A stretch of 39,278 nt of DNA from positions 1-39,278 of the IMG/VR virus record IMGVR_UViG_2524614843_000001, one strand, 5' to 3'. Numbering within the stretch: the first letter of the stretch is position 1; every line of letters starts with the position of its first letter. Position numbers and translations under genes: made by a program. This stretch comes from a virus. Taxonomy: Duplodnaviria; Heunggongvirae; Uroviricota; Caudoviricetes. The notes under the pieces were generated by a model. That model was not told the DNA's origin. It did not search any database and saw only the letters and a list, made by a program, of their open reading frames with translations. Positions 1-39,278 of this stretch are shown here, one piece after another.

Positions 1-45
1 TTCGGACTCGGGTTCGGACTCGGGTTCGGACTCGGGTTCGGACTC
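1..45. repeat. 12-bp tandem repeat (TTCGGACTCGGG, 3.75 copies, may continue off-window) encoding ESEP repeats
   Basis: Units start at 1, 13, 25 and 37. They are in frame in the acidic linker of the CobT-like ORF. Confidence 0.95.
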
Positions 46-849
46 AGAGGGAGGCTCTTCACTCTCCAACTCAGGCTCATCGGAAGGCTCCAGCTCTGGA
101 ATTTCCTCTGGAGCGCCTTTCTCTTCATCATTTGGCTCTTCCGGAGAATCGTTCGGCTCGGGAGTTGGTTTTTCCAATTCCGGAGGGGTTAGAGCAGCCG
201 CAAGTGCTTCCGCAAGCTTCAAACCGTCCCAGCTATCGCGCACTTTCTTGTATTGGCCGTCAAAGGCACGAAGAATCTTGGCGTAATCAGGAATCAGCGC
301 CCACTTGTCATCCTCTTCCATGTACCGGATAAACACGTCCTGCCCCGCCAAAGCTCGGATTGCAGGCACGATCAAGTAGTTGAAAAGCTCGCGCTGACTA
401 GCTCCGTTGGCTTTGAGTTCTTCAATTTTTGGCCGATTGATACGGGCAATGAAGTATTCCGACACCTTACGGATGTTGTACTGAGAACCTTTGAATCGGC
501 GCATTTGGCAGCGCTCAACAAAGGTATCCTCAATGATGTTATGTAGTTGGCCAACCAAACTACTTGATGATTTTGCCTTCTTGATCGCTTTCGGGTCGGT
601 GTGCAAAATGTGTCCAACCTCATGATCGATAAAGCCTTGTGTCGCCTCAACGAGCTCTTCACTCGGGTTCTCAGGGAGTTCCGGAAGGTTCACGATGCGA
701 GGCAGGAATGTAACTTTGTCATACTCTACGTAAGCTTTTGAACCACGCATTCTCACGCGCACATTCTGACCCGCTAGGATTTGGGTAATGGTTGTGATCG
801 CTTCTCGCAGCAAAGATACTTGTTCTGTAAGGGGAAATGCTCTCGTCAT
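1..849 (-). CDS. CobT-like (cobaltochelatase CobT N-terminal-type) protein; 5' part only, runs off the window edge; missed by the ORF track
   Basis: Manual translation from ATG at 849 (AAGGA 8 nt upstream) is open to base 1: MTRAFPLTEQVSLLREAI...GFIDHEVGHILHT...HNIIEDTFVE, then a long acidic Pro/Glu linker. HExxH plus an acidic linker is typical of the CobT/vWA partners of CobS-like AAA+ ATPases in phages and phage-plasmids. Confidence 0.75.
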   Translation of the reverse strand, partial: MTRAFPLTEQVSLLREAITTITQILAGQNVRVRMRGSKAYVEYDKVTFLPRIVNLPELPENPSEELVEATQGFIDHEVGHILHTDPKAIKKAKSSSSLVGQLHNIIEDTFVERCQMRRFKGSQYNIRKVSEYFIARINRPKIEELKANGASQRELFNYLIVPAIRALAGQDVFIRYMEEDDKWALIPDYAKILRAFDGQYKKVRDSWDGLKLAEALAAALTPPELEKPTPEPNDSPEEPNDEEKGAPEEIPELEPSDEPELESEEPPSESEPESEPESEPESE

Positions 850-868
850 GTTCGGTTCCTTGTGTTGT

Positions 869-886
869 TTGATCAGCGGTGACTTA
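869..886. promoter_or_regulatory. Dyad operator-like site O1
   Basis: Minus strand TAAGTCA-ccgc-TGATCAA; overlaps the predicted -10/+1 of the leftward promoter. Confidence 0.65.
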
Positions 887-913
887 TTTACCGTCCGTCA
901 TGTAGTTTGTCAA
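885..913 (-). promoter_or_regulatory. Putative sigma70 promoter for the cobT-like gene
   Basis: TTGACA (913-908), 17-bp spacer, weak -10 TAAATA (890-885). Confidence 0.5.
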
Positions 914-923
914 CAGTGACTTA
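906..923. promoter_or_regulatory. Dyad operator-like site O2
   Basis: Minus strand TAAGTCA-ctgt-TGACAAA; overlaps the TTGACA -35 box. Confidence 0.75.
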
Positions 924-1092
924 TATTGCTTCTATTTGTATTGTGAAGTCTCTACTATGGGGACGTGAAGGCTTTTGCAACCTGCCGAAATACTCAAGTT
1001 GCGAGAGCCATTGATAAGAGAACGCTTATTTTGAAGTTTTGGAGCTGGGTTTGTGCTCATATTTGACGGGAATCTATGAATCCCGCATAAGA

Positions 1093-1110
1093 CACTTCAC
1101 TGCTTACTTA
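1093..1110. promoter_or_regulatory. Degenerate operator-like site O3
   Basis: Minus strand TAAGTAA-gcag-TGAAGTG, 10/14 arm matches, in the divergent intergenic region. Confidence 0.4.
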
Positions 1111-1166
1111 TTATTTACTAGAATAGCAGTGCGTTTATTCAGAACGCATTAACTATGTTTAATACC

Positions 1167-1184
1167 TAAGTCACAACTAACTAA
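1167..1184. promoter_or_regulatory. Dyad operator-like site O4
   Basis: TAAGTCA-caac-TAACTAA, 28 nt upstream of the HTH gene start. Confidence 0.7.
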
Positions 1185-1212
1185 CTATCTTAGGTAGGAT
1201 TGAGGAATCGAT

Positions 1213-1701
1213 ATGGCTAGACCGCTTAGCAGTTATGAAAGTGATAATGAGGTTGCAAAGTTTATTGAGAAACGAATCAATGAACTGACAACCATTTCGG
1301 GAGGGGAAATATCCCAGGCAGATATTGCCAGGCAGGCGGGATTCTCTAAACCGAACATAATCAATATGCTCAAGAAAGGCGCGACAAAAGTGCCGCCAAG
1401 CCGTGTAATGGCATTGGCAAAAGCTCTCGGAGCTGACCCTGCGTACTTCCTAGAATTGGTATTGAAAGACCAAGATCGTTACTCCGGAATTATGGACGCC
1501 TTGAAAGAAATATATGGCGAAAATATCCTCAGAAGTCCAACCCTCTCCCAAGATGCAGAGGCAATCTATTCCGAATTGAAAGCACTTTCAAATGGAAAGG
1601 CGCTGAAATTTGACCCGACCCACCCAGCTACCGCTGCGGCCCTGAAAAATCTTGTTAATTCAATGGCTCAAGTAGCGCAAGACGAAGCCGAAGAATCGTG
1701 A
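1213..1701 (+). CDS. XRE/Cro-like HTH transcriptional regulator, candidate phage repressor
   Basis: SQADIARQAGFSKPNIINMLKKGATKVP...ALAKALGADP HTH signature; GAGGA RBS; divergent from the lytic-side gene and flanked by dyad sites. Confidence 0.8.
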   Translation: MARPLSSYESDNEVAKFIEKRINELTTISGGEISQADIARQAGFSKPNIINMLKKGATKVPPSRVMALAKALGADPAYFLELVLKDQDRYSGIMDALKEIYGENILRSPTLSQDAEAIYSELKALSNGKALKFDPTHPATAAALKNLVNSMAQVAQDEAEES

Positions 1702-1735
1702 GCCTTTCTGGTGGAAGTGACGAATATTTAGGAAT

Positions 1736-1757
1736 GAAGGGGGCGTTTGCCCCCTTC
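1736..1757. terminator. Likely bidirectional intrinsic terminator between the convergent HTH and recombinase genes
   Basis: GAAGGGGGC-GTTT-GCCCCCTTC, 9-bp stem. Confidence 0.75.
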
Positions 1758-1764
1758 GCTATTT

Positions 1765-2853
1765 CTACTTTTTGATAATGTTGTCAATTGCGGCATCCAT
1801 AATATTTATATTGCCGTGCGTGTAATGCTGAGTCATTTGGAATGAAGAATGGCCGAGCATCATGGCCACAATCAATGGGGAAACGCTTGCACCGCTCAAT
1901 CGAGAAGCCATTGAGTGTCGCAGAGAGTGTCTTACCAGTTTCTCCGCTCCCACGCCTTTAATCTCCAATCCCTTAAATACCGCTTCGGTGCGATACCGGA
2001 GTGTGCTTGCAGAAAGCGGATTATCGACCTTTTTATACCACCAGATCGACTCCTTATTTGTCACGCCTTCCAGCTCCAATTTGGCCACACGCCGTAATAG
2101 CATTTCTCTAACCCGCGGAGTCATTGGAACGAAGCGCGTTTTACTTGTCTTGGTTGTTCTGGCGACGAACTCGATTGCACCATTTTTCCCGCTGGCGAAG
2201 TGGAGCTTGCTTTTGACCAGGCTTAGCGCCTCCCCGACCCGCGCGCCCGTATCGAACAGGAACATCATGAAGTCATACACGTCCTGATTTGGCGCGAGCT
2301 CGGCCATGATCATTTCTTCCTCTTCCAGCGTCACCACCCGGGTTCTCTGGTTTTCCTCTCGGAGCAGTCGGAAGCTTGGCACGCTGTCGATGGCGTTCCA
2401 TTCTGCCTTCGCATAATTGAGGAATGCACGGAACACGGCCAACTCTCGATTGACCGTGGCCGGCTGCACACCTTCTTTCGCGCGGCGAATCCGGTAATTG
2501 TTGATGTCCACCTGAACAATGTCACGCAAGTATCGAGCCTCGCCGAGCTCCCGATACCAATAATCAAGCCGGCGCTGCACGTCTCGATACGATCTTAGGT
2601 GTCCGCCGTGCTCATCCATATACCGCGCAATCGCATCGCCCAGCTTCAAAGTCCGCATCTGGTCGGACAAGGAATTGCGCTTGCCCTTCATCACGCCCTG
2701 GCTTTGCTCCATTTCTGCAGTGAGCTTGGCCTGAGCCTCGATCACCAGCGCTTTGCGATGATCATCTGTCCGTGTGCTGCGCGAATAAGTAACCCCGTTC
2801 AGATTGAACTGGTAGTACCAATACCGGCTGTTTTTCTTCCTAAATAGTGACAT
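1765..2853 (-). CDS. Tyrosine recombinase / phage integrase
   Basis: Catalytic set DTGARVGE (R), RTTKTSK (K), RHSLRHS (HxxR), LGH, and THY-type Tyr (MTQHYTH); N-terminal arm-binding-like WYYQF segment. Confidence 0.92.
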   Translation of the reverse strand: MSLFRKKNSRYWYYQFNLNGVTYSRSTRTDDHRKALVIEAQAKLTAEMEQSQGVMKGKRNSLSDQMRTLKLGDAIARYMDEHGGHLRSYRDVQRRLDYWYRELGEARYLRDIVQVDINNYRIRRAKEGVQPATVNRELAVFRAFLNYAKAEWNAIDSVPSFRLLREENQRTRVVTLEEEEMIMAELAPNQDVYDFMMFLFDTGARVGEALSLVKSKLHFASGKNGAIEFVARTTKTSKTRFVPMTPRVREMLLRRVAKLELEGVTNKESIWWYKKVDNPLSASTLRYRTEAVFKGLEIKGVGAEKLVRHSLRHSMASRLSGASVSPLIVAMMLGHSSFQMTQHYTHGNINIMDAAIDNIIKK

Positions 2854-3040
2854 GGCGTGCGCTCCGTTTTTACGACGGTTTCTTAAACCGTCGCAATACC
2901 GCGAATTTACTAGGTTTGACTGGTTCGGTGTAGTAACAAGTGTAGTGAATGGCTATTTCACCAACAGGTTAGGGTGGTTTTTCAGCCATGAAACGTGTCT
3001 TTGCACGCTTGGAATAATTTTATGGCTGATTTTTCATCAA

Positions 3041-3107
3041 TAGATACTATCTTAGCAAGATAGATAGATAGAAAGCCAGAAAGAAAGGGAAGGGGATAGA
3101 TAGAAAG
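3041..3107. repeat. AGAT/AGAA tetramer repeats upstream of parA; candidate parS/operator
   Basis: AGATAGATAGATAGAAAG (3058-3075), AGAAAGAAAG (3078-3087), GATAGATAGAAAG (3095-3107). Type Ib par centromeres usually lie upstream of the operon. Confidence 0.45.
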
Positions 3108-3179
3108 AACTTCAAACCCTCATCTATTCGTGGTCTAATTCAGCAACACCTATAAACACACCGAACTAAGGGAACCGTC

Positions 3180-3860
3180 ATGACTCAACGAGGACACATC
3201 ATTCTCGTCGGCACTGAGAAAGGTGGCGTGGGTAAAAGCACGCTGGCAGTGAACACTGCGGCCTACTTGAAGCAGAAAGGCTTTCAAGTCGTCATTGTCG
3301 ATACAGATACACAGCCAACCACCAACACCTTCATTGAGCAGCGCGCCGCCGCGGGCGTTGAGCCACACATTCCCTGCTACATCATCCAAGGCGAGAAAAA
3401 GATCGCCCGCGATCTGCTAGGCTTGGCTGAGCAGTTCCAATTTGTCGTTGTCGATGCCGGTGGCCGTGACTCGGTTGAGTTGCGTGAAACGATGCTGGTC
3501 TGCGACACGATGATTGCGCCAACCGAAGTCGGTTTGTTTGAAACATGGGCTTTGAAAAAGACCGCCAGCCTGGTCAATGATGTGAACATCATTCGTGGCG
3601 AAGGTAACGCGATCAATGTCCATGCGGTACTGAACTGCGCGCCGACCAACCCGTTCCTGCGTAACCGGATTGATCGCGCCATTGAATTCATCACACATAA
3701 CTTCCCGCAACTGAATCTGGCCGAGACCATCATTCATAACCGCGTAGCCTACTCTGACGCAGCGCTGTTCTCGATGGGGATTGTCGAGGTACCGGCAGAA
3801 GTCAAAGACGCAAAAGCCGTCAAAGAACTCGTTGCCTTTCTGGAGGAAATCGGACTATGA
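3180..3860 (+). CDS. parA: ParA family Walker-type partition ATPase (type Ib, no N-terminal HTH)
   Basis: Deviant Walker A EKGGVGKST, VDTDTQ, VVVDAGG motifs; 226 aa. Confidence 0.93.
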   Translation: MTQRGHIILVGTEKGGVGKSTLAVNTAAYLKQKGFQVVIVDTDTQPTTNTFIEQRAAAGVEPHIPCYIIQGEKKIARDLLGLAEQFQFVVVDAGGRDSVELRETMLVCDTMIAPTEVGLFETWALKKTASLVNDVNIIRGEGNAINVHAVLNCAPTNPFLRNRIDRAIEFITHNFPQLNLAETIIHNRVAYSDAALFSMGIVEVPAEVKDAKAVKELVAFLEEIGL

Positions 3861-4264
3861 GCGGCAAAAAGACACTGCCACCAATGAGTATGCCTGGCCA
3901 AGCGCCAGCGGCCGCAGCCAAACCGGTCGATGTTGAAGAGGTGCTCAAGCGAGCGCACGAAAGCGGCTGGGTAGAGCAAGCACCTGTCGCCAATCAAGTA
4001 CCAGTTCAGGCGGCTCAACCAGCCAAGGACATTCCCTGGCTGCGTTACATTGATACAACCAAGCCTTTTACCCGCACTTTTGTCGTCTTTACACCTGCAG
4101 AGCACGCCATGCTGCGCTTTGTGACCAAGGATAACGTCATTCTTGGCAAGAACGGCGAGCGCCTGGGTATCGAAAAGTTTGTGGTCCAAGCCGCAATGAA
4201 GGCCGTGCATGATAAGCTGCTTGAGCTTGGCTACACAGAAGAAGAAATTGCGAACAAGCTGTAA
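3857..4264 (+). CDS. Small partition adaptor / centromere-binding protein (ParG/ParB type Ib-like)
   Basis: ATGA overlap with parA; flexible Pro/Ala-rich N-terminus followed by a beta-alpha-alpha-like C-terminus; assigned by position. Confidence 0.55.
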   Translation: MSGKKTLPPMSMPGQAPAAAAKPVDVEEVLKRAHESGWVEQAPVANQVPVQAAQPAKDIPWLRYIDTTKPFTRTFVVFTPAEHAMLRFVTKDNVILGKNGERLGIEKFVVQAAMKAVHDKLLELGYTEEEIANKL

Positions 4265-4266
4265 CC

Positions 4267-4284
4267 GTACCTCAAATCACGATA
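4267..4284 (-). repeat. Single inverted iteron upstream of rep
   Basis: Minus strand TATCGTGATTTGAGGTAC, 17/18 identical to the array copy at 5423-5440. Confidence 0.85.
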
Positions 4285-4313
4285 AGGGCGGTGCAGACCG
4301 CCCTGTTTAATTT
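4285..4313 (+). terminator. Intrinsic terminator-like hairpin between the par operon and rep
   Basis: AGGGCGGT-GCAG-ACCGCCCT followed by GTTTAATTT. Confidence 0.65.
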
Positions 4314-5324
4314 ATGAGCCAGAAAGACGACAAAAAAGGCAGCTCTGAGCTGCCTCATAAGATCGAGACAATTGCCGACCGTGTACGGCAAATGGGAGAG
4401 AGTGCGCGCTCAAAAGGCCCGAAACAGCTCCCGCTTTTTGGCGAGAAGTATGCTGTAGCACCTAATGAGTTCGGCCGCGCCGCGCTCTTCAAAGTACGCA
4501 ACAACAAAGAACCTCGCCAACGCTACGACGACTCAGTTGTATTTACTGCCGGCAACCACCGCATTCTTTTCTCGGGAGAAGAGTTGCGCGACGATGATGA
4601 CCAGCTGGTTTGGTACTCCATTCTTCGGCTCGCACAAGCTTCCGGCCAAGACTTGCGTGAACCCTTCGAGGTAACAGGCTGGCAACTGCTGCACGATCTG
4701 AAATGGGGTAACGATGGCAAAAGCTATCGCCGGCTGCGTGCGTGTATCAAACGCCTTCGCCGCGCCTCCTTGACCGTTCACTCGCCCAAGTTTGATGGCG
4801 TCAGCGAATCCAAGAGCCTCGACTTCAATATGATTCGGAAGTACGAGTTTGGTGATGGCATCAGCCATGAGGCTGAGAATGAGCCGGCCTTCGACACGTT
4901 CGATGAAGGCGGGAAGCTACTCGAGCCAAATTATGAAGAGCTCGACAGGAATCAGATTAAAGACGCTATCCGACGCTCTAAATGGAAGATCTGGCTCGAG
5001 GAAGAGGTTTACCTGCTGTTCCGCGCTGATCAGTTTGCCCTGCTCAATTGGGATAACTTCTTGGAGCTGGGCAGCGTTGCTCGTCAGATGTATCTGTATT
5101 ACTCAACGCATCGATCACCCTTTCCGCATCCAGTTTCCCTTATCTACCGCCTGGTCGATAGCAACGACACCAATACGTCACGGTTCCGGAATAAGGTCAT
5201 TCGTGCGCTGGATGAGCTGAAACAGATCGACTTCCTCGCCGATCACAGCATCGAGCGTAAACCTGATGGCCAGTACGAGATCAGCGTCCGTCGAAAATTG
5301 AAGGACCAAACGCCGAAAAAGTGA
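4314..5324 (+). CDS. trfA: Plasmid replication initiator, TrfA (RK2/IncP-1) family
   Basis: PNEFGRAALFKVRNNKEPR, FSGEELRDDDDQLVW, DLKWGNDGKSY, LFRADQFALLNW and VARQMYLYYSTHRSPFP match, as recalled, RK2 TrfA blocks PNDTARSALFTTRNKKIPR, YTGVELRADDDELVW, LFAGDHYTKFIW and TARRMFDYFSSHREPYP. Confidence 0.88.
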   Translation: MSQKDDKKGSSELPHKIETIADRVRQMGESARSKGPKQLPLFGEKYAVAPNEFGRAALFKVRNNKEPRQRYDDSVVFTAGNHRILFSGEELRDDDDQLVWYSILRLAQASGQDLREPFEVTGWQLLHDLKWGNDGKSYRRLRACIKRLRRASLTVHSPKFDGVSESKSLDFNMIRKYEFGDGISHEAENEPAFDTFDEGGKLLEPNYEELDRNQIKDAIRRSKWKIWLEEEVYLLFRADQFALLNWDNFLELGSVARQMYLYYSTHRSPFPHPVSLIYRLVDSNDTNTSRFRNKVIRALDELKQIDFLADHSIERKPDGQYEISVRRKLKDQTPKK

Positions 5325-5356
5325 TCGATTATCCGGTCGCTTCCTCGTTCGCACAG

Positions 5357-5557
5357 TATCGTGCTTTGAGGTATGAGGCCGAAGAGACTAGCGTGCTTTG
5401 AGGTATGCCGCTCTCTTCCTTTTATCGTGCTTTGAGGTACAAATGGGCAGGCGAAAATCTGCCCATTTTCATTTAGAGAGCCTATCGTGCTTTGAGGTAT
5501 GGCCTCTAACGTGCTTTGGAGTATTTGAGGGCGGGATTTATCGTGCTTTGAGGTATG
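5357..5557 (+). repeat. Iteron cluster A: 6 direct copies of (TAT)CGTGCTTTGAGGTATG with irregular spacing
   Basis: CGTG cores at 5360, 5392, 5426, 5486, 5510 and 5542. Confidence 0.92.
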
Positions 5558-5665
5558 AATCCCGCGCATTTAGCTGTGTAGTGACTACATCGAAACCACT
5601 CCCCCGTTTGATGTATCACTTTAGAATGTGGTGTTAGACGATTGATATATATAGCTTATTGCTAT

Positions 5666-5674
5666 TTGTCCACA
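5666..5674 (+). promoter_or_regulatory. Possible DnaA box (one mismatch)
   Basis: TTGTCCACA versus consensus TTWTNCACA, located between the two iteron clusters. Confidence 0.4.
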
Positions 5675-5697
5675 GAAGGGCTCTTTTGTGACGGTCA

Positions 5698-5846
5698 TAT
5701 CGTGACTTGAGGTATGCAATATCGTGTCCGGAGGTATGGCCTATCGTGACTTGGAGTACAGGGTACCGTGACGAGAGGTATGACAGACGTGACTTGGGGT
5801 ATTTTATTACGTGCTTTGAGGTATGAAATTACGTGACCAGAGGTAT
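5698..5846 (+). repeat. Iteron cluster B: 7 helically phased copies; likely oriV core
   Basis: CGTG cores at 5701, 5723, 5745, 5767, 5788, 5810 and 5832 (21-22 bp period, about two helical turns), followed by an AT-rich tract. Confidence 0.9.
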
Positions 5847-5885
5847 AAAAAACACTTTAAGTATCACGTTCAACACGATGAATCG

Positions 5886-5915
5886 AAAAGGAAAAAGGGC
5901 TGATCGCTCAGCCCC
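5886..5915 (-). terminator. Intrinsic terminator for leftward (ligase operon) transcription, insulating the origin
   Basis: GGGCTGA-4 nt loop-TCAGCCC (5897-5914), followed on the minus strand by TTTTTCCTTTT. Confidence 0.8.
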
Positions 5916-5970
5916 TCTAACCTTTTAACCTTTTTAACCCTTAATTACTAAATAACCACTGTAGTAATTA
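5916..5970. other. AT-rich tract with TAACC(T/C)TT triplet repeat and a 9-bp inverted repeat; candidate unwinding element or binding site
   Basis: TAACCTTT-TAACCTTTT-TAACCCTT; TAATTACTA (5942-5950) and TAGTAATTA (5962-5970). Confidence 0.4.
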
Positions 5971-5979
5971 GAACCAATG

Positions 5980-6174
5980 CTATGAGTTGGCCAATTTCAG
6001 GGTGGATACCTCAAGATAGGTCAAAATATCGATCAGCATCACCTCATTTCCATGCTTATCGAGCACCTTGATCAGCCCATTGCTGAATACCTGGTGTTTC
6101 CAAGGCATAGTCTGTTTCAGTCTTGCTATGGTCGCTGCCTTATTGTCGTTGGTGTCTGTTGCGGTTTGGTTCAT
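5980..6174 (-). CDS. Hypothetical protein (64 aa)
   Basis: AGGAG RBS overlapping the ligase stop; co-directional. Confidence 0.6.
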   Translation of the reverse strand: MNQTATDTNDNKAATIARLKQTMPWKHQVFSNGLIKVLDKHGNEVMLIDILTYLEVSTLKLANS

Positions 6175-6177
6175 CGT

Positions 6178-7659
6178 TTACTCCTGTACCCCATGTTTCA
6201 CGTTATCGCGGAAGCGCTTAAAGCGCGGGTGACGCATTGCCCCATCGGGCGTCAGCTCGTGGTATTCGCACTCGACAATCCGGCCTAATACCTCAAATTC
6301 ACGCTCTTTCATTTCCTCTTCGATGGTCTCGAGACTGACCTGAATACGCCGGTTATGCTCAGCGTCATACCGGTACCCAAGCTTGGCGAAATCACGGATG
6401 AGAGCATCATTGAACTCAGATCGAGTCATGTGGCCAGCCTGCGGAACGGTCTTGAAGCCACCACCGCAGTCGGTAAATACCCCGTTTTTACCCTGTACGA
6501 TCAAGCCGCCTAATGTGTCCCAAAAATCTTTACCCTCTTCACCGAAGTAGGCGCCGACCACGCGGAACTCATCACTGTTTTCGGCTTTGAGCTTCATCCA
6601 TTCGTACACCCGTTTCTTGCAGTACGGCGCATCAATGTCTTTGAGCATTGCGCCTTCAAGACCTTTGGCCAAGTATTGCTCGAATAAGCGATGAACCTCA
6701 TCCACGCTACCGACCTTGGAACAAGGCATCTTGAGCACTGGTGCTTTTTGACTAGGCTGCCTGGCCAGATCTGCAAGACGTGCCACGAAGATTTGCCGAC
6801 GCTCCAGCGTCATATCGCAGACTGGATTCTTGAAGTCGGCGCCTTCAAAGGCATCGAGCGGCAGAATGTCGAAAACGCAGAACTTGGAATCGACAGCTTG
6901 ATCAGTACCCTTGCGGGCATCGGATACCGTCTTGTTGAATCCGCCCGAGATCATTTCCCCGTCGATCACGACACCACCCTTGAACACGCTATTGGCTTCG
7001 GCATCCATCAGGAATTGAGCGACCAGCATTGCCAGGTCGTCCTTCATGAAGTCGTAGGCCGGAAACTCATTGCCTTCGCGCGAGCAGAAGGTGACGGACA
7101 TATCCGATTGACCCTTGAGCCGGACCAGCGCCAGTACACGCACACCATCGAGTTTTGGCTCCACAATGTAGCGCCGGCCAACCACAAAGCGCTTTTCCTC
7201 GAACGGGTGCGCCAGCTGGCAGCGGAAGAGCGAGTACAGATGCGGCATTGCCTCCCATACGGTCATTTCGGTCAGGCCGCAGCGTAGGTCTTTTTTCAAG
7301 ATGCGGCCAAAGACCTCTGCTGATGAGGTATCGAGGGCTTGCATTTCGTTAAGCACTGCCAATTTGGCTGCATTCCCGGTGAGCTCCCGGCTTGCCAGGC
7401 GATCGAACAATTCAAAGGTCGATTCATTAAAATGCCGACCAGCTTCATTTGGCTCAATCTTTGGAGGCTTCACGCCAAACGTGATTTTCGGGTCATAGGC
7501 AAGTCGCATGACCTTTTGGACCATCGGCGTTTCGTTATGAATCAGGATGGTTTGACGGATCTCGGTATTGCGAGCGCCCTTCATTTCGTTCAAGAGCGTC
7601 AACACATCGGCCGAGCTCAGGTCGTCAACATAGTCGGCGAGCGGGTCTCTTTCGTTCAT
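6178..7659 (-). CDS. ATP-dependent DNA ligase (start revised to ATG 7659)
   Basis: Motif I EPKLDGVR, motif III IDGEM, IIIa VFDIL, IV EGAMLK, V WMKLK, VI RHPRFKRFRD; N-terminal DNA-binding domain (ILKKDLRCG). Confidence 0.93.
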   Translation of the reverse strand: MNERDPLADYVDDLSSADVLTLLNEMKGARNTEIRQTILIHNETPMVQKVMRLAYDPKITFGVKPPKIEPNEAGRHFNESTFELFDRLASRELTGNAAKLAVLNEMQALDTSSAEVFGRILKKDLRCGLTEMTVWEAMPHLYSLFRCQLAHPFEEKRFVVGRRYIVEPKLDGVRVLALVRLKGQSDMSVTFCSREGNEFPAYDFMKDDLAMLVAQFLMDAEANSVFKGGVVIDGEMISGGFNKTVSDARKGTDQAVDSKFCVFDILPLDAFEGADFKNPVCDMTLERRQIFVARLADLARQPSQKAPVLKMPCSKVGSVDEVHRLFEQYLAKGLEGAMLKDIDAPYCKKRVYEWMKLKAENSDEFRVVGAYFGEEGKDFWDTLGGLIVQGKNGVFTDCGGGFKTVPQAGHMTRSEFNDALIRDFAKLGYRYDAEHNRRIQVSLETIEEEMKEREFEVLGRIVECEYHELTPDGAMRHPRFKRFRDNVKHGVQE

Positions 7660-7669
7660 CGATATTGTC

Positions 7670-8281
7670 TCAAATGATGTTGAGCAGGTTGGGAGCTGGC
7701 ACAACGGGTTTAATGACAGGGAAGTTCTCACCCAACGCTTCCCACTTGTTGAAGTCCGGTTTCGCATCCGGAATAGCTGTTTTTGACGCAGAAACGGGGC
7801 TATCTTGCTTCGCTAGCTCGCTGACGACTGCTGAGTACATATCCGAAACCGCGAGCTCTGAGCGCGTTTCTGGGGCTTTTACCGCTGAGTCCTTCTTGGA
7901 TTGGGCCAAAACCGGTTTGGCAGAAGGGAGGGCGAAGCGGCTGGCGGGCTTGGCGCCCCACACCGTCACCTGTTTTCTCTCCGCCTGTCTCGCTTCCTCT
8001 TCGGCCTTGATGGCTGCGCGCGAAACGAAGTAGATGGCCTTGTAACCAGCGCCGCGCTCTTCATCCATCATCTGCTTTGCTCGGCAGGTGTTCTTTTCGA
8101 TAGCCGCTGCGCAGTCGTTGTAGATTGATGGCAACTTGCCCTCGTAATGCTTGCTGACCTTGTGACAGCAAACCGCATAGCCCTGCTGATTTTGCAGAGT
8201 AGGGCAGTGCATGTAGTGGGCGTTGTCACCCACGTTAGCGCTTGGATAGTCGGAAAAATGATAGTTATTCATTCGTGACAT
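7670..8281 (-). CDS. Hypothetical protein, Cys/His-rich N-terminal half
   Basis: 203-aa ORF between primase and ligase, co-directional; HCP...CCH...C...C pattern. Confidence 0.65.
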   Translation of the reverse strand: MSRMNNYHFSDYPSANVGDNAHYMHCPTLQNQQGYAVCCHKVSKHYEGKLPSIYNDCAAAIEKNTCRAKQMMDEERGAGYKAIYFVSRAAIKAEEEARQAERKQVTVWGAKPASRFALPSAKPVLAQSKKDSAVKAPETRSELAVSDMYSAVVSELAKQDSPVSASKTAIPDAKPDFNKWEALGENFPVIKPVVPAPNLLNII

Positions 8282-8340
8282 ACCTTTGTAGTTTCGTTCA
8301 GTTCCTTTTATTTTCTACGCTGCAGTCCGGCTGGTTCAGG

Positions 8341-9462
8341 CTAGATCAGCTTTGCCGCTTTCCACTTCGCAACGCGAATCGGGTCAATCTGTTCCGCGCG
8401 CCAATAGGCTTCACGGATGACTTCTGGTGCTACTTCGTTGGGGTCTTTGTCGTCCGGCAGAACCCCGAGCCGGCACTTGAAGCCCAGGCGCCGCAAGAAC
8501 AGGCCGGCTTTCACCGCATCGTTGCGCGCCTTGCGCTCTCCGTCCCACATGAAAACCAACTCTTCCAGCCCTTCGGCTTTCAGCTTGATCAGCTCGGATA
8601 CCTGGCACTGGTCGTCCGGCAGCTTGAACTCGGCATCCGGATTGAGGACGCCCGAAAGGTGCTTGCCGAATGTGCCGACGGCAGCAACGCTCCGGAAGTC
8701 CTGCTGGCCAGCGATGGCCATTTCCAATGCAATCGTGTCGAACGCACCTTCACCGACCAGCAATGTCCGCGCCCCTCTGGCCCGATGCCCGTTGTAGAGA
8801 AACCGACCGGTGCCGGCGAGGCCTGGTGGAAAAAGGTACTTCTCGTTGGCCGCGCCAGTAATGTCCCGCCCCTGAAAGTTCACCATCACACCTTCGAGGT
8901 CATAGACCGGAATCAGCACTCGATTCGAGTAATCCTGCCTGATCGTCATGCCGTCAAAGCTGTAGCTGTAATAGCCTTTAGCGCAAAAGCGCAGGTCAAA
9001 TGCCTTTGCGACTGAGGATGAAATACCTCGTGCTTTGAGGTATGGCAGATTGTTCTCCTTGTAGGGAATCGAGACATTGGCCGGCAGTGATACGCGGCCA
9101 TTGCTGAGCTTTTCCTTGCTTGGCTTGCGTTTCGGGCGCCAACCATTGCGCGCCAGAAATTGCTCGATCTGTTTTCGTACCTCAAACCACGATACTTCCG
9201 AACCTTCACTGCTCATCAGCGCGCGGACTAATGACCCTTTGTTGAAGGTCTGTCCGCATGAACCGTGAAAGCAGTTGCCCAAGCCCGTTTCTGCGTTGAT
9301 GTAGACCTTCCAGCCCTTACCCCCGCATACCGGACATTCGCGCATGTTTAGTTGAGTACCTTTGGCGCCGAACGTCCTCCGGTACCGAACACCCTCTGTT
9401 TCAAGGTAATGTTCAATGTCGAGCTCTCCGAAGAGCTCTTGCCAGTCAGATTCTTCTCGCAT
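8341..9462 (-). CDS. DNA primase (DnaG-like, Zn-finger plus TOPRIM)
   Basis: CPVC...CFHGSC zinc-binding domain; FQGRDI..., KYL, VGEGAFD and MWDGE TOPRIM motifs, KDPNE. Confidence 0.9.
   Translation of the reverse strand: MREESDWQELFGELDIEHYLETEGVRYRRTFGAKGTQLNMRECPVCGGKGWKVYINAETGLGNCFHGSCGQTFNKGSLVRALMSSEGSEVSWFEVRKQIEQFLARNGWRPKRKPSKEKLSNGRVSLPANVSIPYKENNLPYLKARGISSSVAKAFDLRFCAKGYYSYSFDGMTIRQDYSNRVLIPVYDLEGVMVNFQGRDITGAANEKYLFPPGLAGTGRFLYNGHRARGARTLLVGEGAFDTIALEMAIAGQQDFRSVAAVGTFGKHLSGVLNPDAEFKLPDDQCQVSELIKLKAEGLEELVFMWDGERKARNDAVKAGLFLRRLGFKCRLGVLPDDKDPNEVAPEVIREAYWRAEQIDPIRVAKWKAAKLI
9028..9044 (+). repeat. Iteron copy embedded in the primase CDS
   Basis: TCGTGCTTTGAGGTATG, 17/17 identical to cluster A copies. 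Confidence 0.85.
9177..9194 (-). repeat. Second iteron copy in the primase CDS, inverted
   Basis: Minus strand TATCGTGGTTTGAGGTAC, 17/18 to the copy at 5423-5440. Confidence 0.8.
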
Positions 9463-9547
9463 CTGGTAAGCCCTTTCCGCAGTAATTCTGGATTGCGTGA
9501 GCTCGCAATCATGCGAGCTAACACGCGGCTCAACTCAGGGTCGTCGA

Positions 9548-10981
9548 TCATGCCGGCTCAATGCCGAGAACACTGGTGATGAACTTCATGCGCGCCAGAT
9601 CTTGCTTCACGCGCACTGCAAAGCCACCTTCTTGGTTACGCTGGGCAGCAAAGAACAGCCGGCACTCGCCGCGCGCACGTTCTTCGTCCGTGTAGTTGAT
9701 CGAGATCACCACGTCACAAATACGGATTTTTTCGTAGTCGTCGGCAACGTGAATATCCTTGATCACGCCAGCTTTAGCGCCTTCTCGGTTAGCCTGCGTT
9801 GCAGTCAGTACGGCAATGTTTTCCTCTTGAGCAATCGCACGGAGCGAGGTGTAAATCTCGGTCGTATTTTCGTGCGCGTCGTCAGAGCGATGATCTGGCG
9901 CCATCAAGTCGGCGTAATCGACGATTACCAGGTCAAAAACGATGCCTTTTTGGCGATGACGATTAACCAGACGCCGCAGATCTGCCGGTTTGAACTGGCG
10001 AGCAGGGAATTCGTGCATCACGAACCGTCCAGCTCGGGCTGCCGTGCCTGAGATTGCCGACTCAACCTTCTCGAACTCTTGCACCAGCTCGCGCATTGTC
10101 TTGCCGGAGATATTCGCGTCTGAACGCGCCGCAATCACATCACAAGCCACCTCGAGCGACACGTACATGACGTTGAAGCCGGCCAGCGAGGCGCCGATTG
10201 CGGAGTTGATGAGGGCGGTTGTCTTACCCGACTTGGCTGCACCCATATACATCGAGAGCTCTTTCCGACCCCACCCCTTGCGGTAGAGCAGCTCGTCGAT
10301 TTGACGGAAGCCGGTAGAGATGCCCTTAACGACGGTCACACCAGCCAACTCGGCGGCGCGCTGCTTGCTTCGGGCGTTGATCTCTTCCCAAAAGTCATAC
10401 GCAGCAATGTCGTCATTCGCGCCCACGTCCAGCGCGTCCTGCATGATCTTGGCCACGTCCTTGAACTTGCGCTTATCCACCAAATCAGCGACCTTGAGCA
10501 CCGCTTGGGCGAGGGCCTGCGCTTTGGCGAATTGCGCGACCTGATCAATCACGAAGTCACGGTTGGAAATGTCGGTTTTCTGGTAGAGCTTCTTCACCGT
10601 CTCGGTGATGGCTGGCCGCAGATCTTCGGGGATGCGCTTCTCGGCAACCGCCTTTTTGAAGATGGTCACAAAGGTCGCCATATCCGGATGCTGCCGGTAG
10701 TAGCTGTAGTGCTCCAGTACGAGACCGACGACAATGGAGTGCGCCACATCGTCAAAATGCTTGCTGGAAATTAAGCCTTCCGTCCGAGCCAAGAATGTCG
10801 CGTCACGCAGCAGCAACGCCGCTACTTTGGTCTGGAACGCTTCATCAAAGCCTTCTTCTTCGTGAGCGCCATACGATTCATTTGGCTCAAAAACCATGCT
10901 CGGCTCTGAGCTAGTGTGCGCAGCTGCAGCGCGCTCTAATGCCGCAGCATAAATGCTTTCAACCTCTGCGGTTTCGCTCAT
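9548..10981 (-). CDS. Replicative SF4 DnaB-like helicase (start revised to ATG 10981)
   Basis: Walker A GAAKSGKT, YVSLE, IVDYAD Walker B, TATQANR, arginine-finger QRN; GGAG RBS; ATGA overlap with the upstream gene. Confidence 0.92.
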   Translation of the reverse strand: MSETAEVESIYAAALERAAAAHTSSEPSMVFEPNESYGAHEEEGFDEAFQTKVAALLLRDATFLARTEGLISSKHFDDVAHSIVVGLVLEHYSYYRQHPDMATFVTIFKKAVAEKRIPEDLRPAITETVKKLYQKTDISNRDFVIDQVAQFAKAQALAQAVLKVADLVDKRKFKDVAKIMQDALDVGANDDIAAYDFWEEINARSKQRAAELAGVTVVKGISTGFRQIDELLYRKGWGRKELSMYMGAAKSGKTTALINSAIGASLAGFNVMYVSLEVACDVIAARSDANISGKTMRELVQEFEKVESAISGTAARAGRFVMHEFPARQFKPADLRRLVNRHRQKGIVFDLVIVDYADLMAPDHRSDDAHENTTEIYTSLRAIAQEENIAVLTATQANREGAKAGVIKDIHVADDYEKIRICDVVISINYTDEERARGECRLFFAAQRNQEGGFAVRVKQDLARMKFITSVLGIEPA

Positions 10982-11775
10982 AGACTGTTCTCCTGTTGAA
11001 GTTCGCAATTATAAGTCAGCGATGACTGATTATTGCAAGCGTTTGATGGGAAAAGTGTGTTGGCATACTCCAAAGCCCGATAAACATAATCGCCACCCAG
11101 GCGATCTCTGACGATCGATTCCGGCAGTCGGCCATCGATAATCCGCTGGCCAATAGCGACCTGGTGAGGGTATGAATCGTGGCCGTATCGAGTCAGCTGA
11201 TAGTCGATATACGCCAGCTGATGCTCATTCCCGCAGAATTGGCTTGCGTGGTAGCGTGGGTCAACGGGGTCTCGCATGGCCGCGGACTGGTGTTTCTTCC
11301 AATCCTCACCCATTGCCTCGCCAATATCGTCGCTGTAAAGCTGAGCCGGCAGCGGGTGACGTTCCCAGCATTGCTCTTCTGCAATACGCATGATTGAGTT
11401 GCAGAAGAAGTCATAAGGAATGCCATGTCTATCGGCCTGCTGACGGGCGCGAACGATGCTGGTTGTATGCTTGTTGGCGAACGGGTCGAGCGCGTCCTTC
11501 AAGGGCATTTTGACCTCTGCCATCTTGTAGTCGTACCGTGTCCGGACGAAGAATTGGCGGTAAGCCATGATGTAGCAGTGATTGAACCAGTAGGTTGCCA
11601 TTACCGGATGTAGAAAGCGGTAATCAAACCACTTGGTTTCGTAGAGCTCGGCCTCTACAGAACGGGTTTTGAGTGTTCTGGCAGCGTAAATCGAATCCAT
11701 TTCCGGAAGTGATTTATCACAGCCATAAAAAGCGGTTCCGAGGAAATCCGCAGGGGATATGTTTTCCATTCCCAA
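10978..11775 (-). CDS. Hypothetical protein coupled to the helicase
   Basis: 265-aa ORF with GGAGG RBS; ATGA coupling to the helicase. Confidence 0.8.
   Translation of the reverse strand: MGMENISPADFLGTAFYGCDKSLPEMDSIYAARTLKTRSVEAELYETKWFDYRFLHPVMATYWFNHCYIMAYRQFFVRTRYDYKMAEVKMPLKDALDPFANKHTTSIVRARQQADRHGIPYDFFCNSIMRIAEEQCWERHPLPAQLYSDDIGEAMGEDWKKHQSAAMRDPVDPRYHASQFCGNEHQLAYIDYQLTRYGHDSYPHQVAIGQRIIDGRLPESIVRDRLGGDYVYRALEYANTLFPSNACNNQSSLTYNCELQQENSL
11012..11029. promoter_or_regulatory. Dyad site O5 in the spacer of a putative helicase promoter
   Basis: Minus strand TCAGTCA-tcgc-TGACTTA; perfect TATAAT at 11013-11008; TTGCAA at 11038-11033 (19-bp spacer). Confidence 0.8.
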
Positions 11776-11892
11776 CTGCCTCCATTTCCAATATATATAT
11801 TCTTATTAACAGTAGATATAAATAATATTGGAACGCTGAAAAATTCCCAACTACTGCCTAATTCAGCGTTCCTACTCCGGATTACAGTTTAA

Positions 11893-12645
11893 TCACACTG
11901 TTCCGGCTTGTTCATAGGCTTGAAGAATTTCCCCAGCAAGTCCGGAACGGACACAATCTTGCCGCTGGAAACGGATGACCGAAACGCTAGGGATATAGCT
12001 GATCTTTTCAATTGCATCGGTTAGTCCGGATTTTCCGCGAATATCAACCTGCGATTCATCGCCGTTAATAACCACACGGCAATTTTCGCCAATTCGAGTC
12101 AGAAATAACTTCATTTGACCTGGTGTCGCATTTTGAGCCTCATCCAGAATCACAATCGCGTTTTTGAATGTTTTGCCGCGCATATAGGCAAAAGGGGAAG
12201 CTTCAATTCGACCGTGTTTAATTAGGTATTCGACGCGAGTTTTGCCAAGACGCTCATTGAGCACATCCAAGAATGGCGCAATATAGGGCGCGTACTTGTC
12301 CTCTTTCTCGCCTGGCAAAAAGCCTAACTGCTCTTCTGCCTCAACGGCAGGGCGCGTGATGATGATCTTATCGACGTGGCCATCGAGCAGCATGTCTGCC
12401 GCAACGCTGCCGCAAATATAGGTTTTGCCCGTACCAGCCGGCCCGACTGCGAAAGTGAGCTGCTGATGACGTAGTGAGTTGATCAGCTTGCGCTGGGTGA
12501 TCGTTTTAGCGCTCAGGGGCTCGTTAGACGCTTTCTCGACGAGCGGGATAAGGGTTTGCTCATCCAGCTGATGAGAACGCGCTACAGCGCGATTCTGACG
12601 GGTTTCCCGACTATTTCCGCGGGCGGGCTTCTTTTTGCTACTCAT
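11893..12645 (-). CDS. phoH: PhoH family ATPase
   Basis: GPAGTGKT, IITRPAVE, LGFLPG, PFAYMRGKTF, DEAQN and VINGDESQVD motifs. Confidence 0.95.
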   Translation of the reverse strand: MSSKKKPARGNSRETRQNRAVARSHQLDEQTLIPLVEKASNEPLSAKTITQRKLINSLRHQQLTFAVGPAGTGKTYICGSVAADMLLDGHVDKIIITRPAVEAEEQLGFLPGEKEDKYAPYIAPFLDVLNERLGKTRVEYLIKHGRIEASPFAYMRGKTFKNAIVILDEAQNATPGQMKLFLTRIGENCRVVINGDESQVDIRGKSGLTDAIEKISYIPSVSVIRFQRQDCVRSGLAGEILQAYEQAGTV

Positions 12646-12710
12646 CTGGTGTTATCTCGGCTTGTTGATCGGACAGCCGACGTTTTTGAGTTGTTCGGTT
12701 CCTGCCTGCC

Positions 12711-12908
12711 TTACTTCCACTGGCCGTTTACAAATTTCGCAGTCGGGCTTGGTGGCGCCAATGCGGTCGAATTGTCCGGAATCCAGTCTGGATAGCCGCG
12801 GCCTTTAAGGTCTTGAGCAGGGTCGTATGCGCCTTGCCATACGTTCGAGTTATGCTGTTGGGTTTGCTCCGAGTACCCGTAAGCAATAAAAGAGACTTGA
12901 TTAGACAT
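12711..12908 (-). CDS. Small protein resembling the N-terminal part of tail-fibre assembly (Tfa) chaperones (start revised to 12908)
   Basis: WIPDNSTALAPP resembles lambda Tfa GLPANSTDIAPP as recalled; start overlaps the end of the upstream gene. Confidence 0.45.
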   Translation of the reverse strand: MSNQVSFIAYGYSEQTQQHNSNVWQGAYDPAQDLKGRGYPDWIPDNSTALAPPSPTAKFVNGQWK

Positions 12909-14046
12909 AGAAGAGCTCCACGATAATCCCAGCCGCAACGGCTGTAGTGTCAGTGTGCGGCGCCGCTGCGGTCATTGCCCAAGCGAGGCCAGATGGCAAA
13001 CGAATACCGGAGGCTGGTACGTAGTCGTCGAGTGATAGGCAGTCGTTAGCCTTCACGCGAACCGTCATGATGGGTTGATCTGTCCCCACCGTAGGCACCG
13101 CGGCTTTGTTGTAAATCTTCAAGTAAACGTCCGCGGCACTGGTGTTGTTGATCACGCCACCGCCCAAGTTGGTTGCCGAGTTTTTCGTAATCGTTGGATT
13201 GGTTGTTGCTGCGGTAATTGCACGGCTGAATGTGGTGTAGCCGCCCGCGCCAGAGTCCGGACGTGGGATGGCGGACACTGCTGATACCGCACTAACCAAC
13301 GAGATCGGAATCGATTCGCTAAGCGAGCCGCCGCCCGTATTGGTCAGATCGACCGGCATTTCGTTAATGTCGGTAATGTTGATCGAAAAAACACGAAGCT
13401 CTGTGGCAGAGGCCGGCGCCGTCGGGCCATTTACCGCGCGAATCCGCAGCATCAATTGCTCATCAGGGTCCGGAATGCGCATCGTGCGCACGGCAAAGGT
13501 GTTGCGACCTGCTGCCGAGTTGGTATCACGCTGCGCAAAGCGAACCTCGTCAGGGTAAAGCTGCATGATGTATTGTCGGCCAGCAGCCACCCGATCACTA
13601 ATTGCGTACCAAGTGCCGGTGTTTTCCCACGCTGGGAAGCGGTTTTTATTGAAGCTCAGCGCGCGGCATTGAGCTGCCGTGCTGCCGCCAGGGAAAAGGA
13701 ACGCGACGCACACTTGGCCTGCTGAGTCGATTAGCTCGAAAGACACATCGCAGTTAGCAGGGTTGGCTTGACCAAATTGAGCCGAAATAACGATCTGAGC
13801 CGGCGCTGCAAACTGCACCGGTAGCAGCATTTGGCACACTGCATTGGGCGTGGTGCCGGTGTTCAAAATGGCACGATCTGTTGCGATCAACGGCTGAACC
13901 GTAGAGCCGCTGGTATCGTATCGATCTGCGAGCTCGGCCATCCCCCAGCCAAATTCATCACGAAATTTCATTCGCACGCCGGAGATCAGCCGCGCACCTT
14001 CTGGCGTGTTGCCGAAGCCGACCTGGTAAGAACCTTTTTTATCCAT
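12901..14046 (-). CDS. Putative virion structural or decoration protein
   Basis: 381 aa, beta-rich and Thr/Ala-rich; C-terminal TAATTNPT...YLKIYNKAAVPTVGTD...DTTAVAAG module of a kind seen in phage hypothetical proteins; AGGTGG RBS. Confidence 0.6.
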   Translation of the reverse strand: MDKKGSYQVGFGNTPEGARLISGVRMKFRDEFGWGMAELADRYDTSGSTVQPLIATDRAILNTGTTPNAVCQMLLPVQFAAPAQIVISAQFGQANPANCDVSFELIDSAGQVCVAFLFPGGSTAAQCRALSFNKNRFPAWENTGTWYAISDRVAAGRQYIMQLYPDEVRFAQRDTNSAAGRNTFAVRTMRIPDPDEQLMLRIRAVNGPTAPASATELRVFSINITDINEMPVDLTNTGGGSLSESIPISLVSAVSAVSAIPRPDSGAGGYTTFSRAITAATTNPTITKNSATNLGGGVINNTSAADVYLKIYNKAAVPTVGTDQPIMTVRVKANDCLSLDDYVPASGIRLPSGLAWAMTAAAPHTDTTAVAAGIIVELFYV

Positions 14047-14054
14047 AATCCACC

Positions 14055-14072
14055 TAAGTCAATGGTTACTTA
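14055..14072. promoter_or_regulatory. Dyad site O6
   Basis: Minus strand TAAGTAA-ccat-TGACTTA; contains the upstream stop codon and abuts the SD of the next gene. Confidence 0.8.
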
Positions 14073-14512
14073 TTAACATCGACGTAATCAACGCCGAAAC
14101 CCGAGAAAATATCGATCTCGCTGGCCAGCTCAACCGCCTCTTTGGCTGATTTGCCAAGCTTCATTGCCGCCATTGCAAAATCACCGCCTGAGCCAATTGC
14201 GAAAGGCGCTTTAATTTCGATCGGTACCAGCTTTTCGCCATACAAGTAGCTCTCGCCGGTTTGCGTATTGATCACGATGGCCTGCAGATCGTCGATCTCA
14301 GGCGTTTCACCGCCGAACAGCAATTCGTTATCGGCAAACGAATCCTCAAGCCAGCTTGCGAAAAGTTTGAGGTCATCAGCTGTGCCGGCACCGGCCATCA
14401 GCAGCTTTCCATCCCCAATAACAAACAGCTTCTTAATCTCGAATCGCTGGTTGCCATAAGTCACCTGACGGTCTGCAGCTAAGGTTTTGCCGTCCCATGC
14501 TACGGTTGTCAT
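14066..14512 (-). CDS. Ntn-hydrolase fold protein, HslV/proteasome-beta-like peptidase
   Basis: N-terminal (M)TTVAW...LAAD nucleophile motif, conserved K (IKKL), GAG, and AIGSGG as in HslV. Confidence 0.75.
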   Translation of the reverse strand: MTTVAWDGKTLAADRQVTYGNQRFEIKKLFVIGDGKLLMAGAGTADDLKLFASWLEDSFADNELLFGGETPEIDDLQAIVINTQTGESYLYGEKLVPIEIKAPFAIGSGGDFAMAAMKLGKSAKEAVELASEIDIFSGFGVDYVDVNK

Positions 14513-14524
14513 TTGGAGCGCTCC

Positions 14525-15106
14525 CTATTGTGTGATTTCGTTAATTTCAATTGCATCAAGCAGTGCGTTTTGACTGTCGGCTAGTTCGTGATACTGGCTG
14601 GCGAGCTCGATGAGTTTGTCCTCAACGGCTGCTCTGGAAACGGTTGAACACTCTTCGGGCGCTTTTTCAGTGCTTCGCTCACGATCACGCGGCTCTCGGT
14701 TTTGGAGGGCGTCGTTGAGCAGCCGGACAGTCCGAAGGTTGAGATAATCGCCACAGCCATCAGGCTCAGCAGCGATAGCGACCGCGGAAGCAATGCTGGC
14801 CGGCAGTCGTTGTGGTTTGCTGATTTCACGGTGAATCTCCTTAATGTGGTCGAAACGCTCTGCTCGGGCGCTGGCTGATGCAACCAGGCTCGCTACAATG
14901 CGGTCATTGCCATGAAAAACAATCGCCTGGTCAGCGATTTCGTTCATGATCTCTTTGAGCTGCTTTTGGGCCTCTTTCTTTTCCCATTGCTCGTTCACGT
15001 CTTGCCTAGCATTCCGGTCGATCATGAAGGCCAGTGCCGCAATAGCTGCTGCAACCGCCACGATCTTTATTAGCCAGGCATAGGCTTTCAATTTCTCGAA
15101 CATCAT
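14525..15106 (-). CDS. i-spanin (Rz-like)
   Basis: Single N-terminal TM helix, coiled-coil periplasmic part, carries a nested lipoprotein ORF. Confidence 0.75.
   Translation of the reverse strand: MMFEKLKAYAWLIKIVAVAAAIAALAFMIDRNARQDVNEQWEKKEAQKQLKEIMNEIADQAIVFHGNDRIVASLVASASARAERFDHIKEIHREISKPQRLPASIASAVAIAAEPDGCGDYLNLRTVRLLNDALQNREPRDRERSTEKAPEECSTVSRAAVEDKLIELASQYHELADSQNALLDAIEINEITQ
14581..14829 (-). CDS. o-spanin (Rz1-like lipoprotein) fully embedded in the i-spanin gene
   Basis: GTG at 14829 with AAGGAG 7 nt upstream; hydrophobic stretch ending in lipobox LSG-C; Pro-rich mature part; alternative frame inside Rz. Confidence 0.8.
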   Translation of the reverse strand: MKSANHNDCRPALLPRSLSLLSLMAVAIISTFGLSGCSTTPSKTESRVIVSEALKKRPKSVQPFPEQPLRTNSSSSPASITN

Positions 15107-15366
15107 CCCTCCTTGCTCGATTGAACCGGTTCAGCCGGCCGAGACCGGCTGCCAAACCAGAACCCCACAATTACCCCGTTCATTGGCCCGACCGTTTGCA
15201 CGTAGTCCTTGATCGAGATCGCTCCGGTAATCGCTGCCCATGCGCAAATCACGTTGAACAGTACGCAGATGATCAGCGTCAGTACCGGTCTGGTAACGCG
15301 ATTGAATGCTGTGGCCACGTCCAAATCGCGCAGCGCGCGCAGCAGCTTAATCAGTCCATCAATCAT
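15103..15366 (-). CDS. Holin-like membrane protein (GTA-holin-type VxRP...GFWFGSR) (start revised to 15366)
   Basis: Two hydrophobic segments, VTRP and GFWFGSR motifs; GGAGG RBS; overlaps both neighbours. Confidence 0.6.
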   Translation of the reverse strand: MIDGLIKLLRALRDLDVATAFNRVTRPVLTLIICVLFNVICAWAAITGAISIKDYVQTVGPMNGVIVGFWFGSRSRPAEPVQSSKEG

Positions 15367-15685
15367 TTTTCTGACCTCCGGTAAATCGGCTGAGCATTTG
15401 CTCAATCACCTGTGGGCCTAAATAGGCAATTGCAGAAATAAAGCCGGCTCTAACCTGCTCATTCTCAATGCCAACCACAATCGACAGGCCGTTTGCGAAA
15501 ATACCCATTACTACTGCCACGACCAATTCCAGCGCCAATAGCTTTGAGAAGAATCGCTTGCGTCTGCCGGTTCTCACCTGCTCGGTGTGAAATAGCAATC
15601 TGCCGGCCATACCAAACAAGATCGCCACACCGAATGTTTTGATCGCCGTAATGGCCGCAGACCAATCCAAACCAAATTCCTTCAT
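15359..15685 (-). CDS. LydA-like holin (start revised to 15685)
   Basis: GMAGRLLFH...ELVVAVVMG...ISAIAYLGP with 3 TM segments, matching the LydA-holin pattern; AGGGAGG RBS. Confidence 0.7.
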   Translation of the reverse strand: MKEFGLDWSAAITAIKTFGVAILFGMAGRLLFHTEQVRTGRRKRFFSKLLALELVVAVVMGIFANGLSIVVGIENEQVRAGFISAIAYLGPQVIEQMLSRFTGGQKND

Positions 15686-15734
15686 AAAGAAACCCTCCCT
15701 ACCTGAAATCGTACCGATCACAGGTAGGGGAGTA

Positions 15735-15752
15735 CAAGTCATCACTGACTTA
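15735..15752. promoter_or_regulatory. Dyad site O7
   Basis: Minus strand TAAGTCA-gtga-TGACTTG; its first TAA is the stop codon of the amidase gene. Confidence 0.85.
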
Positions 15753-16217
15753 CTTATTGGCCACAACAAAATGCGGCTGTGAGCGGGTCATGTCCCATAG
15801 ATCTTGGGGTGAAACTGAGCCAGTTTTGACCTTCATTTCATGACCCCCAGCGATTAGCATTGCCGCGACCAATTCCGAGCAAAACCATTTGTTTGGCTCT
15901 TGCCAATTTCGCCCTTTAAATAGCCACCCAATCAAACCGGTCCAGTCGTATTTCTTTCCAATTTGAGCGATCAGAAAGTCGGTAGCCCTTTCTGGATTTG
16001 GCACCAAGCGATCTATCACGACACCCACTGCCACCGTCGAACCAGGCGGCTCTCTATCCAGATCATTCACAATGACGCCTTCGCCTGGCTCCGCCCCGAT
16101 GATGAGTTCTGAATTGATCAGCAAGACCTCAACATGACTCCACTCAGAGCGGGTAAATAACCGAACGATTCTGCTATGCAGCCCATTGTTCCGGCTGAAT
16201 ATCAAAGCCATTCGCAT
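15750..16217 (-). CDS. Permuted papain-like NlpC/P60 amidase (YaeF/YiiX type)
   Basis: His before Cys order: WSHV...GKKYDW...WFCSELV. Confidence 0.85.
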   Translation of the reverse strand: MRMALIFSRNNGLHSRIVRLFTRSEWSHVEVLLINSELIIGAEPGEGVIVNDLDREPPGSTVAVGVVIDRLVPNPERATDFLIAQIGKKYDWTGLIGWLFKGRNWQEPNKWFCSELVAAMLIAGGHEMKVKTGSVSPQDLWDMTRSQPHFVVANK

Positions 16218-16222
16218 ATCGC

Positions 16223-16618
16223 TTAGCCCTCGAGATTCAGTGGTGGCTCGGTCGGCAGAGCAACTTGATTGCCGTTCTGCACTTGCTCATCGCGCTGTTT
16301 GGCCAAATGCAGGTACAGCGAGTGCAGTGCCGTATAAACCTCGGCATACTTCATTTTCGCCCCGGTCGAGCGGCCGGTGCTCACATCGATCACCTCAAAT
16401 TCGGCGTTCATATCTGCTACCGGCTCAACGATCACGCCTGGCAATGGCTGGGTCATCGTCTGACCATTGATTGAAACCGCCTTCTCTTCGTAAATTTCCA
16501 GAATGGGCGTTTGGTTGTACGGGTTGTTGATCACAACGCGGTGCGCCCGCTGCCAAATACGCCCAATCGCCGTCTGTTCGTTGTAATTTTGGCTACCTGA
16601 ACTTGCTGTAGTAGTCAT
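16223..16618 (-). CDS. Hypothetical phage protein (tail-fibre-linked type)
   Basis: AAGGAG RBS; WQRAHRVVINNP...YTALHSLYLHLA pattern. Confidence 0.75.
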   Translation of the reverse strand: MTTTASSGSQNYNEQTAIGRIWQRAHRVVINNPYNQTPILEIYEEKAVSINGQTMTQPLPGVIVEPVADMNAEFEVIDVSTGRSTGAKMKYAEVYTALHSLYLHLAKQRDEQVQNGNQVALPTEPPLNLEG

Positions 16619-16641
16619 TGGTATCTACTCCTTTTTAATAG

Positions 16642-16659
16642 TTAGTAAGCGGTGAGTTA
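16642..16659. promoter_or_regulatory. Dyad site O8
   Basis: Minus strand TAACTCA-ccgc-TTACTAA, intergenic. Confidence 0.6.
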
Positions 16660-16666
16660 ATATACA

Positions 16667-17839
16667 TCATCGAGTCATCCATGTCTTGCGTCGGCCAATG
16701 AGCTCGTCGATCAGTCCGGTCAGACTGTGGCCAAAGGTAATGAGCTCGACCGTCCATGTTGCCGCAATACCTTTCACGCGCTCTTTGAGGCTTAGGTTTT
16801 GAACGGTGGTCATTGTCAGGCCTTCAAGCTGCAGGAAAAACAGGAAGATCACCCAAGGGGCTAGTGTCGGCGAAAGCAGGCCGGCAACTCGCCAAAGCGG
16901 CGCAAACACTAGCGGCAGCCAGGGAAGCCAAAGCAGCAAGCCCTTCACCTTGTTGATACCAACTGAAACCTTGAAGGCTTCTGCGTTGCCGCGCGACCAC
17001 CGGCGTCGTTGTCTGCACAGCCTGCTCAGGCTTTGAGGCGCCTCGGTCCATGCGAACGCCTCTGCAGAATATTCGACCTTCCCACCCTGCATGATTGCCA
17101 GCGTCGTCCAGCAAACATCCTCCACGAGCCAGTCCTTGTCCCATGCCCCTAAACGGCGCAAAGCCCAGCCTGCGTGCATACACAGCGCACCTGACATAAC
17201 TCGCACACGCCCAATGCGACCCATTGCAGTTTTGGTCAATGGGTAGCCTCCTTGATGCTCATGGTGCTGGCAGGCGCCTAAGAAGGTGTGACGCTGATCT
17301 TCACGAATCATCACCGCGCCAGATACGCCGGCCAGTTCTGGCCGCTCAGCCATCTTGGTTGCCATCTTGAGAATGGCGTTTTTACTCAAGATCGTATCGC
17401 CATCCATGACAACCACCGCTGGAATGTCTTTTGGCAGCATGGCAAGGCCGATATTCAGAGGAATAGCCTTGTTTCCGGAGTTGGTCTGGTTCCGATGATG
17501 AGTCACTCGAATGCCGCGGTGAATGAGCTCATCGCGCCAGCGATCAATGATTACGTCTGAGCCGTCTTTTGAGCCATCGTCCACTACAGCGATGATCAGC
17601 TCTACGCCGTGGCGCATTACGCTCTGTTCGCTAAGGCTTCGGAAAGCAGCCTCCAGTCCTGCCGCTTCGTTGTAAACCGGCAGGATGACGCCGATCTGGC
17701 TAGGTAGTTTGACGCCGGCTGCTGGTCGGTCCGATTCCTTCCGGAAGTAGACGATCAGCATCAGCGCCAAAGTGACTGCGATTTCGGCTGCAATCGAGGT
17801 TGCAGCCAGCCAAAAAAGGATGTTTGCGAGTTCGCTCAT
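16667..17839 (-). CDS. Membrane-embedded processive GT2 glycosyltransferase, PgaC/IcaA-like
   Basis: PVYNE, VDDGSKD, NKA, MDGD, VED and QRRRW (D,D,D,QxxRW); one N-terminal and several C-terminal hydrophobic segments; VMSGA...LVED...AWTEAPQSLSRLCRQRRRWSRG aligns with recalled PgaC blocks. Confidence 0.88.
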   Translation of the reverse strand: MSELANILFWLAATSIAAEIAVTLALMLIVYFRKESDRPAAGVKLPSQIGVILPVYNEAAGLEAAFRSLSEQSVMRHGVELIIAVVDDGSKDGSDVIIDRWRDELIHRGIRVTHHRNQTNSGNKAIPLNIGLAMLPKDIPAVVVMDGDTILSKNAILKMATKMAERPELAGVSGAVMIREDQRHTFLGACQHHEHQGGYPLTKTAMGRIGRVRVMSGALCMHAGWALRRLGAWDKDWLVEDVCWTTLAIMQGGKVEYSAEAFAWTEAPQSLSRLCRQRRRWSRGNAEAFKVSVGINKVKGLLLWLPWLPLVFAPLWRVAGLLSPTLAPWVIFLFFLQLEGLTMTTVQNLSLKERVKGIAATWTVELITFGHSLTGLIDELIGRRKTWMTR

Positions 17840-19221
17840 GCTTTGTACCCGATGGATTCGTTGAAGATTGCCAGTCTCGACTCTATTAGCTCAGTCACCG
17901 ATGACTGATTTAATTGGCCAGATTGTTGAAGCTTGCGCAGCATCGTCATGACTTCTGGCGCACCACGGAGCTCGGCCGAAACGTCCCGATTCATGGCGGC
18001 ACAAGCCTTCTCCCTCGCCTGGCTCTTTTTGAGCACGGCAAATAGCGGCGACCAGAGTGCAGCGAGTGTCTCGTCTGACGATTTGCCTTTGGCCAATTCC
18101 AGCGCCATTGCTCTGAAATCATTGCCAATCAGAGGGATTCTGTCGCGCCAACCGTATTCTTGGCTGAAATAGAAGTCGTCCCGCGATACGCCAAAGTCCA
18201 GCAACTCGGTACCTGTTTTTAGCCACTCCACCCACTTTTCAGTGAAAGCAGCGGTCTCGACCGGTTTTTTGGCATACAGGCTTTGAATTTCGGCTTCCGA
18301 CAGGCCGATGATCTGCAGTGATGCTCGTTCACGCGCCTGTTTAGCCCACGATTCGACTTGCGACTGAATACGCTGATAGCCAGTCGAATAATCCGCGGTA
18401 CTCTTCCAAGGCGCCGCGCGCTGCAGCAGTACAGTCGCAGCCTGGTTGCCGGCCTCGAGGAGCTCATCCCAAAATGCCACACCCATACTTGAGGCCGAGG
18501 TGTTCCGGAAGTCCGGTTTTACTGACATTGAGCCCGTGTCGAAGATCTGGCCGGCCACGTCAAAGTTATCAATAGGCGAGCCGCCAATGCTGATTCTTCG
18601 CGCCCAAAGCGTCGCTACGCTGGCCAGAGTGCGCTTTACCAAGTCCTCAATCATTGAGTAACGATCAACGCTGGGCTCATAACCTAGAAAGGTCGGCGCT
18701 TGTTCATAGTTGATCTGATTCAGGTGGCTAATGCGCAGAGGAAAATCACGGACCAGCAGTGCGGCATTGTCGGCAAACTCGAATTCCGGCTTGGCTAGCG
18801 CCTGAGCTTTGCGCTCTGGCGACAACTCGAAAAACGCAGGGTGAGTTGGTACCGACTTTTCAAGCAGTGCAAAGCCCTTCACGCGGATACCTCGGCCGAA
18901 AAGTCGATAGAGCATTTCCAGATACAGCGCTTCGATTACCGCGTCTTTCAATGACAGCAGGCCTGTCCCGTATGTACCCGCATTTTCATTGGCAAATGGC
19001 GTCTTTCCGGCGCCTTTGACGCTTAACCCATTGAAGTAAACCGCCCTCCCCGAGCCACCAATGCCCCAGCTGCAATAGCAGTCTGCCCAGGCGGGCATGT
19101 TCGTCTGATCGGATTCGGTGGAGATCAGGTATTGGTCAATTTGAAAGCCTTGTTGCAGCCACAGCGCCTGGCCTTTAACTTTGCCGACTTTTACATCGGT
19201 CATTTTGATCAGATCGATCAT
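17836..19221 (-). CDS. SelO/YdiU (MchC/MceJ-like) pseudokinase-fold nucleotidyltransferase
   Basis: GSGRA (vs GDGRG), SVKGAGKTPF (vs HLKGAGLTPY), IEAL, ALLVR...LRISHL (vs AMLMR...HLRFGHF), PIDNFDVAGQIFDTG (vs NTDNMSLLGLTLDYG); comparisons are from recalled YdiU motifs. Confidence 0.72.
   Translation of the reverse strand: MIDLIKMTDVKVGKVKGQALWLQQGFQIDQYLISTESDQTNMPAWADCYCSWGIGGSGRAVYFNGLSVKGAGKTPFANENAGTYGTGLLSLKDAVIEALYLEMLYRLFGRGIRVKGFALLEKSVPTHPAFFELSPERKAQALAKPEFEFADNAALLVRDFPLRISHLNQINYEQAPTFLGYEPSVDRYSMIEDLVKRTLASVATLWARRISIGGSPIDNFDVAGQIFDTGSMSVKPDFRNTSASSMGVAFWDELLEAGNQAATVLLQRAAPWKSTADYSTGYQRIQSQVESWAKQARERASLQIIGLSEAEIQSLYAKKPVETAAFTEKWVEWLKTGTELLDFGVSRDDFYFSQEYGWRDRIPLIGNDFRAMALELAKGKSSDETLAALWSPLFAVLKKSQAREKACAAMNRDVSAELRGAPEVMTMLRKLQQSGQLNQSSVTELIESRLAIFNESIGYKA
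17891..17908. promoter_or_regulatory. Dyad site O9, inside the SelO-like 3' end, ~52 nt upstream of the PgaC-like start
   Basis: TCAGTCA-ccga-TGACTGA, a perfectly symmetric variant. Confidence 0.7.
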
Positions 19222-19976
19222 AGAAAATCACCTTGTCTGTGTTTGATCTGGTTGAAAATAAAGTCCCGCCCATACGTTTCGATCAGGCCTGAGCGGCACT
19301 CCTCTGCCCGATGAAGGAAGCGAGCACCGGTATGCGTCGTCAGCGTGATGTTTGTGTCATGGCGCCGATAGACGCCGATAACCTGCTTTGAGTAAGCGAC
19401 GTTCCTAGCGTGTAGGGCGAACTCGAGAAAGAGGCTGTAATCAGCCGCACTGAACCGACGTACAAAGGGAGAGCATTTGGGCATAACGCTTTTGCGGAAT
19501 ATGGCCGACAGCGTAAATGGGCTATCACCCGTTCTGAACATATAGGGGAACGGGTCACTAAAGCCCCAGCATCGACTGCTGCAGGGCAGATAACAGCCGG
19601 CAGACTGCATGTAGAAGATTGCCGACCCAAAGAAGGCATCGTGACCTTCGCAGCCTTCCACCATGTAGCGCAGCGAATGCTCGCTCGCCCAATAGTCATC
19701 GCCATCCAAAAAGCACACCAGCTCTGTGTCGGCCATATTCCATGCCATTTCCATCAGCGCCGGATAACCCAGCCGAGACTCAGACTCAATGATCTGCAAG
19801 CGATCTGCGGGGAGTGCTTTTCTGACCACCTCTACCGATTCATCCTCTGACGAATCGTCGATAAAAAGCACCTTCCAATCTTGGAAGGTCTGTTTGGCGA
19901 TAGACTCGGCAAACTGCTTGAGAAAGCGGGCGTTGTTCCGCGATACGCAGATGATTGTGACAATCGGTTTCATCAT
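19218..19976 (-). CDS. Soluble GT2 (GT-A fold) glycosyltransferase
   Basis: IICVSRN, FIDDSSED, FLDGDDYW (DxD), AADY and YRRH motifs; no TM segment. Confidence 0.9.
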   Translation of the reverse strand: MMKPIVTIICVSRNNARFLKQFAESIAKQTFQDWKVLFIDDSSEDESVEVVRKALPADRLQIIESESRLGYPALMEMAWNMADTELVCFLDGDDYWASEHSLRYMVEGCEGHDAFFGSAIFYMQSAGCYLPCSSRCWGFSDPFPYMFRTGDSPFTLSAIFRKSVMPKCSPFVRRFSAADYSLFLEFALHARNVAYSKQVIGVYRRHDTNITLTTHTGARFLHRAEECRSGLIETYGRDFIFNQIKHRQGDFL

Positions 19977-20578
19977 CCCACCATCGGAAAGCGGTAGCTG
20001 GCCAGCCCTTGCGCGTCGCCCTGCCGGTACATCTCATCGACGCGGCGCTTCTGACTACTAATGAGGTCAAAGGCTGCGGCAACCTGCAGCTTTGCTCCTT
20101 GTTGATGCCGAATCAGATCTGCCTTGGTCTCTTCTGATGTACCGAGCGGGAAGTCAGAAACAGAAAGCGACTGCGCCATGAAGGTCATGAATAGCTCGGC
20201 ATTCATCATGCTCATTAGCTGCCCATTGATTTGCGCTACAGCCTGTCTGTAGTTGATTTCCAGCGTCGGGCTCATCCCTTCTCTCGAGCCCGCATAGTCA
20301 TACAGCTCTTCCTGTGTCACCGACCCATACAAAGAGGCGCCCACTTGAAGATTGGCGAGCTCATCGAGCGCATTGGCTCGACGCACGCCTGCGATCTCTT
20401 GCTGGTGGCTCATTTGGCGCTGAATATCGATCGTGCGCTCAAACATGCCGATCAAGTCCAACTCCGGATAGGCCACTTTCATGCCGACAAAATCAATCAT
20501 GACGGTGCGCCCGTCATTTGAGCGCACCTCCAATAGACCAGTCGCCATGTCCTTTTTGACGATTTGAATTTCAAGCAT
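19973..20578 (-). CDS. Hypothetical helical protein (possible fibre chaperone or cassette substrate/partner)
   Basis: Overlaps both neighbours (TGATG and ATGA); no recognised motif. Confidence 0.7.
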   Translation of the reverse strand: MLEIQIVKKDMATGLLEVRSNDGRTVMIDFVGMKVAYPELDLIGMFERTIDIQRQMSHQQEIAGVRRANALDELANLQVGASLYGSVTQEELYDYAGSREGMSPTLEINYRQAVAQINGQLMSMMNAELFMTFMAQSLSVSDFPLGTSEETKADLIRHQQGAKLQVAAAFDLISSQKRRVDEMYRQGDAQGLASYRFPMVG

Positions 20579-21075
20579 CAGTAATACTGCCTTGCCCAGC
20601 CAGAAGCTACGACATAGCCGCCAAAACGCCCTTCTACGGTTGCGACGATGCGAACATCGACATATCCATAGCTTGCAGGGGTGTAATACTCGCTGGCCGT
20701 GTAGCTCAGTCTGAAAATTGAAGAAATGGCGCCGCTCCAGTTGCCGGCACCGTCCAGATAAACGCCAATTGGCCCGTTAGAAACGAGTGAGAACTGATTG
20801 CCGTTGGCGTATTCGGCTCGGATAGTGACGTATGAATTCGGGTGTCCGCCCGAAATCCATGCACTGACCTGGCGATTCACACCACCACTACCAGAAACGC
20901 TATGGCCGCAGCCAGAAGGCGGCAAAGGTTTCCCGTAGAAGGCATCCATGCCATAAGCGCCACTAGGAGCTTTGGCCAGAGAGCGCACGTCACCATCGCC
21001 GAATGAAGTCTGCTGACCCGCCCGCCCGAGCTGGGCGGACACGTCGTACAGGCTGATTGGACCCGAGCTCTGCAT
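20578..21075 (-). CDS. Putative tail-fibre tip adhesin (gp38-like N-terminal attachment domain)
   Basis: SSGPISLYDV...LGR...VRSLA..PSGAYGMDAFYGK N-terminus followed by a Gly/Tyr/Ser-rich beta region; directly behind the chaperone-bearing fibre. Confidence 0.6.
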   Translation of the reverse strand: MQSSGPISLYDVSAQLGRAGQQTSFGDGDVRSLAKAPSGAYGMDAFYGKPLPPSGCGHSVSGSGGVNRQVSAWISGGHPNSYVTIRAEYANGNQFSLVSNGPIGVYLDGAGNWSGAISSIFRLSYTASEYYTPASYGYVDVRIVATVEGRFGGYVVASGWARQYY

Positions 21076-22265
21076 TACTGACCTCGCGCTTCAAGAGTCC
21101 GAACTCGCTCATTCAGCGACTTCACCGCCTCAATCAGCACCGGAACCAACTTGGTGTAGTCAACGCCCATGTATTCAGTCCGGTCGAGCTCGGTATCGCT
21201 TGGCTTAGTCCGCACAATGGCCTCTGGCATCACCCGCTTAACCTTTTGTGCGATCACGCCATAGTCTCGCTTCCCTGCTTTCAAGCGAGTGCGGTGGATG
21301 CCTTTGCGCCAGTTAAATGTCACCCCTTCAATCTGATCGATGATCTTCCAAGGGTCAGAAATCTTGGCGACATTGGTTTTTAGGCGGGCATCTGAGTAGG
21401 CAACCACGTTACCTGCAGCCACAATGCTGCTGTCGCAGTAGAACTGCTTGCCGCCATATACGCGAACATAGGTTGAGTCGGTCATCCAGATACCGCCGCC
21501 ATAGCTCTGCGAATACCAGCCCACGTTACCGTTTGAGCGATACCAACCGTTGTTGTAAACCTCGCTGAGCGTATCGCCGCTCTTGCCTAGCTTTGTGTTC
21601 GGGTCGAAGTTGCTGCTCAACCAGAACGTACCTAGATCAGAAGAGTCCACTTGCGCTTTAAGCGCTGAGCCACTCCACCCTAGATAAATTTTGTTGGCGT
21701 TTTGACCTGCGCCACCGCCTTGCTGAACCGGTGTGAAGCCAAGCGCCGGCTGGTAGTTGCTCGGGTTAAAGTTGGCGGTGGTCCACATGGTTGCCCAACT
21801 GCCCCAGCCACCTGCGGCATCGTTACCACTGCGCAACGCAAGCGTTCCATCATTGGCAAATCCAAGCTCGAAGGCTCGCCCACCGGTTGCGTCACCCCAG
21901 CCGCGGATACCCATGATTTTCGCCAGGCCTGATGAGCCAAGCCCAGCTACGCTGCTGTTTTTCAGGTGGAACTGAACCTGAGCATCGTTGTAGGTGTCCG
22001 GAGTCGTGGCTTGAGTGCGAGAGTCCAGTACCGCCACTTCGTTCAGGTTGAAGTCGGCGATTTTTGTCCATGTGACCGGTGACAGGACTTCGAGGATATA
22101 GAGTGCCTTCAAGTCCGTCCGGTAGCAGGGCATACCCAGCTGCAAATTCGCAGTCGGGAATGCTGTGCCTGAGTTCAGTGAAATGGCGGTTTTGTCATTA
22201 TCCAGCAGTAGTTTCAAACTGGCCGCAAGCGCCGTGTTGTCGGTAATCTCGGTATAACTTTGCAT
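21075..22265 (-). CDS. Tail fibre with C-terminal peptidase S74 intramolecular chaperone
   Basis: LGFTPVQQGGG, YNNGWYRSNG...GWY...YGGGIWM fibre motifs; AYS/DARLK autocleavage site; GVIAQ...VDYTKLVPVLIEAVK. Confidence 0.9.
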   Translation of the reverse strand: MQSYTEITDNTALAASLKLLLDNDKTAISLNSGTAFPTANLQLGMPCYRTDLKALYILEVLSPVTWTKIADFNLNEVAVLDSRTQATTPDTYNDAQVQFHLKNSSVAGLGSSGLAKIMGIRGWGDATGGRAFELGFANDGTLALRSGNDAAGGWGSWATMWTTANFNPSNYQPALGFTPVQQGGGAGQNANKIYLGWSGSALKAQVDSSDLGTFWLSSNFDPNTKLGKSGDTLSEVYNNGWYRSNGNVGWYSQSYGGGIWMTDSTYVRVYGGKQFYCDSSIVAAGNVVAYSDARLKTNVAKISDPWKIIDQIEGVTFNWRKGIHRTRLKAGKRDYGVIAQKVKRVMPEAIVRTKPSDTELDRTEYMGVDYTKLVPVLIEAVKSLNERVRTLEARGQ

Positions 22266-22283
22266 TTAATCACCAATGACTAA
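22266..22283. promoter_or_regulatory. Dyad site O10
   Basis: Minus strand TTAGTCA-ttgg-TGATTAA; contains the upstream TAG stop and the GGTGA SD of the fibre gene. Confidence 0.65.
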
Positions 22284-23632
22284 TAGCCATGTGCAGCCCA
22301 TGAGGCGGTGCCTGTCACATATTGACCGTTACTTGGATTTTTCAGCTTCAAGGTGAAGCCGAACTTGTCGTCGTTGCTGATTTCAGGAATCACGACCCCT
22401 GTTGCCGATTGCACGCGAATGACAATCTCAGGCTTGATCATGAAAACCCTGTTGAATGCGATATAAAGTCCAATTCCTGCATTGGTAATGACCGCTGTGC
22501 CGCGATCAATAATGTCCGGTACATCGACCGACGTTTCTATTTTTTTGACTCGAGCCAAGCTGCCTTGATTCGATGTAAATGCCAGCCTAAAGGTGGCGTT
22601 TTGATACTCGTATTCGCCTGGTATGAAGTCGCGGAAGCCGCCAAGACCAGGGATAAAGCCATCTTCAAGAATGGCCATAAACTGATCTTCGCTAAGCTGA
22701 TCGCTGATCAGCATGTCTGAAACCGTCGCATTGCCTTTGCGGCGCCATTCTTCCAACATTGCAAAGGCTTCCTGCTTGTTGGTGCCAAAACGTCGCGCGC
22801 CCAGCTCGATGATTTGCATCACCTCCGCAAACGTGCGAGTGAATCGGACGCTGCGCCCTTGCTGTTCAGCAATTGCAATCTGCTCGCTGGCGTTTTTGCC
22901 ATACCGCAGAGTGTCATTGCCGCCGATTACCGCAATCGATTCAGAGATCGGTTTGCGCGGATATTTACTAGCTAGCTCTAACACCGCAATCGATTCGGCC
23001 AGTCTTTTCTTGAAGTTCAGACCGTCTGACTCTGCGATATTTAAAGCCTCGGTTTCATTGAGGCCAAAGCGATTCACGCTCGAATCGGAAATGCCAAAAG
23101 TGCTATTTCCTCTCCGCGCCTCTCTTTTCCCGCAGATCTCAGCGAAACCAATGCTTTCCAAGATCGATAGCCGGAAAGCGATGTTGTCGATGTAGGTATC
23201 AACAATGGCCAGCGCTTCCCTAATGGCCATGCCTGAGCGCTTAATAGGTAGTGCATCTGCGACACCTAGCAGCTCCGCCAGCGCCAAGCCAATTCGTGAC
23301 GACTCTGCATCGGTAACGCCAAGTGTTTCCGCCAGCGCGCGGACATACCTTGCGGCAGGGCGTGCCTGGTCGGCGACAGAAAGCGATTCTCCGACCGCCT
23401 TGCCAAAGCGATCTTGCAAATTGTCTGTCACCGCCAAGATTTCCATCACACTTTTGCCGAAACGCTCGGTCTGCATATCGGCAAACGCCAAGTCGTCATT
23501 GTTGTTGACGATGAACGTCCGTGCAGCGGCCTCCTGCCATGTCTCTCGGTCTCCCTGCAGGGAGTTCCAAGCGAACATGGCGGTTTGCCACTTGTAGGGC
23601 GTTGACGCCGTATTGGAGACCGTAACCGGCAT
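22280..23632 (-). CDS. Tail/virion structural protein with ~12 degenerate 18-20 aa repeats
   Basis: Repeats such as ESLSVAD, ETLGVTD, ELLGVAD, EALAIVD, ESIGFAE, EALNIAE and ESIAVLE; located between J and the fibre gene. Confidence 0.75.
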   Translation of the reverse strand: MPVTVSNTASTPYKWQTAMFAWNSLQGDRETWQEAAARTFIVNNNDDLAFADMQTERFGKSVMEILAVTDNLQDRFGKAVGESLSVADQARPAARYVRALAETLGVTDAESSRIGLALAELLGVADALPIKRSGMAIREALAIVDTYIDNIAFRLSILESIGFAEICGKREARRGNSTFGISDSSVNRFGLNETEALNIAESDGLNFKKRLAESIAVLELASKYPRKPISESIAVIGGNDTLRYGKNASEQIAIAEQQGRSVRFTRTFAEVMQIIELGARRFGTNKQEAFAMLEEWRRKGNATVSDMLISDQLSEDQFMAILEDGFIPGLGGFRDFIPGEYEYQNATFRLAFTSNQGSLARVKKIETSVDVPDIIDRGTAVITNAGIGLYIAFNRVFMIKPEIVIRVQSATGVVIPEISNDDKFGFTLKLKNPSNGQYVTGTASWAAHGY

Positions 23633-23637
23633 TTTGA

Positions 23638-24083
23638 TTAGGACATAGTGAAGGTGAAGGTTACGTCCAGCGTGTCGTCAGCACCCTTATTCACAACGGG
23701 GAAGGTCACGCGGTCGAGCATGATTCCGGCAGAGGACGCATTGAATACACCCGCCTCGGTGATCGCACCGGTGCCGGTGCCGGCCGGCAAAGAAGCCGTG
23801 ATGGTGAAAACTTTAGTGCCAGCGGTGTGCGCATAAGTGGCGGCAACACGCACCAGCTCTGTTACCAGTGCGGTTTGGTTCGCTGCAACAGCGGTTGTGC
23901 CAGTGCCAACGGCGATATGTGACAAGACGGATGGGCGACCGCTCGCTTTACCCAAGGCGTCAGCGATCAGATCAAAACCCAATTCACGATCATGTTGTCT
24001 TTGAAGATCGTTTCAGAAGTGCCATCGGCATGGGTCAGCACGGCAGTCATCGCACCGTGCATGGTCAGTCGATCAATATTCAT
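23638..24083 (-). pseudogene. Tail-associated structural protein gene interrupted by a single-base frameshift at ~23982 (or a sequencing error)
   Basis: ATG 24083 (GGAG RBS) reads MNIDRLTMHGAMTAVLTHADGTSETIFKDNMIVN, then hits TGA at 23969-23967. The -1 frame continues GFDLIADALGK...IAVGTGTT...TELVR...EAGVFN...MLDRVTF to 23638. Confidence 0.7.
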
Positions 24084-24117
24084 GGTTTTCTCCAATTCAG
24101 TGTGTGGCAAAGCCTAT

Positions 24118-24146
24118 ATCATAAGTCAGTCATGACTTATCAACAA
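24118..24146 (-). promoter_or_regulatory. Dyad site O11 (24122-24139) filling the spacer of a putative sigma70 promoter
   Basis: Perfect ATAAGTCA-N4-TGACTTAT; TTGTTG (24146-24141), 17-bp spacer, TATGAT (24123-24118). Confidence 0.85.
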
Positions 24147-24147
24147 C

Positions 24148-27100
24148 CTAAGCCAATTTCACTTTCGTAAATACGGCCTTCGCCGGCTCAAATGGTTTAG
24201 TAGCGCTCGAAATTAGGCGAGATTCCAGCTGCCCAATTCGCAGACTGCGCTCTTCGGCAGTTTGCTCAATGCCGACAAGGTAAGCAGCCCCTACCTGTAC
24301 GGTCATAGGCACTTCAATGACCCGACCGAAATGGTCTTGGAGCAAGAAGGCCTGGCGACTTGCAGAGTAACTCAAGGTCAAGCCTTCACCGTCCGGATTG
24401 CTGAGTTTGAGAAGGTCGTGCGTGTGGGCCGGCTCAACCGTAATTCGCACCCACATGCTATGCCCAAACACAGGGCCAAAATGCCGGCCATACTCCAGCT
24501 GCGACAAGTCGCTCAGGAAAACGCCGTTTGCGTATCGTCCCTTGCGGTAAGAAATACCTTTGTTCGCACTCGGCAGTTCACCCTCTCTGGCGGATTTCAG
24601 GTTGCCATCGAAGCGCCAGCCGTCTTTGTGACCCTCCCACATCGTCGGGTATGGCGCTGCAATTTGCAGCTTGGCCATCAAGTCATCCATCGAACCGGTT
24701 GGTTGCCAGTTACGTGATGCCTCTCGCTCACCCCAGGCAAATGAAGCCTGAGACCATGAGGTGTAATCCTGCCGGATTGCCTCAAAGTTGAAGTCAACGA
24801 TGTTATAGCCGCGCTTCGTGTCCGGCATCACCATCTGGTAGATGTATTCGGCATAAGCGCGTCCTGCCTCCATGCGAGGCAAGCCATCAGATGATTCGAT
24901 CTTCATCCCTTCCAAGAACCCGTTCCAGCCTTGCTGAGCCTCCTTCTGAACCGCAATCATGTTGACGTTAGAAGGCACGGCCACCGAAGTCGTAAAGAAC
25001 GAGGCCTCTTTGGAATAAATGCCAGGCGCCCGAATTGCCTTGATGAAGAAGGTCAGATCGCCCTCTGCGCCCGCGGGTGTCGAATACGCCGTTGAAAGCG
25101 TAGTCGTGAGCGTCTTACCGGTATCCCAATCCATACCTTGCCTGATCTCATAGCCGGCAATGTCTTTCTCAGGGTTCGGCTCCCAGCTGAACTCCACACG
25201 GCGGCTTGATTGAACCGCGTTAAACCGGCGAACGGGTGCGGGTGCAGCGAGGTCGATTCGGATAGTGGCCACTTCACTAGAAAGCCGCTCGCCATCGTCG
25301 ATAGCTCGAATATGGAAGAAGTACCGGCCTTCTTCTGTCAGCTTGTGCGCGTATGAGGTTGAAGCAATACGCTCGACCACAACTGAGCCAGAATCCCAAG
25401 ACGGACCCTGCCGGATTTGATAGCCAATCACATCAACTTCATTGTTTGGCGACCATTCAAGCAGCACATCATTCATGCGCGTGCTGTACCGGAAATTCTG
25501 CACCTTCTTCGGCGGCGCCAGTTTGCCAAGCACCTTGTACGCCATTCGCGGCGCAGTCTCTTCTGCCAGGCTGATACCCACCACATCCCGGGCGATGACC
25601 ATAACCTCGATCTGATCATCTTGCTTGGCTTCAAAGCTAGCTCGCTTGGCAGCTGCAGCATCAACAACGCGCCATTGACCGCCGTTTGACCGCACCTTGA
25701 CCGTGGACGACCGGTAGAACTCCGATGCGTTATCAAACATCACGATTACGCGCGATTTCACCGCCCCGCCCTCGATAAACAACTCTTCATCGATGGCAGT
25801 AATCACCGAATGCTTGATTGAAGTCTGCAAGTCAGAGTAGTTCGGTGTCGGCATAACCACGCCGTCGGCACGATAGACTGACTCGTTGTACTCGATTGCC
25901 TCAATCGTCCGATGCCAATCTTCATTGCCGGTGATTGCCGTTACGCGGAATGGCTTTTTGACCTTATCGATAGGGCCAAACATCCAGTGTTGGTATTGGT
26001 TTGGTGCGGCTGGCAGCGGCGCATTCAAGCGCAGAACATCAATCTCACCGTTCGCTGGCGTGACAATCCGCTCTTCAAGAACGTCCGTATCGAAAGCCGT
26101 AAAGCCCAAGCCTGGTCGAATACCCTCATTCCGGTCGAGCACGATGACTGTGGTGCCTGTTGCACCCGCACCTTGACTCATCACCTCGTAATCAACGCCG
26201 CCAATCAGCACTCGTTTTACTTTGGTCGTTGGCGTCCAGCCCGACGAGTCCGCCACCGTGATGCTGTTGCCCACCACTGACAAAATTGGGCCTGTTGCAC
26301 GCTGCAGCACGTCATACTTCACCAAGACGCAATGTTGTTTGGTGTTGGTGATGGGTACTGGCCTGTCCAATTTCAGCGTTGTCGTAGAGCAGCCGTCATC
26401 CAGTCGGCCGGCGTAACCCCACTGCGGCATATCGTGCTGGACGAGGATAACGTCGCCCACTCGGCACCCGATTGCATCAATGGCGGCATCAAAGGTGATC
26501 GATTGGGTGATATACCGGTTGATGTTCAGCAACAGCGTGGCTTCCTTGAAGGCCTGCTCTCGGCTTGTGCATCCAATCATCTGCAGACTGGTGCTCTTCT
26601 GCATCAGACCGCGGTTTTGCGCGACCGCATCGACCACTCGAATGGTTTTCTGCTCGTACTTCTCTTTCTCGTCGAAATAGGTCAGCTCGACCTCATTCAC
26701 TCGGTCAGCCGTCGGAAGCCAATTTTGAGAGAACGACCCCCGCATAATGTTGGCCACAGAAAACATCATCACCGGTGCCGCGGCGCGCTCAATTGCCAAA
26801 CTCCAACGAGTCCCTTCACGAACAAGCTGAGCATGGCCGGAGCGCAGCGGGTACTGCAGCGCCTCCCACATATTCATGCTGGTATCGATCACCGCATTGA
26901 ATTTGAGGCTGTTTTGCTCGCAATGCTGAGCCCACTCGAAGAACTTGCGCAGGTTCAGGCGGTTGTCGTTCATGCCGCCACCGTACCGGTAGTGCGACAG
27001 CATATCGAGCACGACCCAAGCCGGATTGGCCGTGAAGGCGTAGTAGGGCTGCAGGTTAGCATCCAGACAACGCAGAATCCGGCCGTGGCAAACGTATGTC

Positions 27101-28551
27101 ACCTTTGGCAGCGAGTTGATCTGATCTGACATTTTGATGCGTAGCTCGAGCAGCGCGGTGTTGCTGTAGGCGATAGGCTCGTCAACGATTTCGTTAATGT
27201 CGGATAGCACGACCTGATCTAAGATGGTCGATTGCTTGGACTCTTCATCGGTTCTTCGCACGCGGATTTCATACTGGCCTTCCGCAAGCCCTTGCCCCAG
27301 CAATGAGCGACGAACAGGGCTTTGCACCTTGTCGGTCATCTTAAAAGCGGTGCCGTAAATCGGATGGTCGCGCTCTTCCGCAACCACTTCAAAAACAGGT
27401 GGTGCATTGTGCGGATTGGCCAAAACACGAACGAGCGTCCGATTGCTTGTGCCTGAGTAATATGGCCAGCCGCCATTGTTCAGGATGAGCCCAGGGCGCA
27501 TTTCTGTCGAAATCGTCCCGTCTCGGTAGTACCACCGTTTTTCATAGCGCAAAATGGTGGCCTGATTCTGCAGATTGAACCAGTCTCCAGTCCCTTTTAG
27601 CCGCACTTGCGCCTCAATGAATACCGAGCGCTCCATCTTGGAGCCATCTTTCTCATTGATTTGAACCAGACCACTAGGCGCTAAGAAGTCGAGCCGGATG
27701 TTATCGACTTCACCTTGCGTCTCGAAGTACGACCAGTCGGTAGTTAATTTACGCTGGGCGCTAATTGGCGTGTAGGTTTTGCCGAAAAACCTGAGAGCGC
27801 CGCCATTTGGTGTGCGATCACCCTGTCGAAAGTGATATTCGTAGTCCTTGTAGGTCGTGATCGGTAGGTCGTTAATTTCCAGATCGGAAATGGCCGAGAT
27901 TGGGCCTTCGCCAACCGCAATCAGCATGTAGAGGTACTGATTGTTGGTATTGCCGTCATTATCGACCCGCACCCCAATCACATTACCGGCCATCCGGTGA
28001 GAGCCATAGCAGACAGGGAATGGCACGCCCTCGACAGAGGTGTTTTTCGGGCCATCGAGACCGTATGTTTGGCTGTCTGTCAGGCTAGATGCCATCGGGT
28101 CAAGCTTGGGCTTTGGCGCCGGAATGAGCGCGTTCACTGCCATTGAGCCCACCGCCATAATAGCTGCGCCGGCTGCGCTAATCGCCGCTGCCGAGGTGGC
28201 ACCAAAGGCTTGCGCAAGATATGGCGCTCCATAGGGCGCCACAATTGCGATAGCGATCATAGCCACCAGACGCAGAATCGACTTGCCACCACCTTTCCCG
28301 CCTTGAGGCACAGGGCAAATCACCACTGAATCGCCAGGCATCAGGTAAGTGCTGAGCTCTTGCTCTTGCGTCAATACTTGCCCGTTCACCGAGATCACGC
28401 GCTCAGACGCCCCGATGATCATTGGGAACGCCTCTGCTGCACTCAACTCCGGCAGCCAGGCCTTCTCCGACAAAATCCGCTCCGTAGGGTTGAACGGGTT
28501 GAGTATTTCTACAACCTTGATTGATTCAAATTGCGTTTGATCATCCAACAT
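24148..28551 (-). CDS. Tail tip / host-specificity protein J with N-terminal gpI-like segment, two FN3 domains and a C-terminal lectin-like region (start revised to 28551)
   Basis: PVPQGGKGGGKSILRLVAMIAIA (gpI-like), PFPVCYG, AVGEGPI, NPAWVVLDML and YAGR J motifs; FN3 repeats APPKKV...LEWSPN...GYQIR and APAPV...FSWEPN...GYEIR. Confidence 0.92.
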   Translation of the reverse strand: MLDDQTQFESIKVVEILNPFNPTERILSEKAWLPELSAAEAFPMIIGASERVISVNGQVLTQEQELSTYLMPGDSVVICPVPQGGKGGGKSILRLVAMIAIAIVAPYGAPYLAQAFGATSAAAISAAGAAIMAVGSMAVNALIPAPKPKLDPMASSLTDSQTYGLDGPKNTSVEGVPFPVCYGSHRMAGNVIGVRVDNDGNTNNQYLYMLIAVGEGPISAISDLEINDLPITTYKDYEYHFRQGDRTPNGGALRFFGKTYTPISAQRKLTTDWSYFETQGEVDNIRLDFLAPSGLVQINEKDGSKMERSVFIEAQVRLKGTGDWFNLQNQATILRYEKRWYYRDGTISTEMRPGLILNNGGWPYYSGTSNRTLVRVLANPHNAPPVFEVVAEERDHPIYGTAFKMTDKVQSPVRRSLLGQGLAEGQYEIRVRRTDEESKQSTILDQVVLSDINEIVDEPIAYSNTALLELRIKMSDQINSLPKVTYVCHGRILRCLDANLQPYYAFTANPAWVVLDMLSHYRYGGGMNDNRLNLRKFFEWAQHCEQNSLKFNAVIDTSMNMWEALQYPLRSGHAQLVREGTRWSLAIERAAAPVMMFSVANIMRGSFSQNWLPTADRVNEVELTYFDEKEKYEQKTIRVVDAVAQNRGLMQKSTSLQMIGCTSREQAFKEATLLLNINRYITQSITFDAAIDAIGCRVGDVILVQHDMPQWGYAGRLDDGCSTTTLKLDRPVPITNTKQHCVLVKYDVLQRATGPILSVVGNSITVADSSGWTPTTKVKRVLIGGVDYEVMSQGAGATGTTVIVLDRNEGIRPGLGFTAFDTDVLEERIVTPANGEIDVLRLNAPLPAAPNQYQHWMFGPIDKVKKPFRVTAITGNEDWHRTIEAIEYNESVYRADGVVMPTPNYSDLQTSIKHSVITAIDEELFIEGGAVKSRVIVMFDNASEFYRSSTVKVRSNGGQWRVVDAAAAKRASFEAKQDDQIEVMVIARDVVGISLAEETAPRMAYKVLGKLAPPKKVQNFRYSTRMNDVLLEWSPNNEVDVIGYQIRQGPSWDSGSVVVERIASTSYAHKLTEEGRYFFHIRAIDDGERLSSEVATIRIDLAAPAPVRRFNAVQSSRRVEFSWEPNPEKDIAGYEIRQGMDWDTGKTLTTTLSTAYSTPAGAEGDLTFFIKAIRAPGIYSKEASFFTTSVAVPSNVNMIAVQKEAQQGWNGFLEGMKIESSDGLPRMEAGRAYAEYIYQMVMPDTKRGYNIVDFNFEAIRQDYTSWSQASFAWGEREASRNWQPTGSMDDLMAKLQIAAPYPTMWEGHKDGWRFDGNLKSAREGELPSANKGISYRKGRYANGVFLSDLSQLEYGRHFGPVFGHSMWVRITVEPAHTHDLLKLSNPDGEGLTLSYSASRQAFLLQDHFGRVIEVPMTVQVGAAYLVGIEQTAEERSLRIGQLESRLISSATKPFEPAKAVFTKVKLA

Positions 28552-28921
28552 AACGGTAATACCCCAAAACTCTTGATTTCCAGTCGTCAATTTCTTCAAT
28601 GCAGACCCCACCTGCGCCTTCCCATGTGTGAATAAACCGGTGCCGATCGATGAGCATTCCGCAGTGCATATTCCCTGGCACTCTAATCAGCACTGCCGCG
28701 CCAGGCTCCGGCTCGACCTCTCTCCAGAGCACAAGCTGGTTAGCGAACAAAGCAGAAATACGAGCGCCGTCAGTTGGGCTGATGTAGTCCGGAATGTCGT
28801 GACCCTGCCGGCGATAGAGCTCTCGCAGGAGGCCATAGCAATCGAATGTGTCGGGACCGCGCCCTTTGTACTCAAAAGGGACGCCAATTAGGTCGATGAA
28901 CTCAAGCGCCGCATCAGCCAT
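28541..28921 (-). CDS. NlpC/P60 tail assembly protein (lambda gpK-like) (start revised to 28921)
   Basis: IGVPF..GRGPDTFDCYGL (Cys), MHCG (His), FIH. Confidence 0.88.
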   Translation of the reverse strand: MADAALEFIDLIGVPFEYKGRGPDTFDCYGLLRELYRRQGHDIPDYISPTDGARISALFANQLVLWREVEPEPGAAVLIRVPGNMHCGMLIDRHRFIHTWEGAGGVCIEEIDDWKSRVLGYYRYVG

Positions 28922-29543
28922 AGCGAACCCCCGTTCCGATAATCCCAGGGCAGCCGCCGAAGTTGATTGAATTGCCATGTGCCGCGCAGCCATTTGGCCC
29001 CTGCAGGGTGTAATCGCAGCTCGGCATCGAACCGGTGTACCCGCAGTCGGCCGACTTGTAGCGCCAGCTGCAGTAGTCTTTGCGCTGTAGACGACGAGGG
29101 AAGCGCATCGTCAATGGGTTTTCGGCACCAAGGGTAAAGGTGGCCACGTAATCCTTTGAAGAGGCACCAATGATCTCGAAGAACTCCTGCTGATCAGGCG
29201 GCGAATTCAGATCTCCGGCGTTGATGATCATGACTGTGACGGGAAAGCCGACCCCGCCGCCGTAGCTCTGCATCCGACCCTGCACTGCTCGGCTCGTATC
29301 GATGATGTTGAGCGTGATCTCTGGCAGGCCATTGGCCACATGCTTTAAGCCAAGATCAAAATCGGCAGCGACATAAACATTGCCGCGGTAGGCAATATCC
29401 TCGTCGTTTGATACTAGGCGCATGGTTTCAACCAGTTGATAGGTAGTCGGATCGACAATTCCCACTTCCAGCAAGAGCAAAAAGGGGCTGGTCGATGCGA
29501 CCATCCCCTTCTCCCGAGCCGAATTTACAGTCAAGTTTTGCAT
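28914..29543 (-). CDS. Minor tail protein L-like
   Basis: C-terminal four-Cys motif YCSWRY...DCGY...CD...GC...FGG; position between M and K. Confidence 0.88.
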   Translation of the reverse strand: MQNLTVNSAREKGMVASTSPFLLLLEVGIVDPTTYQLVETMRLVSNDEDIAYRGNVYVAADFDLGLKHVANGLPEITLNIIDTSRAVQGRMQSYGGGVGFPVTVMIINAGDLNSPPDQQEFFEIIGASSKDYVATFTLGAENPLTMRFPRRLQRKDYCSWRYKSADCGYTGSMPSCDYTLQGPNGCAAHGNSINFGGCPGIIGTGVRYG

Positions 29544-29558
29544 TTTCGGTCACAGAAT

Positions 29559-29576
29559 AAAGTCACAGATGACTTA
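29559..29576. promoter_or_regulatory. Dyad site O12
   Basis: Minus strand TAAGTCA-tctg-TGACTTT, immediately after the gpM stop codon. Confidence 0.85.
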
Positions 29577-29933
29577 TTATACCTCCCGAAGTTTAGCGTC
29601 GTGGCAATTCCAGTAATGAACCCCGCCAGCACCGATGTACTGAAAGCTGATCTTGCCTTGAAATCGAACATTGATGACTTCACCGGTGGTCGGAACCGTA
29701 AACTGGAAGATGCCGCTGCCGCCTCTGACTGAGTAGTAGAAACTCTCGATCAGGGTCTTTTGCTGCTGGCTCAGAAACGTCCAGCCAATCGAGAAGGTAC
29801 GCCGGCCGCGTCGGGTTGTGCGAGCTCGCGTGAGCTCGTAGCCACCCTCCATTTCGTGCCGAATCGTGTTGTCCTCCAGTTCCTCGCTGTACTTGGATGA
29901 GTCGAGTTGGTCATTTAAAGGCAGAGAAGCCAT
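29577..29933 (-). CDS. Distal tail protein (gpM-like)
   Basis: 118 aa between TMP and L; EMEGGYE..R...R.F...W...F...V.GGSG.F.F pattern. Confidence 0.8.
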   Translation of the reverse strand: MASLPLNDQLDSSKYSEELEDNTIRHEMEGGYELTRARTTRRGRRTFSIGWTFLSQQQKTLIESFYYSVRGGSGIFQFTVPTTGEVINVRFQGKISFQYIGAGGVHYWNCHDAKLREV

Positions 29934-29945
29934 ATTTACCTCCTT

Positions 29946-32900
29946 TTATGAGCTCATTGCCGATTTCAACCCGTCGCGGAATGCGCCAGGCTTAGATGCC
30001 TCAGTCAGCACCACATCCATCACATAGCTTCTGCCGTCGAAGCGCATATTGCCCTTCTCGGCATTCATGCTGTTGGTGGTCTGGTTAATGACGTTCACCG
30101 TGACCTGTGGCGCCTGAGAGCCTGCATTTCCATTCACACGAACACCCAGCCGGCCATTCCCGTCGCGCGACAGCGGCATGATGGCTTCCGGACCAGCCTC
30201 GCCCATCAAGCCCATGTTGAAGTAAGTTGGAGTGTTGACCAGTGCATTGGTGAACGCTCCACCTTTGGCGAACTGCTTGATTGGCTGGCCACCGATGAAG
30301 GCGTTACCCTTGGCGCTGGCAAGGAAGCCGCCGAATAGGTTGCCCAATCCCTGAACCGCCCAATCGGTAAAGCCTGACAGCGCCTTCCGCATGGCGATTT
30401 TGGCAATGTCCGACAGGATAGACTCGGTGAGCTTTCCGAACTCGAACTTGCCGGCCTTGGCCATGTCGATGAATGAATCGATTGTTCGATCAGTCCAGTC
30501 GATCACCCCTTTCTTCATCGCATCGGTGGTGTCCTCCCAATCTCGGCGGATTTTGGCAAATGGATTGCCTGCCTCTTCGGCCATCTGCTTGATTTGGTCA
30601 CTGATCGTATTGACCGCCTCGCGCATCTGATCTGCCTGCTCTTGGCTCAGACCAGGTATTTTTAGCCGGATGCTCAGTGCTTCTTGCCATGATTCCAGTT
30701 CGCGCTGCAGACGTTGCCGTTGCCGCTCAGAATCGGTCATCAGACCGTCGGCATTGCCATTGATCTGATTGCGCGCACGCTCCATAAACTCGCCAAAATC
30801 AGCCTTGGCTGCAGATTCCTCTGCTTGCTTGGCAAACTTGTCGAAGTCGGCCTGAGCGCTGCCCAGATCAATCTTCTTGAGCTCCGCAATTGCCTCTTCC
30901 AGCTTGGTAGAGCGCAGTTTGATCTTGCCGGTCGCTTCCGTTGTTCGCTCGTCAATTTGCCGCGCCTCAAGACCGTATTGATTGCCAAGATCTCGAATGC
31001 GCTCAATGGCGCGCTCTTGCATCTTGCCAAACTCGGTACCCGCTTTGATCTCTGCCAATTTGGCGATCTGAGCCTCGGTGAGCTTGGCGTCCTTCTCGTC
31101 CTTCTGGAAATAGCGAGTGGTGTCATTCAGCGTTTTATACCGCTGGAAATACTTGGCCTTGAGCTCATCCAGCGTCATCAGGGCGCTTTCGGCCTGCTCA
31201 TAGCTCTTGCCGGCCGCGACCGCATCAGCAGCTTCCCGAATCAGCTTTTCGCGCTCTTCCTCGAAAGCAGACTTCTCAAGTGATTTTGGTTTTGGCGGCT
31301 TTTTCGTGCCTGCTAGCGAAGTGGTTGGCTTGGAAAAGTCGATGGCGTCCGTCTTTTGAAGCGGCTTCATCTTCTCTTCGACCTGCTCGATGGCAGATTG
31401 AATCTTGGCCGTCTCTCGCGCGTTACCCTTGGCGCTTTCCAGTCGTTTGGCTAAACCGTCTCTGAGTGTGGTGTAAGCCTGCAGCTGCTCGGCATTCGAC
31501 TGCTCAATGAACTTCTGCAGCGCCTGAGCACGCTTCTTCTCGTCCCCATCGCCCTTTTGAGCGTAGAGCCGGTTGAACTCGACTTGATCTTTGCTTTTCT
31601 TGGCTTCAATGCGCGCGACTTCTTCACGAACCAGACTGAACCCCGCCTCTTGATCACGCTGCTTTTGCAGGTTTTCAGAGATGAGCTTTTCAGTACCGCG
31701 AGCGTCTTTAAGTGCTGTTTCTGCCTTGTCCCATGCTGCCTTGAGGCCATTCTGCTCTTTCTGATACTCGGCTCGCAGTTTATCGAACTCTAACTTGGCC
31801 TTCCGGTACTCTTCGGAGTCCTTCTTCATTTTCGCCATGCGAGCTTCTGCAAGAGCAAGCGATCTGTCCTGTCTTTCTTTCGTTACGAGGTAACTAGCTC
31901 TAGCAGCCTGAACGTCTTTGAACTTGTCTCCAATTTGCCCTTTTGCTTTATCCAGCTCTTCTTGCGTTGCAATGCCACCGCTAGCGACTCTCATTGCCGC
32001 ACGAGTTGCTGCAGCCGCACGATCTGCCGCGGATTCCATCATGGCCAGATAGGTGACTACCCCCAGGATTGCGGTGATTGCCAACCCTGCAGGTCCGCCG
32101 AGCGCGCCAAGCACAGCGCTAAGGCCGCGTCCAGCGATTGTGGCGGCAGTTGTGGCGGCAGCCCATGTGCGCGATACTGCGGCGGCCTGTACGACTTGGC
32201 GTTCGTGCCGTGCAATTTGTTGATTCACCTGAACAAGCCGCTGCTGCATTGGGCCAATCGCACCGGAAAAGCTGCGTCCAACACTGTCGTATTCACGGCG
32301 AAGGGTGGCGAATGAGGCTTTGGTTTCCGCTGCAGCCCGAGAAGCCGCCGCGGCCATTGCTACGTTCGCGCTCTTGGTTTGCGCTTCCAGTACATTAACC
32401 TCGGCTCGCAACGCCTTGCTTTCGCGCTGCAGCTCGGCCGCGCGCTGCTTAGTTACTGCAACCAGCTGACCATTGATAATCTCTCCTACCACACGATTAT
32501 TCGTGCCAAAGTAGACCCGAGATAGCTGCTGTTGAATATCACGAATACGCTGTTGAGCCGCAGCAACTTCAATCCCACGTTTCACTTCGGCTTCTTTGAT
32601 CGCCATAGCGATACGCTGCTGCGAGGCCGTTTGCTCAGCCTGCATCCGTGCCATTATTGAGGCGCGAGCTGACTCAAGTTCTGCCTTCTGCGCTGCAATG
32701 CCGGCTTCCAGTACCTGCTTCTGATTCGCCAAAGCAGCCGCTTGTTGCTGGAATTGCTCGCCAGCCACGCTATTCAGGCGCATCCGTCCTAGACGCTGTG
32801 TGGCATCGTAGAGGCCTAAAATGGAACCTCTCGTCGCAGCCGCTCGTTCGCCGAGCGAACGCATTGCGTCGCCAACTGCGCTCGACACCTTCCAGAGCAC

Positions 32901-33914
32901 AAACGCACCCGCAGCCAGCTTGATCGCCGGCGCCAGCGTAGCCATTACTTCCGCGAGCTTGACCGCTGCGTTCGTTACATCTGCCAGTGATTGACCGACC
33001 TCTCGGCCAAATTGCCGAGTGTCGCCATTAGCCAAGCCCTCGATCAGCTTATCGATTGCGTTCTTGGCCGCATCGGCGAATGCACCGTCGCCCACTTCGG
33101 TCTTGAAGAGCATCCACTCGGTTTTCAAGCGCTCGAGCTGGCCAGGCAGCGTGTCCATCATTTTTGCCGCTGCACCGCCGTTCATGTACTCCAACACGGC
33201 GATCATGCGGCGCAAGGCGTCATTAGCTTCAACGGTACCGGTTGAGATCTTCTTGGTCAGTTCGGCCATAGACATACCGGTACCCACCGCCATTGCCTGA
33301 ATGGCGTTTGGCACAGCTTCACCGAGCTGCTGACGCAGTTCTTCCATCGAGACCACGCCCTTACCGGCCATCTGCTGAATCGCAATGGAGGCGCGCTTGA
33401 GCTGCTCGCTGCTGCCACCAAATTTCGCTACCGAGTCGATCAGTGCTTGCAGAGAGCCATCTGCAGGGTCGAGACCGGCCGATTTCAGCTTCACGAATGA
33501 GTCTGAGATCGCCTTGATCTCGAAAGGCGCGCTCTTCGACATATTGATGACGAAGGTGCGGTTACTGATCGCCTCTTGGCGGCGCGCGAGTTCCTCGGTC
33601 TGCTTCGACAGACCTTCCATCAGCATCGTCATCCGTTCCATTTCGCCGGATGCCTGCAGGAATGAGGCCGGCAGCGCGAACAGGATATTGCTCAGCGTAT
33701 CGAAGGCATGGCCGAGCAAGCCGAGGGTCACTACCCCGTTATGGAACGTCCGGAAAAGCGAGCTCGATGAGGTTTCTGCACGCTGGGAGGCTCGGTCGAG
33801 CTGCTCCAGGCGAGAACGTAGCTCACCGACCCGCTGACCCGCTTTGGCCGCGCTGGCGGAAAACTTATCGCCATCGAGCTCAAGCGTGATCGAGATCTTG
33901 CCTGCACTATTCAT
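29946..33914 (-). CDS. Tape measure protein
   Basis: 1322 aa, Ala-rich and helical; tape-measure domain (APFEI...QMAGKGVVSMEELRQQLGE); C-terminal ANGNAF-like and MGEAGPEAIMPL motifs. Confidence 0.95.
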   Translation of the reverse strand: MNSAGKISITLELDGDKFSASAAKAGQRVGELRSRLEQLDRASQRAETSSSSLFRTFHNGVVTLGLLGHAFDTLSNILFALPASFLQASGEMERMTMLMEGLSKQTEELARRQEAISNRTFVINMSKSAPFEIKAISDSFVKLKSAGLDPADGSLQALIDSVAKFGGSSEQLKRASIAIQQMAGKGVVSMEELRQQLGEAVPNAIQAMAVGTGMSMAELTKKISTGTVEANDALRRMIAVLEYMNGGAAAKMMDTLPGQLERLKTEWMLFKTEVGDGAFADAAKNAIDKLIEGLANGDTRQFGREVGQSLADVTNAAVKLAEVMATLAPAIKLAAGAFVLWKVSSAVGDAMRSLGERAAATRGSILGLYDATQRLGRMRLNSVAGEQFQQQAAALANQKQVLEAGIAAQKAELESARASIMARMQAEQTASQQRIAMAIKEAEVKRGIEVAAAQQRIRDIQQQLSRVYFGTNNRVVGEIINGQLVAVTKQRAAELQRESKALRAEVNVLEAQTKSANVAMAAAASRAAAETKASFATLRREYDSVGRSFSGAIGPMQQRLVQVNQQIARHERQVVQAAAVSRTWAAATTAATIAGRGLSAVLGALGGPAGLAITAILGVVTYLAMMESAADRAAAATRAAMRVASGGIATQEELDKAKGQIGDKFKDVQAARASYLVTKERQDRSLALAEARMAKMKKDSEEYRKAKLEFDKLRAEYQKEQNGLKAAWDKAETALKDARGTEKLISENLQKQRDQEAGFSLVREEVARIEAKKSKDQVEFNRLYAQKGDGDEKKRAQALQKFIEQSNAEQLQAYTTLRDGLAKRLESAKGNARETAKIQSAIEQVEEKMKPLQKTDAIDFSKPTTSLAGTKKPPKPKSLEKSAFEEEREKLIREAADAVAAGKSYEQAESALMTLDELKAKYFQRYKTLNDTTRYFQKDEKDAKLTEAQIAKLAEIKAGTEFGKMQERAIERIRDLGNQYGLEARQIDERTTEATGKIKLRSTKLEEAIAELKKIDLGSAQADFDKFAKQAEESAAKADFGEFMERARNQINGNADGLMTDSERQRQRLQRELESWQEALSIRLKIPGLSQEQADQMREAVNTISDQIKQMAEEAGNPFAKIRRDWEDTTDAMKKGVIDWTDRTIDSFIDMAKAGKFEFGKLTESILSDIAKIAMRKALSGFTDWAVQGLGNLFGGFLASAKGNAFIGGQPIKQFAKGGAFTNALVNTPTYFNMGLMGEAGPEAIMPLSRDGNGRLGVRVNGNAGSQAPQVTVNVINQTTNSMNAEKGNMRFDGRSYVMDVVLTEASKPGAFRDGLKSAMSS

Positions 33915-33931
33915 ATTTCACCTGTGACTTA
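33914..33931. promoter_or_regulatory. Dyad site O13
   Basis: Minus strand TAAGTCA-cagg-TGAAATA; begins with the upstream TAA stop, contains the AGGTGA SD and touches the TMP ATG. Confidence 0.75.
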
Positions 33932-34297
33932 ATTACCAAATTTCATCGACATGGTTTGTTCTTTGAGCCAGTTCAGTCCTTCTTCGTCCCGAGCCGCATT
34001 GAGCGACTGGTTTTGCCGGTGCTCTTCACTTTCAACGTGCGTCACCCCTACTTCTTTCTTGAGCCCTTCTCGCAATTCGGTGATGTATTCGCCGCCAGCA
34101 CCGAAGCTGCCTGCCATGACCACATCCACGCGGCGCAAATCTTCCCAAGCAGAAACTCGATTGATTTGCCGGCACAGAAACCAAAATGCCCTCGCTGGGA
34201 GCTCTAAGACTTCCCGCAAGGGCATCTGATAAAAGCGCATGACCTGGGCCACCATGAAACCAAGGTCTAATTGCTTGAAGGGCTCAATCAGTTTCCC
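33929..34297 (-). CDS. Tail assembly chaperone, frameshift extension (gpT-like)
   Basis: Frame is open from the slippery site (GKLIEPFKQLDLGFMVAQVMRFY...) to TAA 33929. Confidence 0.8.
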   Translation of the reverse strand, partial: GKLIEPFKQLDLGFMVAQVMRFYQMPLREVLELPARAFWFLCRQINRVSAWEDLRRVDVVMAGSFGAGGEYITELREGLKKEVGVTHVESEEHRQNQSLNAARDEEGLNWLKEQTMSMKFGN

Positions 34298-34644
34298 GCT
34301 TGGGCGCCCTGTTCCTGATCTTCTGACACGTCTGCCTTGATTTGGGCCTCGAGCTCTTCAACAGTCACACCGCGGACAAATTGAGTCACGATGGTCAGCT
34401 CATTCAGCGTCATGCTTTCCAGCACATCAATAGGCATCGAAGGCACGGATTTTTGTACCACCTTGATCATTTCTTCGATCATGGATTTCGTGTCGCCGGT
34501 CATTGCCACTTCTTGAAGGCGATCGCCCTCTTGTTTGCCACGCAGGAAGTCGGCGAGCGTGAATGACTTCACCTCGTAATTGACCCCCTTAAAGCGCAAG
34601 TACCGCTCTGGCGGCATTAACTCATCGATGTTTAGCAGTTCCAT
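34288..34644 (-). CDS. Tail assembly chaperone (gpG-like) (start revised to 34644)
   Basis: Between tail tube and TMP; ends ...GCG GGA AAC TGA. Confidence 0.85.
   Translation of the reverse strand: MELLNIDELMPPERYLRFKGVNYEVKSFTLADFLRGKQEGDRLQEVAMTGDTKSMIEEMIKVVQKSVPSMPIDVLESMTLNELTIVTQFVRGVTVEELEAQIKADVSEDQEQGAQAGN
34291..34297 (-). other. Programmed -1 ribosomal frameshift heptamer G GGA AAC
   Basis: Canonical X XXY YYZ in frame immediately before the gpG stop; the -1 frame joins the downstream ORF. Confidence 0.9.
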
Positions 34645-34658
34645 TTTGCTTTCTCGGA

Positions 34659-34682
34659 ATGGGGAGCGCTGCAACTCCCCAT
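34659..34682 (-). terminator. GC-rich hairpin after the tail tube gene (partial terminator or mRNA stabiliser)
   Basis: ATGGGGAG-8 nt-CTCCCCAT; poor U-tract. Confidence 0.5.
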
Positions 34683-34699
34683 AAGTTACCTATGACTTA
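34682..34699. promoter_or_regulatory. Dyad site O14
   Basis: Minus strand TAAGTCA-tagg-TAACTTA, 1 nt after the tail tube stop. Confidence 0.85.
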
Positions 34700-34700
34700 A

Positions 34701-35525
34701 TTAAGCAGCGTCACCGAATGAAAACAGCAGTTTTGTAGAAGGGTGCGCATACGCCTTAAATTCGACGTTAAACACGCGCTCTTCTTCCAGCTTGTAGGCA
34801 AACTGCAGACCACCACCAGTACCGGCCAGAGGAATCACGAAATCCTCTGACTTGTCGCCCAGCGGCTTACCAACCGGATGCAGACGCAGCTCGCGCGCCA
34901 TAGAAAGCAGGTCAGAACCCACACCAGAGGTCACATCCACACGGAAGCGGTCAATGGTGTTGGCTGTTACGGCTGGATTTGCAGAGGCAAAGCCGGCGCC
35001 AGAAGTGCTGACGATGAAAGAGCTGTTGTTGTCTTTACCGGTCAAGCGAATGGTTGCGGCCGTGTTGGTGCTCGCATTCGCAGTAGTCGAAGCCGAGGCA
35101 TAGCCGGAATCGTTCGCGTTGATCAGTGCGACAAGAGCCAGAGCGACTTCACCCTGAGTTGGCGAGCTGTCACTTGTGGTTTCGTACTTGATGCCATCGA
35201 TGGTCACGGCGTACTTGGTGTTTGCAGCCACAGTGCTGATCACTACGTCAGAAGTGGCCGGAGTACCTGGCGTACCAACCTTGTTCGCACCAGGCATTAC
35301 GCGAACCAAGTTGTCGATGGTCGTTTCGGCCAGCGGCACTTTCACGGAGCACTGGCGACCGGTTACAAGCTGGTTGATCGGGGTTTTACCAAACTGGTCG
35401 ATGTTTACGTCGTAGGTCTCGGTTGAAACCGACACCTCTACACCGCCCTTGGTATAGCCAAGATCAACACCGTCAAAGAAGATCTGGCAGACGCCGATCT
35501 TCACGTTTCGAGTATTGGAAGGCAT
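34701..35525 (-). CDS. Major tail tube protein with an internal insertion domain
   Basis: VKIGVCQIFFDGVDLGYTKGGVEV...DQFG...VPLAET and LRLHP...F.YK..EER.FNVEFKAY siphophage tube pattern; AGGAG RBS. Confidence 0.88.
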   Translation of the reverse strand: MPSNTRNVKIGVCQIFFDGVDLGYTKGGVEVSVSTETYDVNIDQFGKTPINQLVTGRQCSVKVPLAETTIDNLVRVMPGANKVGTPGTPATSDVVISTVAANTKYAVTIDGIKYETTSDSSPTQGEVALALVALINANDSGYASASTTANASTNTAATIRLTGKDNNSSFIVSTSGAGFASANPAVTANTIDRFRVDVTSGVGSDLLSMARELRLHPVGKPLGDKSEDFVIPLAGTGGGLQFAYKLEEERVFNVEFKAYAHPSTKLLFSFGDAA

Positions 35526-35543
35526 GTGATTATCTCCTAAATG

Positions 35544-35561
35544 TATGTCATCGCTGACTTA
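35544..35561. promoter_or_regulatory. Dyad site O15
   Basis: Minus strand TAAGTCA-gcga-TGACATA, directly after the TGA stop and upstream of the tube RBS. Confidence 0.85.
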
Positions 35562-35960
35562 TCAAAGGGTAACATAATTAGCGCGCATATTCACCAGAAC
35601 CTCGACGTTACCCCCAGGGCTTTGAGGGTATGCGTGCGGCTCATGGAGCGGTATGCACAGGTTAAGTTGATGCCCTGGTATTTGCGAAGGCATCATTGTT
35701 GAGAGGTAATTGGCCACCTCAAAACCCAATTCACGACTGCGCTGATAGCTTTTCGACCGGACAATCACCTGAAACTCAATGTCGCGCAGATCGGGAAGTT
35801 CGGCGTTAATTTTCACCGGCATCAAATTCCGGAGCATCACCGCCTCCGTCACTGTGGATGGCATTGAAAAGACGAAAAAGGGAACTGAGCTGATCTGTCC
35901 CGATCTGCCAGCCAACTCAAGCATGTCCCGCAATGTCGAAATGAAATCACTCTTTTTCAT
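35562..35960 (-). CDS. Tail terminator / tail completion protein
   Basis: FQVIVRSKSY motif; position just before the tube gene. Confidence 0.7.
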   Translation of the reverse strand: MKKSDFISTLRDMLELAGRSGQISSVPFFVFSMPSTVTEAVMLRNLMPVKINAELPDLRDIEFQVIVRSKSYQRSRELGFEVANYLSTMMPSQIPGHQLNLCIPLHEPHAYPQSPGGNVEVLVNMRANYVTL

Positions 35961-36472
35961 CAGAGAACCTCTTTAACCGCGTTGTAAATGCTGGCGCTTA
36001 CTGCTTTTGCGCGCTCTTCGCCGGCTCTCTCCAGAAACTTCGGACCGACTACGCCACGCCCTGCATCTTTCGCCTGAGAGAGCTCACCTAGCTCGTAAGA
36101 AGCCCTAATCGACCCGTCTTTGCCGCGAGAGAAGCCTTCATGGATGAAGTAGAGATATTCGCCAACCGCCTTGCCGTCCTCTACGTGCTGCTCGTCCACA
36201 TACACAAAGAACCGCTTACGCCGGTTGATGCCGCCCTGATCTTCGGCGATCTTGATGGCGTTCTCTAGCCGGCCCGTATCCACTGGTGCATAGTCAATCG
36301 CCAGCTCCCGCATCCTTTCTGCTTCAAGGCGCATCCGGTCAACAGCGTGCTTCATGACCCGCTTACCCACCTGCTCAATGGCAGCGGTTACGAGCGATTC
36401 GACCGGAAGCTTGCTGCTGCCCTGCACCCAGCCATTCATGCCCAGCAGGTTTGCAGAGATTTTGATACTCAT
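35960..36472 (-). CDS. HK97 gp10-like neck / tail-completion protein
   Basis: APVDTGRLENAI, Y..FIHEG and PKFLERA motifs. Confidence 0.85.
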   Translation of the reverse strand: MSIKISANLLGMNGWVQGSSKLPVESLVTAAIEQVGKRVMKHAVDRMRLEAERMRELAIDYAPVDTGRLENAIKIAEDQGGINRRKRFFVYVDEQHVEDGKAVGEYLYFIHEGFSRGKDGSIRASYELGELSQAKDAGRGVVGPKFLERAGEERAKAVSASIYNAVKEVL

Positions 36473-36807
36473 GTGGCCCGCTCCAACTCGACCTGCAGAT
36501 GATCAATGCCGCCGTAGAGCTTAGGGCGCGGAAATACGCCAACTACTCGCAAGCGTTGATTCATGATCTTCACCGTGTCGTTGTGCTCGATCTTGGTCTC
36601 TGGCGGAAAAAGCAAGCGCACATCGGCGGTTGCTTCTTCTGCTGAGCCCCGAGAAGCCGAGCTGTCAGTCCGGACGTAGGTTTTGTCGATGTTCAGGTTC
36701 ATCGTCACGATATGGCACTTGGCAAAGTGACGGCTCAGTTCAGTCTCTTGGCCGTAGTTGTCGTACCCCGTTTTGACGATTTCAACTGTGCAAGTCGGCT
36801 TTCTCAT
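36469..36807 (-). CDS. Head closure / head-tail adaptor (start revised to 36807)
   Basis: YDNYGQ N-terminus, beta-rich, ~112 aa, synteny; ATGA overlaps. Confidence 0.7.
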   Translation of the reverse strand: MRKPTCTVEIVKTGYDNYGQETELSRHFAKCHIVTMNLNIDKTYVRTDSSASRGSAEEATADVRLLFPPETKIEHNDTVKIMNQRLRVVGVFPRPKLYGGIDHLQVELERAT

Positions 36808-37325
36808 TTGGCCACCCCGATAAACTGCCAACTGCTCTGAGGGTGGAAATACTCATCAGCCACAGCTAAAAGCTCATTGCCGGAAGGTTGAACGGTGAGT
36901 CGCTCCATGCGCAAATTGCCAAACTCAAGCGGCTGACCTTCGTTTTCTACCAGCTGATTTGCCAGATTGATGCGTACTGCATACCAGCGCGCGGCCAGAT
37001 ACACGTAATCAGACGCTTTGACCATCCGATTGCCGGCGTTGAGCAGCTTGATCGAATCAAGTGGGTTCACACCTGCCGTTAGCTTGGCCTTCTCGGCTTT
37101 GCGCATGACGGGAACGATGTAGCTCTCGATAAAATCCACCACATCGGCCATGACCGGCGACTGAAACGATGCCGGAGAGGTGGCCATATTCAGCGCCATG
37201 CGACGAATGCTCTGTAAATGAGCCTGTCGTGGTTGAATAGGCTTGCCTGCAACTGCCACGCCGGCTGCAAATGAGGAAACCGAGCTCAGCACAAGCGCCG
37301 CAAAGCTATCCTGATGGCTGATCAT
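36804..37325 (-). CDS. Hypothetical protein in the head-tail module (start revised to 37325)
   Basis: ATGA coupling at both ends. Confidence 0.7.
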   Translation of the reverse strand: MISHQDSFAALVLSSVSSFAAGVAVAGKPIQPRQAHLQSIRRMALNMATSPASFQSPVMADVVDFIESYIVPVMRKAEKAKLTAGVNPLDSIKLLNAGNRMVKASDYVYLAARWYAVRINLANQLVENEGQPLEFGNLRMERLTVQPSGNELLAVADEYFHPQSSWQFIGVAK

Positions 37326-38116
37326 CGCTCGTACCCCACACGGAAAGTCACAAATCGACCCAATGCTTCCACCGCGCGACGGCAAACTGGCAAGCGCAGC
37401 GGCACGCTCATTCGGAACATCTGCGAGGTCTCCCCTACCGTGCTCGACATGAGGCCGTCATTGCGGTCTTGCTCCAGGTCATTGCCGCCCAGCAGGTAGT
37501 CGGCCTGAATGAGCTGGCACAGCTGCAGGGCCGCTTTAAATTCCGGCTGCGCGTCGAACTCGGCGAGGGTCATGGTTTCCAGATTCACACGCACCTCGTC
37601 TCGGGCGTACTCATCCAGAACACTCATCGCATCCACTGTCAGACACCGCCCGCGAACAATGCGCAAATTGAGCTTCTTGATCTGTCCATAGGATTCGATC
37701 AGGGCAGCGCGTTGCTGTGCATCAGAAGCGTTTTCCCAGCCCGAAAGACGCGCTAATCCGGACGCGAGCAGGATTGCTTCGTCATGGGTTAATGCAGACT
37801 GTGCTGGCACGACAAAAGGCACATTCGACTCGATCAGGTAGGTCTGACTAACCTGCGCTTTGCCTTCTGGATGCTCGACGGTGAAGATCACTCGGCGCAG
37901 TGCGCGCATCGAGCTGGTCAAGTTGATACTCAGCGGAATATTGGCGATCAGATGCCCGTTAATGTTTTGCGCACTGGTGTCGCCCATCAGAATGTTGCCG
38001 CGCTCATCTTTGACGATGAATGTGGTTTGGTAGCCCGAGAGCTCGAGACGCTCAATCAACGCCAGATCTAGGTCGAGCGTGACCGGCGTGCCGCTTGAGA
38101 AACGCTTCTGCGACAT
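37322..38116 (-). CDS. Head-tail connector/adaptor-like protein
   Basis: C-terminal helical domain W..AS..QQRAALI...QADYLLG...STVGETS, typical of adaptor proteins; GGAGG RBS. Confidence 0.65.
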   Translation of the reverse strand: MSQKRFSSGTPVTLDLDLALIERLELSGYQTTFIVKDERGNILMGDTSAQNINGHLIANIPLSINLTSSMRALRRVIFTVEHPEGKAQVSQTYLIESNVPFVVPAQSALTHDEAILLASGLARLSGWENASDAQQRAALIESYGQIKKLNLRIVRGRCLTVDAMSVLDEYARDEVRVNLETMTLAEFDAQPEFKAALQLCQLIQADYLLGGNDLEQDRNDGLMSSTVGETSQMFRMSVPLRLPVCRRAVEALGRFVTFRVGYER

Positions 38117-38126
38117 GCCGGCCTCC

Positions 38127-38582
38127 TTATTTCTGAGCCGCGAGGATGTTTTCGATCAGCTCGGCAATCGATTTGCCACCTTGGGCGCCCACTTCGCGCG
38201 CCACTTCGCGCAAGCCTTTGATGCCTTCCTTGTCCGCGATTTCACCCAGCGATTCCGCGCTATATGCGTTCGCTTTTGATTGAACGGCTTCCGGCTGCTG
38301 CACAACTTGCTCTTCAACCGGTGCGCGCTCCTGAATTGCAAAGAACTCAGCGGTTGCGACCGACACTTCATGCTGTGACTGCATCACAATGGCCTGATCA
38401 ATGTTTTCTGCACCTTCTGGAAGCACAAATTCACCACCGAAATTGCTGGCGATGCGCTTTGCAACTCGCGGCAAAATTGGCTCAGATAGACCGTCCACGA
38501 ATTTGACGCTGGCAATTTCCGATTCGCCTGGGTATTGCTCGGGATTCAGCTGGATGCGAACTAGGTGTTTGAGTTGTTCCAT
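38127..38582 (-). CDS. Hypothetical protein with C-terminal small helical (Rho-N/HeH-like) domain
   Basis: IADKEGIKGLREVAREVG...KSIAELIENIL; GAGGT RBS; directly after the capsid gene. Confidence 0.7.
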   Translation of the reverse strand: MEQLKHLVRIQLNPEQYPGESEIASVKFVDGLSEPILPRVAKRIASNFGGEFVLPEGAENIDQAIVMQSQHEVSVATAEFFAIQERAPVEEQVVQQPEAVQSKANAYSAESLGEIADKEGIKGLREVAREVGAQGGKSIAELIENILAAQK

Positions 38583-38618
38583 TTGAGTTACCTCATGCTT
38601 TATCTTCTGGATACGAAT

Positions 38619-38640
38619 AGGGGCGAGTTGCCCCGCCCCT
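38619..38640 (-). terminator. GC-rich hairpin after the major capsid gene
   Basis: AGGGGCG-8 nt-CGCCCCT; weak U-tract. Confidence 0.55.
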
Positions 38641-38645
38641 TATGC

Positions 38646-38663
38646 TAAGTCATTTATGACTTA
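38646..38663. promoter_or_regulatory. Dyad site O16
   Basis: Perfect TAAGTCA-N4-TGACTTA between the capsid stop and the hairpin. Confidence 0.9.
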
Positions 38664-38677
38664 CTAACTAACGCGAA

Positions 38678-39278
38678 TTAGTTAGATACGCCGTACAGAC
38701 GAGCCAGAGACTTAGTAGATTTCAGCGCCAAGTTGCAGTACCACTTCAAGCGGGTGCGAGTCGCATCCTTGTTTTGAACGGTACCAATGTCCTCAACGGT
38801 GAAGCCGGCAGCCTCAGAGCCACCATATACACCGAACAGGCCATCTGCTTCATTCAGGCGCATTGCGTACACTGAACGGAACGAACCACCGGTCAACGCA
38901 GTACCGCCCACGTTTTCAGTGGTTGGCATGAAGTCGTTGATGATGATTGGCACGCCATTGTGCGCAGGCAGAGCCAAACCGAAGTTTGGAATCATGATTT
39001 GCGCAGCGTCGGTACCGTTCTGAGCACGGCACAGAGCGCGGTAATAGCGCAGAGTTGAGCTGTGCATCATGATGGCGTCAGCACCGTTTGGTACGCGATC
39101 AACCAGGTCATCCAGCATTGAGAAGGTTAGGTTGTTGGTTGGGCCAGCGCCGGCAGCAATCGATTGCTGAGCAGTAACCAGCTTCCACAGACCATCGAAC
39201 TCTTTAGAGTTCGCCGCAGAGTCACCCTGCACCAGAGTACGACGGAAGCGACGACCCATACCCTTCGCCTTCATGGCG
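38678..39278 (-). CDS. Major capsid protein (HK97 fold), 3' part; start lies beyond the window
   Basis: GDSAANSKEFDGL, LDDLVD...DAIMM, GVPIIINDF and RTRLKWYC.LA.....LARL.GV motifs; synteny with the head-tail genes. Confidence 0.88.
   Translation of the reverse strand, partial: AMKAKGMGRRFRRTLVQGDSAANSKEFDGLWKLVTAQQSIAAGAGPTNNLTFSMLDDLVDRVPNGADAIMMHSSTLRYYRALCRAQNGTDAAQIMIPNFGLALPAHNGVPIIINDFMPTTENVGGTALTGGSFRSVYAMRLNEADGLFGVYGGSEAAGFTVEDIGTVQNKDATRTRLKWYCNLALKSTKSLARLYGVSN

Follow-up and report, generated by a model that had tools for sequence, protein, structure and literature searches.

It is already known from other phages that one repressor can act at many dispersed sites. In P1, the C1 repressor has many operators dispersed over a plasmid prophage of ~100 kb, its own gene included. 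These operators are asymmetric 17-mers, C1 is not a Cro/CI-type HTH protein, and the structural and lysis operons are controlled indirectly through Lpa. The repressor of mycobacteriophages L5 and Bxb1 (gp71/gp69) has dozens of stoperators in short intergenic gaps of early and late operons, and is thought to stop transcription running through. Stoperators are asymmetric 13-14-mers with a strict orientation and are bound by a monomer. The repressor of the Streptomyces phage phiC31 uses palindromic conserved inverted repeats (CIRs), present at many genome positions and overlapping promoters. In the IncP-1 plasmid RK2, palindromic operators of KorA and KorB across a TrfA-type replicon coordinate many operons.

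The stretch of DNA analysed here, referred to as the window, is 39,278 nucleotides long and belongs to a contig (C8) of 103,278 bp. The contig has a 45-bp terminal overlap and is probably circular. It encodes TrfA with its iterons, ParA and an integrase, and is an SSU5-like phage-plasmid of 103 kb. It carries a dispersed 18-base palindrome, TAAGTCA-N4-TGACTTA, and this regulon of about 40 dyads appears to be undescribed so far.

Allowing up to three mismatches, the window contains 17 matches, while 100 dinucleotide shuffles gave 0.74 +/- 0.84 and never more than 3. The complete replicon holds 46 sites at up to three mismatches and 33 at up to two. Its density, ~44 per 100 kb, compares with 1-3 per 100 kb in most other host contigs, and the remaining 3.3 Mb outside the replicon has only two sites at up to two mismatches. 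Fourteen of the 17 window sites are mostly intergenic, while non-coding DNA makes up 6.3% of the window (binomial P = 8e-15). Most sites in the replicon lie between co-oriented genes, often flush with stop and start codons.

The first-pass annotation had listed 16 sites, described as nearly all intergenic or just upstream of a start, and had named a lack of genome-wide intergenic enrichment as what would speak against its reading; the placement given above agrees with the description and shows the enrichment. Fifteen of the 16 were found again at their coordinates, while the one at 1093 has no match at up to three mismatches. The weak candidate at 8265 is indeed a match, with three mismatches, though it overlaps the start of an ORF. 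It was also correct that the long genes J (24148-28611) and TMP (29946-33914) are free of sites, as neither has a match at up to three mismatches, and that the 7-N4-7 palindrome differs from the asymmetric P1 operators. A better-conserved upstream arm was claimed as well; this is true of the replicon, with 23 perfect upstream against 10 perfect downstream arms, but in the relatives the bias is absent or reversed. Finally, the motif search over the full replicon and its relatives that the annotation had proposed shows the dyad to be element-specific, intergenic and located at the same junctions in distant relatives.

The sites, which have no strand, and the candidate regulator gene are as follows, in window coordinates.

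869..886, no strand: dyad with 3 mismatches, lying 20 nt ahead of where the CobT-like gene starts.
906..923, no strand: dyad with 2 mismatches, lying 57 nt ahead of the leftward CobT-like gene (start 849); its inner arm and the preceding T spell TTGACA.
1093: candidate with 4 mismatches (counted by hand on the sequence), overlapping the -35 of the one sigma-70-like promoter that is predicted ahead of the HTH gene.
1167..1184, no strand: dyad with 2 mismatches, lying 28 nt ahead of the start codon of the HTH gene; a probable autoregulatory operator.
1213..1701, plus strand: candidate repressor, 162 aa, with a Cro/CI-type HTH domain at about residues 11-90.
8265..8282, no strand: doubtful site with 3 mismatches, which overlaps ORF 7670-8281 at its start; perhaps a chance match, of which ~0.74 are expected in the window.
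11012..11029, no strand: dyad with 1 mismatch, lying 30 nt ahead of the DnaB ATG (10981) and also within the 3' end of the conserved gene 10978-11775.
14055..14072, no strand: dyad, 1 mismatch, between the HslV-like peptidase gene, whose stop codon is in one arm, and a 381-aa gene starting 8 nt downstream.
15735..15752, no strand: dyad with 1 mismatch, its TAA serving as stop codon for 15750-16217; a T-run hairpin and then a holin-like gene come next.
16642..16659, no strand: dyad with 3 mismatches, in the gap separating 16667-17839 from 16223-16618.
17891..17908, no strand: dyad TCAGTCA-N4-TGACTGA, with the identical change in both arms, within the 3' end of 17836-19221 and 51 nt ahead of the next gene's start.
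22266..22283, no strand: dyad with 3 mismatches that fills the 14-nt gap ahead of the tail-fibre gene 21075-22265, overlapping the stop codon upstream and including the Shine-Dalgarno GGTGA.
24122..24139, no strand: perfect dyad, after J.
29559..29576, no strand: dyad, 1 mismatch, taking 18 nt of the 33-nt gap between the minor-tail genes 29577-29933 and 28914-29543, flush with the upstream stop codon.
33914..33931, no strand: dyad with 2 mismatches, its TAA being the stop of 33929-34255; the central 4 bases and downstream arm give AGGTGA, which is the TMP gene's Shine-Dalgarno, and the ATG of TMP starts at the last base of the dyad.
34682..34699, no strand: dyad, 1 mismatch, directly after the major tail gene and followed by a GC hairpin.
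35544..35561, no strand: dyad with 1 mismatch, lying 18 nt ahead of the start of the major tail gene; a -10-like TACATT falls at dyad position 17, and this junction has a dyad in 5/6 genomes.
38646..38663, no strand: perfect dyad, after the major head gene; a -10-like TAGCAT falls at dyad position 17, and a GC hairpin follows the dyad.

One extra match, at 5779, sits within the TrfA iteron array and is a chance resemblance.

The dyad is conserved far beyond this replicon. In it and in five complete ~115-kb IMG/VR genomes, AGTCA-N4-TGACT is the top de novo palindrome, although these relatives range from 44 to 63% GC and their core proteins are only ~40-50% identical to those of C8. Orthologous junctions carry the dyad at the portal gene (6/6), at CobS (6/6), in the divergent ParB/SF2-helicase gap (6/6), and at the MCP and MTP genes (5/6 each). 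More distant elements have variant palindromes. RHEph10 contains ~33 sites of the 18-bp form T[CA]A[GA]T[CA]AATATTGA...., while TA[GA]GTAAGTACTTAC[CT]TA occurs 18 times in E. coli Cyrano and 23 times in Klebsiella pJN2-26, with 0-1 in controls. These variants occupy the same gene junctions. Lineage-specific variants at the same junctions show that regulator and operator have evolved together.

The product of 1213-1701 is the only conserved classical HTH protein among the core genes scanned. It matches the Pfam families HTH_26 (1.7e-6, 28.6 bits, cut-off 22) and HTH_3 (1.2e-4, 22.5 bits, just under the cut-off of 23), as well as PHROG repressor and regulator families. In the PDB it matches 8bny, an 'immunity repressor' (E 8e-5), and KorA chains are among the weak sequence matches. 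The predicted model has a five-helix HTH fold in the N-terminal domain (pLDDT ~80-85 for residues 11-90), which superposes on P22 c2 (66 aa, rmsd 1.7 A; TM 0.76-0.78 by target) and on the 434 repressor (rmsd 2.0 A). The C-terminal part is helical with low model confidence, and the Foldseek E-values are weak (>0.02) because this half is poorly modelled. No autocleavage domain is recognisable in the protein.

Orthologues are syntenic and conserved in all relatives. In Cyrano and pJN2-26 the gene adjoins CobT/CobS and the integrase, and a dyad lies ~30 nt before its start. The Cyrano orthologue, CYRAN_45, is annotated as a 'putative repressor' (PMC9928086) and is expressed 10-fold over the prophage background in LF82 lysogens (PMC9928086, Table 1). 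Dyads, 3-11 per locus, are present at all 21 true viral loci where a homologue occurs, and at 20 of these one dyad precedes the tblastn match by ~170-700 bp. A 673-kb chromosomal contig carries an orphan homologue with just one dyad, which follows a TTGAAT/TATAAC promoter by 7 nt and precedes the ATG by 21 nt. Clades with different dyads also differ in the recognition helix, E[KR]PN helices accompanying a C at dyad position 2; this covariation comprises three clades only and is confounded by phylogeny. One relative, G001, has the cleanest dyads yet the most divergent HTH (E 1.9e-5), with a one-residue gap where the recognition helix begins.

The position of the dyads relative to promoters is also informative. 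Among 208 sites, 51 have a sense -10 at dyad position 17 (control ~10%), and 16 of these also have a -35 at 16-18 bp, against 2 in antisense (control ~0.9%). At 93 of the 208 sites a -10 lies just upstream of the dyad (control 6-19%). GC-rich relatives show clear examples of overlap between dyad and promoter. In the window, the dyad at 24122 fills the spacer between TTGTTG and TATGAT (17 bp), and at 11012 TTGCAA lies 3 nt upstream while the last TA of the dyad and TAAT form TATAAT, both as first annotated. About half of the sites in the replicon have no promoter-like context. A dyad in the promoter spacer or directly after the -10 has the geometry of repression.

We suggest that the dyads are probably operators of one element-encoded, symmetric and presumably dimeric Cro/CI-type HTH repressor, which is most likely the product of 1213-1701. 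The first-pass annotation had proposed that this protein acts through distributed operators, and the proposal is supported by a motif that is conserved, overlaps promoters and accompanies every homologue found; none of the computational tests able to contradict it did so. Bound at the dyads, the repressor would most likely keep the virus silent. In the lysogenic (plasmid) state it would occupy about 40 sites across the whole replicon. RNA polymerase would be excluded where the site fills the 17-18-bp spacer between -35 and -10, and likewise where it lies directly after the -10, over the transcription start. At promoter-less sites in tight operon gaps it would act on weak internal promoters or form a roadblock to read-through, and the weaker sites before the repressor's own gene would provide negative autoregulation.

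It can be speculated that one symmetric repressor does two jobs: blocking initiation at promoter sites and, at the many promoter-less late-operon sites placed between a stop codon and a ribosome-binding site, working like a palindromic 'stoperator' on which elongating polymerase is halted whichever side it comes from, or else activating -35-less promoters with the dyad at about -20. We regard such a dual role as unlikely. If it were true, the whole 100-kb programme would hang on one protein, and its specificity and ~40 sites would have evolved in step with one another throughout a very broad supergroup of phage-plasmids.

It is quite unlikely that the dyad is instead the upstream half of a phage-specific promoter, bound by an activator that switches on the genes downstream, in the way that the activator Lpa binds the inverted repeat of P1 late promoters. 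The -10-like hexamers from dyad position 17 occur at ~2.5 times the control rate, and 35 of the 51 have no recognisable -35, which would fit an activator-dependent promoter too. The dyad centre would then fall near -19.5, not far from where the P1 late-promoter repeat is reported to lie. However, the sites precede early, late, lysis and regulator genes alike. No activator is needed at the 16 sites with a proper -35 at normal spacing, and the dyad covers the start site at the 93 with an upstream -10. Many sites in the replicon end 0-20 nt before a start codon, a distance too short for that gene's promoter. Further, the orphan homologue has its dyad over its own start site, and the candidate protein is expressed in the lysogen, judging from its Cyrano orthologue.

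Similarly, we find it quite improbable that the sites are repressor operators whose binder is another conserved element protein, such as the ParB/KorB-like protein (47031-47705 on the contig) or a conserved protein without a family match. In IncP plasmids the ParB-family protein KorB is a global repressor whose palindromic operators are dispersed, and the present element shares the TrfA-type replicon. Every relative retains the ParB_N protein, and the gap upstream of it holds a dyad in 6/6, several conserved proteins lack a Pfam match, and the G001 HTH is divergent though its dyads are perfect. Against this, the ParB_N protein has no HTH or KorB domain (E<=0.01), the orphan HTH homologue has a dyad before its own gene in a non-phage context where the other element proteins are absent nearby, and short contigs with little besides the HTH gene still carry dyads.

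A palindrome that works at the mRNA level for processing, stability or translational control, forming a 7-bp hairpin joined to stop codons and Shine-Dalgarno sequences, is already disfavoured and very improbable: nearly all sites are in gaps that are transcribed as part of one long operon, in the replicon the upstream stop codon is often adjacent to the dyad or included in it, and at 22266, 33914 and 47016 the Shine-Dalgarno lies within the central 4 bases and downstream arm, but 181 of the 202 one-sided arm changes among 208 sites break a pair, compensatory changes number only 5, below the prediction from independence, the commonest arm variant of the replicon, TGACATA, gives an A-A mismatch in mid-stem, many promoters in relatives would initiate transcription within the dyad, sites also occur in divergent promoter gaps (47730), and the stem sequence itself, beyond pairing, is conserved across 44-63% GC. 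One-sided rather than compensatory changes point to a protein site on DNA, and by this pattern the dyad behaves as the site of a symmetric protein.

Returning to a repressor with dispersed operators, the system resembles P1 C1 in that both are plasmid prophages with scattered operators, here 46 in 103 kb; however, the site is an 18-bp palindrome instead of an asymmetric 17-mer, and the dyads are also found within the structural and lysis operons. The inverted repeat of the P1 late promoters controlled through Lpa lies upstream of and partly over the -10, as in a quarter of the sites here. This register without a -35 accounts for 35 of the 208 sites, compared with 16 that have a -35 and 93 with the -10 upstream, and the repeat here also lies over start sites, in -35/-10 spacers and before early genes. 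The stoperators of L5 and Bxb1 likewise occupy short gaps of transcribed operons, but the present site is symmetric and lacks a single orientation, its arm bias being absent or reversed in relatives. RK2 shares dispersed palindromes on a TrfA-type replicon, while the candidate here is of the Cro/CI-type, its presumed targets are phage genes, and the ParB_N protein has no detected KorB-type domain. With the CI/c2 repressors of lambda, 434 and P22 it shares the HTH fold, palindromic operators and own-gene sites that suggest autoregulation; those repressors have two or three clustered operator regions and an autocleaving C-terminal domain, whereas the 1213-1701 protein has a different C-terminal part and ~40 dispersed sites. 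The phiC31 CIRs are palindromic, of similar length, repeated and promoter-overlapping, as are the dyads, although phage lineage and repressor family are unrelated and phiC31 integrates rather than forming a plasmid prophage.

Seventeen positions in the window match the dyad TAAGTCA-N4-TGACTTA, an 18-bp palindrome, when up to three mismatches are tolerated, while dinucleotide shuffles give 0.74. On a map of genes supported by Pfam and PHROG matches, 14 of the 17 sites are mostly intergenic in a window that is 6.3% non-coding (P = 8e-15). The intergenic preference described in the first-pass annotation is thus confirmed, and so is the lack of sites inside the J and TMP genes at the same threshold. 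Fifteen of its 16 sites were also recovered. The exception is 1093, which by our own count has four mismatches and is rejected as a member; it overlaps the -35 of the sole sigma-70-like promoter predicted before the HTH gene. The weak candidate at 8265 does match with three mismatches, but it overlaps an ORF start and is doubtful. A match at 5779 is rejected as a chance resemblance produced by the iteron array in which it sits. The relevant features of the window are:

1213-1701, plus strand, gene of a 162-aa candidate Cro/CI-type HTH repressor
4314-5324, gene of a TrfA-type initiator
5350-5860, array of about 12 iterons with the consensus ATCGTGCTTTGAGGTATG and a spacing that is often 22 bp, directly downstream of the initiator gene, the probable plasmid origin (oriV)
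24148-28611, gene J
29946-33914, gene TMP

The window is the start of contig C8 (103,278 bp, GC 0.536). A tandem 12-bp repeat, TTCGGACTCGGG, inside a CobT-like gene gives the contig ends a 45-bp overlap (window 1-60; G000:C8:103234-103278), so C8 is probably a circular replicon that was broken within the repeat. It encodes an integrase, ParA, the TrfA-type initiator with its iterons, ligase, primase, DnaB and PhoH, together with siphovirus head and tail genes and lysis genes, and beyond those CobT/CobS-like proteins, DnaE, RecA, FEN, a gp32-like protein, SbcCD and a ParB_N protein. The element is an SSU5-like phage-plasmid; a megablast search with 25 kb of it gave no match to named phages. Almost every gene lies on the minus strand, with the dyads in the gaps between genes. 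C8 carries 46 dyads at up to three mismatches and 33 at up to two, while the remaining 3.3 Mb contain only two at the latter threshold. Only a few bases separate three dyads from strong GC-rich hairpins that come next (38600-38645, 34640-34681 and 15690-15734, minus strand), the last with a T-run; these dyads are 38646 after the major head gene, 34682 after the major tail gene and 15735 before a holin-like gene. Another short palindrome, AGCTC-N3-GAGCT, is present in 5-8 copies in C8 and in two relatives (G003 and G004).

The dyad is not confined to C8. An exact-pattern scan found many IMG/VR contigs of 80-120 kb with several perfect copies, and five complete relatives (114-119 kb, GC 0.44-0.63) have 18-44 sites each at up to two mismatches, against 0-6 for the reversed control. 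Their core proteins share only about 40-50% identity with those of C8. In an unbiased count of all 5-mer palindromes, AGTCA-N4-TGACT ranks top in all six genomes. The sites recur at the same junctions:

Before the portal gene, 6 of 6 genomes
Before CobS, 6 of 6 genomes
In the divergent ParB/SF2-helicase gap, 6 of 6 genomes
Before the major capsid gene, 5 of 6 genomes
Before the major tail gene, 5 of 6 genomes

In the GC-rich relatives two arrangements of dyad and promoter are seen. In the spacer type, the dyad occupies the promoter spacer: 1-2 nt separate it from a preceding -35-like hexamer (TTGAAC, for example), and its last TA, together with nnAT, forms the -10. In the start-site type, the dyad covers the transcription start, since an extended -10 (TGCTATGTT or GCTATAAn) stops 3-8 nt short of it. 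Over the 208 sites of the six genomes the dyads show a fixed -10 register:

Sense -10 at dyad position 17, 51 of 208 sites (control about 10%)
Sense -10 at position 17 with a -35 at 16-18 bp, 16 sense and 2 antisense (control about 0.9%)
Sense -10 just upstream of the dyad, 93 of 208 sites (control 6-19%)

Sites 11012, 24122, 35544 and 38646 of the window are of the spacer type, in line with the earlier proposal that the first two fill a promoter spacer. The spacer and start-site positions are both classical for repression, and it is very probable that the dyads are dispersed operators of some repressor. They could instead be activator-dependent promoter elements, which we consider unlikely. 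The normal 17-bp spacer speaks against activation of the MerR type. Promoters with a strict sigma-70 consensus occur less often than in shuffles (9 vs 15.2 in the first half of the window, 2 vs 11.0 in the second), and a strict scan of the window overlapped none of the confirmed dyads, its one overlap being with the rejected 1093. The 3' arm was also tried as a -35 (TTGAC[AT]) with a -10 about 17 bp on, and no -10 enrichment was found at offsets 33-38. About half of the C8 sites have no promoter context; as operators they might act on weak internal promoters or as roadblocks. Start-site-type dyads in G004 are preceded by a conserved module of about 40 nt, GATTCCG...CAGCCGC...TGCTATGTT, with the counterpart GCAATCCG-N13-GCTATAAn in G003 (L135-L140 and L147-L152, loci of these two genomes), which points to a separate class of promoters that share this operator.

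Variants of the dyad are found in other clades. In Rhizobium phage RHEph10, T[CA]A[GA]T[CA]AATATTGA[CT]T[GT]A is present at about 33 sites, and TA[GA]GTAAGTACTTAC[CT]TA occurs 18 times in the E. coli phage-plasmid Cyrano and 23 times in Klebsiella pJN2-26 (reversed controls 0-1), neither of which is enriched in the C8-type dyad. All variants keep the skeleton T-A-n-G-T-n-A and the 18-bp length, and they occupy junctions equivalent to those of C8: the portal gene in 3 of 3, and also gp32, SbcD, ParB/helicase, the major tail gene and the HTH gene. So the binding specificity drifted between clades with dozens of sites following, which requires a binder encoded by the element. Cyrano (L166-L171) and pJN2-26 (L178-L183) also contain a second dispersed palindrome, AAACAA-N-TTGTTT, with 17-18 sites at up to one mismatch; it has no copies in RHEph10 at that threshold, is not among the top palindromes of C8, and may mark a second regulator.

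The putative binder is the 1213-1701 protein, a probable assignment. It matches HTH_26, HTH_3 and PHROG repressor families. In the structural model its N-domain can be superposed on those of P22 c2 and 434 repressor, and its family profile hits PDB 8bny, an 'immunity repressor'. Orthologues with 33-39% identity and a well conserved helix-turn-helix (SQ..IA...GY.KPN.I.M.K.G..KVP) are found in all five IMG/VR genomes, RHEph10, Cyrano and pJN2-26. The gene order CobS-CobT-small gene-HTH-integrase of the latter two mirrors C8, and a dyad precedes the HTH gene start by 28 nt in C8 and about 30 nt in both. In lysogens of E. coli LF82, expression of the Cyrano orthologue CYRAN_45, annotated as 'putative repressor', exceeds the prophage background 10-fold; the majority of Cyrano genes are absent from the expressed list, and Cyrano is induced by ciprofloxacin (PMC9928086).

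With the HTH protein as single query, a related-loci search reaching only close relatives found none and a homologous-protein search returned only the query. The profile search gave 2,800 clusters (50% identity) at E <= 1e-3, 1,316 of them with E <= 1e-10. The profile was also used to locate 22 IMG/VR loci, of which one seems a false match. Each of the 21 kept loci contains 3-11 dyads in a span of at most 20 kb; in 20 of them a dyad lies about 170-700 bp, mostly 190-310 bp, upstream of the match. Contigs encoding four diverse homologues were mostly too short for motif statistics, L184, L185 and L186 being informative. The most telling case is an orphan homologue (L185, 9900-10003) among transposases and a RelE/HTH pair in a 673-kb chromosomal contig. 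Exactly one dyad is found there, TCACTCG-ATAC-TGAATGA. It is preceded at 7 nt by a TTGAAT/TATAAC promoter and followed at 21 nt by the ATG; the HTH gene and its dyad alone travel together. The HTH family is thus not restricted to phage-plasmids. Clades that differ in their dyads also differ in the recognition helix (DKPNxISMFK, TQSNMVTMIK in RHEph10, KN[AP]NxLSLIK in enterics), and within the C8-type clade dyad position 2 has C instead of A where the helix is E[KR]PN. Such covariation may be taken as a hint, confounded by phylogeny.

It is improbable that another protein binds the dyads, a reading that overlaps with the repressor-operator one on function; no other classical HTH was found among the conserved core proteins scanned. 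We lean towards the joint reading as the best explanation, that the dyads are dispersed operators of an element-encoded Cro/CI-type repressor, with 1213-1701 as the candidate.

That the dyad is an RNA element is very improbable. Among the 208 sites, 202 one-sided arm changes destroy a pair (181) or give G-T (21), and only five double changes keep the pair, fewer than predicted for arms changing independently; TCAGTCA, TAAGTAA and TATGTCA recur as half-sites. The dyad thus behaves as a degenerate binding site of a symmetric protein and unlike a selected hairpin. C8 dyads are fused to stop codons and Shine-Dalgarno sequences, which we read as a by-product of fitting an 18-bp site into gaps of 14-33 bp. 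In minus-strand view, the four bases before them (-3 to 0) are biased to T-[AT]-A-[AG], often TAAG-TAAGTCA, for which stop codons account only in part, and 67% of the sites have T at -13; no convincing register was found for this TWAR flank as a -10 box. The better conservation of the upstream arm, noted earlier, holds in C8 (23 vs 10 perfect arms) but not in the relatives (23/26, 22/19, 19/26, 28/35 and 4/11), and is a peculiarity of C8. A host transcription-factor site is rejected, because the host chromosome has essentially no sites and the sequence is the same in relatives from hosts of 44-63% GC.

SSU5-like phage-plasmids are described in the literature as frequent in Enterobacteriaceae and many other bacteria, some with antibiotic-resistance genes. 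The analysis yields a candidate master repressor family of at least 1,300 clusters at 50% identity, its predicted operator, and, for several clades (E. coli Cyrano and Klebsiella pJN2-26 among them), a map of the regulon resolved to single sites. Operator variants that are specific to a clade but stand at conserved positions form a natural series on the joint change of specificity in a repressor and dozens of sites, and are a possible source of orthogonal repressor/operator pairs. Full-text searches found no literature on the motif or on SSU5-group operators and, as far as could be searched, no description of the lysis-lysogeny switch of SSU5-like phage-plasmids. The repressor family, its predicted operator and the co-evolving variants seem to be undescribed, while dispersed operators as a kind are known from P1 C1, the L5 stoperators, the phiC31 CIRs and IncP KorA/KorB.

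What the first reader, a model, noticed from the sequence alone, without database searches (positions are those of the whole stretch)
17836..19221. Phage-encoded SelO-family pseudokinase with its catalytic residues apparently intact
Seen: G-S-G-R-A loop, VKGAG Lys, helix-C Glu (IEAL), two Arg (LVRD, LRIS) and a DN...D metal/catalytic segment (IDNFDVAGQIFDTG). The HGVMN positions diverge to IGGSP. Known: SelO/YdiU bind ATP in a flipped orientation and AMPylate proteins using these residues. Inference: it is an active adenylyltransferase that either activates a substrate for the neighbouring GTs or AMPylates host proteins (takeover or anti-defence). The diverged catalytic loop suggests a new subfamily.
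Basis: partly seen in the sequence, partly recalled or inferred. Interest (0 to 1): 0.75.

Follow-up and report, generated by a model that had tools for sequence, protein, structure and literature searches.

The report
Phage SelO-like enzyme paired with glycan synthase
A phage-plasmid carries, in its tail-fibre operon, a very divergent but apparently active relative of the SelO/MchC "flipped-ATP" enzymes. It is nearly always found beside a membrane sugar-polymerising enzyme, which suggests an undescribed two-enzyme system that tags a protein (perhaps the tail fibre) or a surface sugar.

Summary
An AlphaFold model (pLDDT 89.6) matches only SelO/YdiU over its full length (Z about 23.5; next fold 10.7). 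The ATP and metal residues of SelO are kept: K69, E97, R158, R163, D218-N219 and D228. HGVMN is replaced by IGGSP.

It is not a YdiU copy. It belongs to a rare, unannotated family: 11 clusters among 1.8 billion representatives. That family branches inside the MchC/MceJ (microcin-tailoring) side of the superfamily.

New here:
- In 8 of 11 genomic contexts the gene abuts an orthologous NodC/PgaC-like processive GT2.
- In 7 of 11 it lies among phage tail or tail-fibre genes.
- The same GT2 type sits beside annotated SelO-family/MchD-like genes in Vibrionaceae microcin-type plasmid clusters.

In the window, six genes from the tail fibre to the GT2 are translationally coupled.

Best reading, with function inferred and not shown: an ATP-dependent adenylylating enzyme that works with the GT2 in glycoconjugation, possibly of tail-fibre proteins. 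Rivals are receptor masking and host-protein NMPylation.

The scan has not met this family on other DNA; it noted only MchC/MchD pairs elsewhere. It is a new variant of a known kind.

The parts
17836..19221 (-). SelO-superfamily (MchC/MceJ-side) kinase-fold enzyme, 461 aa (P0001)
   Evidence: ORF. AF2 model pLDDT 89.6, pTM 0.90. Foldseek top 9 hits are all YdiU/SelO (E 5e-11 to 4e-9, TM 0.56-0.60). VIA-align Z 23.4-23.7 over about 380 residues. Family profile against 6EAC, E 2.8e-5.
19000..19056 (-). Residues 56-74: Gly-rich loop GSGRA and beta3 Lys in VKGAGKT (K69 = SelO K113)
   Evidence: G58, R59, K69, G70, G72 and T74 are invariant in the family.
18727..18762 (-). Residues 154-165: LLVRDFPLRISH with R158 and R163 (= SelO R176 and R183, which contact the gamma-phosphate)
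   Evidence: YdiU alignment. R in 12/12 family members, 48-49/49 MchC-like and 6/6 YdiU. Roles from PMC8097203.
18502..18597 (-). Residues 209-240: catalytic-loop and DFG-equivalent segment. R209, IGGSP in place of HGVMN, D218-N219, G224, D228, and the family-specific PDFRN motif
   Evidence: The N219 to D228 spacing of 9 residues is the same as SelO N253 to D262.
16667..17839 (-). Conserved partner: processive-type GT2, 390 aa (NodC/PgaC/HAS-like), overlapping the SelO-like stop by 4 nt
   Evidence: Pfam GT2 families. TIGR03937 PgaC_IcaA 6e-36 (below the equivalog cut-off) and NodC 1e-13. Hyaluronan synthase 1e-7. TM segments, DGD146 and QRRRW277. D88, DxD146-148, ED240-241 and QRxRW invariant in 7 orthologues. 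Adjacent to the SelO-like gene in 8/11 contexts.
19218..19976 (-). Second, soluble GT2 (252 aa, TuaG/EpsE-like), overlapping the SelO-like start by 4 nt. Not conserved in the other loci
   Evidence: Absent from the other 10 contexts.
19973..20578 (-). orf201, unknown function, translationally coupled
   Evidence: No family found. Atlas gave no usable hit. Overlaps shown.
20578..21075 (-). orf165, small phage protein, possibly a Gp38-type tail-fibre-tip adhesin (a lead only)
   Evidence: phrog_26817 matches the N-terminus. Atlas structure TM 0.59 to a viral cluster and 0.39-0.40 to Gly_rich_2/GP38 clusters. In L005 a true Gp38_N protein occupies the equivalent position.
21075..22265 (-). Tail fibre (396 aa) with a C-terminal Peptidase_S74 intramolecular chaperone; first gene of the coupled six-gene block
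   Evidence: Its C-terminal part is 40% identical to the fibre next to the SelO-like gene in L032 and 32% identical to that in L005.

Best explanation
P0001 is a catalytically competent member of a rare, mostly phage-borne subfamily on the MchC/MceJ side of the SelO kinase-fold superfamily.

Shown:
- It has the SelO fold.
- It keeps the residues that in SelO hold ATP in the flipped orientation: K69-E97 and R158/R163 on the gamma-phosphate, and N219/D228 on the metal and alpha/beta-phosphates.
- It forms a conserved two-gene module with a processive, membrane-embedded GT2.
- It recurs among tail-fibre genes.

Inferred: it transfers AMP from ATP, releasing PPi, to activate an acceptor that becomes joined to the sugar made by the GT2. 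This follows MceIJ, which link the C-terminal carboxylate of microcin E492 to a glucose of its siderophore moiety.

Most speculative step: the client is a tail-fibre-associated protein encoded just upstream. That would make this a post-translational glycoconjugation system for the phage's receptor-binding apparatus, expressed late with the fibre genes.
For: Fold:
- Foldseek's top 9 hits are all YdiU/SelO, then a gap of seven orders of magnitude in E-value to MAP kinases.
- Z is 23.4-23.7 against 10.7 for the next fold.
- All 30 listed AFDB Swiss-Prot hits (all that the output shows) are YdiU.
- The ESM Atlas independently points to the MchC and YdiU clusters.

Residues: with roles from PMC8097203.

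Clade:
- phmmer reaches MchC-like proteins and not canonical YdiU.
- 17 of 46 of those hits match Pfam SelO, and 3 of 46 are fused to HlyC.
- Their plasmid relatives are annotated MchC or SelO family and sit next to MchD-like acyltransferases.
- In the tree, YdiU is split off by an SH-aLRT 100 branch, and the phage family plus 4 relatives form a clade at 94.

Partnership with the GT2:
- It is adjacent in the window, L003, L004, L005, L007, L013, L014 and L015.
- The only full-length plasmid matches of the GT2 among 72,556 records are the GT2s beside SelO-family genes in Photobacterium and Vibrio microcin-type clusters.
- The Motilimonas GT2 is 54.6% identical to the Photobacterium one although their SelO-like partners are only about 20-25% identical (20% in the MAFFT alignment; 25% in the BLAST local alignment). 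The two SelO types therefore appear interchangeable partners.

Tail link:
- Tail or tail-fibre genes lie near the gene in 7 of 11 contexts.
- Homologous S74-type fibre C-termini occur in the window, L005 and L032.

Operon:
- The junction overlaps are -1, -1, -4, -4 and -4 nt, and GC3 is uniform.
- There is no internal promoter or terminator signal.

A homologous radical SAM enzyme recurs in L007, L013 and L032. That fits a protein or peptide modification system.
Against: - No enzymatic activity, substrate or product is known for any member.
- The MceI/MchD-type acyltransferase that MceJ needs is not detectable near any phage-family member.
- No microcin-like precursor peptide is present.
- Three tail-associated loci (L006, L031, L032) lack the GT2, and three GT2-bearing loci (L007, L013, L015) show no tail genes. 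The two associations are therefore separable.
- A membrane synthase exports its product, whereas the SelO-like protein has no signal peptide or TM segment. The topology of any conjugation is unclear.
- Genes next to tail fibres are also a common site for accessory cargo.
- A mirror-tree test found no significant co-evolution of the pair (r 0.20, p 0.16).
- D218 is not conserved in 3 of 12 family members or in the MchC-like group.
Confidence: 0.45

Rival explanations
1. Receptor masking or superinfection exclusion. The GT2 polymerises a surface or periplasmic glycan that hides the receptor recognised by the adjacent tail fibre, in the way T5 Llp is encoded next to its receptor-binding protein gene (own knowledge). 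The SelO-like enzyme regulates the synthase by NMPylation or decorates the glycan. Kinase-fold enzymes acting on sugar hydroxyls, such as WbdD and WaaP, are precedents (own knowledge).
For: The GT2 has all the hallmarks of a processive, membrane-translocating synthase. The module is self-contained and occurs in varied contexts, including a bacterial RHS locus and a DNA-metabolism region. Its position next to receptor-binding genes fits functions that co-vary with the receptor.
Against: The cassette is translationally coupled to late tail-fibre genes, with no promoter of its own detected. Three tail-associated family members have no GT2 at all. The kinship to peptide-tailoring MchC and the recurrence of a radical SAM enzyme point to a protein or peptide client.
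Confidence: 0.2
2. Stand-alone protein NMPylase. Like YdiU/SelO, it AMPylates or UMPylates host (or phage) proteins for takeover or counter-defence, and the GT2 neighbourhood is incidental.
For: The SelO catalytic constellation is intact, including D218, which canonical YdiU keeps and the MchC-like group mostly lacks. SelO/YdiU are proven AMPylases or UMPylases (PMC8097203). The host has its own ydiU, so the phage copy is not redundant with it.
Against: Adjacency to an orthologous GT2 in 8 of 11 contexts, across about 25-30% identity divergence, is hard to call incidental. The gene branches with MchC-like proteins, not YdiU. It sits in a late structural operon rather than among early genes. 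PADLOC and PHROGs gave no match.
Confidence: 0.13
3. Small-molecule nucleotide chemistry. The enzyme hydrolyses NAD+, as recently reported for SelO, or makes an unusual nucleotide-activated sugar for the GT2 by transferring AMP to a sugar phosphate.
For: SelO NADase activity is summarised in PMC13391479. YdiU-NAD complexes are among the top structural matches (9jym, 9jyn, 9l29). Making a donor substrate would explain an obligate GT2 partnership.
Against: No member of the superfamily is known to make NDP-sugars. Ordinary UDP-sugars are available in the host. No residue-level evidence separates this reading from AMP transfer to protein.
Confidence: 0.07
4. Non-catalytic scaffold or regulatory subunit of the synthase (a true pseudoenzyme).
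For: The HGV catalytic-loop motif is lost. Dudkiewicz et al. proposed that MchC proteins may be accessory regulators of the acyltransferase (PMC3281104).
Against: The nucleotide, metal and catalytic residues are invariant across a family only about 25-30% identical overall. That argues for selection on catalysis.
Confidence: 0.05

Closest known systems
MchC / MceJ (with MchD / MceI): class IIb siderophore-microcin maturation enzymes of E. coli and K. pneumoniae
   Same: Same side of the SelO superfamily. They share R209, which YdiU lacks, and share loss of the HGV motif (PMC3281104). They also work in clusters that contain a glycosyltransferase, where they attach a sugar-bearing moiety to a peptide's C-terminal carboxylate (PMC7680869).
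   Different: No HlyC-type acyltransferase partner, no double-glycine precursor peptide and no exporter. The partner here is a processive GT2, not an IroB-like C-glycosyltransferase. The setting is phage tail-fibre genes. Identity to a named Salmonella MchC is too low for BLAST to detect: the all-against-all BLAST at E <= 0.01 returned no hit for the window protein against it, and only three other family members (L004, L014, L015) hit it at 21-31% over partial lengths. D218 is retained here but is Ser in most MchC-like proteins.
Vibrionaceae plasmid clusters (Photobacterium damselae pdp3 NZ_CP150465.1; Vibrio alginolyticus NZ_CP099958.1): MchD-like / SelO-family / GT2 / Gly-rich peptide / radical SAM / HlyD / C39-ABC
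   Same: The same SelO-like plus 390-aa GT2 pairing. The GT2 is orthologous: 28% identity over the full length to the window's, and 54.6% to the Motilimonas family member's partner. A radical SAM gene is also present.
   Different: These are bacteriocin-type clusters with an acyltransferase, a 95-aa double-glycine-leader peptide and an exporter. Their SelO-like protein is only 21% identical to P0001 over 248 residues. To my knowledge they are uncharacterised, and literature searches found nothing.
SelO / YdiU protein adenylyltransferase (PDB 6EAC, 6K20, 6III, 6LNA; Pfam PF02696)
   Same: Whole-length fold (Z about 23.5). Same residues: beta3 Lys, alphaC Glu, two gamma-phosphate Arg, Asp-Asn, and the DFG-equivalent Asp with identical N-to-D spacing.
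   Different: 14-18% identity. The Pfam score is below threshold. HGVMN is replaced by IGGSP. The Gly-loop insertion is shorter. There is no C-terminal redox Cys/Sec motif. It is separated from YdiU by a long, fully supported branch. The host keeps its own canonical ydiU.
NiRAN domain of nidovirus nsp12 (the other virus-borne SelO-like nucleotidyltransferase)
   Same: A virus-encoded kinase-like domain related to SelO that transfers NMP or RNA to a protein (PMC8863163, listed).
   Different: It belongs to an RNA virus of animals and is fused to the polymerase. No sequence or context relationship was tested or seen here, so the analogy is conceptual only.

Membership tests
SelO/YdiU (Pfam PF02696) | Pfam model match above the gathering score | tested here: not met
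   12.2 bits against a cut-off of 22.8, E 0.077, residues 66-107 only. 4 of 11 family members match at E<=1, best 5.7e-5. The PF02696 search of the genome finds only the host ydiU.
SelO/YdiU (Pfam PF02696) | SelO-type kinase-like fold over the whole protein | tested here: met
   Z 23.4-23.7, rmsd 4.0-4.3 A, 372-381 residues aligned, model residues 1-456. Foldseek E 5e-11 to 4e-9.
SelO/YdiU (Pfam PF02696) | Flipped-ATP pocket residues: K113-E136 pair, R176 and R183 | tested here: met
   K69, E97, R158 and R163 align to them and are conserved in the family. Roles from PMC8097203.
SelO/YdiU (Pfam PF02696) | Metal and catalytic residues N253 and D262 | tested here: met
   N219 and D228, with the same 9-residue spacing, invariant in 12/12.
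SelO/YdiU (Pfam PF02696) | HGV(M)N catalytic-loop motif | tested here: not met
   IGGSP occupies these columns. The motif is also variable in MchC proteins (PMC3281104).
SelO/YdiU (Pfam PF02696) | Protein AMPylation or UMPylation activity | not testable with these tools
   Needs biochemistry.
MchC/MceJ microcin-tailoring proteins | Phylogenetic placement with named MchC-like proteins rather than YdiU | tested here: met
   In the quick IQ-TREE, YdiU is split off at SH-aLRT 100. The phage family forms its own clade (94) inside the MchC-like assemblage. The sampling is biased towards hits of the query.
MchC/MceJ microcin-tailoring proteins | Adjacent HlyC-family acyltransferase (MchD/MceI) | tested here: not met
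   An HMM built from three MchD-like proteins finds none among the 74 neighbour proteins of nine of the 11 loci (L031 and L032 were not in that search). Pfam finds none among the 10 window neighbours or the 10 L004-L007 neighbours scanned, and the precomputed Pfam columns of all locus tables, L031 and L032 included, list no HlyC.
MchC/MceJ microcin-tailoring proteins | Double-glycine-leader precursor peptide and C39-ABC/HlyD exporter in the cluster | tested here: not met
   No Gly-rich small ORF in window 14000-23000 or in nine of the related loci (L003 was not scanned). No exporter in the contexts.
Processive GT2 synthases (NodC/PgaC/HAS/BcsA type), for the partner gene | D, DxD, (T)ED and QxxRW motifs plus transmembrane segments | tested here: met
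   D88, D146xD148, E240-D241 and Q277-R-R-R-W281 are invariant in 7 orthologues. TM-like segments at 4-34 and about 318-338. The PgaC_IcaA hit, 6e-36, is below the equivalog cut-off, so this is not PgaC itself.
Known anti-phage defence systems (PADLOC) | Match to any PADLOC model | tested here: not met
   No match for the SelO-like protein, either GT2 or seven neighbours.

The most novel reading that the evidence does not exclude
Phages use a SelO-fold enzyme to adenylylate a carboxylate or hydroxyl of their own receptor-binding proteins, for example the new C-terminus left at the fibre tip after the S74 chaperone cuts itself off. A glycan made by the partner GT2 is then ligated there. The result would be glycan-tipped tail fibres: a new virion modification in phages of Gram-negative bacteria and a new chemistry for the SelO superfamily. 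The same enzyme pair would make glycan-tagged 'Trojan horse' microcins in Vibrionaceae.
Probability: 0.15. Interest if true: 0.85.

Novelty: new variant of a known kind. Interest (0 to 1): 0.62.

Why it matters
SelO-type enzymes are a young field. AMPylation was found in 2018, followed by UMPylation, the RNAylation done by NiRAN, and NAD+ hydrolysis. The chemistry of the MchC/MceJ branch has never been explained structurally.

This finding defines a catalytically intact, phage-borne subfamily with a fixed partner (a processive GT2) and a recurrent address (tail-fibre operons). It also links that subfamily to uncharacterised microcin-type clusters that use the same enzyme pair.

That gives a tractable two- to six-gene system for asking what a SelO-fold enzyme does with a glycan synthase. 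If tail fibres are the client, it would reveal a new way for phages to tune receptor recognition. The family is rare, so its ecological weight is probably small. The value is mechanistic.

Tried and rejected
No relatives found:
- Direct sequence searches were blank: PHROGs, PDB phmmer, NCBIfam, the word-indexed 5.8-billion search with the protein and with the family alignment, and tblastn and megablast against 50,697 phage records.
- Pattern scans of IMG/VR and the GTDB genomes with a sub-alignment confirmed no relatives. The first attempt failed for lack of conserved columns.
- In 301 genomes of the host's order, only G000 has the close form.

Ideas tested and rejected:
- PADLOC gave no match, so this is not a known defence system.
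- A hidden MchD/HlyC partner among the small neighbours was not found.
- A hidden microcin precursor was not found.
- Co-evolution of the SelO-like and GT2 pair by mirror tree was not significant within the phage family (r 0.20, permutation p 0.16). The significance in the full set is driven by one close pair.
- orf131 is an orphan, and orf201 has no structural lead.
- A host ydiU duplicate is rejected: the host has a separate canonical ydiU at G000:C4, and the phage gene fails the Pfam model.

Technical notes:
- Two 'YdiU' rows in the tree (L029, L030) were probably the wrong ORFs, judged by their very long branches, and were ignored.
- tblastn of the GT2 at E<=1e-20 returned nothing because large-database E-values were about 1e-21 to 1e-19. 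It was repeated at 1e-5.

Full report
**The gene.** The finding's coordinates enclose one minus-strand ORF, ATG at 19221 to TGA at 17836, of 461 aa (P0001). Its start overlaps the stop of a 252-aa GT2 by 4 nt, and its stop overlaps the start of a 390-aa GT2 by 4 nt. Upstream, orf201, orf165 and a 396-aa tail fibre are joined by overlaps of 4, 1 and 1 nt, so six genes form one translationally coupled block with uniform GC and GC3. A consensus scan found no promoter-like or convincing terminator-like site inside the block. It found 1 promoter-like site in 10.5 kb against 7.9 expected, and that site lies after the last gene.

**The element.** The window is a whole 39-kb contig of a 3.43-Mb bacterial assembly. 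The same sequence lies on contigs of 80-103 kb in other assemblies. It carries a siphovirus tail module (major tail protein, tape measure, M/L/K/I/J-like proteins), tail fibres, a holin, an HslV-like peptidase and replication genes. It also carries an integrase, ParA and TrfA. It is therefore a phage, probably a phage-plasmid. Its J protein is about 31% identical to those of the 112-kb Pseudomonas 'nickie' group.

**The observation.** Direct family searches are nearly blank:
- Pfam SelO scores only 12.2 bits against a cut-off of 22.8.
- PHROGs, the PDB by sequence, NCBIfam and PADLOC give nothing.

An exhaustive HMMER search of 1.84 billion representatives found ten full-length relatives at about 30% identity (P0002-P0011) and 46 weaker hits. 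A profile of the eleven sequences hits P. syringae SelO 6EAC at E 2.8e-5 and E. coli/Salmonella YdiU structures at 4e-3 to 1.5e-2. The motifs line up residue for residue.

**The fold.** An AlphaFold2 model built on 35 sequences has pLDDT 89.6 and pTM 0.90.
- Foldseek's nine best PDB chains are all YdiU/SelO (E 5e-11 to 4e-9, TM 0.56-0.60, full length). MAP kinases follow at E about 2e-3 and TM 0.25.
- VIA-align gives Z 23.4-23.7 (rmsd about 4 A, about 380 residues) for SelO/YdiU. The next fold scores 10.7 (NIS siderophore synthetases AcsD/SbnC/IucA), and ordinary kinases score about 9.5.
- All 30 listed AFDB Swiss-Prot hits (all that the output shows) are YdiU.
- The ESM Atlas independently names the MchC and YdiU clusters.

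**Active site.** The 6EAC chain numbering is the paper numbering plus one. The alignments map K69 to K113, E97 to E136, R158 to R176, R163 to R183, D218 to D252, N219 to N253 and D228 to D262. According to the review PMC8097203:
- K113, stabilised by E136, together with R176 and R183, holds the buried gamma-phosphate of the flipped ATP.
- N253 and D262 bind the metal.
- D262 also acts on the acceptor hydroxyl.

In a 67-sequence alignment, K69, R158, R163, N219, G224 and D228 are invariant in the 12 family members. The same positions are conserved in 47-49 of 49 MchC-like and 6 of 6 YdiU sequences. E97 is E in 10 members and D in 2. R209 is Arg in 12/12 family members and 35/49 MchC-like proteins but Gly in YdiU. 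D218 is kept in 9/12 family members and in YdiU but is Ser in 42/49 MchC-like proteins. A PDFRN motif (D237, R239, N240) is specific to the family. Such conservation at 25-30% overall identity argues for a working active site.

**Where it belongs.**
- Of the 46 weaker hits, 17 match Pfam SelO and 3 are fused to an HlyC-type acyltransferase domain.
- Their plasmid relatives are annotated 'MchC protein' (next to an MchD-like acyltransferase, HlyD and MchF) or 'SelO family protein'.
- In a quick maximum-likelihood tree, canonical YdiU, including the host's own copy, is separated from everything else by a long branch with SH-aLRT 100. The phage family plus four further proteins (P0018, P0057, P0022, P0042) form a clade at 94.
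- The host has a normal ydiU elsewhere.
- The family is rare. It has eleven 50%-identity clusters, mostly single metagenomic contigs. One NCBI member is a 'hypothetical protein' of Motilimonas cestriensis.
- There are no hits in 50,697 phage records, IMG/VR or the GTDB pattern scans. Only the window's own genome carries the close form among 301 genomes of its order.

**Context, the main new result.** I read eleven contexts and compared all neighbours by BLAST.

(i) In eight contexts (window, L003, L004, L005, L007, L013, L014, L015) the gene directly abuts an orthologous 383-456-aa GT2 at 26-39% identity (one closer pair, L013 with L017, is 54.6%).
- This GT2 has an N-terminal and C-terminal transmembrane segments.
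- It has the invariant D, DxD, ED and QRxRW motifs of processive synthases.
- Its best named relatives are PgaC/IcaA (6e-36, far below the equivalog cut-off), NodC and hyaluronan synthase.

(ii) Among 72,556 plasmids, the only full-length matches of this GT2 are two GT2 genes lying immediately after 'SelO family protein' genes in Photobacterium damselae pdp3 and a Vibrio alginolyticus plasmid.
- Both clusters read: MchD-like acyltransferase, SelO-family protein, GT2, a 95-aa Gly-rich peptide with a double-glycine leader, radical SAM, HlyD, C39-ABC exporter. That is a microcin-type biosynthetic cluster.
- The Motilimonas GT2 is 54.6% identical to the Photobacterium one, although the adjoining SelO-like proteins are only about 20-25% identical (20% in the MAFFT alignment; 25% in the BLAST local alignment). 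The GT2 therefore works with either SelO-like type.

(iii) In seven contexts (window, L004, L005, L006, L014, L031, L032) the gene lies among tail or tail-fibre genes.
- The window's fibre C-terminus with its S74 chaperone is 40% identical to the fibre in L032 and 32% identical to the fibre in L005.
- In L005 a Gp38_N adhesin gene directly precedes the SelO-like gene.
- The window's orf165 has weak structural resemblance to such adhesins.

(iv) A homologous radical SAM enzyme recurs in L007, L013 and L032.

(v) No HlyC-like partner and no Gly-rich precursor peptide accompany any phage-family member examined.

**Interpretation.** The fold, the conserved nucleotide-binding and catalytic residues, the clade, the GT2 partnership and the tail-fibre association are shown. 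The chemistry is inferred.

The one characterised function on this side of the superfamily is MceIJ/MchCD. [quoted passage not shown] From my own recollection of Nolan and Walsh, the reaction needs ATP and Mg. A flipped-ATP enzyme would naturally adenylylate the carboxylate for attack by a sugar hydroxyl.

The phage family keeps that catalytic core and keeps a sugar-making partner, and it sits in operons with receptor-binding proteins. My best reading is therefore an ATP-dependent glycoconjugation module whose client may be a tail-fibre-associated protein.

This reading has real weaknesses:
- the missing acyltransferase;
- the unclear topology between a cytoplasmic enzyme and an exporting synthase;
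- the separability of the GT2 and tail associations;
- a non-significant mirror-tree test.

The rivals are receptor masking by a surface glycan with the SelO-like protein as regulator or decorator; a free-standing host-protein NMPylase; NAD+ or NDP-sugar chemistry (SelO NADase: PMC13391479); and a non-catalytic subunit.

**Novelty.** Full-text searches found no paper linking SelO or MchC proteins to phages or to GT2 synthases. The scan's own index holds this stretch only. Elsewhere it holds only classical or orphan MchC/MchD pairs. I rate it a new variant of a known kind: a new subfamily with a new partner and a new setting, but a familiar fold and probably familiar AMP-transfer chemistry.

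Noticed in passing
L017:4214-10687 (Photobacterium damselae plasmid pdp3, NZ_CP150465.1) and L018:5049-13170 (Vibrio alginolyticus plasmid NZ_CP099958.1): A conserved microcin-type cluster: MchD-like acyltransferase, SelO-family protein, processive-type GT2, a 95-aa Gly-rich peptide with a double-glycine leader, radical SAM, HlyD and a C39-ABC exporter. It looks like a class IIb-like microcin tagged with a glycan instead of a siderophore. I found no literature on it.
   Followed up: partly
L013:1-11288 (Motilimonas cestriensis JAIMJA010000031.1): The only NCBI member of the family (WP_233054797.1) is not in a phage. It follows a 4844-aa RHS/YD-shell protein and a 180-aa membrane protein, and is followed by the GT2 and a 519-aa radical SAM protein.
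   Followed up: partly
L007:6891-7625: Two genes downstream of a family member lies a 244-aa protein that is extremely rich in Ser, Thr, Trp and Tyr repeats and ends in a Gly run. It is a conceivable modification substrate.
   Followed up: no
window 14066-16217 (-): The lysis region has an HslV-like peptidase (phrog_1040), two holin-like or TM proteins and a permuted papain-like C92 (YaeF/YiiX) protein, but no classical endolysin family. The tape measure protein (29946-33914) has an endolysin-annotated PHROG match at residues 55-322.
   Followed up: no
window 1213-5324: A Cro/CI-type HTH, a tyrosine integrase, ParA and a TrfA-family replication initiator sit together. The element has both integration and plasmid-maintenance genes.
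   Followed up: no
G000:C4:267850-269187: The host carries its own canonical ydiU/selO (PF02696, E 1e-133), unrelated in origin to the phage gene.
   Followed up: yes
model of window 17836-19221: After SelO/YdiU, the next structural neighbours are NIS siderophore synthetases (AcsD, SbnC, IucA; Z 9.5-10.7). From my own knowledge, these enzymes adenylate carboxylates. They score marginally above protein kinases, and the margin is too small to interpret.
   Followed up: no
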